Virus record (IMG/VR): IMGVR_UViG_3300012940_000011
Coordinates: 1-44,171 of that record
DNA: 44,171 bases
Source of the DNA: a virus
Lineage: Duplodnaviria > Caudoviricetes
Strand: one strand, 5' to 3'
Part shown: positions 1-44,171 of the stretch, piece by piece
How the letters are laid out: each line of letters opens with the position of its first letter
Position numbering within the stretch: position 1 is the first letter of the stretch
Made by a program: the position numbers and the translations under genes
Notes under the pieces: generated by a model
The model's input: the letters and a program-made list of their open reading frames with translations, nothing else
Told to the model about the DNA's origin: nothing
The model's database searches: none

Positions 1-123
1 ACGCCGGCACGCTCAACGTCACCCTGGACACGGCGGAACCGTGCTACGAGTGGCTTTCGCTCGGTCAAATCGGTGCTCCCGGCCGACTTTTCAAAATCAC
101 TGACAATGGGGTTTTCGCTCGCA
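1..123. repeat. Terminal direct repeat copy 1 (circular assembly overlap)
   Basis: 1-123 is identical to 44049-44171, and an ORF reads through the junction. Confidence 0.95.
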
Positions 124-164
124 TTGACAGCATGAACATGAATGACGAAGAAGATGGCGGGTAA
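1..164 (+). CDS. C-terminal end of the gp10-C/tail protein that starts at 42932 (wraps the origin)
   Basis: Frame continues ...FARIDSMNMNDEEDGG* with TAA at 162-164. Confidence 0.85.
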   Translation, partial: AGTLNVTLDTAEPCYEWLSLGQIGAPGRLFKITDNGVFARIDSMNMNDEEDGG

Positions 165-1644
165 TCTCCAACCTCTCGTAAATAATCAGCGGATCGTCAA
201 AGATGACGGGACGCCCACCGATTATTTTATCCGGTGGGCGCAACAGAAGCAGATTGATATCGGGCAAGGCATCACCGCCGAACAGGCGCTTGAGATCATC
301 ACGCAATATCTTGCGGACCATGAATTGCAGGAAGGTAGCGGGATTTCGATTTCCCCGAGCGGGAACCTGTCCGACACGCCGACAATCGCCGCCGAGGTGC
401 AGGCGATCCTTGACCAGATTACCAACGTCCACGGCTCGGTGCTTTTCCGAGGCGCGGCAGGGTGGGAAGCTCTCGCGCCCGGCACCAATGGATATTTTCT
501 GAAAACCAATGGTGCGGGTGCCGATCCTGAGTGGGCAGTCGGTGGCGGCGGCGGTGGCGGTGGAGGGGGCGGCGCATGGTCGCTGATTGATTCGTGGGAT
601 TTCGCCGTAAGTGGAGCCATTACAGAGCGCATTGTTGATATAAGCGGCTACACGGACGTTCTTATAATCTTTGATAGCGTGACAACAAGCTCATCCACTT
701 GGCGCGTTGCGCAGTTCAGTCTGGACGGCGGGGCGACGTACATTTCGAGCACTGTGTACCGCTCGCTCAGCAGTACCGGAACCGTCACAAACACGGATAG
801 TGCACTCTTCACGCATGCCACGGCAAGCGCCGCTGCCCGCTCTACGGTCGCCTATATAAAGGGGACTAACGTAGACGGCGCGCCGAAAGAGTATGAGACA
901 GCACGTGATAGCGGCGTGGGCGTATTTGGCGATAGCGCAACGGCGACGCTCGGCGCGATCACCCACGTTCGCCTCTTTCCACGGGACGGGGGCACGATTA
1001 CGTTCAACGGCGGACGCATCTATGTTATCGGCCGCCCGAAGGGCAGCGGGGGAGGCGGTGGACAGCCTTGGTGGTTCAATCCCCCGAAGGCTACGGACTT
1101 TACCCAAGCCACCGGCGCATCACATGGATGGGCATCTTTGACCGATGATCCAGATGAAGGTTTGCTTTTTGATGCGGGTACACCTGTTACCGGCGATGAC
1201 TCCATTTATGCGTATCAGGCTATTCCGTCACCATCTGCGGACTGGACCGCGACGATGCGCTTGTCTGTTGTCATCCCGGTAACAAATTATTCAGCCTTCG
1301 GCATATTGTGCCAATACAGCGGCAACAGTAGAATTGAGACATTATCTGTCGCAAATGGAGCATCCTCATTAATAATTAAACAGTTGAGTCTGAACCCAAG
1401 TTCTTTCGATAGCGAAAGAGTCCTTGGCTATGTCAATGATATCAATTGGCTGCGGATATCCAAATCAGGTACAGACTTGAATTTTTACATCAGCAAAGAT
1501 GGGAAGTCTTGGGTACTCCATAGCACGCGCGCGATATCCACATGGCTTACGGCCGACCCTGACAGGATTGGATTCGGGGTTTTGTATAATCGCGCAAGCG
1601 GAACAAATGTGGCGGGAGCAATTCAACACTGGAGTGTCGCTTAG
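154..1644 (+). CDS. Tail fibre / receptor-binding protein with Gly linkers and a C-terminal lectin-like beta-sandwich
   Basis: Follows the tail hub gene; G11 and GSGGGGG linkers; C-terminal WLRISKSGTDLNFYISKDGKSW resembles ConA-like domains; lower GC in the 3' half; start at ATG 154 or 142. Confidence 0.7.
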   Translation: MAGNLQPLVNNQRIVKDDGTPTDYFIRWAQQKQIDIGQGITAEQALEIITQYLADHELQEGSGISISPSGNLSDTPTIAAEVQAILDQITNVHGSVLFRGAAGWEALAPGTNGYFLKTNGAGADPEWAVGGGGGGGGGGGAWSLIDSWDFAVSGAITERIVDISGYTDVLIIFDSVTTSSSTWRVAQFSLDGGATYISSTVYRSLSSTGTVTNTDSALFTHATASAAARSTVAYIKGTNVDGAPKEYETARDSGVGVFGDSATATLGAITHVRLFPRDGGTITFNGGRIYVIGRPKGSGGGGGQPWWFNPPKATDFTQATGASHGWASLTDDPDEGLLFDAGTPVTGDDSIYAYQAIPSPSADWTATMRLSVVIPVTNYSAFGILCQYSGNSRIETLSVANGASSLIIKQLSLNPSSFDSERVLGYVNDINWLRISKSGTDLNFYISKDGKSWVLHSTRAISTWLTADPDRIGFGVLYNRASGTNVAGAIQHWSVA

Positions 1645-1652
1645 GATGATGC

Positions 1653-1681
1653 TTGACATAGGCACGCATCTGTCACAAAAA
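1653..1681 (+). promoter_or_regulatory. Putative sigma70-type promoter for the ejection/lysis genes
   Basis: TTGACA-N17-CAAAAA in the 1645-1758 intergenic gap. Confidence 0.4.
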
Positions 1682-1758
1682 CGTGCCCGTTCCCTCGCCG
1701 TCGAGCGCTTTTCCACATAGCCCACCGGGAACCACGGGGCCATTTGGAAGACAAGCGC

Positions 1759-2163
1759 ATGACCCTGCCCCTCGAAACCATAGCCGAAGCAATCGACGAA
1801 GCCACCCTCAACCGAGGCGTGCGCGGCGCGGACTGGCTGGCTTCCGAGGGCAACATTCCCGTCACCTTCGACAACGGCGATATCGCGCTGTTCGAGCACG
1901 AAGGCGACGACGACTATCAGGTGCATTTCCTTTTTGTGGCGCGCGGCCGGGAGGCCATCAACCATGCCCGCGAATCGTTCCGCATCATGTTCGCCGAGCA
2001 CGGCGCCAAACTGATCTTCGGGCTGGTTCCCGATTTCCGCCGCGACGTGAAGCTCCTGGCCCGTTGGGCGGGTGGCAAGTGCGCAGGCATCCGTTCAACG
2101 CCCGAAGGGCCATGTGAGCTTTATGTGCTCTCGAATTCCATGTTTTACAGGGGTGCGATCTAA
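1759..2163 (+). CDS. GNAT-like acetyltransferase (P22 gp14-like position)
   Basis: YQVHFLF..RGREAI motif; sits immediately before the ejection genes as in P22-like phages. Confidence 0.6.
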   Translation: MTLPLETIAEAIDEATLNRGVRGADWLASEGNIPVTFDNGDIALFEHEGDDDYQVHFLFVARGREAINHARESFRIMFAEHGAKLIFGLVPDFRRDVKLLARWAGGKCAGIRSTPEGPCELYVLSNSMFYRGAI

Positions 2164-2888
2164 TGGGTTTTCTCAAGCCTAAAGCGGCCAAAAGCTCGTC
2201 GGAGAACGTCAACAATTCGTTGATCACCTCCACCTACGGCGGGCAGATGCAGCAGGGAACCGGCGCAACTAATTTCCTCGCGCAGCTTCTCGGCGTGAGC
2301 CCGTCCAGCGTCGCCAACACCGCCCACACAGTCGGGACGGCCGCGAACGGCATTGCAGCCGGCGGCGGGGCTCAACAGGGCTACAACAATTATCTGCAGA
2401 TGGCGGGTTATGCCCCGGCGATGCGCCAGATGGCACAAGGCGTCACCGGCCAGGGGGCGGCGTCCGGTTTGCTCCGCAGCGGTGCAACGGCCAAGGCTCT
2501 GCAAACTCGCGGCGCGGAATTGAACCAAGGATTTTTCAACAACTATCTGCAACAGCTTGCCGGGCTCTCGGGCCTCGGATTGCAGGCCGGCGGGCTCGTG
2601 GCGAACACGGGCCAGAAATCGACCAACACAGGCGGCAGCCCGTCCACGCTCGGCAGCATCGCATCCACCGTGGGCGGTATCGCGTCAATCTTCTCCGACC
2701 GTCGCCTAAAGCGCGATATCGAGCGCGTCGGCGAATTCCCGGACGGCCTTGGCATCTACGCCTATCGCTATGTCATGGGCGCCAAGCGCGTTCTCGGCGT
2801 CATGGCGGATGAAGTCGCCAAGCTGCGGCCGTGGGCCCTTGGTCCCGAGCGGGCCGGCTATGCGACCGTGAATTATGGAGCGCTCTAA
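2163..2888 (+). CDS. DNA ejection/pilot protein (gp7-like) with C-terminal peptidase S74 chaperone domain
   Basis: Gly/Ala/Gln-rich body with GLLRSGAT.KAL; C-terminal SDRRLKRDI...GVMADEV...VNY. Confidence 0.7.
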   Translation: MGFLKPKAAKSSSENVNNSLITSTYGGQMQQGTGATNFLAQLLGVSPSSVANTAHTVGTAANGIAAGGGAQQGYNNYLQMAGYAPAMRQMAQGVTGQGAASGLLRSGATAKALQTRGAELNQGFFNNYLQQLAGLSGLGLQAGGLVANTGQKSTNTGGSPSTLGSIASTVGGIASIFSDRRLKRDIERVGEFPDGLGIYAYRYVMGAKRVLGVMADEVAKLRPWALGPERAGYATVNYGAL

Positions 2889-4690
2889 TGGCGAACCTTC
2901 TCCAATTGCTCGGACTCGCCGCAGGACCGGCCGCAGCTTTCGGGGCTAGTGCGCAGCAAACCCGACCGATCCAATCTATCGACCCGAACACCGGCCTTCC
3001 GGTTCCCGGGCCGATCATCAATAACCAAATTGACCCCAACAATTCGATGGGTATGCGTGCGGTTGGTAATATAGACGTAACCAAACGGCCAATTGTACGT
3101 AATTCGGATGGTAGCATTTCTACGGTTCGGAGCCTGTCTTTTGGTACCGACCGGGGAGAAATCCTAGTTCCTACTGTGTCGGACGATGGGCGGATTTTGT
3201 CGGATGAAGACGCTATTGCGCTTTATCGACAGACGGGACGGAATTTGGGCACATTTGATACGCCCGAACATGCAACTGCCTATGCACAGAATTTACACAA
3301 CCAACAGGCAGCGCAGTATCTACCTCAAAATCAATCGAACGTCTTGCAAGCGATTGGAGGTTCTCCCGATGCCCCGCAACCGGCACCTGTCCCGCAAGCG
3401 CCGCAACAGTCCGCAGCGCCGGCCGAAGCACCGCGTCAACGGCGCTCGCTTCTCGATACCGTGGGGCGAATTTCGGACGTGCTCGCGCGGGTGGGAGGTG
3501 CGGAAGCCCTCTATCAGCCGACCTTGGATGCGCGCGAAGACCGCTCCAACATGCTCGAAGATCGCACGCGGCAAATCGACCTCGACGCGCTGCGGAGCCA
3601 AATCGTCAAACAGCAAATCGCGGCGGGCAGCGATGAAGCAACGGCGCGTGGCAATGCGATGCTCGGCGCAGCGGCCCGTGGCCTCCAAGCGATCCAGCGG
3701 CGCGGCGGTGATATCAACGCGGCGTGGCCGTTGCTCGCACGACAAGCGGGGATCCCGGAAGACCGCGCGCAGGCGCTAGGCCAGATTTTCGCGCAAAATC
3801 CGCAGGCGGTCGAAGCCATTGCGGCCATGACCGGCCAGGAACGTGAATTCGGGGTGCAGCCCTTTTACGCGCAGGGCCCGGACGGGCAGCTTCGCGCCTA
3901 TCAGCTTGGACGTGACGGCTCTATCCAGCCGATCCAGCTTGGCGAGGGTGAAACGCCTATCGACCCGCTCAAATTCGTCAATACTGGTGGCACGCAGGTG
4001 GGCGTGGGTACGCGCTCGGGCCAGGTGCGCCGTATCCTGCCGAATTCGGTTGACCCCAACACTCGGGCCAATATCGGCTCGCGCGAACGTATCGCTGCGG
4101 CAGGCAACGCCTCTCGGGAACGTATCGCTGCGACGCGCGGTGCGAAAGGCGGAGATGCGGGTGTAAGTGAGGCGCAACAGCGCATCGTTTCACGGCTTGG
4201 CTCAATTCGCGGAGCGGTGGACCGTTTGGACCGTCTCGGGGCACTTGTGACGCCGGGAGAAACCGCGAGCAATATTGGGCGCCGTATCCGGTCTTCGGGT
4301 CCGGGGCAGCTTGTGGAAAGTTTTATCGGCACCGATGTGTCCGAACAGCGCCAGCTTATCGAGCAAGAGGCAAACGCCATTGTTGCGGAAATGAAGGTGG
4401 CGCTGGAATTGACTGGCACGATGATGGACCGCCCGCAAGAATATCAGCGGTATGTGAACATCATCAATAATCCCAACACCACAAAAGCAAACATGATCAA
4501 GGCGCTGGACGCACTGGAACGGCAATTCAATTCGGATATGTCACGCCGGAACGCCCCGGCGCCCGCTGGCGGTGGTGCTCGGCCGCGTGTGGTCCCCCGT
4601 GCTGCTCCGCGCAGCGCAGCGCCTTCGCGGGGAGGTGGAGGTAACGCCGCCGCTATTGCGGAAGCACGTCGCAGAGGATTGATCCCCTAA
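2888..4690 (+). CDS. Internal virion / DNA ejection protein
   Basis: 600 aa, Ala/Gln/Arg-rich, coupled by TAATG overlaps within the ejection cluster. Confidence 0.65.
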   Translation: MANLLQLLGLAAGPAAAFGASAQQTRPIQSIDPNTGLPVPGPIINNQIDPNNSMGMRAVGNIDVTKRPIVRNSDGSISTVRSLSFGTDRGEILVPTVSDDGRILSDEDAIALYRQTGRNLGTFDTPEHATAYAQNLHNQQAAQYLPQNQSNVLQAIGGSPDAPQPAPVPQAPQQSAAPAEAPRQRRSLLDTVGRISDVLARVGGAEALYQPTLDAREDRSNMLEDRTRQIDLDALRSQIVKQQIAAGSDEATARGNAMLGAAARGLQAIQRRGGDINAAWPLLARQAGIPEDRAQALGQIFAQNPQAVEAIAAMTGQEREFGVQPFYAQGPDGQLRAYQLGRDGSIQPIQLGEGETPIDPLKFVNTGGTQVGVGTRSGQVRRILPNSVDPNTRANIGSRERIAAAGNASRERIAATRGAKGGDAGVSEAQQRIVSRLGSIRGAVDRLDRLGALVTPGETASNIGRRIRSSGPGQLVESFIGTDVSEQRQLIEQEANAIVAEMKVALELTGTMMDRPQEYQRYVNIINNPNTTKANMIKALDALERQFNSDMSRRNAPAPAGGGARPRVVPRAAPRSAAPSRGGGGNAAAIAEARRRGLIP

Positions 4691-7600
4691 TGGCTTGGAC
4701 CGACTATCTCGACTATTCGCCGGTAGGGCTCGGTATGCGCGCGGGGAATTATCTCGCGTCGCTGGTGATGCCGGCCGAACAGCCCCGCAAGACGCCTCCA
4801 CGCCAGCAACCGCGTGCAACGCCTCGGCAGACGCCTCGACGGACGCCGGCTCCCACGCCGACGCCCGCACCTCGGACGGCTCCGCGCTCGGCACCTCGTC
4901 GCGGTGGATCGACCGACGACTATTTGCAGCGGTGGGGCAATAAGGATCCGGCCGAGCTTCGCCAGCTTTACCAGCAGGCGCGGCAATCGGTCGTCCGGCA
5001 AATCACGGACCCGCGCCAGCGTGAGCGCGCCCTTACGCGGTTCGATTCCGATCCCCGGACGCAGGCGATACGGCAGCTTGCCGGGCTCGAACGTGTCACC
5101 ACGACGCGCGCGGAGCTTCAAGACATTGCCCGGCGTGCTCGGGCGACGCGCTCCGAATTGCTCACCGAAACCGGCCGTAAGGTGGCGCGCGAACGGCAGG
5201 GCGCGAATTCCGACTTTTCCTCGGCGCTTGGCGCTGGCATCCGGCGGTCCCTTTTCGGTATCCCCGAGCGGGTGGCTGCGGCCGGCCTCGCCTATCTGCC
5301 GTCGAGCATCACGGGCAACAATACCGATCTCAATTATGATGAGCTTTTGCAGGTAACGCGCGCCGCGACCGACGAAGAATTGGGGCGCTCGACCGGCGGC
5401 AACATCATCGGGCAAATCATGGGCTCGTTCGCGGGCGGCGGCGTTGCCGGAAAAATGATCACGCAAGGTGCCGGACGCCTCGCAGCCGCAGGTGCGCCCA
5501 TTGCGCAGCGCGCCGGCAACGTGCTCCAAAGCCTCACGCAATTGCAAAAAGGCCAGCGTCTCGCGAACGCGGGGCGGATTTCTCTTGCTGGCGCGACCGG
5601 CGGTGCCGCCCAGGCAGCCGGGGAAGGCAGCGACGTGGGCGAAGGCGCCGTGACTGGTGCAATCGCGGCTCCGGTCCTGGCTGGCGGCATAAAAGCTGTG
5701 CAGGCCGGCGCTCGGGCGCTGCGGCAGGCAACGCGGCCGTTTTCGTCGTCGGTGCCCAAGGCAATTCGTGAAGTCATCACAGAGGCGCCCGACGCGGTGG
5801 CTTCCCGGCAGGCTGCTTTGTCTGCGCAGACCGGCACGAATGTTCCCGTGGTCGCGGCACTCAAGGATCAGGATTTCCGTCGCGTCGCCGAAAAGGTGCT
5901 CAAGCGCTCGCCCGAGGCCACGGAAGTCGCCAAAGGCCACGCGGGCACCTATCTGCGTGGTTTCATGGACCGGATGCTTGGACATGTGAACCGGGCCGGC
6001 CGGCAGGGCGACGCGCAAATCACCAGTATCGGGGAATTGGCGCAGCTTCGGAAGGACACGGCGGACGATCTCATGCGGCCGATTGCCGGGCACACCGTCG
6101 ATCTCACGCAATTGCCGCTGGACGATCTTGAGCGGCAGATGACGCGGCAAATCGGTGGCCGCATCCAGGGCCTCGCCCCGCGTATCAACGAGGCGCTGCG
6201 CGATCTCGCGCCCGACGATCTCGCCGGCATGGGGCTGGACGCAAGCGACGTGGCGAACGCGCGGCGCCTCATGACGCAATGGGGCCTCGGAACGCCCGTG
6301 CACGCCACGGTGCAGGAAATGGACAGTCTGCGACGTGCGCTCGATGCGGCGGCGAAATCCTCGCAGAATTCCAACCCGGCGAACGCGATGGCGTTCCGCA
6401 ATGCAGCCAAGGCCGTTCGGGATTTCGTTTCCGGCGAGGTGCCCGCCTATGGTCAAATGGTCGATACCTACGCCGCGCAGTCGCGGATGATGGAAGGCTT
6501 CGAGACTGCAGCGGCCGGGCGCCGTGTGACCGATATCGAGGACGATCTCCTGCGCTCGAACCTGCGCACGCCCGAGGGCCGCATCGGTATGAAGGCGGGC
6601 GAACTTTTCCGCCAGCGCGAGGCCGTGACCGGACGCCCCACGGGAGCGATTGCGGCCGCACGCGATTTCGCTTCGGAAGGGCGCCTCACGCGGCCGGCAA
6701 GCCTCGAACCGGGAGCCGCACAGCCTGGTACCGTGACGGAAAATCTCGGCGACGCGGCCGCAGCCGGTCTTGCACGTGCATCGCAGGGCGAAACGCAGGT
6801 GCTCGGCCGGATGCTCGACACGGATAGGCTCAATGCCATGGCCCGCGACGAAAGCGGCGCGCTCTCGCCCGAGGAAATCGTCTATGGCGCCTTCCTCGGC
6901 AATGCACTGGCATCCACCAAGGCCCGATTCCTCGCATCGCTGCTCGACAAGCTGCCGCACGGCTTCAACAAGAAAGTCGCCAATAACCTGTCCGACATGC
7001 TTTTCAGTCAGGATCCGGCCGCGACGCAGCGGGCGATGACGGCACTCCAAAAAATCGGCATCGGCGAACGTGCGGCGGTGAGCCTCATGCAAAATGCGCT
7101 GCCCAACAATATCGCGGTTGGTATGATGGCCGGCGGCCGTGGTGCGCCCGGCGACGGCACCCCGAGCGGCGAAATTCCGTCCGTGGAAGGCGATCTCGAC
7201 GGGGCGGAAGATTATTCGCAAATGTCCGACGAAGAATTGCTGCGGCTAATCGGCCAGGACGGTGAGGACTATTCGCAAATGTCCGACGAAGAATTGCTGC
7301 AGCTTATCGAGCAAGGCGGCGATAGCCCCTATGCGCAGGATTTGCAGCACATTTACGACACGGAAAACCCCGAGCTTCTGGACCTGATCGACCGCGTGGA
7401 AAATCAGGAAAGCGGCAGGCGTCAATTTGACGAGAACGGCCGGCCGCTTGCGTCGTCGGCGGGCGCTATCGGCGTCATGCAGGTGATGCCCGGCACCGCG
7501 CCCGAAGCTGCCGCAATGGCCGGCGTGCCGTGGGATGAACAGGCGTATTACAACGATCCCGTCTATAACCGGATCCTCGGCATCGCCTACCTGTCCGAAA

Positions 7601-7737
7601 TGCTGCGTCGCTATAATGGCGACGTGGAATTGGCGCTTGCCGCCTACAACGCCGGCCCCGGACGTGCGGACGAATACGCCGCCGGGCGCGGTGGCCTCCC
7701 CGCTGAAACACAGGACTATGTTGCAAGGATCATGTGA
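4690..7737 (+). CDS. Large ejection protein with C-terminal lytic transglycosylase (SLT) domain
   Basis: QESG...SSAGAIGVMQVMPGT...ALAAYNAGPG...ETQDYV SLT motifs. Confidence 0.85.
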   Translation: MAWTDYLDYSPVGLGMRAGNYLASLVMPAEQPRKTPPRQQPRATPRQTPRRTPAPTPTPAPRTAPRSAPRRGGSTDDYLQRWGNKDPAELRQLYQQARQSVVRQITDPRQRERALTRFDSDPRTQAIRQLAGLERVTTTRAELQDIARRARATRSELLTETGRKVARERQGANSDFSSALGAGIRRSLFGIPERVAAAGLAYLPSSITGNNTDLNYDELLQVTRAATDEELGRSTGGNIIGQIMGSFAGGGVAGKMITQGAGRLAAAGAPIAQRAGNVLQSLTQLQKGQRLANAGRISLAGATGGAAQAAGEGSDVGEGAVTGAIAAPVLAGGIKAVQAGARALRQATRPFSSSVPKAIREVITEAPDAVASRQAALSAQTGTNVPVVAALKDQDFRRVAEKVLKRSPEATEVAKGHAGTYLRGFMDRMLGHVNRAGRQGDAQITSIGELAQLRKDTADDLMRPIAGHTVDLTQLPLDDLERQMTRQIGGRIQGLAPRINEALRDLAPDDLAGMGLDASDVANARRLMTQWGLGTPVHATVQEMDSLRRALDAAAKSSQNSNPANAMAFRNAAKAVRDFVSGEVPAYGQMVDTYAAQSRMMEGFETAAAGRRVTDIEDDLLRSNLRTPEGRIGMKAGELFRQREAVTGRPTGAIAAARDFASEGRLTRPASLEPGAAQPGTVTENLGDAAAAGLARASQGETQVLGRMLDTDRLNAMARDESGALSPEEIVYGAFLGNALASTKARFLASLLDKLPHGFNKKVANNLSDMLFSQDPAATQRAMTALQKIGIGERAAVSLMQNALPNNIAVGMMAGGRGAPGDGTPSGEIPSVEGDLDGAEDYSQMSDEELLRLIGQDGEDYSQMSDEELLQLIEQGGDSPYAQDLQHIYDTENPELLDLIDRVENQESGRRQFDENGRPLASSAGAIGVMQVMPGTAPEAAAMAGVPWDEQAYYNDPVYNRILGIAYLSEMLRRYNGDVELALAAYNAGPGRADEYAAGRGGLPAETQDYVARIM
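7207..7307 (+). repeat. 57-nt-period coding tandem repeat (EDYSQMSDEELLxLI x2)
   Basis: tattcgcaaatgtccgacgaagaattgctgc occurs twice. Confidence 0.9.
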
Positions 7738-7982
7738 TGACCAACGAGGAAATCAAGCAACGGCTCGAGGACGGACAGGTGCAGTTTCAGCAGATTAACA
7801 AGACGTTGCAAGAAATGAACGATTCTCTCGCGTCCATGAAATCCGACATGCAGACGACAAAGGAAATCGTGGAGGCGTGGAACGCGGTTAAGACCGGCGG
7901 AAAATTCATTCGTTGGGCTGTACCCATCGTTGCGGGGATCGGGTCTTTCTGGCTCGCGTTGAAAGGATGGTTATTCCGATGA
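7734..7982 (+). CDS. Small coiled-coil membrane protein (holin/antiholin-like)
   Basis: N-terminal coiled coil plus one C-terminal TM helix, upstream of the endolysin. Confidence 0.55.
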   Translation: MMTNEEIKQRLEDGQVQFQQINKTLQEMNDSLASMKSDMQTTKEIVEAWNAVKTGGKFIRWAVPIVAGIGSFWLALKGWLFR

Positions 7983-8224
7983 GCGGGCAGCAATATTCTC
8001 CCGGCCAGCTTGACGCCATCGCCCGTGAGCGGGGATTTCCCGACTATGCGACGTGGATGGCGTGGCATCAAAAATATCGCGCACCCATGCGCGGGCAAGG
8101 TCAGGCACAGCCGCAGCAGAAAAATTGGTTGCAAAACCTGGTCGATCAAATTCCCATTCATCCGTCCTATCTGTTCAATTACGTGTCGGACAAGATCGAC
8201 GGGGCAACGAGGAAAAACCGATGA
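7979..8224 (+). CDS. Hypothetical protein
   Basis: ATGA overlaps at both ends; 81 aa. Confidence 0.6.
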   Translation: MSGQQYSPGQLDAIARERGFPDYATWMAWHQKYRAPMRGQGQAQPQQKNWLQNLVDQIPIHPSYLFNYVSDKIDGATRKNR

Positions 8225-8823
8225 CCTCGCTAACCGACAAGCAGATTTTCGATGCCATCCGCGCGCGCAAGAGCGCTCCGCTTACACAGGCGGACGTGGA
8301 CGCGATCAACGCGATCATGTATCCGCCGAAGCCCGCGCCAGCCGGCCTGCCGTGGATCGACGCGGCGCGCTCGAAGATCGGCGAAAAGGAAGTGCCGGGC
8401 CCCAAGCATAATAATTGGATCGCGGCCGGGTGGGCAAAGCTCGGCGCCGGCTGGTTTAATGACGACGAAACCCCGTGGTGCGGCTTTTTCGTCGCGTGGG
8501 CACTGAAAGAGGCGGGCTTGCCCTACCCCAAGAATTTCCCGGCCGCTGCCAGCTTCCGTGACTATGGGACGGCTTGCCAGCCGCAGCTAGGCGCTATCGG
8601 CGTCAAAGCGCGCAAGGGTGGGAACCACGTCTTTTTCATCGTCGGGGAGACGCCGGACAAGCGTTTCTATAAGGCGCTCGGCGGAAACCAGTCGAACGCG
8701 GTTAATATCATGGATATTGCCAAATCGGACGTGGACGCTATCCGGTGGCCTCCCGGCACGCCGATTGTCGCAACAGGGCTTCCGGTCATGCCGGCCGGCC
8801 AGATTTCGAGGAATGAGGCATGA
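8221..8823 (+). CDS. Endolysin, NlpC/P60-CHAP-like (TIGR02594-type)
   Basis: PWIDAARSKIGEKE, DDETPWCGFFV, GGNHVFF, LGGNQSNAV motifs. Confidence 0.85.
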   Translation: MTSLTDKQIFDAIRARKSAPLTQADVDAINAIMYPPKPAPAGLPWIDAARSKIGEKEVPGPKHNNWIAAGWAKLGAGWFNDDETPWCGFFVAWALKEAGLPYPKNFPAAASFRDYGTACQPQLGAIGVKARKGGNHVFFIVGETPDKRFYKALGGNQSNAVNIMDIAKSDVDAIRWPPGTPIVATGLPVMPAGQISRNEA

Positions 8824-9113
8824 ATTTCTGGCAATTTCTCGACCGGCAGGTTGAGCGGATCAAGCCGAGCGGCGTGGCCGGGGCAGGAATTTTTCTGCTA
8901 ACCTTCATCGTGCTCTGGATGCTGCGTGACGACCGCACGCTTGCCGACAACGATTTGTTCAAGACACTGGCGCAGTCCATCGTTGTCCAAGGGCTGATCG
9001 GCCTCGCAATGGCCGCGTGGTTCACAAAGAACCGCGAGGGGCCCGCCGAAACCCACATCGTTAATCCGCCCACGGACCCGGTGCCCGTCGAATCGCAGGG
9101 AGAACAACCATGA
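8820..9113 (+). CDS. Holin (2 TM segments)
   Basis: Two hydrophobic helices; lies between endolysin and spanin. Confidence 0.65.
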   Translation: MNFWQFLDRQVERIKPSGVAGAGIFLLTFIVLWMLRDDRTLADNDLFKTLAQSIVVQGLIGLAMAAWFTKNREGPAETHIVNPPTDPVPVESQGEQP

Positions 9114-9469
9114 TCACCTCGGCCGCAGCGCTCGCGCTGCTCAAGAAATGGTGGCCGTTGCTCGCGGCCGCGCTGCTCTTCGGTGTGCTGCTCACCCTCG
9201 TTTATTGCAACGGCCGCTCGGCCGGGCGGCAAGGCGAAGTCGTCAAGCAGCAGGGGCGCGAGATCGAGACGCAGCGCGACCTTGGCCGGGCGAACGAAAA
9301 TGCGGCCGATGCCCGAGTGAAGGATGCGACCAGGGCCGCGCAACAGGAAAAGGAATTGGCCGATGCGCTCAACGCTACAAAGGATCCTGATCGCCAGCGC
9401 GCTTTGCGCGGTTGCGCCATCCTGCACCAACAGGGTAGAGACACAGCGAACATTCCCGCCTGCCGCTGA
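9110..9469 (+). CDS. Rz: Inner-membrane spanin
   Basis: N-terminal TM followed by coiled coil; overlaps a lipoprotein gene. Confidence 0.75.
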   Translation: MITSAAALALLKKWWPLLAAALLFGVLLTLVYCNGRSAGRQGEVVKQQGREIETQRDLGRANENAADARVKDATRAAQQEKELADALNATKDPDRQRALRGCAILHQQGRDTANIPACR

Positions 9470-9659
9470 TCTTCGGCCGGCTGCGGAGCCCGCCTATCCC
9501 GTCGAAGCGCTCGAACCAGGAGAAGCCGGCGAAGCGGCCGAAAAGGCGTGGTGGAACGCCGTGCTGCTATGGGGCCGAGGGGAGCACGGCAAAGTGGTGC
9601 GTATATGCAATTGGGCCCGCGATCTCGGTTTCGAGACGCCGGCCGATTATTGCGATTAG
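9363..9659 (+). CDS. Rz1: Outer-membrane spanin lipoprotein
   Basis: Signal peptide MRSTLQRILIASALCAVAPSC with lipobox Cys; Pro-rich; overlaps Rz in another frame. Confidence 0.75.
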   Translation: MRSTLQRILIASALCAVAPSCTNRVETQRTFPPAADLRPAAEPAYPVEALEPGEAGEAAEKAWWNAVLLWGRGEHGKVVRICNWARDLGFETPADYCD

Positions 9660-9742
9660 CGCCGGCCGACACGCGCTCCGAGCCACACACCGACCAACGC
9701 GAGCACGCCGCCAATCGCGACGAAATAAAGCTGCTCGATCAT
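9656..9742 (-). CDS. 28-aa single-pass membrane peptide (not in ORF track)
   Basis: MIEQLYFVAIGGVLALVGVWLGARVGRR*; GGAGG RBS; ATGA overlap with the RuvC stop; fills the gap exactly. Confidence 0.65.
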   Translation of the reverse strand: MIEQLYFVAIGGVLALVGVWLGARVGRR

Positions 9743-10230
9743 ATGAATTTCCTCCCGTAGTGAGCGATCAAGGCCGCTTCGGCGCGGCCGTCATCCTTGA
9801 CCCTTGTAAGCGATGCTGCGGACGTTGGATAGAGCGTGCGGCACTTTTCCCGGCTGGCACCCTTCCCGCTGTTGAGCAAGCCTAGCTTGGCCTTCCACGT
9901 GCTCGGGGTGATGAAATGGACCGGGCAGCTTGTCGTCGCGGTCACGAGGCCATGCACGAAGCCGAGCGTCCGGCCGAACGTGAACATGGACGTAACACCT
10001 TGAGCCGGCCGCGCCGCGATATCTTCGATCACGACCATATCGGGCATCGCGAGATCGAGCGCCATGCACCACTCGCGGGCCCATTGCGACCACGCCGGCT
10101 TGTCCTTCTTCCTGAGCACGATTCGCGGCACGTCGAAGAATTCGACCGAGCCGTCCGGGTGAAGGATCGCGAGCGCCCCGGTCTTGCCCGGGTCAATGCC
10201 GGCGACGGTCATGTTAGAAAGGGCAGTCAT
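9739..10230 (-). CDS. ruvC: RuvC-like Holliday junction resolvase
   Basis: AGIDPGKTGA, VVIE, FTFG, P..WK, DGRAEAALIA motifs. Confidence 0.85.
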   Translation of the reverse strand: MTALSNMTVAGIDPGKTGALAILHPDGSVEFFDVPRIVLRKKDKPAWSQWAREWCMALDLAMPDMVVIEDIAARPAQGVTSMFTFGRTLGFVHGLVTATTSCPVHFITPSTWKAKLGLLNSGKGASREKCRTLYPTSAASLTRVKDDGRAEAALIAHYGRKFI

Positions 10231-10729
10231 CGAACACCTCGACTTTCGGCATGAAGGGCACCAGCCAGGCCGGCGGCGCGTGGAATGGGATATCGTCGGG
10301 CACCTCGCGCTCGGCCGGCCGGTATTCCTCTAGCCCAACGGCGACATAGACCCAATAGCGGCGTGTCTCGATATCCTGCAGCACGCGGCCGGGATTGGTC
10401 TTTATCATTTCCTGATTTTCCTCGCGCGTCATGCCGGCGAGATGCTGCACGCACAGCGTCGAAGGTCCGCAGGGGCAATTATGACCCACGGGCTTTCCGT
10501 CGATATCGAGCCCGTGGATATGGTGCGCTGCCCATCGGTGAGCAAACCAGCGCTGACCGGCATCCCAAAAGCTGCCATAGGGCGCGTTGTTCCCATGCCC
10601 GTGCGTCGTGCCGCCGATCCACATGACGCAGCCCGTGACGGGATCGAAAGCGCATTTTTCGGCAAAGCGCTGCAACGCAGTTTTCTTGCGTTGAGAGACA
10701 AACCCGCAATTTCCCTTCGGCGCCGCCAT
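10214..10729 (-). CDS. HNH/His-Cys-type endonuclease
   Basis: GCVMWIGG...YGSF...AHRWA...HNC....CVQHL....EN motifs. Confidence 0.75.
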   Translation of the reverse strand: MAAPKGNCGFVSQRKKTALQRFAEKCAFDPVTGCVMWIGGTTHGHGNNAPYGSFWDAGQRWFAHRWAAHHIHGLDIDGKPVGHNCPCGPSTLCVQHLAGMTREENQEMIKTNPGRVLQDIETRRYWVYVAVGLEEYRPAEREVPDDIPFHAPPAWLVPFMPKVEVFDDCPF

Positions 10730-12726
10730 TATTTGCGATACCGCAGCATTGTGTCCACTTCGGCCTTGACGCGGAATTTACGCTCGCGTGCCCACGGCTC
10801 GATATCCTCCATGATTTGCTTCACGGTTTGGATCAAGTCGGGGCGGTCGTATTCCTCGAAAACAAGCTCGTCGTGGACCTTGAAAATCGTGTTGAGCCCT
10901 GCGGCTTCGGCGCGCTTCATCGCCTCGGTCATGAGATCGCGAGCGCTGCCCTGGATGCAGTCTGCAGTGATCATCCCGTGCCACGCCAGATGCCGGCGGA
11001 ATTTCTTGCCCTGATAGCTCATGAACGTCCACGAAGGGCGCTCGTCGCCCTGCGGCGTGTAGCTGGTGGCCTTGCGCGGCCGATGATACCAGAGCTTGCG
11101 ACCGCTCGGGAGCCTCATTGTCAGGAAATCGCCTTCCTTGCGAAATTCGATCCCGACATAATCGTAGGTTTTCGCGTGATCGCACCAGACTGCATCCACG
11201 CTCGCCTGCCAAAGCCCATACCAGAATTTCGGCACCAGCGGGGCAACCTCTTTCCGGTAGGTGTTGATAGCAAGAATGGCTAGGTCGATGCTCTCTTTCG
11301 GAGCAAACCGCGCACGGAAGCCAACCGGGCCGAGACCATAGCCCGAGCCGAGGAATGTGTTTTTCCCAATTTGCCCTTCCTTGTGATCGCCGGGCAGCTT
11401 GCGATTGATCGGCCGCTTGTAAATCAGTGACGCGGTTTCGGAATACACGTCAAGGCCGGCGTGCATCTGGTCCACGCGGTCGTGCTGGCCGGCCATGGAA
11501 AGCAGGTTGCGAGCCTCCACGGCCGCAAAGTCGCCCGCGACGAGCACCTTGCCATCCTCGGGCACGATGCAGGAGCGCAGAGAGGAAATGATAGCCGAGA
11601 AAATATCGTCGCCCCAAATTTCCTTGATATGGTCCACGTCGCGCGTAAGGATCGCGTCGGCGAGAATATCGGCGGTGAGCCCCTGCCGGTCGCCAATCTC
11701 GCCTCGGGGGTAATTCTGCACCTGAATGAGCCGGCCGGCGTCACGGCCTGTCCGGGCGCCGTGGTATTGCGTCGCATAGCGCACGCGGCCGTCCATGCCG
11801 GCACAATCGAGCATCCGTTGCAGCTTCGCCACGCTCGACGACGCAAGCGAGCGCCGCAGGGTCAAGGCTTCGTGGACGTGGTAGGGCAGCGGCTCCGAGA
11901 AATCTTCGATCCCGAATTCGTCGTCCGGGTCCAAGATCGCGTCGAGCGTGGCTTTTCGCATGTCGCCAAGCGGCACACCCTGATCGTTCACCCAATTGAG
12001 CACTTTTTCCCGCTGTGTCGGTCGCAGGCCCGTCAATTCACGGAAGCGTTCGGTCATCGGCCCTTTCACCTGTTCGAGCACGTCTATACAGGCGTGGACG
12101 AATTCCGTGTCGATTTTAATCCCGCGCTGGTTGATACGCTGATCCAGGATCCAGGTATGCCGTTCCGAGGGCCCGAGCCCTTTTGTGGCGATGTAGGCGC
12201 CATACTGCGCGTTCACATCACCATCGCAATAGTCGTAGAGCCGTTGCAGGTTGAATTCGTTGTGCTGCGACCAGCCGCCGATACGATCCGGCTTGCACAT
12301 GATCAGCATGTGCCGGTGCCCGTCCATGTCTTTCTTCGCCGGCAATTCCAGCGCCGTCACCAGCGCGTCCAGCCCAAGCGGCAGCGCCTTCATCCCGGCA
12401 ACCGCCATCGTGTCGTGCCAGCGCTCCGGGGGCAATTCTGGATATCCCATCGGGACCATGTGGAATTTCCACATAGCTTGCTCGAAACCGGCATTATGAG
12501 CGATGAAAATAACCGTAGGATCGTTGCACAATTCCAGTAGCTCGGGATCGACCGCGTGAAGCTGCCTTTCGGTGAGAACGCGCGTCGGTGCCGGCTTGTT
12601 GTCGGTGACGACTTTCAAGGCCAGGCAGAGCGGAAACGTGCTCATGTCAGCAGCGTATTTCCACGCACCGATTTTTTGGAGATCGGCCCGGCTGGCGGTT
12701 TCAAAGTCGGCGACAACGTATCTCAT
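10729..12726 (-). CDS. polA: Family A DNA polymerase with 3'-5' exonuclease
   Basis: DFET, HNAGFE, YCDGD exo motifs; TGR, DFAAVEAR, KNTFLGSGYG, VHDE polymerase motifs. Confidence 0.95.
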   Translation of the reverse strand: MRYVVADFETASRADLQKIGAWKYAADMSTFPLCLALKVVTDNKPAPTRVLTERQLHAVDPELLELCNDPTVIFIAHNAGFEQAMWKFHMVPMGYPELPPERWHDTMAVAGMKALPLGLDALVTALELPAKKDMDGHRHMLIMCKPDRIGGWSQHNEFNLQRLYDYCDGDVNAQYGAYIATKGLGPSERHTWILDQRINQRGIKIDTEFVHACIDVLEQVKGPMTERFRELTGLRPTQREKVLNWVNDQGVPLGDMRKATLDAILDPDDEFGIEDFSEPLPYHVHEALTLRRSLASSSVAKLQRMLDCAGMDGRVRYATQYHGARTGRDAGRLIQVQNYPRGEIGDRQGLTADILADAILTRDVDHIKEIWGDDIFSAIISSLRSCIVPEDGKVLVAGDFAAVEARNLLSMAGQHDRVDQMHAGLDVYSETASLIYKRPINRKLPGDHKEGQIGKNTFLGSGYGLGPVGFRARFAPKESIDLAILAINTYRKEVAPLVPKFWYGLWQASVDAVWCDHAKTYDYVGIEFRKEGDFLTMRLPSGRKLWYHRPRKATSYTPQGDERPSWTFMSYQGKKFRRHLAWHGMITADCIQGSARDLMTEAMKRAEAAGLNTIFKVHDELVFEEYDRPDLIQTVKQIMEDIEPWARERKFRVKAEVDTMLRYRK

Positions 12727-13166
12727 CTCGGATAACTCACAAGCACGTCGCGCTGCTCATAGCGGCCGAACCGGACCTTGACGCCCATGTGGATTAACGT
12801 CCCGGAAATCCTCTGTGAGCTTGCGGCGTTCATATGGTCCAGCACGCGGGGATGAAAAAGCAATTCCGGTTCGGGGATATTATGCTGTTTGCAGAAAACC
12901 CCGATTTGCGCGATAGTCTTATTCCAGTCCCGCACGAAAGCGTCCCGTCGCTCGGCGCATTCCAAAAAGCCGATGCTGCCGTTTTCGTTCTGGTAGCCGT
13001 CGAGCGTGGACAGAAATTCTACAACCTCGTCGAGCAATTCCGCGTCGCTGCCGGTGGCTTCACTTTGCAGGCTCACGCCTTGCTGCGCTTCCACGGCTTC
13101 GTCGTGCAGTTTCTTCATACGATCCCGCGCACGTTCGACGGCGTAGCGATGATAAACCCATGTCAT
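12723..13166 (-). CDS. Hypothetical protein
   Basis: ATGA-coupled to both neighbours; GGAG RBS. Confidence 0.7.
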   Translation of the reverse strand: MTWVYHRYAVERARDRMKKLHDEAVEAQQGVSLQSEATGSDAELLDEVVEFLSTLDGYQNENGSIGFLECAERRDAFVRDWNKTIAQIGVFCKQHNIPEPELLFHPRVLDHMNAASSQRISGTLIHMGVKVRFGRYEQRDVLVSYPR

Positions 13167-13399
13167 AGATCATACTCCTGTTGCGGCCGCTCGGCCGAGA
13201 AATGGGCGTCTAGGAGCGGCTGGCACTTGGCGAGAGGTAGAGGCCCGATCCAGCCGTAAACGGCTTTGCCGGTGTGCCAGCGCCCGCCGTGCCATAGAGC
13301 GATTTCCGGCTGGCACCATTCGGCGATTTGCACGCTCTGACATTGCACGAAGACGACATAGCGCCCTTCGGCCTGCGGTTGGCCTACCGAGATTTCCAT
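13163..13399 (-). CDS. Small DUF551-like protein ending QEYDL
   Basis: MEISVGQP..GRY...W....GWIGPLP; paralogue of 18885-19091. Confidence 0.7.
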   Translation of the reverse strand: MEISVGQPQAEGRYVVFVQCQSVQIAEWCQPEIALWHGGRWHTGKAVYGWIGPLPLAKCQPLLDAHFSAERPQQEYDL

Positions 13400-13400
13400 G

Positions 13401-13856
13401 TCAGCCACCGATCTTCGGCCAATAATCGCCCACGGCCCGATCTTCGGCCAATAATCGCTCACCGAATTCCCCGGTTTCCGCCAAGGCCAGATACCGCACG
13501 GCGCGGTCGTGTTGCCGAGCACAATGCTGGATTTCCTTTTTCTTGCGGGCGATGAAGCTCTCTCGGGCAAGCTGGCGTGTCGGGTAGGCGTGGCGGCGAC
13601 CAAGGCCGGCCAGCACGAATTTCTTAAACCTCGCATCGCGATCCCATAGTGGGGCGATCCAGAAACCGGCCGGCGTGCGCTTCACCACGCGATATTCAAT
13701 AACCGAAATCGCAAGCACATCATCGGACATTCGGGCGTTTATTTCCCGGTAAAAATAATGGTTCTCGTGCTCTGCTCGCTCCCCACAATTTTTGCAAGTA
13801 TCAGGGGCCCCGAACACAAAAGCGTGTTGTGGCATTTCTTCGTTTTGCATGGTCAT
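13401..13856 (-). CDS. Hypothetical protein with N-terminal H..CxxC..H motif
   Basis: RBS GGGAGA; body contains VVKRTPAGFW...AYPT..A.ESF.ARK, common in small phage proteins. Confidence 0.65.
   Translation of the reverse strand: MTMQNEEMPQHAFVFGAPDTCKNCGERAEHENHYFYREINARMSDDVLAISVIEYRVVKRTPAGFWIAPLWDRDARFKKFVLAGLGRRHAYPTRQLARESFIARKKKEIQHCARQHDRAVRYLALAETGEFGERLLAEDRAVGDYWPKIGG
13408..13458. repeat. 22-bp direct repeat x2 (period 29)
   Basis: ccgatcttcggccaataatcgc at 13408-13429 and 13437-13458. Confidence 0.9.
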
Positions 13857-13887
13857 TCTCCCTGCGGCCGGCCTACCTGAATTTCCA

Positions 13888-14034
13888 TCACACGACCTTT
13901 CGTTGACGGCGGGCAATGCTGCTCTCACCGTCGCGGAAATACATGCCGCAGCGCCGACATTTGGCGGAAGGGGATTTCCCCTCGAATATCTGGTGGCGGT
14001 GCCATATGAGGCACCAAATCGCCTTGAGGCGCAT
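13888..14034 (-). CDS. 48-aa Cys/His peptide, DUF1660-like (not in ORF track)
   Basis: MRLKAIWCLIWHRHQIFEGKSPSAKCRRCGMYFRDGESSIARRQRKVV*; AGGAG RBS. Confidence 0.65.
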   Translation of the reverse strand: MRLKAIWCLIWHRHQIFEGKSPSAKCRRCGMYFRDGESSIARRQRKVV

Positions 14035-14047
14035 TGTCGTTCTCCTA

Positions 14048-14083
14048 TGGTTGGCAGACTTTTCCCGGTCTGCCAGCGGGGCG
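14048..14083 (-). repeat. 36-bp hairpin repeat copy 1
   Basis: 35/36 identical to 16136-16171; stem TGGCAGAC/GTCTGCCA. Confidence 0.9.
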
Positions 14084-14087
14084 GGGC

Positions 14088-14813
14088 TTAGAAAGCCGGC
14101 TCGTCGCCGCCAAGGTCTTCGGCGCTCGGAGCGTTCGCGGTCGGATCGTAATCGGAATATCCGGCGTAGCTGCCGAATACTTCGTTATTCCCTGGCCCGC
14201 CGGCACCTGCGATGCGTTCACCCTTACGGATAAACAGGCAGTTTTGCAGGTAAGCGGTGACGCCATCCTTCGCGTCCAGCGTCTTGCGGCGAAACGCCTT
14301 GAGGGCGATTGCCGGGACGACATAGGCGCCGGGATAGAACAGGTCTTTGCCCGCCTGCGCGCGTGCGTGCTCTTCGTTCGGGATATCGACGATCTTCCCC
14401 GCTTCGAGACGGGCAAGCTCAATGTCGTATTGCGACGACGCGGTGAGGATGCCGGCGTAGGGCTTGTAAAGCTCCGCGCGCTTCTCGGCTTTTTCCTTGA
14501 TCTTGAAAGCCTCGTCGGAGCCCTTGCCTTGGGCGTCCAATTCCGCCTTCTGGATCGCCCGCTTGCCGGCGGTCGCACCGCTCATGCACGCGAGATAGTA
14601 ATCGCCGGGATTGCCCGAAAACTGTCCAAGCTCGGCCTTGATCCCCTTCACCATGATTTCCACGATAGCGTCGAAATCTTCCTTCTCGATCCCGAAGGTA
14701 CCCGAGAATTTCGGTGTTGCGTTCTGCACGCCGCGCGGTGCCGATTTCGCCGTGATCGACGAGAAAAGCAGACGGGCGGGCTTGACGAGCGTGTAGCGGT
14801 ATGTCTCTGCCAT
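14088..14813 (-). CDS. ssb: Single-stranded DNA-binding protein (DUF2815/gp2.5-like)
   Basis: PKFSGT, FYPGAY, GVTAYLQN.LF...GERI motifs; acidic tail ending in F; follows DUF2800. Confidence 0.8.
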   Translation of the reverse strand: MAETYRYTLVKPARLLFSSITAKSAPRGVQNATPKFSGTFGIEKEDFDAIVEIMVKGIKAELGQFSGNPGDYYLACMSGATAGKRAIQKAELDAQGKGSDEAFKIKEKAEKRAELYKPYAGILTASSQYDIELARLEAGKIVDIPNEEHARAQAGKDLFYPGAYVVPAIALKAFRRKTLDAKDGVTAYLQNCLFIRKGERIAGAGGPGNNEVFGSYAGYSDYDPTANAPSAEDLGGDEPAF

Positions 14814-14887
14814 GGTTACTTCCTTTTGCCCCTTCGTTGGTATGTTTCCCGGCTGGCGCGGGGGCGAAGTGCCGGCCGGGAATTCCG

Positions 14888-16102
14888 TTAGAAGCCCAAA
14901 GCCTCGGGGCTCTGCGCGTGGCCTTCAAACACCGTCGCGTTGCCGCGCGGTTTCGCCTCGGGCCGAGGATCGGAAAGCGGCGCCACGGACAGGCCGGCAC
15001 TCTCGGGCTTGTAGCCCCATTCGAGCGCCATTTCCTTGCCACGGCTGGAAAGCTTTTCGATTTGCGCCGGGCTCTTCAACTCTTTAGGTTTGTAAGCCTG
15101 CGGCCCGAACGCTTCCAGCAGCGCGGCTTGAGCGCCCGGACGCCACACGCGGGCGACTTTCTTCTCCACGAGCTTTGCGCTCGGGATCTTGCCGCCGCCA
15201 ACGAGCCGTGCGTGGACGGTCGTTTCCAGTGCGTTCATGAACCTGCGGGCGTATTCCCGCTGCGAATAGTAGTGATCTAGCTCTTGATCGGTAAGCATGG
15301 TGATGAAATCCTCCGATGCGCTCGCGTATTCCTCGAACGCCCGTTGCATTTTCGGGCAGTCCAGGAGCACGGGGCAAAATTGGCAATGATCGCCGGGAAC
15401 GAAATCGCTTTCGTCCACGTCCTGCGTTGACATGAGCGAATTCATGCGCGGGAGCAATTCGTCGTGCCCCCAATCGAGAACGTGGCCGAGCGTGGTTTCC
15501 CACACGTCCGGCGCCTCAAACACGCCGTAGAAATTCGGCTGCACGATCCCGAGGGAAACGCGCATGTCTCGCGGCCCGGCGCGGAGCCACTTGTCATTCA
15601 TGACCATGAGGAAGGCGTAATAGAGAAGCTGCCGGTTGCCCGGCGCCGCGACGCCTACGCCTTCGCCATTCTTGTAATCTCGCAGGAAAATTCCATCGAG
15701 CGGCGACCAGAAACCGAAATCGACCGTGCCGCGCAGCAGCGGGTGGATTTCCGGCAAATGGATCGTGTCTTCAATCAGCAGGTTCCCTTGCTCTTTCCGA
15801 GCGGCGAGGATGCCGATGCACTCGTTGAAATAGATATGGGCTGCGTCCAGCGAAATGCCATCCGGCCAGCCGGCGACATAGCCGTTGAATTCCTCGCCGA
15901 GGAATTCGTAAGGTTCAAGGCCCATGGCGACCGATTTGGCGCATAGCTCGTGCGCGGCGGTGCCTCGCTTCGCCCATTCGGTTTCAATGTTCTCAAATTC
16001 GTCGTTCTCGATTTGCGAGCGCTGCACGAGGAACGAGCCTGCACACGTCATGAAGCGGTGTGCGGCGCTCCCGCCTAGCGGGGAATGTTCTAGCTCAATC
16101 AT
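14888..16102 (-). CDS. DUF2800 / Cas4-like PD-(D/E)xK exonuclease
   Basis: HSPLGGSAAHRF..C.GS, GTAAHE, GTVD, DYKNG, NRQL..YA, HCQFC....C. Confidence 0.85.
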   Translation of the reverse strand: MIELEHSPLGGSAAHRFMTCAGSFLVQRSQIENDEFENIETEWAKRGTAAHELCAKSVAMGLEPYEFLGEEFNGYVAGWPDGISLDAAHIYFNECIGILAARKEQGNLLIEDTIHLPEIHPLLRGTVDFGFWSPLDGIFLRDYKNGEGVGVAAPGNRQLLYYAFLMVMNDKWLRAGPRDMRVSLGIVQPNFYGVFEAPDVWETTLGHVLDWGHDELLPRMNSLMSTQDVDESDFVPGDHCQFCPVLLDCPKMQRAFEEYASASEDFITMLTDQELDHYYSQREYARRFMNALETTVHARLVGGGKIPSAKLVEKKVARVWRPGAQAALLEAFGPQAYKPKELKSPAQIEKLSSRGKEMALEWGYKPESAGLSVAPLSDPRPEAKPRGNATVFEGHAQSPEALGF

Positions 16103-16135
16103 CGTGAGCCCCTTTGCTGCTTCGTTGTTTCGTCG

Positions 16136-16171
16136 TGGTTGGCAGACTTTCCCCGGTCTGCCAGCGGGGCG
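16136..16171 (-). repeat. 36-bp hairpin repeat copy 2
   Basis: 35/36 identical to 14048-14083. Confidence 0.9.
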
Positions 16172-16177
16172 ACCCGT

Positions 16178-16247
16178 GCGGGGAGCGTCATGGGATTAGC
16201 GTTACCTCTCCCATGATTTTCTTGGTGATACCACTCACCATCCCCGC
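16178..16247 (-). ncRNA. Candidate three-way-junction structured RNA element
   Basis: Three perfect stems: GCGGGGA/TCCCCGC, TGGTGA/TCACCA, TCATGGGA/TCCCATGA. Confidence 0.5.
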
Positions 16248-16259
16248 CGAGCAACCGCA

Positions 16260-17039
16260 TTAACCAGCGAATTCAATCCCCGCCTTTTCCTCGACGGCCT
16301 TGGCGAAGGCTTCGCGCTGATCCTCGGGGATATTGCGGCTGTGCGCCACCTGGCCCTCGGGGATGAACCGCGCAATGATTTCCTTGACAGGCGAAGGATC
16401 GCCCATCTTCACCGCCGCCTGATTGCAGAGCGCGCCGAGATCGGCATCGGTCCACTTGCGCGCCGGCACACTGGCCTTCGCAGCAGCGTCTTCGGCGTCG
16501 CTCTTGGCGGCAGCGGCACGGAAGGCGGCGAATTCGTCGTCTTCGTCAGTCGTCGGCGCCTGGCTCGACGCAGCGCCCATCGTCGCAGAGGCGCCAGCAT
16601 CGGAAGCCGCACCACTCGCCGAGGTGCCAGTGGCAGCGCCGACCGGAAAACCCGGCTTCGGGTCCGGGCGGTTCACGCCCACCTTCATGCGCCAGAGGCC
16701 ATCCTTGGTTTTGCCCTTGGTCGAAGCGTGGAGATCGGCCGACCACGGCCAGCCGTGCGCGTCGATTTCATCAGAAGGGGATGCATCGCTCGTCGCAGTC
16801 AGGCCATTGCCATCCGACGCCTGATTTTCCGGCGCAGATGTTCCGGGACCAGCCGAAACGGGGGCGGTGCCCTGCTTCACACGTGCGGCGACGTTTCCCG
16901 ACACGGCCGCAGGCGACGGTGCGGCCGCAGCGACCGCGACGGATGATGCACCACCGAGAAGAGCATAGACGGCCGCAAGCTGTGCCGCGCTCGTAACCAC
17001 GATGCCAACGTGCATCGGGAAATGATTGCTGTCGTTCAC
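16260..17039 (-). CDS. Ala-rich replication-module protein with a GWPW..LHAS..KTKDGLWR domain
   Basis: GTG start with AGGAG RBS; usual position upstream of DUF2800. Confidence 0.75.
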   Translation of the reverse strand: MNDSNHFPMHVGIVVTSAAQLAAVYALLGGASSVAVAAAAPSPAAVSGNVAARVKQGTAPVSAGPGTSAPENQASDGNGLTATSDASPSDEIDAHGWPWSADLHASTKGKTKDGLWRMKVGVNRPDPKPGFPVGAATGTSASGAASDAGASATMGAASSQAPTTDEDDEFAAFRAAAAKSDAEDAAAKASVPARKWTDADLGALCNQAAVKMGDPSPVKEIIARFIPEGQVAHSRNIPEDQREAFAKAVEEKAGIEFAG

Positions 17040-17040
17040 T

Positions 17041-18672
17041 TCAATTCTCCTTCTGATCTAAAACGCGATGGATCACGTTCATTTTCTCTAGCGCCTTCAC
17101 TAGAATTTTCTCGGAGATTGAGCCGGGGGCGACAAAAATCTCCGCGCTTACCAAATTCTCTTGGCCGAACCTATCGAGGCGGGAGACGGCTTGCTCATTC
17201 TGTGCCGGCACCCAATCGGGTTCTGCCAAGTAGCACCGGGAACAAACCTTTTGCAGCCCATCCAAGCCGGTGCCCGCTGCCTGGATATTGCCGATGAACA
17301 CGCGCACATTATCGCGCATCACGAAATCGTCAACCGCTTTCTGCCGAGCGGCGGCCGATTTTCGTCCGTCGATCCGAACGGTGCCAAAGCGGGACAATTC
17401 CCGCTCGAAAATGTCCAGCACCTCAAGGTGCCATCCAAAAATGGTTAATTTCTCGTCGCTGCCTTCGAGAAAATCTTGGGCATAGGCGGCGATTTGCGGC
17501 GCCAGCGCAACGCCCATGAGACGGCGCACCTCGGCGATATGTCCGAGAATTTCAAAATCCTTGGTGGTCTGAATTTCGTCGATGGAGATATCAAGCAAGC
17601 CCTCGGCGTCGAGCGCCGCTTTCACCGGGCCGTTTTCCTCGCATTTCACGATGGAATAGCGCGGTGGCTTCATGTAGCGCAGCACGTCTTTTTTCTCGTG
17701 GCGGGCCATGATATTCACGCGCAGCCGATTTTGTAGCTCAAGCTCAAGGCTCGTGCTTTCGAGCTTGAACCGCTTGCCCTCTATCGTTTTCATGTCGGCC
17801 TGGCGGTTATAGCGTTCCTTGAATTGATCCTCGCTCATAAAGTCGATTGCTTCCCAATCGAAATGCCGGAAAAGGACGTAGCACTCGCTCGGCCGGTTCA
17901 ACAGGAGCGTGCCGGTCAAGGCCAGGTGCTCGCGGCAATGCCTGGCGATTGCCTTCATTTTGTGCTCACCGTGCTGATATTCTCCGCGCGAATTTCCGAG
18001 CACGGCGCGCGTCGTGAGCGCGTCGATATTTTTCATCTTGTGCGCTTCGTCGCAAATCAGCACGTCCCATTGGTATTTCGAGATCGCCCGGATGATCGCT
18101 GGATTTCTCGCGGCGTCGTAGCTGATAATCTGATAATTCGCCGTGGGGTGGATCCCGTCCTTGACCTTGAGCATGGTTGAAACCTTGCACATGGGGATAG
18201 TGGACCATTCCTCGATCCGCTCGGCCCATTGGAGCCGCACCGACGCCGGCACGATGACAAGCACACGCTGCGCCTCGCGCACGTTGCAATAGACGATTGC
18301 GGTTGGCGTCTTGCCTAGCCCCGGCTGGTCGCCGTCGATCCCACCTTTGCGCGGCAGCAGATAGTCGAGAACAGCGCGCTGGTAATCCCAAAGGTTTTTC
18401 CCCGGCGGGCACCAGCGCGAATAGTCGGTGCCGTCGAGCGCGCGGGACAGGTCGATTTGCTTGCGGTAGGCGCCAAGCTGCGGCGCGTCCGGTTCGGCGA
18501 GATCAGCGAGTGCATAGGGATTGGTGCCCCATAGCACGGCCTTTTCCCGCGACGAAGCGGACGTGCTGAATGTCAGGCCCCGGTAGGCCATGAGATTCGC
18601 AATTTCCTTTTTCTGCGCCGCCGGGACGTGCAGAATGAAATTTGAACCGTTCTCCGTGACTTCCATTTTCAT
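17041..18672 (-). CDS. SNF2-family helicase
   Basis: DQPGLGKT, DEAH, LTGT, GTGLDGLQ, QAVSRLDRFGQ motifs. Confidence 0.92.
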   Translation of the reverse strand: MKMEVTENGSNFILHVPAAQKKEIANLMAYRGLTFSTSASSREKAVLWGTNPYALADLAEPDAPQLGAYRKQIDLSRALDGTDYSRWCPPGKNLWDYQRAVLDYLLPRKGGIDGDQPGLGKTPTAIVYCNVREAQRVLVIVPASVRLQWAERIEEWSTIPMCKVSTMLKVKDGIHPTANYQIISYDAARNPAIIRAISKYQWDVLICDEAHKMKNIDALTTRAVLGNSRGEYQHGEHKMKAIARHCREHLALTGTLLLNRPSECYVLFRHFDWEAIDFMSEDQFKERYNRQADMKTIEGKRFKLESTSLELELQNRLRVNIMARHEKKDVLRYMKPPRYSIVKCEENGPVKAALDAEGLLDISIDEIQTTKDFEILGHIAEVRRLMGVALAPQIAAYAQDFLEGSDEKLTIFGWHLEVLDIFERELSRFGTVRIDGRKSAAARQKAVDDFVMRDNVRVFIGNIQAAGTGLDGLQKVCSRCYLAEPDWVPAQNEQAVSRLDRFGQENLVSAEIFVAPGSISEKILVKALEKMNVIHRVLDQKEN

Positions 18673-18888
18673 TTATTCCGCTCTCGGCATCATCATGGTT
18701 TTATCGAAATTGATATAGAGCACACCGTCTTCCTGCTTCGCCTCGAATTTGTAGTCGAACCAGCCCGCACCGTCCGGCGGGGTGAAAATCCATTCCACGA
18801 ATTGATCCGGCGACGTGAAGGCGCGCATGATCAGCTTCGGGAATTCCGCCTGCGGTCCCGGCGTAAAGCGGAAACCTTCGTCGCTCAC
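18673..18888 (-). CDS. Hypothetical protein
   Basis: GTGA overlap with the upstream gene. Confidence 0.6.
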   Translation of the reverse strand: MSDEGFRFTPGPQAEFPKLIMRAFTSPDQFVEWIFTPPDGAGWFDYKFEAKQEDGVLYINFDKTMMMPRAE

Positions 18889-19091
18889 AGGTCGAATTCC
18901 AGCGCCGGCTTTTCGTTATAGGGCAGCGGCCCGATCCAGCCGGCGACGGTGCCCGCGATAGGCTCTTTGAGATTGTTCAACCAGCCATGACCGCCAGCAA
19001 GCCAAAAGCGAATAACGGTCGGTGCTTCAACGCCGTGCATATAGCAGACATAGTGCCCGGTTTCGCGAGGTGTGCCGGTCTCAATTTTCAC
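18885..19091 (-). CDS. Small DUF551-like protein ending LEFDL
   Basis: GWIGPLP; paralogue of 13163-13399. Confidence 0.7.
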   Translation of the reverse strand: MKIETGTPRETGHYVCYMHGVEAPTVIRFWLAGGHGWLNNLKEPIAGTVAGWIGPLPYNEKPALEFDL

Positions 19092-19786
19092 AGGTCATAC
19101 TCCTGCGCCGTGCTCGCAGCCGGTGGCCTCGGAAGCTGCTCACCCAGGCGAGCCGCCGCGCGGGCTTGGTCCGCCAGCCGCGTAAGCAGCGCCTCGTGAA
19201 CCTCAGGGCCCCACTCGATCAGCATTTGCCGGATTTCGTCCAGCGACCAGCCACCGAATTGCGCGGCGGCAATGATCTTCGCCTTGTCAAGCTGCTCTGC
19301 CGTGTAGCGCCGCGTCCCGCCTTCCGAGCGGGCGACGGGGCCGAGCAAGCCTTGATTCTCCCAATACCGCACGCCGCGCCGCGAGGTGCAACCGGCCCGA
19401 CACATTTCTTCAACGGTGTGATTTCCAGACATAACAACCATCCTTTCTCGCGTTGCCGCAGCTTTCCTAGCGCCCGATACTGCGGTGCCGTGACGGCGCT
19501 TGTCTTCCGCATTTCCCTTGGGCAAATCCCACCTCAAATTTTCGAGATTGACATTTAGCTTATTTCCGTCGCCGTGGCACGCTTCCATCCCCTTCGGTCT
19601 TGGGCCTACAAATGCTTCAAGCACCAGCGAATGAACCGTCCGAACATTTCCGCGCCTAAGCTGCACTTGAAGATATCCGTGCGAGCCGGTGGCCGGCGAA
19701 AGAATTTGTTTTTCTGAACGGACATTACCGAGATTAGAAACCTCGTAACCGGTATATCCGACGCAGGGTTTCCAAATTTCAGTCAC
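19088..19786 (-). CDS. NUMOD4-HNH endonuclease fused in frame to a MerR-family HTH (internal start 19432)
   Basis: EIWKP..GY..YEVSNLGNVRS; VHSLVLEAFVG..P....CHGDGN..N....NLRW; then RGVRYWENQGLL...RSEGGTRRY. Confidence 0.85.
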   Translation of the reverse strand: MTEIWKPCVGYTGYEVSNLGNVRSEKQILSPATGSHGYLQVQLRRGNVRTVHSLVLEAFVGPRPKGMEACHGDGNKLNVNLENLRWDLPKGNAEDKRRHGTAVSGARKAAATRERMVVMSGNHTVEEMCRAGCTSRRGVRYWENQGLLGPVARSEGGTRRYTAEQLDKAKIIAAAQFGGWSLDEIRQMLIEWGPEVHEALLTRLADQARAAARLGEQLPRPPAASTAQEYDL

Positions 19787-20198
19787 CAAAAATCTCCTGC
19801 TCAAATTCTACGAGAGGAACCTTGCTCCAATAATGCACACGTTCCACCACATAAAATTTCTGCAAACGGACAAAATGAAAAGGAAGCCCGGCATAGTCCA
19901 ATTCAAATTCGAGCCGCTTGGGTGATTTCAGTACCGCCGGCCAATGCAAGGTGTGGCCGACCGCGATAGCGAGCGCCGGCCACATGGGCGCCAATTCCTC
20001 GACCATGTAACCCACGCGCGGCTGCCAGTGAGGAAGCCAGGCGTTGACCGCTGCGGCGTTCGGGTCCGTGCGGTGCATCTGCGCCCATTGCGCGACCTTC
20101 TCTTTCCACTCGGCGATGACGCCGGGCCGGTTGCCGGTGGCCTTCATCGCCTTGACGATTGCCCACGTCTCGCCCTGCCAGAATTGCCGGCCGCTCAT
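19779..20198 (-). CDS. Hypothetical protein
   Basis: ATGA-coupled; GAGGA RBS. Confidence 0.65.
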   Translation of the reverse strand: MSGRQFWQGETWAIVKAMKATGNRPGVIAEWKEKVAQWAQMHRTDPNAAAVNAWLPHWQPRVGYMVEELAPMWPALAIAVGHTLHWPAVLKSPKRLEFELDYAGLPFHFVRLQKFYVVERVHYWSKVPLVEFEQEIFGD

Positions 20199-20413
20199 AG
20201 ATTTATATCCTCGATTTCATGAGTATGCCATGCTTGGCGCTGTTGTGCACCGCAACGTTCGCACACTCTATGACGATAGGCTTTCAAAGGCTCATATTTG
20301 ATTTCAGCAGGTCGAGGTGCAGGCATCATCGGTTCGACGACATGAAAGAATAATCCCCATGGCAACCAAGCGTGCCCATAATATTCGCATTTAGCGCGCG
20401 CGTTCGTGCTCAT
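20195..20413 (-). CDS. Small C..GH..CxRCG protein (DUF1660-like)
   Basis: CEYYGHAW...RVCERCG. Confidence 0.6.
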   Translation of the reverse strand: MSTNARAKCEYYGHAWLPWGLFFHVVEPMMPAPRPAEIKYEPLKAYRHRVCERCGAQQRQAWHTHEIEDINL

Positions 20414-22308
20414 AGATCATACTCCCGCTTCGGAATTGCCCATTTGCCTTTCGTCGGTTTCAGGAACGTGAGCGCTTCGTGCTTTGCCAATTGCTTGCGC
20501 ACCAAATCTTTGTCGAGTCCGTGCGTGCCGGCGATTTCCATCACAAGCACCTGTTCGCTCGTCTCTCCACCGAGCCCTTCGAGCACGCGCACAACCTCTT
20601 CAACGCTCGCCCACGAATATCGGCTCCCATTGCTCTTCGGCGTCGCATCGGCGAGCGCCGCGCTGCGCTCAAGCACGATAGAGGGGCCCATTTCCTTGAC
20701 CGCAAAATAACTGATTTCGTCGGACACGTCCGCGTCTTTTTGCTTGCGCACGCGAAATTCCGTTCCGCCCACTTTCAACTTCGTGGAAATCACCGTGTCC
20801 ATGTTGGCATAGAAAGCGCTCGAACCGCGCGCGCCCTTGTTCTGGTCTTTGCCGGTATGGTGGATCGCGAGCACGAAGCACTCGTAATAGCGGGCAAGCT
20901 GCTCCATGAAATTCGTGATCATGCTCGCGTCTTTGGCGGAATTCTCGTCTAGGCCGGTAATCAGGCGCGTGAGCGTGTCGATCACGATCAGCGCGGGCTT
21001 GGCGTTCAATTCGGCGAGATCGGCTTTGACGTGCTCCCATGCGTCGCTATCGGTATAGAACGGCACGCGGTCTTTGATCAGAAACCTATGGTCATTGCGG
21101 AATTCGATATTCTGCCATTCCATCCACGCCGGCCAGCGCTTTTTCGCCGTCGCTACGGGGCCTTCGCCAGCAAGGAAAAGCACGTCATTCTTGACCGGCG
21201 GGGCACCCCATTGGCCGGGGATGCCGAAAGCCAGGCACAAGGCCATGTCCAGCGCGAGGAACGACTTGTAGCTGCCACTCTCGCCGTAGATCATGCCAAT
21301 GCCAGCCGCCGGCAGCACGTTGGGAATGAGCCACGTTGGATCCTGCACGTTGTCGGCGTAGGTGTGCAAGAATTGGATTTTGTCACGTCCACGATCAACC
21401 GGCGCCGGGGGCTCGAATTCCTGCCCGACGAAATTGGAAAAGGCATCGGCGTTCGCCTGAAACCCTTTCACGCCGCCCTCTGTGTCTTCCCCGTAATTCG
21501 CCGCGTTACGGACGATTTGCTCAAGCTCCCAATCATCCCACGGCGGCGAGCAATGAGGATTCCAGTGCTCCCATAGGAGATCGAAGCACGTCCCGGGCGA
21601 AACCGCTTTGTCGAGAATGGACGCGGCCACCTGAAACGCGAGATTGTTGCCGCCGTGCCCTTCAACCGACACGCGGCCGGTCGCCACATAATTCTTGATC
21701 AGGTCCAATGCCCACGCGACATTGCGCGGCTGGTCTGCGTCCGGGTTTTTGTCGAGCCCTAGCGTGTCGGTCTTTTTCCGCTCGGGGACGATTGCGGCCA
21801 TGTGAGAGGGCAGGGGATTGATCGTGCCACCGGGCAGCGCGGTATAGGTGCCGTCCACACGCCCGGGCCCTGCGCGCGTCTTGGAGCCGGGCAGGATCAC
21901 ATAGCCGCCCGAGACCATCTTGCCGTCGCGCATGAAGCCGCCGCGCGTGTCGATCCCGTCCGCTATGCGGCTGGCGGTGCTCGGTCCCTCACCCTTGAAA
22001 TAGACGTGCAAGCCGCCTTTGGGGGTGCGAACCTGGAAAGCCGCGTCCACGGCCTCTTTCACCGCCGGGTCACGTTCCAGCAGCTTGTTCCACCAGTCAA
22101 TGCCGGCCGGGTCGATATCGAAGACGAAAAGCCCGCTCGGGCCGCACGCCACGGCCCAGTTGAAATCGGGGTTGATACGCAACCACTCGGCAATTTGCGC
22201 CGGGTCGTCGCTGGCATCTTTCCAACCGTTCGGTGTTGCCGGGTCTTTCGTGCCCGGCGAACACGGAAAAACCTTGCACCCCCGCAAAATGTCCGGTAAA
22301 TCCCGCAC
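20410..22308 (-). CDS. Bifunctional primase-polymerase fused to an AAA (RepA-like) helicase
   Basis: VFPC..GTKDP, FDID, TPKGGLHVYF, DTRG, GYVILPGS; GESGSYKS Walker A; IVIDTL; HHTGKD..ARGSSA. Confidence 0.9.
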   Translation of the reverse strand: MRDLPDILRGCKVFPCSPGTKDPATPNGWKDASDDPAQIAEWLRINPDFNWAVACGPSGLFVFDIDPAGIDWWNKLLERDPAVKEAVDAAFQVRTPKGGLHVYFKGEGPSTASRIADGIDTRGGFMRDGKMVSGGYVILPGSKTRAGPGRVDGTYTALPGGTINPLPSHMAAIVPERKKTDTLGLDKNPDADQPRNVAWALDLIKNYVATGRVSVEGHGGNNLAFQVAASILDKAVSPGTCFDLLWEHWNPHCSPPWDDWELEQIVRNAANYGEDTEGGVKGFQANADAFSNFVGQEFEPPAPVDRGRDKIQFLHTYADNVQDPTWLIPNVLPAAGIGMIYGESGSYKSFLALDMALCLAFGIPGQWGAPPVKNDVLFLAGEGPVATAKKRWPAWMEWQNIEFRNDHRFLIKDRVPFYTDSDAWEHVKADLAELNAKPALIVIDTLTRLITGLDENSAKDASMITNFMEQLARYYECFVLAIHHTGKDQNKGARGSSAFYANMDTVISTKLKVGGTEFRVRKQKDADVSDEISYFAVKEMGPSIVLERSAALADATPKSNGSRYSWASVEEVVRVLEGLGGETSEQVLVMEIAGTHGLDKDLVRKQLAKHEALTFLKPTKGKWAIPKREYDL

Positions 22309-22334
22309 ACGCTGCTCCCATGAGGCAGTTTGTT

Positions 22335-22372
22335 GAGCCCCCGGACGGTGCCCATGTCGTCCGGGGGTTTTT
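22335..22372 (+). terminator. Intrinsic terminator-like hairpin oriented on the + strand
   Basis: CCCCCGGACG-N10-CGTCCGGGGG-TTTTT. Confidence 0.6.
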
Positions 22373-22377
22373 ATATG

Positions 22378-22896
22378 TTACGCTGTGGCAGGCTCGAAAG
22401 CATCGCCGCGAGCCGCTAAACATAACCCTGCGTCAAGCAACATTGCAAGCGAATACCAATCTTGCGGCTGCGAGGTTGCCTTGTGATGCGGCCGCGAGCG
22501 ACCCAAATCTCCGACATTGACACAAAATCTTGTGGTGAAATTGCGTGCGGGGTGCTCGGTATTGTGCCAGTGGATCAAAGACCAATCGCCGCCGTGCAGG
22601 TTGTCGATATCGAGCATTGCACCCACACCGTTGAGCGAAAAGCGCAAAGCGATGCTCGCGCGATACCATGGATTCGGTCCATCGTCCCGGCGCTCGACTT
22701 GCGCCCCGTGTCTCTTCATGAGCCCTATCAGGGCGCGGGCGATGAATTCGCGGTCTGCCTTCCGGCTGGCGCACCTCGCGTTGAGGTCGTCCCGATCCAC
22801 GACCATTTGCACACCCTCGGGGCCTATGATCGCGAACGAAACCTTGTCCGGCTTGCTGGCAAGACCCATTCCCACTATTACGTTATGTTGCGGCAT
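22378..22896 (-). CDS. Hypothetical early protein
   Basis: GGGAG RBS; 172 aa. Confidence 0.65.
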   Translation of the reverse strand: MPQHNVIVGMGLASKPDKVSFAIIGPEGVQMVVDRDDLNARCASRKADREFIARALIGLMKRHGAQVERRDDGPNPWYRASIALRFSLNGVGAMLDIDNLHGGDWSLIHWHNTEHPARNFTTRFCVNVGDLGRSRPHHKATSQPQDWYSLAMLLDAGLCLAARGDAFEPATA

Positions 22897-22940
22897 ATTC
22901 GTTTCTCCCTATGCGATTTCCACATGGTGCCCGCCGATGC

Positions 22941-23126
22941 TCATGGACGAATAATCCCTTCGGTTTGCATATACTGATAGACGAATTCGCCGATATCGCG
23001 GGCCTTGTCTGGGGACAAGCGAGGGGTGCCGGACGGAAAGCGGGATTGCTCGCGAATGATCATCGCGATTGCTTCCACACGCCGGGCGCGCTTCGTCGCC
23101 AGCAAAAAGCGCATATCCACGCTCAA
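22941..23126 (-). CDS. Hypothetical early protein
   Basis: TTGA overlap; GGGAGG RBS. Confidence 0.55.
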   Translation of the reverse strand: MSVDMRFLLATKRARRVEAIAMIIREQSRFPSGTPRLSPDKARDIGEFVYQYMQTEGIIRP

Positions 23127-23335
23127 GCTGCCGCCTCCCGCGCACTGGCTTCCCGCTCGGCCATGAGAGCCGCTTGCATGAAGGTTCGGGCGTTGACGGC
23201 CGCGTAACTGGCCCGCTCGAACCGCAAGGCAAGCTCGGGATTATCCTTCGCCGCGTAGTGCCTGGCTTTGTCCGCCATTTCGGCTTGCAGGTCGCCTAGC
23301 TCGCGCAGGCGCTCCATTTTCTCCGCGTAGGTCAT
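23123..23335 (-). CDS. Hypothetical helical protein ending EAAA
   Basis: ATGA overlap at 23332-23335. Confidence 0.65.
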   Translation of the reverse strand: MTYAEKMERLRELGDLQAEMADKARHYAAKDNPELALRFERASYAAVNARTFMQAALMAEREASAREAAA

Positions 23336-23700
23336 GGCGCAATTCCCATGATCAATTGCACGAATTCGGGTGAGAATTGCCCTTCCTCGGTAAAGACGGG
23401 CTCGCAAATTTCTTCGTCCGGTGAAGAGCACCAGAGAGGCCACGGGCTGCGGCAATTGAGCGGCCGTGACAAGCGCCAGCGCTCGCCGCGAATGGTGAAA
23501 GGTACGTTCGCCACGGAAATCGAGCCGTCCGCTTCGTCCTGCCGAATCTCGAACGGGGCGCCGCTGTGCTCGCTTTCTGCGTTGCCGAGCCGTGCGCTAT
23601 GCCCGCGCGTTTCGTCTAGCAGGATCCACAAGCGCCCGTAGCACTTGAGCAAATCCGCTTCGTTGAAAAGGTCGCGGGGAATTACGCGGGTGTAGGTCAT
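23332..23700 (-). CDS. Hypothetical early protein
   Basis: YTRVIPRDLFNEA.LLKC.G N-terminus; coupled to its neighbours. Confidence 0.7.
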   Translation of the reverse strand: MTYTRVIPRDLFNEADLLKCYGRLWILLDETRGHSARLGNAESEHSGAPFEIRQDEADGSISVANVPFTIRGERWRLSRPLNCRSPWPLWCSSPDEEICEPVFTEEGQFSPEFVQLIMGIAP

Positions 23701-23846
23701 TCTGGTTCCCCTTCATTGTCAAGCGCGCGATAATAGCGCCACGCGCCGCCGCGAGATTGCTTGCGGAAAAGGTTGCGATTGGCAAAGCCGCCGAGCGCAT
23801 ACCATTCATTTTTTGTGATGCGCTTTTTGCGTTCGCGCTGCGCCAT
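23697..23846 (-). CDS. Small basic hypothetical protein
   Basis: MAQRERKKRITKNEWYALGGFAN...; AAGGA RBS; TAATG overlap. Confidence 0.6.
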   Translation of the reverse strand: MAQRERKKRITKNEWYALGGFANRNLFRKQSRGGAWRYYRALDNEGEPE

Positions 23847-24334
23847 TAGAAATCCTTTCCTTCGATTTCGGGCCCGTTGCCGCCGCTCTGCCATGGGATA
23901 TTGCGGAACGTGAAAGCCTGATAGGTTCCACCGTCCAGCGCATCGCCCTTTGGCGGGATTTTGCACCAGACTTGATAGACCGGCACGCTATACACGCCGT
24001 TTGATCCTAGCCGGTCAAATCGCACGAGCCGGAAATGGTCGATTGCGGCGATGCTCTCGGCATAGTCTGCCAACCGATTTTTATATTTCGGATTGCGCAG
24101 CACGGCCAAGCCGCCTTCGTGAAGCTCTCCCACGGCGACGGGGCGGCAACGTGCAATCGCACTTTCGATTGTGTCGAGATCGTCCAGGCTAACGGCTGCG
24201 GACGTCCTGCCAATTGACCAGCGCCGCGCCTTGCGTTCACTGGCATTGATCAGCTTGCGAAGCCCTATCACGTTGCCCCGCTCGATTTTGCCACTCTCGA
24301 TTGCGGCAAGGTGCTTTTCTGCGCTCTTGATCAT
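23846..24334 (-). CDS. Hypothetical early protein
   Basis: GGAG RBS; ATGA overlap; C-terminal FRNIPWQSGGNGPE. Confidence 0.7.
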   Translation of the reverse strand: MIKSAEKHLAAIESGKIERGNVIGLRKLINASERKARRWSIGRTSAAVSLDDLDTIESAIARCRPVAVGELHEGGLAVLRNPKYKNRLADYAESIAAIDHFRLVRFDRLGSNGVYSVPVYQVWCKIPPKGDALDGGTYQAFTFRNIPWQSGGNGPEIEGKDF

Positions 24335-25092
24335 GCTGCTATCTCCGTCATTCCAAGGGCGAAGCCGCCCCATTGTTCGGCCATGGCCCGCGCCACACCC
24401 GGGAAAAAACGCGAGCGCTCTTTCCCGCGATCAGCGCCGGGGCTCATGCTATGCACGCGATTTTCCGGCCGGCCCTCTTTGCCTAGCGCGGCGGCACATT
24501 CCGCTTCGCTCGAATAAACCGGCTTGAGGGCAGGCAAGCCGCGAAGCCAAAAGCATGTGCGCTTGCGCTCCCAATCTCCGAATTGCCACGGTTGCACGCT
24601 CTGCGCGAATTCCTGATAATTCCGAATTCTCGCCTTCGCGTGCTTGTGCATCACGGGATTTTCTACCGCGACGCGACTAACAGGCGCGTTCCAGAGATCA
24701 GAGAAAAGAGCGGCGCCAGCGTCCAGCTTTTGCCACATAAGCGCGCGCTTGGCTTCAAGGCTCATGTGAGGCCACCGGCTGCGCTCTTCGTCGCTGAAAT
24801 CCTCGCCTAGATTTTTCATCTTGCTAGGATCGTCCAGCCACCGCACGCCCGAATTGCAAAGCCGCGTGCAAGGCGGATGCGCGACGATAAGCAAATCCCA
24901 CCCCCAATGCACGATTTCCCGCGCATCGCCGATGATATGCCGGTTTGAACCGTCTTCCGAGCGGCGAAGGTCGCACGACCACGCATCATGCCCGAGCCGG
25001 TCGAATTCGCGCCTTACCGTGCCGGTAAATTCGCACGCGATCAGCACGCGAAGCGGCGCGCTCATTGCTCTAATGTGCTCTTCTGCAGTCAT
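24331..25092 (-). CDS. DNA cytosine methyltransferase-like protein
   Basis: VLIACEFTG, GHDAWSCDL, AHPPCT (catalytic PC), VENPV, QPWQFG, RSRFFPGVARAMAEQWG. Confidence 0.75.
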   Translation of the reverse strand: MTAEEHIRAMSAPLRVLIACEFTGTVRREFDRLGHDAWSCDLRRSEDGSNRHIIGDAREIVHWGWDLLIVAHPPCTRLCNSGVRWLDDPSKMKNLGEDFSDEERSRWPHMSLEAKRALMWQKLDAGAALFSDLWNAPVSRVAVENPVMHKHAKARIRNYQEFAQSVQPWQFGDWERKRTCFWLRGLPALKPVYSSEAECAAALGKEGRPENRVHSMSPGADRGKERSRFFPGVARAMAEQWGGFALGMTEIAA

Positions 25093-25120
25093 TGTGTCGC
25101 TCCTTTGAAAGCGGATTGAT
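25088..25120 (-). promoter_or_regulatory. Repeated early-gene leader motif, copy A
   Basis: ATCAATCCGCTTTCAAAGGAGCGACACAATG. Confidence 0.7.
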
Positions 25121-25123
25121 GTA

Positions 25124-25339
25124 TCAGCCGGCGCAAGCGCGCAGAAAACGCGCCCGGTCGAAATTCGGATTGGTGGCACAAAGCCGATCAGCGAAAATTT
25201 CCGCGACCTGTTCCGGGCCGTAAACGTCCGGCTGCATTTCGCGGATGATCGTTGCGATAGTGGCAAAATGCCGGTGCTCCATATTTGCAATTCCGGTCGA
25301 GATATCTTTCCGGTGCGCGGCTTTGGTTTTGAGTGCCAT
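25124..25339 (-). CDS. Hypothetical early protein
   Basis: RHF..IA...NPNFDRARFLRAC, a motif typical of small phage proteins. Confidence 0.7.
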   Translation of the reverse strand: MALKTKAAHRKDISTGIANMEHRHFATIATIIREMQPDVYGPEQVAEIFADRLCATNPNFDRARFLRACAG

Positions 25340-25368
25340 TGTTCATTCTCCATTGAAAGCGGATTGAT
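25337..25368 (-). promoter_or_regulatory. Repeated early-gene leader motif, copy B
   Basis: ATCAATCCGCTTTCAATGGAGAATGAACAATG. Confidence 0.7.
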
Positions 25369-25383
25369 AAATATTCCGTAACG

Positions 25384-25962
25384 TCACAAATCTAGATTTG
25401 CAAGAGTCTTTTTGTCCGGTCGCTGATAAATCGTCACATTGCGGCTTTTGCGATTTTCCACGCGCCACCAGCCGGCGAAGGCATCATGACGGCGGCAATT
25501 GAGCAAGGCGCGCGGAATTCGCGGTACGTCAAATTGCCTGATATTAGGCGCCAATCCGAGCAAGAGCCGCACGGCGATAAAACTATGCGAAACCGGATGC
25601 GCTGGCAAAATGCGCTTGATCCAATCCAAAAGCACGCCCACGGCTTCGGGATCACCTTTTGCCGCATCGGTCACATAGGCCGCAACAAGCTTAGGCGCCG
25701 CTTGCGCCCTGGCATCGCCGAGCGCGTCCAATTGTTCTTGAGCCTTGTCGGCATAGCGTCCGAGATCGAGCACGGCGCTAGGGCTTTCGACAAGCTCGAC
25801 TAGCTGCGCTGCGGTAAGCGGCTGGCCTCGCGAAAGAGCGTGGCGAATTTCCGTGATTGCCTCGCTTGTGTTTTCGTCCAGCCGTAAAACGCCAGCCTTG
25901 TTCATCTTGCGCGCCTTCGCCAATGAAATATGGAATCGCTCACAAAATTCAAAAATGTTCAT
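25384..25962 (-). CDS. Hypothetical protein with possible N-terminal HTH
   Basis: MNIFEFCERFHISLAKARKM resembles excisionase-type HTH; ends NLDL. Confidence 0.65.
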   Translation of the reverse strand: MNIFEFCERFHISLAKARKMNKAGVLRLDENTSEAITEIRHALSRGQPLTAAQLVELVESPSAVLDLGRYADKAQEQLDALGDARAQAAPKLVAAYVTDAAKGDPEAVGVLLDWIKRILPAHPVSHSFIAVRLLLGLAPNIRQFDVPRIPRALLNCRRHDAFAGWWRVENRKSRNVTIYQRPDKKTLANLDL

Positions 25963-26150
25963 GCCGGGCGCCTTTCACTATCTGCGCAATCCGAAATTGC
26001 TTTTGTCAAAGCCTCTTGTTTCCATCCATAGATGCGGAGAAATAAATCTCCATCCCCTTCGCAATCGGCATAAAAGGCTTTGCGGAATGTGTGGATCGCT
26101 TGTGCATCGCCGAGCCAAATTCCGCGCGCGTCAATCTGCCGAAAGCTCAT
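25959..26150 (-). CDS. Hypothetical early protein
   Basis: ATGA overlaps at both ends. Confidence 0.6.
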   Translation of the reverse strand: MSFRQIDARGIWLGDAQAIHTFRKAFYADCEGDGDLFLRIYGWKQEALTKAISDCADSERRPA

Positions 26151-26377
26151 GCTGCTATCTCAGAATAATCGTTCCAGATGACGCGCAGCGCGTCGGCGAA
26201 ATCGAGCGAAGGCGCCCGGTTGGTCAAGCCGTCGAATTCGTCGCGGAATTGCGCCGCGTCATCGCCTTGGAAATAGAGCGTGCGACCATCTGGCTTGTAC
26301 TCGATTTCATAGGCCAGCCCATTGCCCAAAGAGGTGACGCGCCAGTCCGGCAAATCGTGAATGATGGTGCTGCGCAT
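26147..26377 (-). CDS. Hypothetical early protein ending EIAA
   Basis: LYFQGDDAAQFRDE motif; coupled to the next gene. Confidence 0.65.
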   Translation of the reverse strand: MRSTIIHDLPDWRVTSLGNGLAYEIEYKPDGRTLYFQGDDAAQFRDEFDGLTNRAPSLDFADALRVIWNDYSEIAA

Positions 26378-26380
26378 CGC

Positions 26381-26737
26381 TCAATTCCCTTCGTCAAGCT
26401 TGATAGCTGCGGCCGTGCGAATATGCGGCGGAATACATTGGAGCTTGCACGCGACATTGAGCGCGATCACGGCTGGCCCGGTTTCGCTGCAAAGGGTTTC
26501 CGCACGGCTGCGCGCGTTGTCACCATCGCCGATAAAATCATATGCGCGAAGGCAAGCGTTTTTGCTGGCGATAGCGCCACGCTGCGCGCCAGCGTTGTGA
26601 GTGAGGCGCGAATAATCGTCGTGCATTTCTGCTTGCTTAATCAGCGCTTCGCGGAAGAGCGAAGGGTGCGCGACAATTGAGCGCTCAATAATATCGGCCG
26701 CGCTCGGATTTTCGGGAAGGTTATAGATTCCGGTCAT
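26381..26737 (-). CDS. Hypothetical early protein
   Basis: Start follows the repeated leader motif with GGAG. Confidence 0.65.
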   Translation of the reverse strand: MTGIYNLPENPSAADIIERSIVAHPSLFREALIKQAEMHDDYSRLTHNAGAQRGAIASKNACLRAYDFIGDGDNARSRAETLCSETGPAVIALNVACKLQCIPPHIRTAAAIKLDEGN

Positions 26738-26759
26738 TGTGTCGCTCCATTGAAAGCGG
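26733..26759 (-). promoter_or_regulatory. Repeated early-gene leader motif, copy C
   Basis: CCGCTTTCAATGGAGCGACACAATG. Confidence 0.7.
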
Positions 26760-27265
26760 TTTAGGGTTGCTGTTTCCACACCCATATTCAGGGATTGCAG
26801 CCCGGTCAATAGGAAAAATGAAATCAGCGGAAAATAGCGTGCGATTGACGGATTTTCCCCAAGTCTGTTTGGACTTGCTGTTTCCATACCTTGACCTAGA
26901 GCAAGCGAAACAAGGCTTGCCTTTTATGCGCGCGCGCGTTTGAGTGACGACGCGACAAAATCGCTTCGCGCTCCGCTCCGCGCCTAGCGGCGCTGCGCTC
27001 CACGCTCGCTTGTTTGCGCTTGATAGATGACAGGAAAAAATCTCAAGCATTGGAAAATTCCTTTTTGTCAAAATTCGTCCTGGCGGATTTTCCCTATTGC
27101 GCTGGCATTGCGATTGTCACCCGCGCCGCGATTTTCTCCGATCAAGCGCCCGGATCGTCAAAATCCGGATCCGTGCCAGCCGCATGAATTCATCCCGTGC
27201 GGCGCAATGCGCGCAATGGTCGCCGTCGAAATAGGCGCGCTCTGAATATGTCATGGTTGATCCCT

Positions 27266-27526
27266 TTAGTAGGTGAACGTGATAAGCCAATAACCTTTGC
27301 GAGGCTCCCGCTTGCGGGAAATAAAAGGCTTTTCGGATTTATAGAACGAATTGAATTCCACGCGCTCGCGGAATTGACCCGTCCCGTATTTTACCGTCAC
27401 ACAATGCCGCAAATCGCCAAAAGCCCATTTAGCGAGCTTGTCATATGCCGCGCGGTCGCTCAGGTCGTCGATTTGATTGAGCATTTCCGGAGTGAGATTT
27501 TTGACAATGAATGTAACCTTGCCCAT
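27266..27526 (-). CDS. Hypothetical protein, first gene of the leftward arm
   Basis: AAAGGA RBS; downstream of a TTGACG-N16-GATAAT promoter. Confidence 0.6.
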   Translation of the reverse strand: MGKVTFIVKNLTPEMLNQIDDLSDRAAYDKLAKWAFGDLRHCVTVKYGTGQFRERVEFNSFYKSEKPFISRKREPRKGYWLITFTY

Positions 27527-27572
27527 GATTGCAATTCCTTTCCGTGTTGCCATTCCCTGATAGCCCGGAAAG

Positions 27573-27600
27573 ATTATCATCCAGTAAACGGGCCCGTCAA
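27573..27600 (-). promoter_or_regulatory. Leftward sigma70-type promoter
   Basis: TTGACG-N16-GATAAT. Confidence 0.6.
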
Positions 27601-27629
27601 ACAAAATGCGACGCAGCGGAATATATTTG

Positions 27630-27658
27630 TTGACATTCTCAACGCGACCTTGCATTGT
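27630..27658 (+). promoter_or_regulatory. Rightward sigma70-type promoter
   Basis: TTGACA-N17-CATTGT, back to back with the leftward promoter. Confidence 0.55.
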
Positions 27659-27942
27659 GTCCTCATGATATGACGCAAGGTAAGGATAAGATATGACGCA
27701 GCGACGCATCGGCAAGGAAAACAAGGGCGGGAAGGGACCCGTAGGGACCCGCCGGCCAGGGGAGGGGGTAGCCTTCGAGCCGGGCTCGGCAGACCGGATC
27801 GGGTCGCTGCACGAAATAGATACCAATTTTCCCTACCACCTTCCCCTACGTCACATCTGATATCAATGCTTGCAATTATCCCCAACCACCCCCATCGTGC
27901 CGCCGCCCCTTGGGCAATTTCAAATCATCAGGAGAAATCACC

Positions 27943-28293
27943 ATGAATGGAATTCACCCCGCCCCTGCCCGGTTTACGGCAGCCCAAATCGGTACGGACC
28001 CGATCCTTCATTTCTTCCACTACGCGCACTTGCCTGCGGCGCTACAGGCCGCGTCCAAACCCTTCTGCGATCTCGCCGAGCATATCGTCACCACCCTGCC
28101 CCGAAACCCGGAGCGGACGGTAGCGCTGCGCAAACTTCTCGAAGCCAAGGACGCCGCTGTGCGTGCCAACCTGCCGGCCCCGAAACTGGAAGACCGCGAG
28201 CCGGCTGGCGTGGCTTCCCAGGATTTCGGGGAGCCACGCGAGGTCGGCGGTCACGATATCGACCGCGACGGGCCGGTGCCCTTCTCCGACTAG
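27943..28293 (+). CDS. Small helical-hairpin protein, possibly Acb2/Tad1-like
   Basis: FFHYAHLP..LQ..SKPF..LA.....LPRNPERTVALRKLLEAKDAAVRA; AGGAG RBS. Confidence 0.6.
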   Translation: MNGIHPAPARFTAAQIGTDPILHFFHYAHLPAALQAASKPFCDLAEHIVTTLPRNPERTVALRKLLEAKDAAVRANLPAPKLEDREPAGVASQDFGEPREVGGHDIDRDGPVPFSD

Positions 28294-28303
28294 CCGGTAA
28301 AAC

Positions 28304-28339
28304 AGGGCTCCGTCTCGAAAGGGATGGGGCTCTCTTTTT
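28304..28339 (+). terminator. Intrinsic terminator
   Basis: AGGGCTCCGTCTC-GAAA-GGGATGGGGCTCT followed by CTTTTT. Confidence 0.75.
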
Positions 28340-28343
28340 GCCA

Positions 28344-28372
28344 TTGACGAAGCAAACGCAATCCGTCATAAA
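28344..28372 (+). promoter_or_regulatory. Sigma70-type promoter
   Basis: TTGACG-N17-CATAAA right after the terminator. Confidence 0.55.
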
Positions 28373-28407
28373 GAGCACGGCAATCATGCCGGGTAGGAAA
28401 ACAACCC

Positions 28408-28767
28408 ATGATGACCTACGAAGATGTAGCGCGCATCTGCCATGAGGCAAACCGGGCATGGTGCGCCCATAACGGCGATCACTCGCAGCCGGCTTGGGAA
28501 GACGCCCCGGAATGGCAGCGGGAAAGCGCCCTTAGCGGCGTCGCATTTCACCAGCACAACCCCGAGGCCGGGGATAGCGCCTCACACGACAATTGGATGG
28601 CCGAAAAAGCGGAAGCCGGTTGGGTCTATGGGCCCGAGAAAAACCCCGATGCTACGCCGCCCACGCATCCGTGCATGGTGCCCTTCGACCAATTGCCGCC
28701 GGAACAGCAATTCAAAGATCGGCTTTTCCGCGCTATCGTTCACGCCGCTCTTCGCAAGAGCGCCTGA
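28408..28767 (+). CDS. RyR-domain protein
   Basis: HDNWMAEK...GWVYGP.K.....THPCMVPFDQLP..QQ.KD. Confidence 0.8.
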   Translation: MMTYEDVARICHEANRAWCAHNGDHSQPAWEDAPEWQRESALSGVAFHQHNPEAGDSASHDNWMAEKAEAGWVYGPEKNPDATPPTHPCMVPFDQLPPEQQFKDRLFRAIVHAALRKSA

Positions 28768-28768
28768 C

Positions 28769-28957
28769 ATGGCAGCGGCACCAATGGACATGCTCCGCAA
28801 ATGCCGGGAGGTGTTCGCCCGTCAAGCGGAAGCTCAACGGCAAGCAGCGAACGACCAAACGCTGCCAGATGCTTTCCGGGGCGCCGCTGGCACCAAAGCC
28901 GAACGCAACGAGCGCCTGGTTGCCGAGATCGACGCCACGCTCCGGGAATGGGGATAG
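28769..28957 (+). CDS. Hypothetical protein
   Basis: 62-aa helical ORF tiling the operon. Confidence 0.55.
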   Translation: MAAAPMDMLRKCREVFARQAEAQRQAANDQTLPDAFRGAAGTKAERNERLVAEIDATLREWG

Positions 28958-28976
28958 ACCATGGGGTATTTGAAAA

Positions 28977-29186
28977 ATGAGCAAGATCGCAGAAATTCAG
29001 AACACCGGGACGCGGCTCGTGAAGCTGCGGCAGAAATTAGCCGCGCGTGCAGGCGTTCCGGGCTACGAGAAAAATTGCGAGGCACTGCGGGCGGAAATCG
29101 CCCGGCTGGAAGGAAGCACGGTGGCACCAGCGACCGAGACGACCAGCACCGAGGTGCACGAAAAACCGAAGCGCGATGACGCCTAG
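28977..29186 (+). CDS. Hypothetical coiled-coil protein
   Basis: Protein-like composition; tiles the operon. Confidence 0.55.
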   Translation: MSKIAEIQNTGTRLVKLRQKLAARAGVPGYEKNCEALRAEIARLEGSTVAPATETTSTEVHEKPKRDDA

Positions 29187-29239
29187 CCGGTGGCTTCAAA
29201 ATCTGGGAACGGGAGGCGGGCGCAGCCCGCGAAGGTGAC

Positions 29240-29548
29240 GTGATGACTGATAAAAACATGACACCCACCGTGGACTTGCTGCTTAAGCTGCGCAGGATCG
29301 ACAAGACCGGCCTGACTGTCCGCGATATCCTCCTGCTTTACACGATCATCGCCAATCCCGGCATCAACGGCCTGGACGCGGCAAAGGTGATCGGGATCGA
29401 AGCGCGTTCGTCGGTGCAATTCGGTCTCGCCCGGATGGTGAAGCGGGGCCTGATTGAAGACCGGCGCGAGAGCGAGGGCAAGGGCATCCCCAATCGTCTT
29501 TACGCCCTGCCGGCCGGGATCGAATTTTGGAACGAATTGAAATTGTAG
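29240..29548 (+). CDS. MarR-like winged HTH regulator
   Basis: LTVRDILLLYTI..NPGI....AK......RSSV...L.RM.KRGLI. Confidence 0.7.
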   Translation: MMTDKNMTPTVDLLLKLRRIDKTGLTVRDILLLYTIIANPGINGLDAAKVIGIEARSSVQFGLARMVKRGLIEDRRESEGKGIPNRLYALPAGIEFWNELKL

Positions 29549-29558
29549 GAGCGGGATC

Positions 29559-30362
29559 ATGGGCGGGGCATTGTTGCAAGGGGTGAGGGAGGCTTCTGTC
29601 TCGAAGGGCGACGACACGACGCTAACCCGCTTCGTGAAGACCACCACCGCCGAGAAGCCGCGCAAGCAACGCCGGCAACCCCGCCTCCCCGGTCTTGAGG
29701 CCGGTTTCGTCGCCGAGGGGCGCACGAAATTCACCAAGTCGGTCAAGGCCGTTTCCGAAGTCACCAACATTCTCGTCTCGGGACACAACAACGTCAAAAT
29801 CGGCCGCGACGTGCGCAAGGCCAAATTCCGCGGATACTGGATATACACGCTATCGCTCGAAGAGCGGAAAACCTGCCCTAGCTCGTGCCAGCATTGGCAA
29901 ACCTGCTACGGCAACAACATGCCGTTTGCCAAGCGCGTCGATCACACGGACCCGGAATTCCTGCCGACGCTCGAAAAAGAAATCGCCATGCTCTGCGCGA
30001 AGAAAAAGGGCGTGCTTGTCCGTCTCCACGCGCTCGGCGATTTCTTCTCGACCGAATATGTCGGCTTCTGGCGCGACCAGCTTATCAAGCACCCCAATCT
30101 CGCGATCTACGGCTACACGGCCCGGTTGCACGACGCCATCGGTGGCCTCGTTCATGCGACCAACCAGGATTTCCCGGATCGCTGCTTCATCCGATTTTCG
30201 GACGGCCCTTTTCCGGTCATGTCCACCGCGAGTATCGGCGATGAAGCCGGCCGCCCCGCAAACGCCTTTGTCTGCCCGGAACAAACTGGTAAGACAAGGT
30301 GCTGCGCCACCTGCGGTGCTTGCTGGTCCACTACCAAAAACGTAGCTTTCATGGAGCATTGA
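29559..30362 (+). CDS. Gp88-like Cys-rich (radical-SAM-like) protein
   Basis: TCPSSC....CY, VRLHALGDF, YGYT, IRFS, CPEQ....CCATCGACW. Confidence 0.65.
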   Translation: MGGALLQGVREASVSKGDDTTLTRFVKTTTAEKPRKQRRQPRLPGLEAGFVAEGRTKFTKSVKAVSEVTNILVSGHNNVKIGRDVRKAKFRGYWIYTLSLEERKTCPSSCQHWQTCYGNNMPFAKRVDHTDPEFLPTLEKEIAMLCAKKKGVLVRLHALGDFFSTEYVGFWRDQLIKHPNLAIYGYTARLHDAIGGLVHATNQDFPDRCFIRFSDGPFPVMSTASIGDEAGRPANAFVCPEQTGKTRCCATCGACWSTTKNVAFMEH

Positions 30363-30363
30363 C

Positions 30364-30435
30364 ATGGACAAATGGGATGAATTGACGGTGAAGCAGATCG
30401 CCGAGCGGCCGGAAATCACCGGGGACGCCGAATAA
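30364..30435 (+). CDS. Possible 23-aa peptide
   Basis: MDKWDELTVKQIAERPEITGDAE*; GGAG RBS; TAATG overlap with the next gene. Confidence 0.4.
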   Translation: MDKWDELTVKQIAERPEITGDAE

Positions 30436-30854
30436 TGCGTGATCGTCCGCCCAAGGGAATTCGCTATTTCAATCTCGGCCCGTGGCCCGTCTATTGCGGC
30501 TTCACGACGAGCGAAAAAGCGTTTCAGAAGGAAATGAAGCGTCTCAAGATCGAGAACGTGGATTTCCTCGGGCGGGCGCACGCCAATGCGACCACGCACA
30601 TTTTCACCAACAAGGGCTCGCTCTGCTTCCTGATCACTTGCCAGCCGTTCGAGCGGCGGCGCTGCACGCGGGAAATGTATGCGGCGCTGATCGCGCACGA
30701 AGCGGTCCACGTCATCCAGGAAATGAGCAAGGAATTGGCTCGCGGCGAATCGCTCGGCAGCGAGGCGGAAGCCTACCTCGTGCAGCAAATCGTCCAGGAG
30801 AGCTTGCAAGACGCATGGGCGAGCACGAAGGTTCGCCGCACGGAGCCTGTATGA
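30435..30854 (+). CDS. HExxH-motif protein (putative metallopeptidase)
   Basis: LIAHEAVH...EAEAYL. Confidence 0.65.
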   Translation: MRDRPPKGIRYFNLGPWPVYCGFTTSEKAFQKEMKRLKIENVDFLGRAHANATTHIFTNKGSLCFLITCQPFERRRCTREMYAALIAHEAVHVIQEMSKELARGESLGSEAEAYLVQQIVQESLQDAWASTKVRRTEPV

Positions 30855-31207
30855 CCGAGAAGACGACCAACCTCCCCGCGACGCGCACCGATCCCGTCGA
30901 GCCCACGCGCGACCTCGCGAAGCTGCCGATGATCTCGGCCGAGCAATACCAGCATGTCGGCCGCTTTGCCGGCGCGCTGGTCATGTCCTGCTTCGAGCAA
31001 ATCGGTGGCCTCCCGCGCATGGCGAATTGGGCGGACGAAAACCCCACGGATTTCTATACCAAACTATTCCCCAAGATGATCTCGCGAAGTCAGCAAGTCG
31101 ATGTTAGTGGCACGTTGACTATCGACGATGCGATTTCGCGTCTTGAGCGGATGGATGAGCCAATTGACGCGGATTTCACCGAAATTCAGCAGCAATACGA
31201 CCTTTAA
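30851..31207 (+). CDS. terS: Putative terminase small subunit, ends QYDL
   Basis: FEQIGG...M..WA..NP..FY.KL.PK pattern; upstream of TerL. Confidence 0.55.
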   Translation: MTEKTTNLPATRTDPVEPTRDLAKLPMISAEQYQHVGRFAGALVMSCFEQIGGLPRMANWADENPTDFYTKLFPKMISRSQQVDVSGTLTIDDAISRLERMDEPIDADFTEIQQQYDL

Positions 31208-31227
31208 CCGGCATAGGAGAACGTGCC

Positions 31228-31536
31228 ATGATACCGAAGAATGGATGGAAGGACATGGAAACGGCGCCAACGGACGGCACCGTAATCATGGCCCGCTACC
31301 ACCCAAAAGACGTGATGGCCGGGAAATTCGACACAAATACTTGGATGGTCCATCCCGTCCAATGGCTCTGCGACGAGCGCGGCAAGAATTGGCAATGGTC
31401 GCTTCCCGGCCGCATGGGCGCGGGAGCCTACGCAGTCGGTTGGATGACTTTCGAGGAATTCCAGCAGGCGCAAGCCGATGAAGAACAACCGCGCCTCGCT
31501 CTCCCGAGCGGCGCTTCGCAGGAATTCGACCTATGA
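31228..31536 (+). CDS. DUF551-like protein ending QEFDL
   Basis: WKDMETAPTDGT...W...GWM. Confidence 0.7.
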   Translation: MIPKNGWKDMETAPTDGTVIMARYHPKDVMAGKFDTNTWMVHPVQWLCDERGKNWQWSLPGRMGAGAYAVGWMTFEEFQQAQADEEQPRLALPSGASQEFDL

Positions 31537-31907
31537 GCGTCGCACGCAAGCGCAAGGTCGCAGCCGCTCGCCTCGGCATCGAATTCCAGAAGCGCTATGA
31601 GCGGCTGGCGTTCGCCCAAGGCGCCGATGAGGTGACGGTTGCGGCCGTCGATCTCGGCCAGCTTTTCAACGACAACGCGGAATTCGTGATTTGGGCGCTG
31701 AAAAAGCTCGGCGGGCTCAATCCGCCCAATCCCGAAGAGATCAAGAAAATTCGCCCGCCGACGCATGCGAACGATCTTCCGACGCTGCCGCCGGCCTTGA
31801 CTGGCACACCGCCAGTCGTCGAAGAAAAATGCACCTGTCCGGTGCTTGAGCACGGCATCATCGGCCGCGACAAGCATATGACCGCCTGCCCGGAGTATAC
31901 ACCATGA
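31533..31907 (+). CDS. Hypothetical protein
   Basis: ATGA-coupled; C-terminal CTC..H..H..C. Confidence 0.65.
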   Translation: MSVARKRKVAAARLGIEFQKRYERLAFAQGADEVTVAAVDLGQLFNDNAEFVIWALKKLGGLNPPNPEEIKKIRPPTHANDLPTLPPALTGTPPVVEEKCTCPVLEHGIIGRDKHMTACPEYTP

Positions 31908-32092
31908 AGCCCGGAGACAATTTCACGATTGCCGGCATACACCGCAAGGTTAGAAATGGTAAGCGTCGATGGTGGCAATTCTGGAAGCCTCGGTATATCG
32001 ACGGTCCGCTCAAGGTTTTTCAGGTAGTCAAAATCTTCCCACCACTGAAAGTCCGTCAATGGGAAGACAAATATTTTCGAGGCGAGGAATAA
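31904..32092 (+). CDS. Hypothetical basic protein
   Basis: GGAG RBS; ATGA overlap; RRWWQFWK motif. Confidence 0.55.
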   Translation: MKPGDNFTIAGIHRKVRNGKRRWWQFWKPRYIDGPLKVFQVVKIFPPLKVRQWEDKYFRGEE

Positions 32093-32093
32093 A

Positions 32094-33863
32094 GTGGATA
32101 TCCACGCGATTGCCGCTGATGCAGGAATTTCTGTTGACGAAGTGCGCGAGCGGTGGCTTTCGCTTCGGGTAGCCATCTGGAAATCTGACTTTCGGCGGTT
32201 CTCCCGCGAAGCTATCCGCATCCGCACGAAATCAGGCGACCTCGAACCACTCATCCTCAACGCCGCGCAGGAAATCTTGCACGACGCGGCCGAGGAACAG
32301 CTTGCCGAAGAGCAATGGGTGCGCCTGGCCGGCCTCAAGGGGCGCCGGCAGGGTTTTTCCACCTACGTCGCCGCTCGGGGGTATTGGCGCGCGACTTTGT
32401 GGGATCGCCAGAAAATCTATATCCTCTCGCACGAAATGGCGTCGTCCAACGTGCTATTCGGCATGACCGCGCTCATGCAGGAGAAGCACCCTTTCCCGCC
32501 GCAGGTGGGCACCGACAATGCGAAGGAATTGGAATTCGTCAAGCGTGGTTCGAGCTATCAGGTTGCGACGGCTGGACAGAAGGCCGGCGGGCGCGGCGGC
32601 GCGGTGACATTCTTTCATGGCTCGGAAGCGGCATGGTGGACCAACGCCCCGGATCACTTCGCCGCTTCGGTGCAGGGCGTGGACGAAGTGCGCGGGGTTT
32701 GGGGCGTGCTCTGGAAAGAACCACGCAACCCTCTGCCGTTCGAGGCCGGCCGGGGCGAAATTTACGGATGGGTGAAGGCGCCTTCCGAAATCTGGCTGGA
32801 AACGACTTCGGCGGGCCCTACGGGCGAATTCTGGAAGCGCTACACCGACGCGATGAAGCGCATCGGCCGTTACCGCGCCGTTTTTGTGCCGTGGACGGTC
32901 CAGCCGGAATACGCCGAGGAAGGCGATTTCGTGCCGATGCAGGAGCCCGAGGAAGAGGGCGAGCTTTCCGAGCTTGAATATCAGGAACTTCACGGGCTCA
33001 CCGATGCGCAAATGCTCTGGCGCCGGTCGAAAATTCACGAGCTTGGATCAATCGGGAAATTCCGGCAGGAATACCCTATCGACGTGACCGAGGCTTTCGC
33101 CGCCGCCGATATTGAAGGTGTATTCATCAAGCCGGCCTTGGTCCTGCGTGCTCGCAAGCGCCAGATGGAGGATCCCGACGCTCCGCTGATCATCGGCGTA
33201 GACCCGGCCGGCTCGGGCGGCGACCGTTTCGCCGTTGCTTTCCGACGCGGTGACAAAATCCTCAAGGTGATCCACCGGAACAAGCTCGAACACGACGAAG
33301 CCGTGGCGTGGCTTTCGTCAATTATCGACGAGTGGCGCCCGAGCCGTATGTGCATCGACCGTGGTTCGATGGGGCAGAATATCGTGTCTGCCCTGCGCAA
33401 CCTCAACAAGCACTATGCCGATATTGTGAAGGGTATCGACTTCGGCGGCACGTCACGGATGAAGCAGGCGACGCCGAAGCGCGCCGGACCCTGGAACCGC
33501 CGAGCGGAAATGTATGGGGATTTCCGGGATTGGCTCACCGAAGGCGGCGCGATCCCGGACGATGACGATCTCGCATCGGATATCAGCGGCCCGAAGCAAA
33601 AGTGGCGCGCGAATAACGATTGGTTGCTTGAAAGCAAAACCGAAATGAAGGCGCGCGGCCTGCGGTCGTCCGATCTTTCCGACGCCTGCGCTTTGACCTT
33701 TGCAACGAAAGAGTGGTTTGATACATGGTCAAGACCAGAAAGGCCCAAGGGTTTCGGAGCCGGTGCAGCGCCAAATGAATTGATCGGTCACAATGGAGGT
33801 CCGGCACTGCAGGACGACGCATGGGATAGCGGGGATACCGGAGCCTACGGGTGGATGGCGTAA
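32094..33863 (+). CDS. terL: Terminase large subunit
   Basis: LKGRRQGFST, FHGSEAAWW, ETT, FRQEYP, IIGVDPAGSGGD, SSDLSDA. Confidence 0.93.
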   Translation: MDIHAIAADAGISVDEVRERWLSLRVAIWKSDFRRFSREAIRIRTKSGDLEPLILNAAQEILHDAAEEQLAEEQWVRLAGLKGRRQGFSTYVAARGYWRATLWDRQKIYILSHEMASSNVLFGMTALMQEKHPFPPQVGTDNAKELEFVKRGSSYQVATAGQKAGGRGGAVTFFHGSEAAWWTNAPDHFAASVQGVDEVRGVWGVLWKEPRNPLPFEAGRGEIYGWVKAPSEIWLETTSAGPTGEFWKRYTDAMKRIGRYRAVFVPWTVQPEYAEEGDFVPMQEPEEEGELSELEYQELHGLTDAQMLWRRSKIHELGSIGKFRQEYPIDVTEAFAAADIEGVFIKPALVLRARKRQMEDPDAPLIIGVDPAGSGGDRFAVAFRRGDKILKVIHRNKLEHDEAVAWLSSIIDEWRPSRMCIDRGSMGQNIVSALRNLNKHYADIVKGIDFGGTSRMKQATPKRAGPWNRRAEMYGDFRDWLTEGGAIPDDDDLASDISGPKQKWRANNDWLLESKTEMKARGLRSSDLSDACALTFATKEWFDTWSRPERPKGFGAGAAPNELIGHNGGPALQDDAWDSGDTGAYGWMA

Positions 33864-33876
33864 GGGAGCATGGGCA

Positions 33877-36012
33877 ATGGCAGGAATTCGTGACAATCTA
33901 GCTCGGCAGGATTTCGAGGAAATCCCGCGCACGCGCTCCAAGACGCCATCGGGCTTCGATAGCGATAGCGATTTTCTTGAGGATATGCGGGCGAAATACG
34001 AATGGGGCTATGGCTTCAACGAGCACAACATCCTCGCCGGCAAGGAAGACGCCAAATTCACAGTCGGCAACCAATGGGATCCGGTCGTTGAGCAGCGCCG
34101 GAAGGATCAGCGCAAGCCCGTCCTGACATTCAACCGCCTGGTCGCCTTCGTCTCGCAAATCGTCGGCAACCGCCTCATGAATGAGACGGAAATCCGCGTG
34201 TACCCCGACAAGGCTGGCACCAAGCCCATCGCGGAAATCCGTGAAGGTATCATTCGCTCGATCTTCAAGAATTCCAACGCCGATTTCGCTCGCGACGAAG
34301 CCGCCAAGTATCAGGTCGTCGGCGGCGAGGGGTATTTCACGCTCGCGGTGGAATACGCCAGTGATGACGTTTTCGAGCAGGAAATCAAGATCAACGCCGT
34401 GACCGATCCCTATTCGGTCGTGATTGACCCGCTCGCTATCGAACCGAGCGGGGAGGATGCCCAATGGGGCTTCGTCGGCGACGATATTCCGCAGCAGGAA
34501 TTCAAGCGTCGCTGGCCTTGGGCTGCCGAGGTTTCCTTCCTCAACGAAAAGCGCTGGAACCAGAGCGGCTTTTGGTTGTCCGAGGATTGCGTTCGCATCG
34601 TGTCCTATTGGCGCATGGTGACGGAAGGCACAAAGGTTCTCGCGCTCTACCAGGACGGCACGGTGCATGACGTGACCGAAATGGAAGAATTCGAGTATAT
34701 CAATTTCGTGGAAACGCGCTCGGACGGCAGTCCGTATATCCGTGAAGTGCCCAAGCGGTTCGCCCGCCTCTATGTGTGCTCGGGCAACGCGATTCTCGAA
34801 GGGCCCTACGATTATCCGATTTCGTCGATCCCGATTTACCGCGTGCCGGGTTGGGAATTGAACGATGGCGAAAAGGTCCACCGTTGGGGCCTTATCCGTT
34901 TCCTGAAAGACCCGCAGCGCCTTCACAATTATTGGCGCTCGACCGTGGCCGAGCAGCTTGTGGCGGCGCCTCGCAACAAGTGGCTCACGACGCCCGACGC
35001 AGTGAAGGGGCATGAGGTGAAATGGCGCCGCGCGCCCACCAGCGATGACCCGTTCCTGTATTTCAACGATGGCGAGCAGCCGCCGCAGCACATTCCGCCG
35101 CCGGGGATCGACGCCGCGTTGGTGAACGAAGCCGCGATCTCGACGCAGGACATGAAGGATATCTCGAATATCCATGAAGCCTCGCTCGGGATGCCGAGCA
35201 ACGAGGTTTCCAAGGTCGCGATCCAGCAGCGCCAGATGGTTTCAGACGTTGGCAGCTACATTTATGTGGACCGGCGTCGCCTGGCCGATCAACGGTGCGC
35301 GAAGAACATCAACGAGCTTATCCCATTCATCTACGACACGCAGCGCACGCTTGCCGTGGTTGGCCGCGACGATAAAACCGTGATGATGACGATCAACGAC
35401 CCGAGCGACCCGAATTCGGACGTGACGGTTGGCAAATACGGCGTCACGGTGAGCGTCGGCCCGGCCAGTGAAACCAAGCGCACGCTCGCGGCCGAGCAGA
35501 TGATGGCTTTCGTGAACGCGATGCCACAAACCGCTGGCGTCGTGATGGACCTCGTGGCCGAGGCACAGGATTGGCCGAAGAGCGGCGAATTCGCGCAGCG
35601 GTTCAAGATGCTCCTGCCGCCGGGCACGATCCCGGAAGACGAAATGACGCCGGAAATGAAGCAGATGCAGGCGCAAAACCAGCAGATGCAGGCGATGCAG
35701 CAGCAGCTTGCGCAGGCGCAGGCCGAAGCCGATCTCAACGCGAAACAGGCCAAGGCCGCGAACGACGAAGCCCGCGCACGGCTCGCCGAGGCGCAAGCCT
35801 ACAAGGCCATTATCGACGCGCAGAGCCGAGCGGCGGACGTGGAGAGCAAAAGCGAAGAGCGCGCGGCCAAGGTGGACGATCAGGAATTCCGCCAGGTCAT
35901 GCAAACGCTCGACCAGCACAATTCCTTGGTTGGCGAAGATCGGGACTTCGACGACCGCAGGGAGGAACGTCAATCCCGAATCATGAACGGAGAACAGGAA
36001 AATGAGCGGTAA
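33877..36012 (+). CDS. Portal protein (P22 gp1-like)
   Basis: GNQW, P.LTFN, G.IR.LKDPQR..NY, S..AIQQRQ, Gln-rich C-terminal barrel. Confidence 0.9.
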   Translation: MAGIRDNLARQDFEEIPRTRSKTPSGFDSDSDFLEDMRAKYEWGYGFNEHNILAGKEDAKFTVGNQWDPVVEQRRKDQRKPVLTFNRLVAFVSQIVGNRLMNETEIRVYPDKAGTKPIAEIREGIIRSIFKNSNADFARDEAAKYQVVGGEGYFTLAVEYASDDVFEQEIKINAVTDPYSVVIDPLAIEPSGEDAQWGFVGDDIPQQEFKRRWPWAAEVSFLNEKRWNQSGFWLSEDCVRIVSYWRMVTEGTKVLALYQDGTVHDVTEMEEFEYINFVETRSDGSPYIREVPKRFARLYVCSGNAILEGPYDYPISSIPIYRVPGWELNDGEKVHRWGLIRFLKDPQRLHNYWRSTVAEQLVAAPRNKWLTTPDAVKGHEVKWRRAPTSDDPFLYFNDGEQPPQHIPPPGIDAALVNEAAISTQDMKDISNIHEASLGMPSNEVSKVAIQQRQMVSDVGSYIYVDRRRLADQRCAKNINELIPFIYDTQRTLAVVGRDDKTVMMTINDPSDPNSDVTVGKYGVTVSVGPASETKRTLAAEQMMAFVNAMPQTAGVVMDLVAEAQDWPKSGEFAQRFKMLLPPGTIPEDEMTPEMKQMQAQNQQMQAMQQQLAQAQAEADLNAKQAKAANDEARARLAEAQAYKAIIDAQSRAADVESKSEERAAKVDDQEFRQVMQTLDQHNSLVGEDRDFDDRREERQSRIMNGEQENER

Positions 36013-37033
36013 AAGCGAGGGCAGCACGCCCGAATTCGACGAATTCGTGGCCTCGGGAGAGGTGGAGGTTGGCGATACCAATCTCGCTTCGCAGGAGGAA
36101 GAACAGCCGAAAAAGGCTGCGCCGCGTCGCGGGCCCCCGAAGCCGGCTGCCAAGGCGGAAGCCGCTGCGCCAGCCGAGGACGATGCCGATCAACAGGGCG
36201 CCGACGATGACGACGACCAGCAGGACGGCGCCGACGAAGGCGAGGAAGGCGACGATCAGCAGGAAGGCGACGAAAAGCCGAAAAAGACGGCGCGCGATCA
36301 TCAGATTGAACGTCTCAAGCGGGAAAAAGCCGAGCTTGCCCGGCAGCTTCGCGAGGCCAGCAACAGCGAGTTGGCCCGCCGGCTGGAAAATCTCGAAAAG
36401 GGCTTGCAGGGCGGAAACGGTGGTGGTAATTCCAACGCCGGGACACCTGAACCGGATCCTACGGATACGGAAAAGTATCCCCTCGGGCACCTCGACGACC
36501 GTTATATCGAGGATAAGCTCGAATGGCTTGCCGAGAAAAAGGCAGCCGAGCGAGCCGATGCGGTCCTGCAACGTCAGCAGGAAAACGAGCGAAACGCTGC
36601 CATTCAACGCGAACAGCAGGAATTGCTCGGGAAGGTCGATGACCTCGCAATACGCGGTTCCGATCTCTACGAAGACTTCCAGGAAAGCGTAGTCGAAGCC
36701 GGTATGCGAGGCGATTGGGATCTCTCCCAAGCGACCTTCGAGGCTGCGCACGAAGCCGAGAACGGCGCGCAAATCCTCTACGAATTGAGCCAGGACAAGA
36801 AGGAAGCGGCCCGCGTGGCCCGCCTTTCTCCTTACCAGCAGATGAAATTCGTGCAGGAGCGTGACGCCGAAATTGGCAAGGGCAAGACGCCGCGTCGCAT
36901 CCCGCGAGCCGGCGAGCCTCCCAAGAACATCGCGCGAGGGGCCAATTCCCGGACGCAGATCAACCCGGCGACCGACAATCTCGACGATTTCGAGAAGGCT
37001 TGGGAAGCCGACGCCAAGAGAGGCAACAGGTAA
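36002..37033 (+). CDS. Scaffolding protein
   Basis: Acidic N-terminus and coiled coils; lies between portal and coat. Confidence 0.8.
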   Translation: MSGKSEGSTPEFDEFVASGEVEVGDTNLASQEEEQPKKAAPRRGPPKPAAKAEAAAPAEDDADQQGADDDDDQQDGADEGEEGDDQQEGDEKPKKTARDHQIERLKREKAELARQLREASNSELARRLENLEKGLQGGNGGGNSNAGTPEPDPTDTEKYPLGHLDDRYIEDKLEWLAEKKAAERADAVLQRQQENERNAAIQREQQELLGKVDDLAIRGSDLYEDFQESVVEAGMRGDWDLSQATFEAAHEAENGAQILYELSQDKKEAARVARLSPYQQMKFVQERDAEIGKGKTPRRIPRAGEPPKNIARGANSRTQINPATDNLDDFEKAWEADAKRGNR

Positions 37034-37042
37034 TTTTCGCGG

Positions 37043-37088
37043 TATCGGGATACTCCGATCCGCTTTTTGAGGAAGGAGTATCCCGATG
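37043..37088 (+). promoter_or_regulatory. RBS-sequestering hairpin in the capsid leader
   Basis: ATCGGGATACTCC (37044-56) pairs perfectly with GGAGTATCCCGAT (37075-87). Confidence 0.75.
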
Positions 37089-38408
37089 GGTGCCGTTACT
37101 GCCGAACAGCAAAAGCTGGTTCTCAACGCCTTCTCAATGGTGCTGCAGAACAACCTTGTGACCGCGAACGCTGTTTCGTGGAACGAATATGATGGGGAAA
37201 TGGACGACCGCAACGGCCTCCAGGTTCTCGAACAGATCACCCCGCGCTACAACGTGACGCGCACCGAAAACGGCGTGAAGGATCTTTCCTCCGGCACGGA
37301 TGGTACGGTGTTCGGTTCCGAGCTTTTCGAGGTGACGGGCACCTTCAACGCCAACATGGGGTGGGGCGATTTCGTCAAGATCAAGACCATCGGCGACGCT
37401 CGCGAGAGCAAGGCGCTTCTCGGCGCCGCGACCAGCATGGCCGAGAAGATTGACGCCTACATTCTCCAAAAGGCGGTGCTGGCCTCGGCCGACTGGCTCG
37501 GCGACGGTTCCACGAGTATCGACGAATGGGCGGACGCTGCCGCCGCCTATGCACGCCTCAAGGAAAACGGCGTGGACGATTCGGACCTGTCCTATATTTT
37601 CAACCACACCGACGAAATGAAGCTCGGCGACAGCGTGGTGAAGCTGCCGGGACCGGACCAGTTTTCGACCACGACTTTCCGCAAGGGCTTCTCGGGCGAA
37701 TTGAACGGCATCCGTACGATGTTCACCAACCAGCTTCCCGTTCTCACGACCGGGACGCGCACTGGCACGGGCACGAACGTCATGGAGGTGGACGGCGCCA
37801 ACCAGAATGTCAATTACGCGGACGTGGCGAAGGCTGGCTCAGTCAACGGGCGTCACATGACGCAGACCTTGAAAATCACCGATGCCTCCACGGCAACGGC
37901 GACTTTCAAGGCAGGTGAGGTGTTCACCATCGCGGGCGTCTACGCTTACGATAACCGCAAGCAGGCCCCGGTTTCGCCGGCTCGCTTGCAGCAGTTTACC
38001 GTGGTCGCCGACGCGACGGCGGTGGGTGGCGACGTTACGCTCACTATCTTCCCGGCGATCATCGTTCCAGGCTCGGGCTCGGGCGACAACGTGAACATCA
38101 ACACCGCCCATGCGACCGTGACCGCTGCACCGGCTGACAACGCCGATATCACGTTCATCGGCGCCGCCAGCACTACGCTCTCGCCGCGCGTGCTGATCCA
38201 GAAGCAGGCGGTGGTGGTCAACACCGTGCCACTGATCCTTCCGGCTTCGGATACGTCCATGCGTCGCCGCCTGTCCAAGATCCCGCTGACTGTCCGCATG
38301 TGGCAGCACAGCGATTTCTACACGGGCGCGCATGGGGTGCGGTTCGACGTGGCGCTCAACACGAATATCCGCGAACGTCTGCGGATTGCTCGCGTCAACG
38401 GCAGTTAA
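37086..38408 (+). CDS. Major capsid protein (P22 coat gp5-like)
   Basis: 440 aa after the scaffold; FKAGEVFTIAGV, LQQFTVVAD, RFDV motifs. Confidence 0.9.
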   Translation: MGAVTAEQQKLVLNAFSMVLQNNLVTANAVSWNEYDGEMDDRNGLQVLEQITPRYNVTRTENGVKDLSSGTDGTVFGSELFEVTGTFNANMGWGDFVKIKTIGDARESKALLGAATSMAEKIDAYILQKAVLASADWLGDGSTSIDEWADAAAAYARLKENGVDDSDLSYIFNHTDEMKLGDSVVKLPGPDQFSTTTFRKGFSGELNGIRTMFTNQLPVLTTGTRTGTGTNVMEVDGANQNVNYADVAKAGSVNGRHMTQTLKITDASTATATFKAGEVFTIAGVYAYDNRKQAPVSPARLQQFTVVADATAVGGDVTLTIFPAIIVPGSGSGDNVNINTAHATVTAAPADNADITFIGAASTTLSPRVLIQKQAVVVNTVPLILPASDTSMRRRLSKIPLTVRMWQHSDFYTGAHGVRFDVALNTNIRERLRIARVNGS

Positions 38409-38429
38409 CCACGGATTCCTCCCCATCCG

Positions 38430-38471
38430 TCCGGGGTGGAGAGGATTTCCGGGGTGGAGAGGATTTCCGGG
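38430..38471 (+). repeat. 18-bp tandem repeat x2.3 in the post-capsid intergenic region
   Basis: tccggggtggagaggatt x2 plus tccggg. Confidence 0.9.
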
Positions 38472-38493
38472 AAATTTCACAGGAGAAGTACAC

Positions 38494-38742
38494 ATGTCCG
38501 ACAATAACGCTCCACTCGGACCGAACGACCGCATTTCAATCATTCGCCGCGACGCGAATGGCGTTGGTACGCCGGGTTCGGTGCCGCCGAACCTTGCGAC
38601 GGGAGCCGCGTTCACGCCCGGCGGGAATATTGCGGACGTAACGCCCACCAATGGCGCTGACAGTGACGGGCCGGCGCGGCTCGCGATCAACGGCATTCTC
38701 GCGATTTTGGAGGCCAACGGCCTCATGGAGCCTTCGGCTTAA
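38494..38742 (+). CDS. Small virion protein (head decoration/fibre-like)
   Basis: AGGAG RBS; C-terminal INGILAILEANGL. Confidence 0.65.
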   Translation: MSDNNAPLGPNDRISIIRRDANGVGTPGSVPPNLATGAAFTPGGNIADVTPTNGADSDGPARLAINGILAILEANGLMEPSA

Positions 38743-38780
38743 TCGCGATCAATCTCGCTCCGTTCTCCGGGCGACGGTTG

Positions 38781-38818
38781 AGGGTACCCCGCCATACCCG
38801 CTTGGCGGGGTACCTTTT
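38781..38818 (+). terminator. Intrinsic terminator
   Basis: GGTACCCCGCCA-N8-TGGCGGGGTACC-TTTT. Confidence 0.8.
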
Positions 38819-38839
38819 CAGTTTGAAAGGAATTGAAAA

Positions 38840-39109
38840 ATGTCGGCGGTGCGCGAACGTTTCAACCCGGTGCTCATGGGTGCCAATTCCTCCTACAGGA
38901 TCGACGGGCCGCACATGGGTGGTTTCCTCGCCAAGACCAGCGGTACGATCACCGTGGCCGGCCGGGACGCCCTCGGCACCAGCGCCGCGACCTTCGTGGA
39001 CGCCATCCCTGTCACCGCTGGCATCTACACACCGATCCCGCTGATTTTTCCGTCGCCTGGCGCGACCGTGACGCTGGCCGGCGGCGCGAGCGGAACGCTC
39101 ATGGTGTGA
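38840..39109 (+). CDS. Small beta-rich virion protein
   Basis: AAAGGA RBS; structural cluster. Confidence 0.7.
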   Translation: MSAVRERFNPVLMGANSSYRIDGPHMGGFLAKTSGTITVAGRDALGTSAATFVDAIPVTAGIYTPIPLIFPSPGATVTLAGGASGTLMV

Positions 39110-39110
39110 T

Positions 39111-39401
39111 ATGCTGATCGCTTGGGCACATCAGCAAATGGCGGCAGATGCGAGGATCCCAATTATCCTCGCTTTCACCGAGGGCAATATTTTGTTGCCC
39201 GATGACGTGGACGGCGCTCCGGACTGGTTTGACCAAGCGGATTTCATACTGACATTTTCCGATGAGGGTCATGTCGAAATGGTATGGACTGACGACCATT
39301 GGGAAGTCGCGGAAGGTGTTTTTCCATCGGCGGACGGTACTGCGATTTTGTCGCAGGGTATTCGCACGATCCCTGCCGAATATTCCGGTGCGGAAATTTA
39401 G
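39111..39401 (+). CDS. Hypothetical protein
   Basis: Tiles the operon; acidic. Confidence 0.55.
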   Translation: MLIAWAHQQMAADARIPIILAFTEGNILLPDDVDGAPDWFDQADFILTFSDEGHVEMVWTDDHWEVAEGVFPSADGTAILSQGIRTIPAEYSGAEI

Positions 39402-39416
39402 AAGGAGAACGTCATA

Positions 39417-39761
39417 ATGTCAAAGCTCACTTGGCCCGCGTGGTTTAGCAGCCCGAAGGGCGACGCATCCGCGATTTTCGAGAAGGCCGAAGACGTGCCG
39501 GCTGGCTGGACCTCGGGCGCTGAAAAGCAGACCGTGGGTGGAAAGCTCGCCAAGGAACCGGCGAAGGAATCGGCGAAGGAACCGGCCGCAGCAGCCCCGG
39601 CGAGCGGCGACGGTGCGCCCGTCGAGCTTGACACGGCCGGGTGGCCTTGGACGGCCGAGCTTCACGCCAGCAGCAAGAGCAAGACCAAGGATGGGCTCTG
39701 GCGGATGAAGGTCGGCGTGCGCCGTCCCGATCCGAAGCCGGGCTATCCGCTCGACCTGTAA
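39417..39761 (+). CDS. Small protein with a GWPW..LHAS..KTKDGLWR domain, ends PLDL
   Basis: AAGGAG RBS; domain shared with 16260-17039. Confidence 0.75.
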   Translation: MSKLTWPAWFSSPKGDASAIFEKAEDVPAGWTSGAEKQTVGGKLAKEPAKESAKEPAAAAPASGDGAPVELDTAGWPWTAELHASSKSKTKDGLWRMKVGVRRPDPKPGYPLDL

Positions 39762-39782
39762 TTTAGCCTATGGAGCGTTTCC

Positions 39783-40553
39783 GTGACCCTGATTTCGTCG
39801 ATTATCACCGATGCCTTCCGGGAGGGCAATATCCTCCCGCTCGGCAAGGCGCCGAACACGAACCAGGCTGCGGAAGCGCTCCGGTTGCTCAACGGGATTT
39901 TCTCGTCGATCTACGGCGATGAAGCCGGCGAGGGATTGACTGATTGGCCCCTTGGCAATTTCGGACGCGAGAGCCCCGAATACGACCTTGCCTATACGGA
40001 CCAGCGCATTGATCATCCGACGATTAACCGCCGGCTGATCGCAGTCAACACCGAAGCCAAGACCATCTATCTCACGCTGCGGCCGCAGGACGGCGCGCGG
40101 ATGGGGATCGCCGATCCTTTCGGGCGCTTGGCTTCCGTTCCGGTAACGCTTGACGCCAACGGCCGCACTATCGAAGGTGCAGCTACCCTTTTGCTCGACA
40201 ACAATGGGCTCAACCGGGAATGGTTCTACCGTGCCGATCTTGGGGATTGGGTGCGCCTCACGCAAAAGGCCGATACGGACGAAATGCCGTTTCCGGCCGA
40301 CTTCGACAATTTCTTTATCACGCTGCTCGCCATGCGGCTTAATCCCCGCTACGGCCGGTCGATGGACGATCAAAGCGCGCTCATTTACAAGAGCGAGCGC
40401 AGGAAATTTGTCGCGCGCTATCTGCAATCCATGCCGCTCGAAATTCTCGACGATATTTCGTGGCCGTTCATGTCTACGCAGAGCTACGACCAGCAGCGCG
40501 AATTTTCCTCCAATCGGGCATTCGACCGGGGCAGTTATTTTTGGGGCGGATAA
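39783..40553 (+). CDS. Head-tail adaptor (P22 gp4-like)
   Basis: IITDAFRE..I.......AL..LN N-terminus; LAMRLNPRYG. Confidence 0.75.
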   Translation: MTLISSIITDAFREGNILPLGKAPNTNQAAEALRLLNGIFSSIYGDEAGEGLTDWPLGNFGRESPEYDLAYTDQRIDHPTINRRLIAVNTEAKTIYLTLRPQDGARMGIADPFGRLASVPVTLDANGRTIEGAATLLLDNNGLNREWFYRADLGDWVRLTQKADTDEMPFPADFDNFFITLLAMRLNPRYGRSMDDQSALIYKSERRKFVARYLQSMPLEILDDISWPFMSTQSYDQQREFSSNRAFDRGSYFWGG

Positions 40554-40556
40554 GTC

Positions 40557-41816
40557 ATGGCCGATATTCCTCTCGCACGGAGCGATTATTTCCGGGCTGT
40601 AGCGAAGGAAGCGCGCATCCGCACGCGGAACCGCTATTTCGAGGCAAACCCCGTTCTCACCGAGACGCAGGTAGCCTTGATCGCCCGGCCGGGGCTGCGG
40701 CGCTGGCTCTATGTCGGCGAGGGCCCCATTCGCGGCATCTACAGTCAGCCGGGCAGCTTCAACGACGCGCTTTTCGTCGTCTCGGGCTCAGAGTGGTGGC
40801 GCGTGGACAAGGACGGCACCAAGACGCTCCTGCAAGCTGGAATTCAGGGTGGTGAGGCGTCGGTGAGCATGGCGGGCACCGCGAATATCGGTGAAACGCC
40901 CGAATTTATGTTCCTGGCGGACGGGGCGATTTTGTATTGCTATATCGAGAATGGTTTTGCCACGGGGACGATTTCCGGCTCGCCCGCGAATAATGACGTG
41001 GTGCGTGTCGGAAGCATGTATTACAAGTTCACCAACGCGAGCGTTGACGCGGGCACGCCGGACGGCACAGTTGGAAATCCGTGGCTGGTGGCCTTGGGGT
41101 TGACCGATACTTTGTCATGGGAAAACCTTGGTGCAGCTTTTGGTGCGGCGGGTATCGCCGGCACGCAATATAGTACGGTGCTTACGGCCAACGAGGAAAT
41201 CCAGGTCAATTCTTACGGTGCTACCTCTCTCGGCGTGAGGGCGAACGCAATTGGGGCGCTCGGGAATTCGGTTGTGACTACCGAAACAGGATCGGCAATT
41301 GCATGGACTTCTGGCACGCTCACAGGAGGCGGTGCGCCCTCGGTGACGCAGGTTGATACGCCCGATGACGTGGGAATTATCAGCCTCGGCTATATCGCGT
41401 CCTATGTCGTGTGCGTGCCGGCGCAAGGTCAGGGGATCAACGGCCGGTTTTTCTGGATCGACCCCGGCGAAACGGTGATCGACCCGCTGGACTTTGCCAC
41501 GGCCGAGCGGGCGCCGGATCCCATCTACAATGTCGTGGTTTTCGGCGATCAATTCTGGTTGCCGGGTGCCAGCACGACCGAAGTATGGTATTTCACCGGC
41601 AACGAAGATAGTCCCGTGCTGCGCTTGCAGGGTGTGACCTTCGACCGAGGCACCTGGGAAGGCACGGCGTTGCAGGTCAAGGAAAGCATGATCATTGTGG
41701 ACAACGATGGCGGCGTTTTCCAAATCGCGGGAGGTTTGAAAAGAATTAGCCGTCCTGATATTGAAGAGCGCGTGCGCAAATCTATTCAGTATCAGGCATC
41801 GAAAATTTTGTATTAA
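40557..41816 (+). CDS. Tail hub/nozzle protein, N-terminal half (P22 gp10-like)
   Basis: RPGL, IRG, DFATAERAPD, TTEVWYFTG, ends at ISRPDIEERVRK. Confidence 0.8.
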   Translation: MADIPLARSDYFRAVAKEARIRTRNRYFEANPVLTETQVALIARPGLRRWLYVGEGPIRGIYSQPGSFNDALFVVSGSEWWRVDKDGTKTLLQAGIQGGEASVSMAGTANIGETPEFMFLADGAILYCYIENGFATGTISGSPANNDVVRVGSMYYKFTNASVDAGTPDGTVGNPWLVALGLTDTLSWENLGAAFGAAGIAGTQYSTVLTANEEIQVNSYGATSLGVRANAIGALGNSVVTTETGSAIAWTSGTLTGGGAPSVTQVDTPDDVGIISLGYIASYVVCVPAQGQGINGRFFWIDPGETVIDPLDFATAERAPDPIYNVVVFGDQFWLPGASTTEVWYFTGNEDSPVLRLQGVTFDRGTWEGTALQVKESMIIVDNDGGVFQIAGGLKRISRPDIEERVRKSIQYQASKILY

Positions 41817-41828
41817 GGGATTGGTCAA

Positions 41829-42929
41829 ATGGCTGTACTCCACATGGACGATTTTTCCGGCTACGGCACCAATGTGGATTTGTTGCTGGCCGGTGTTTAC
41901 GCACAGGCCGGCGAAACCAACATTTCCGGCTTTGGTGTCAGTTTGACGGCCGATCCCGATGGTGTCAGTCCGGGCCGTGTGTTGCGCATGAATAACGGAT
42001 ACGGCGGCGGTGGTAATTATCGAATTCTGCGCAAGGTGCTGCCGAACGGCGCGGTGGCAGTCGTGGGCGTGATGCTGCGCGTGTGGCTTCCTGTTTTGCC
42101 GACGCTTGGTCGTATCGCACCGATCTCGCTTCTCGACGGTTCGGCGAACAGTCTTTACACGCTTACCGTGACTTCGACCGGCGCGTTGGAAATCAGGGAT
42201 GGTGATCACAATGGCACCGTTCTCTATACGTCCGCGCTGCCGGAGATCACGGCGCAAGGCTGGTATCATATCGAATGGAAAGCAGTCATCGACCCGGCCA
42301 GCGGCAGTTTCGAGGTTCGTGTTGAAGGATTGCCGGTCGCAGGGCTCGTGCAGAGCGAAATCAACACGGGTTCGACCAGTGTGGCGCAAATCGGCAATAT
42401 TCAGGATAGCGATAACACAAGCGCCGGCCATGACTATTTCATCAAGGATTACGTCATTTGGGATGCCAGCGGCAGCGACGTGACCGATTTTGTCGGCACC
42501 TGTATTCTTAACGGTCATACGCTCACCGAAGACGTGGATTTGAATTGGACCCCGGTCGGAGAAGCCACCGGCATCGCGATCCTCAACCGTATTCCTCCCG
42601 ATCCGGATTTCTACATTTACGCGCCGGATGATCCACTTCCCGCGCCTTACCAAGCCGATTTTTCGCCGTTGCCCGAAGACGTGGTGAGCGTTAAGGCGGT
42701 CATGGTCCGCTACATGGCGGCAAAAAATGACGGCGGCGATGCTTCGGTGCAATCGGCGCTCGTGAGTGACCCGGACGGGACGGCGGACGTGGTGCTCGGG
42801 GCCAATCGGAATATCACTATTGCGCAAACTTTCTGGTCGGATATTTATCATCGCGACCCGAAAACCGATGCCCCCTGGCTTCCCGCGTCGCTCAACGAAG
42901 CGAATGTGCTATTCGATAGGACAACCTGA
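41829..42929 (+). CDS. Virion protein with lectin-like beta-sandwich (putative receptor-binding/tail appendage)
   Basis: WYHIEWK....GSFEVRVEG; DPKTDAPW....N C-terminus; tail cluster. Confidence 0.65.
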   Translation: MAVLHMDDFSGYGTNVDLLLAGVYAQAGETNISGFGVSLTADPDGVSPGRVLRMNNGYGGGGNYRILRKVLPNGAVAVVGVMLRVWLPVLPTLGRIAPISLLDGSANSLYTLTVTSTGALEIRDGDHNGTVLYTSALPEITAQGWYHIEWKAVIDPASGSFEVRVEGLPVAGLVQSEINTGSTSVAQIGNIQDSDNTSAGHDYFIKDYVIWDASGSDVTDFVGTCILNGHTLTEDVDLNWTPVGEATGIAILNRIPPDPDFYIYAPDDPLPAPYQADFSPLPEDVVSVKAVMVRYMAAKNDGGDASVQSALVSDPDGTADVVLGANRNITIAQTFWSDIYHRDPKTDAPWLPASLNEANVLFDRTT

Positions 42930-42931
42930 CA

Positions 42932-44171
42932 ATGGCGCACCGCTATTGGCGAATTCTGTTTCCACGCTCTCCTGCCGGCGGGCCAGGCTACGACTTGGTG
43001 CAAGGCGTTTGCGTGGTGGGCGTCGAAATGCGGGCGTCCATCGGCGGGGGCAACGCTATCGGGGGCGGCACCGCTTCCGCGTCGTCCACGGGTGGTTCGG
43101 GCAGCGTTAGCGCTGCCAACGGATTTTCGGCCTATAGCGGGACGGATCGTTGGCAAACCCAAACGTCAACCGCTGGTCATAAGAACGCCTATGAGGCGTG
43201 GCTGTGCTACGATTTTGGCAGCGGCAACGATATTGAGATTGAGGAAATTACGATTGTCGGGGTTGCTGGATCCCATGGAGCGACCAATCCGGCCCGGTTT
43301 GTTCTTCAATTTTCGGATAACAACGTAGATTGGACCAGTAAATATTTCTGGCAAACGCCGAGTGCATGGGCGACGGATGGCACCGATGTTCGCGTTTTCA
43401 ACAGTCTTAACGCCGTCGATTATTCTTTCATAAATCAGGGGCGGCTTGTCAGCCTGATCAATTACCCCGCAAAACAGGTTCGCGCCACCAGCCTGCGCAT
43501 TAGCTCGCTTTTCCGCCAGATTACGCAGCAACTACGGGTTACGCAGCTTCGCGTGATTTCACTCGTGCGGGGGCGTGTCGCCAATCCCCGTGTACGAACC
43601 TGGACTTTCACGCTGGACGGGCACGATTTCTATGTGCTGCGCCTCGGCGATCAAGAGACGCTGGTGTATGATGTTTCAACCGAACAATGGGTGAATTGGG
43701 ATAGTGCCGGGCTTCCCTTTTGGCGCCCGAATGTCGGTATGTCGTGGATTGGCGGAACGCCGCTTGCACACGATCATGGCTCAAATATTGTCGTCGGTGA
43801 CGACACTTTCGGCCTGCTCTGGTTTCTGGATCCCGATCAACCATTTGACGAGAACCCCGATTATCTGGCGCCGCAGCAGGAAATTCCCTTTGAGCGCGTT
43901 GTGACGGCGCAGGTTCCGATGCGTGGACGCGAGGTGCTGCCGTGCTATGCGGTTTTCCTTACGGGCGACAATTACGGGCTTTCGGCCAATGATTTTGTTC
44001 CTACGGTCAAGCTCGAATATTCGGATGATGCCGGCAAGACCTACGACGACGCCGGCACGCTCAACGTCACCCTGGACACGGCGGAACCGTGCTACGAGTG
44101 GCTTTCGCTCGGTCAAATCGGTGCTCCCGGCCGACTTTTCAAAATCACTGACAATGGGGTTTTCGCTCGCA
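42932..44171 (+). CDS. Discoidin-like N-domain fused to the gp10-like C-terminal half (continues to 164; about 426 aa)
   Basis: Translated by hand: MAHRYWRI...WLCYDFG...LQFSDNNVDW, then WTFTLDGHDFYVL...LVYD...W, VVGD, LEYSDDAGKTY, WLSLG. Confidence 0.8.
   Translation, partial: MAHRYWRILFPRSPAGGPGYDLVQGVCVVGVEMRASIGGGNAIGGGTASASSTGGSGSVSAANGFSAYSGTDRWQTQTSTAGHKNAYEAWLCYDFGSGNDIEIEEITIVGVAGSHGATNPARFVLQFSDNNVDWTSKYFWQTPSAWATDGTDVRVFNSLNAVDYSFINQGRLVSLINYPAKQVRATSLRISSLFRQITQQLRVTQLRVISLVRGRVANPRVRTWTFTLDGHDFYVLRLGDQETLVYDVSTEQWVNWDSAGLPFWRPNVGMSWIGGTPLAHDHGSNIVVGDDTFGLLWFLDPDQPFDENPDYLAPQQEIPFERVVTAQVPMRGREVLPCYAVFLTGDNYGLSANDFVPTVKLEYSDDAGKTYDDAGTLNVTLDTAEPCYEWLSLGQIGAPGRLFKITDNGVFAR
44049..44171. 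repeat. Terminal direct repeat copy 2
   Basis: Identical to 1-123. Confidence 0.95.

Follow-up and report, generated by a model that had tools for sequence, protein, structure and literature searches.

A three-residue C-terminal tag on unrelated proteins of an uncultured podophage clade, kept as a peptide and probably used for docking

About one in six proteins in a clade of uncultured podophages, whose hosts are likely to be sphingomonad bacteria, carry the same short C-terminal tag. A clade survey of 17 genomes plus fragments (2,102 genes) found [YF]DL ends in 311 genes belonging to 47 families, and xDL ends in 378 genes. Selection on Y/F-D-L as a peptide is strongly supported, and the tag must be terminal, with a free C-terminus. 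Whatever its reader, the tag is probably a docking tag. The 47 marked families compare with a handful of proteins in known phage docking tails, the clade is widespread, and the tag provides a handle on many orphan genes together. Literature searches on the motif letters, on C-terminal motifs common to phage proteins and on clamp motifs in phages returned no description, with subscription papers mostly outside their coverage.

The window (the whole stretch of 44,171 nt analysed here) represents a 44-kb podophage. Six tails listed in the first-pass annotation were confirmed, namely QEYDL at 13163, LEFDL at 18885, QEYDL at 19088, REYDL at 20410, QQYDL at 31207 and QEFDL at 31536, as were LDL ends at 25384 and 39761 (2 of 59 called genes). 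An EDINL end is located at 20195 as reported but lies outside the tag pattern, and the core originally given as [EQ][YF]DL is more accurately [YFLH]-D-L. The [YF]DL ends, found in 6/59 called genes with 0.018 expected (binomial p 3e-14), are strongly enriched, and in 20,000 draws of 59 random internal sites no tripeptide came up more than 3 times. A six-frame search of 1,955 stop-terminated segments gave no [YF]D[LIMFV]* end other than these six, all are on the local coding strand, and the lone internal EYDL in the window is at 39978.

Five of the tagged genes are on the minus strand. The gene at 13163..13399 (tag codons and stop, 13163-13177) encodes a small beta-type accessory protein of about 78-81 aa, instead of the 157-aa ORF, with a weak match to PHROG 20256; its stop codon overlaps the ATG of the next gene. 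It belongs to family 0, tagged in 60/62 copies in the clade survey, as does the product of 18885..19091 (tag 18885-18899). The ORF at 19088..19804 (Pfam NUMOD4, HNH_3 and MerR_1; tag 19088-19102) joins a NUMOD4-HNH in frame to a MerR-like HTH, which is a separate protein in relatives (median 111 aa), probably has its own start near 19432, and ends in DL in 48/48 family members. A primase-polymerase/AAA_25 helicase (20410..22308; Pfam Prim-Pol and AAA_25; tag 20410-20424) ends in DL in 38/38 members and in 118 of the best 120 database homologues. A likely HTH regulator ending NLDL (25384..25962; tag 25384-25395) is from a family with DL ends in 24/27, and an Atlas search linked it to MerR/HTH clusters at 0.82, as a lead only. 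The remaining three genes are on the plus strand. A putative small terminase (TerS) ends QYDL-TAA at 31207 (tag 31193-31207); its start was corrected to 30851, predicting 118 aa, and the assignment is drawn from its place upstream of TerL, without a family match. No downstream start overlaps this tail, as first noted, and the family is tagged in 42/42 copies. The adjacent gene (31228..31536; tag 31522-31536) has no Pfam match and encodes a small protein which, by eye, we take to be DUF551-like; its family is tagged in 8/8 in the clade survey, and among 10 database matches eight end FDL, one ends FEL and one is a fragment. The protein after the coat gene (39417..39761; tag 39750-39761) ends PLDL-TAA with no overlapping start, and its family ends in DL in 24/25.

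Across the clade, tags occur on the primase-helicase, putative TerS, two HTH proteins and methyltransferases, and are densest in the replication operon. Among accessory genes, 12/15 are tagged between the helicase and MerR-HTH, 16/49 between the polymerase and single-stranded DNA-binding protein (SSB) and 18/46 between TerS and TerL, with only 2/164 in the early interval, 0/79 near lysis and 0/33 after the coat gene. Major structural proteins are untagged, and the portal is also tagged in one sister pair of a quick tree. The tag is confined to the clade among the sequences examined: distant TerS homologues do not carry it, the four phages used for comparison, two being Sphingomonas phages, have 0 tags, and unrelated viral loci totalling 442 kb yielded 3 extra tagged ends, compared with 110 from 491 kb of clade loci. 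When a profile was used to look for helicase loci further afield, it recovered almost only the same set. There is no cultured close relative, with identities of at most 34% for the polymerase and about 31-34% for TerL. Imported or previously untagged genes have gained the tag, and it is unchanged while the helicase diverges to 65% identity.

The first-pass proposal that selection acts on the peptide itself was borne out by codon freedom, synonymous saturation and terminal placement. All six Leu codons (CTG 105, CTA 79, TTG 49, CTT 29, TTA 29 and CTC 20, with TTT once) and all three stops are used, in keeping with the codon variation noted initially. Genes with [YF]D before the last residue finish in Leu 311 times and in another residue 7 times, and between [YF] and Leu the residue is Asp in 311 and another in 7. 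The suggested comparison of synonymous and non-synonymous change showed saturated synonymous pairwise differences in the tag (0.29-0.78), with Asp and Leu nearly fixed; non-synonymous differences at positions -2 and -1 are 0-0.08 in nine families, the exception being 0.21 at -1 in one. The tripeptide is terminal in 311 cases, with 0-1 occurrences at every offset from 1 to 6 residues before the end, and a variable linker usually precedes it. For a methyltransferase encoded in two overlapping frames, the nested-frame partner is tagged in 13/13 closed loci and the main frame in only 6/13, suggesting that one tag per presumed complex is enough. A literature search on M.EcoHK31I found no relevant paper. 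The evolutionary proof is unusually clean and includes double tags in the two overlapping frames. Tag codons within a genome are more alike than expected (p 0.003), and local copying of the junction could explain part of the regional clustering.

The alternative to a peptide function raised at first was that the ends follow from reuse of a Shine-Dalgarno plus ATGA junction; a DNA site was considered with it. Tags end in ATGA/GTGA in 242/311 genes, GGAG lies within the last 22 nt of 142/242 overlapping tags, GGAGTATGATCTATGA is indeed the same at 13163 and 20410, and a copied junction is visible in locus L019, where a duplicate helicase N-domain ends QEFDL. This alternative proved partly right for the preceding Glu, whose codon is mostly GAG and which is present in 199/242 tags ending ATGA/GTGA versus 17/63 non-overlapping tags; the Glu is thus partly the Shine-Dalgarno of the next gene, and the core is reduced to three residues. 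For Y/F-D-L itself it is refuted, and the chance that the tripeptide arose in this way is very remote. The fourth base is A, giving the stop, in 176/176 motif-preceded called starts as opposed to 52% of all starts, degeneracy tracks the genetic code with all three stops used and TGG once, and overlaps without a tag show no such residues. A pattern in which only GGAG and ATGA are kept while Y/F-D-L varies freely is not seen; the residues are kept and the codons vary. Programmed frameshifting or extended anti-Shine-Dalgarno pairing was also considered and dropped on inspection, as Leu and Asp codons vary freely. The prevalence of ATGA/GTGA ends, and the need for the tag to abut the stop codon, would also suit reading at the ribosome, where the tripeptide in the nascent chain would provide a termination context and so adjust release or reinitiation. 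This is improbable, as 15 families contain 63 tags with no overlapping start, among them almost every TerS copy, relatives of the HTH at 25384 mostly have a non-coding gap of about 40-55 nt after the gene, and the same 4-nt overlap occurs without a tag in 544 genes. Moreover, the nested-frame tag is retained even when it no longer abuts a start, and families are all-or-none by protein, independent of junction type.

Three further readings place the reader in the host. The absence of the tag from major structural proteins would be expected if the tag were a degron or adaptor-binding end by which a host protease such as Lon or ClpXP controlled how long middle-phase proteins last. C-terminal Lon degrons of the LarA, FliK and SulA type (x-L/I-L/I/V-H) are similarly read by a terminal hydrophobic residue together with the carboxylate (PMC11882793, PMC8545394 and PMC11986505). 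However, a penultimate or antepenultimate Asp is disfavoured and makes such degrons more resistant (PMC11986505), and here the penultimate Asp is nearly invariant; the last residues are not of the non-acidic kind, Asp standing at -2 in 311/318 [YF]xL ends. No host regulon with the tail was seen (30 loci from 61 host-family genomes comprised 13 from one nuclease family, 3 from the phage contig and otherwise short or chance frames), one tag per methyltransferase pair is common (7/13), and core enzymes needed throughout replication are tagged. Of the two functions first suggested, docking fits the fixed Asp better than a degron, which is unlikely. Another host hub used by this clade only, such as a nucleoid, topoisomerase, RNA polymerase or polar scaffold protein, would agree with a tag that is constant across the diverged clade and with a Tyr/Phe choice on which genome has no effect (no covariation, p 0.34). 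It is less likely still, as a screen of E[YF]DL ends found no host protein with such a free tail, and the single recurring host EFDL end is apparently the final strand of an exonuclease III-like fold, as we presume from the motifs of that family.

The host beta clamp is a better host candidate, though a doubtful one. Here, a shortened, Gln-less clamp motif (positions 4-6 of QLxLx[LF]) would bind subsite 1, and host clamps on phage DNA would carry the helicase, regulators, methyltransferases and terminase of the phage. The initial suggestion of a clamp pocket holds for positions 4-6 of the hexamer and fails at Gln1. Positions 4 and 6 are both hydrophobic, with Y/F/L and the terminal L respectively, in 353/378 xDL ends. 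[FL]DL occupies positions 4-6 in 9/28 readable alphaproteobacterial Hda motifs (QLTFDL, two QIPFDL from identical sequences, three QLVLDL, two QLALDL and a QLVLDL-type read by eye), Asp is the commonest position-5 residue in these (11/28), and PHROGs and Pfam reveal no phage-encoded clamp. The spacing hydrophobic-x-Leu, FDL/LDL in Hda and DNA-acting clients are shared with the clamp motifs QL[SD]LF and QLxLx[LF], including those of Mu MuC/Mor and Caulobacter HdaA; the tag differs in having no Gln1, a dominant Tyr, a fixed Asp and a free C-terminus (PMC11621423, PMC12867686 and PMC3836487). There is precedent in Mu, whose MuC and Mor proteins both work through the host clamp, with DLF the only part of the consensus present in Mor (PMC12867686), and subsite 1 has weak affinity for di- and tripeptides (PMC11621423). 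Against this, 28/28 Hda motifs and most DinB C-termini from hosts (25/30 by regex) have Gln1, while in the tag Gln is six residues from the end in only 11/302, without enrichment, and is not in the 8 commonest residues over 118 primases nor the top 7 over 53 families. QLEYDL would suit a Shine-Dalgarno, yet Gln is rare. Position 2 is L at 0.19, M at 0.09, Q at 0.17 and P at 0.11, the overlapping Shine-Dalgarno favouring codons that end in G. Tyr, the top tag residue, is not seen at position 4 of the host motifs examined, these motifs may be internal whereas the tag must be terminal, and two other Sphingomonas phages lack the tag. Complex prediction pairing the C-terminal 31 residues of the 18885 protein with DnaN from a sphingomonad, on a 32-row alignment, scored 0.22 against a mark of 0.32 without folded controls, and weighs on neither side. 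If the clamp is the reader, a Gln-less motif is used genome-wide and motif scans miss many clients.

A phage replisome protein appears slightly more likely than the host clamp. Tentatively, the reader may be a phage-encoded protein at the phage replication fork with a pocket for the tag, so that [Y/F/L/H]-Asp-Leu tails of unrelated proteins would plug into one site. The founding use would be the primase-helicase tail, as in the tails of the T7 replisome, with regulators, methyltransferases, the small terminase and small accessory proteins co-opting the pocket to sit on new phage DNA. In overlapping genes the tag codons also provide the spacer and start codon of the following gene, which fixes Glu at -4 and would allow the junction to spread by recombination. 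Speculatively, this might amount to a private address code, in which a phage reader with a new tripeptide-carboxylate pocket gathers one-sixth of the proteins of a small lytic phage, spanning replication, transcription, DNA modification, packaging and dozens of orphans, in one replication compartment and genes join via a 16-nt junction of tag, stop, Shine-Dalgarno spacer and start. A phage-encoded reader would make the tag a minimal orthogonal recruitment tag. However, constancy of the tag while the helicase diverges, together with the lack of Tyr/Phe covariation by genome, fits a conserved host pocket equally well, the coat-adjacent protein and the portal of that sister pair are tagged, and for most small clients no DNA-related role is known.

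Known systems share parts of this arrangement. Class II PDZ ligands and SSB C-terminal tails are strictly terminal hydrophobic-x-hydrophobic peptides read by a carboxylate pocket; no PDZ-like reader was found among the 62 phage ORFs, and an SSB tail is a ligand carried by a single hub, while in this clade many clients bear the tail. In T7 the gp4 tail acts on gp5. The acidic tail of T7 gp2.5 binds the front basic patch of the polymerase (PMC12339929). T7 and the present phage both have a family A polymerase, and their helicase-primase and SSB carry short tails with a critical last hydrophobic residue. T7 tails are long, acidic and Phe-ended, whereas here only the SSB has an acidic Phe/Trp end, the primase ends IPKREYDL-like, and its tag is common to dozens of non-replisome proteins. 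With the sliding-clamp-binding C-terminal epitopes of T4/RB69 gp43, gp55 and gp33, too, one terminal peptide recurs on unrelated proteins, attached through a linker that varies (PMC2988020). There, three clients, including the replicative polymerase, are served by a clamp and loader of the phage, in contrast to 47 families, a three-residue core, no clamp or loader gene found among 62 ORFs and 0/37 tagged polymerases here.

Candidate readers were sought among conserved genes that never carry the tag; no recognisable clamp, PDZ or TPR protein is present among the 62 phage ORFs (PHROGs, Pfam). The universal DNA polymerase A (10729..12726, minus strand; Pfam DNA_pol_A; 0/37 tagged) would be the first candidate, and has no clade-only block when set against two outgroups. 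The SNF2 helicase (17041..18672, minus; 0/53) would be placed after it, having an N-terminal domain (residues 7-86) missing from two outgroup helicases; a PDB sequence search with that domain gave no significant match. Split helicases were dropped as a pointer to the reader, the splits being in-frame insertions or one duplicated N-domain. The gp2.5-like SSB (14088..14813, minus; 0/49) has its own acidic-P-x-F tail, and the exonuclease is also tagged in no copy in the clade survey. A near-universal 139-aa protein (19779..20198, minus; 0/47) gave a confident model with weak winged-helix resemblance, no Foldseek match at E 0.001 or better and no usable match in an Atlas search. The universal, largely disordered 259-aa protein encoded at 16260..17039 (minus; 0/52) has three small folded modules (model pLDDT 71.6, pTM 0.33) and is a candidate scaffold; it had no Foldseek match at E 0.001 or better and no significant match in a PDB sequence search, and neither it nor the 139-aa protein, as folded, has a clamp-like structure. 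Separately, positions 16640-16763 and the 39417..39761 gene have a 124-nt module in common.

Unrelated phage proteins share a C-terminal Tyr/Phe-Asp-Leu ([YF]DL) tag, and the signal is real and strong. When window genes were called with our own gene caller, which is blind to the tag, 6 of 59 called genes end in [YF]DL (0.018 expected, p 3e-14) and 8 of 59 in [YFL]DL. In 20,000 random draws, used as a control for the window ends, no tripeptide recurs more than three times. All ends listed in the first-pass annotation are real at their window coordinates, but the boundaries it gave for these genes need three corrections. At window 19088-19804, a NUMOD4-HNH is in frame with a MerR-like HTH and has no intervening stop.

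The 44,171-base record has a 123-nt terminal repeat, and no tRNA genes were found in the window. Structural and packaging genes encode a P22-like portal and coat, terminase and ejection proteins, and replication genes encode polymerase A, an SNF2 helicase, a Cas4-like exonuclease, a gp2.5-like SSB, a resolvase and a Prim-Pol/AAA_25 primase-helicase. The large ejection protein gene includes a 57-nt tandem duplication (window 7207-7320). Database comparisons of the window revealed no close cultured phage relative. The host is probably a sphingomonad, since Sphingomonadales genome bins contain 3 of the 5 genome contigs that match and the endolysin shares 74% identity over 156 residues with that of Sphingomonas phage MMDA13.

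The shared tag extends to related uncultured phages (the clade), as tabulation of their protein ends bears out. Clade loci came from a helicase scan (56 loci, leaving out the weak matches L057 and L058), a TerL scan (42 loci) and the genomes of 16 near-complete relatives. Each of the 16 genomes carries 4 to 10 called genes ending in [YF]DL; by pattern search there are 6 to 12 matches per genome, and the pattern in reverse gives 0 to 3. The clade gene set, without 23 loci inside the fetched genomes and without identical genes, comprises 2,102 genes in 665 families clustered without the last 8 residues of each protein. In this set 311 genes, and 47 families, carry [YF]DL, and 378 genes end in the wider xDL (x being Y in 202, F in 109, L in 42 and H in 10); these counts cover called genes only, and the caller passes over some short or overlapping genes. 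Within large families, tagging is nearly all-or-none. The tag is found in the putative TerS (42/42), the family 0 small accessory proteins (60/62) and family 17 (27/28); a DL end is found in the 25384 HTH (24/27), the 39417 protein (24/25), all primase-helicases (38/38) and all MerR-like HTH proteins (48/48); and no helicase, polymerase, SSB, TerL, scaffold, coat or resolvase is tagged. Carriers are proteins that replicate DNA or act on it, together with small orphans encoded in the replication operon or between TerS and TerL, and almost no early, lysis or morphogenesis accessory genes are tagged. This distribution suggests a role while DNA is being replicated, although local copying of junctions may have contributed to it.

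Selection on the peptide itself, as initially proposed, is strongly supported by the comparison of synonymous and non-synonymous change in the tails. Across nine families, pairwise differences at Asp and Leu amount to 0.29 to 0.78 for synonymous change and to 0 to 0.08 for replacements, apart from a single value of 0.21, and residues -5 to -8 are free to vary in most of them. All six Leu codons are in use at the Leu position, where Phe appears once. Among 631 distinct 9-mers that could specify [YF]DL when both strands are read, a stop comes next in 302 (TGA 246, TAA 37, TAG 19) and TGG in one. The motif occurs 311 times at the very end and at most once at each of the next six offsets. Starts following the motif have A as the fourth base, creating the stop, in 176/176 cases, compared with 1,095/2,102 for all starts. 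The first-pass annotation had also considered a by-product of a reused Shine-Dalgarno and ATGA junction. This fails for Tyr/Phe-Asp-Leu, given 63 tags without overlap in 15 families and 544 untagged genes that have the same overlap and never such an ending, and a by-product is exceedingly improbable. It holds in part for Glu at -4, which is present in 82% of overlapping tags, 27% of non-overlapping tags and 21% of untagged overlaps and is therefore partly Shine-Dalgarno and partly preferred. The primase-helicase aromatic codon (window 20419-20421) has zero synonymous variation in 38 sequences, the next two codons being saturated, and is under an unexplained nucleotide constraint.

Three cases show that tags are gained and thereafter kept. 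In some relatives a C5 methyltransferase gene (Pfam PF00145) encloses a second long open frame, an arrangement like that of M.EcoHK31I with its alpha and beta subunits. Thirteen such loci with the gene end present carry single or double tags (L003, L023, L025, L029, L034, L041, L043, L046, L049, L103 and L105, scored by script, and L001 and L038, scored separately). The nested frame ends in [YF]DL in 13/13. In 7 of them the main frame ends 7 nt before the nested one and is untagged; in 6 it is 17-20 nt longer and has its own tag, and here the nested tag is retained though no longer touching a start. Among the best 120 main-frame homologues in the database, judged without genomic context, 23 of the 83 with a visible native end are tagged, and more distant ones are untagged. 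A quick tree places a single gain in the portal, within a nested sister pair. At L019:6673-6870 the N-terminal domain of the helicase is duplicated as a 65-aa protein that ends QPLQEFDL and lies upstream of an intact helicase. The N-domain of the SNF2 helicase (window 17041-18672) is missing from two outgroups. Helicases of ~883 aa with an in-frame ~340-aa insertion at residue 121 (L025:7414-10065, L029:3194-5851, L041:8618-11269, L046:8621-11272), and further ones with a break near residues 200-209 or 264 (L042, L045, L105), may be intein-like.

Of 150 TerS-like representatives, 12 end in DL and one in YDI, all close or clade-like; the remainder have acidic tails that lack a clamp motif. Searching every viral contig for a single spelling of the junction yielded 124 stretches. 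Among loci of at least 5 kb, the 38 unrelated ones (442 kb in total) contain 3 further ends, and the 32 clade loci (491 kb, with some mutual overlap) contain 110. Sphingomonas phages MMDA13 and Scott, Sinorhizobium phage phiM5 and ctvy9321 have no tag ends. E[YF]DL-stop is matched in 24/61 host-family genomes. In 13 (within L218-L237) of the 30 host-family loci read, the match is one nuclease, its fold apparently ending at EFDL, which we take from its motifs to be exonuclease III-like. It is the only recurring host match and occurs in many host-family genomes.

Shared docking tails are of an already known kind, and the T7 gp4 tail is a precedent for a phage reader. A literature search for the tag motif, shared C-terminal phage tails and phage clamp motifs found no description of the motif, its breadth or the dual-use junction. 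We tentatively favour a phage-encoded reader. Such a reader is favoured by the restriction of the tag to the clade, by the universal replisome proteins being untagged, and by the precedents of shared docking tails in T4 (PMC2988020) and replisome tails in T7 (PMC12339929). The lack of visible tag drift across genomes counts against a phage reader, as does the outcome of modelling two universal unknown proteins with fold searches, together with outgroup comparison, which found no candidate pocket.

Reading by the host clamp is rather unlikely, though FDL and LDL equal positions 4-6 of alphaproteobacterial Hda motifs. The literature also describes host clamp use in Mu transcription, Mor having DLF only (PMC12867686), dependence of HdaA on QFKLPL (PMC3836487) and binding of short peptides at subsite 1 (PMC11621423). 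However, pentamer positions 1, 4 and 5 are the most important (10.64898/2026.05.27.728225), and the Gln kept in host motifs is not kept in the tag. That the tag is a degron is doubtful; Lon reads terminal hydrophobic carboxylates (PMC11882793 and PMC8545394), but the invariant penultimate Asp argues against it (PMC11986505). Another host hub as reader and a ribosome-context role are both improbable, and any other explanation has a slim chance.

Several further features were observed. The DDEFAAF motif of the universal, largely disordered 259-aa protein (window 16260..17039, minus strand) recurs in a tagged family-17 tail in genome G014, and the scaffold family (window 36002-37033) has internal QILYDL/QILLDL in 18/33. 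A 124-nt pair with 79% complementarity (window 16640-16763 and 39630-39753) encodes one small Trp-rich module shared by two proteins, an early universal one and a tagged late one in which it is optional. A second tail class (window 14088, 10214, 28293, 14888), comprising SSB DEPAF, HNH family DDCPF, family 30 PVPF-x and exonuclease xGF, resembles SSB C-terminal tails. A recurring near-palindromic CGTTACGTAAG-like site that closely follows the stop codon of the 25384 HTH gene (window 25370-25385, with matching sites in G001-G016) is a possible operator.
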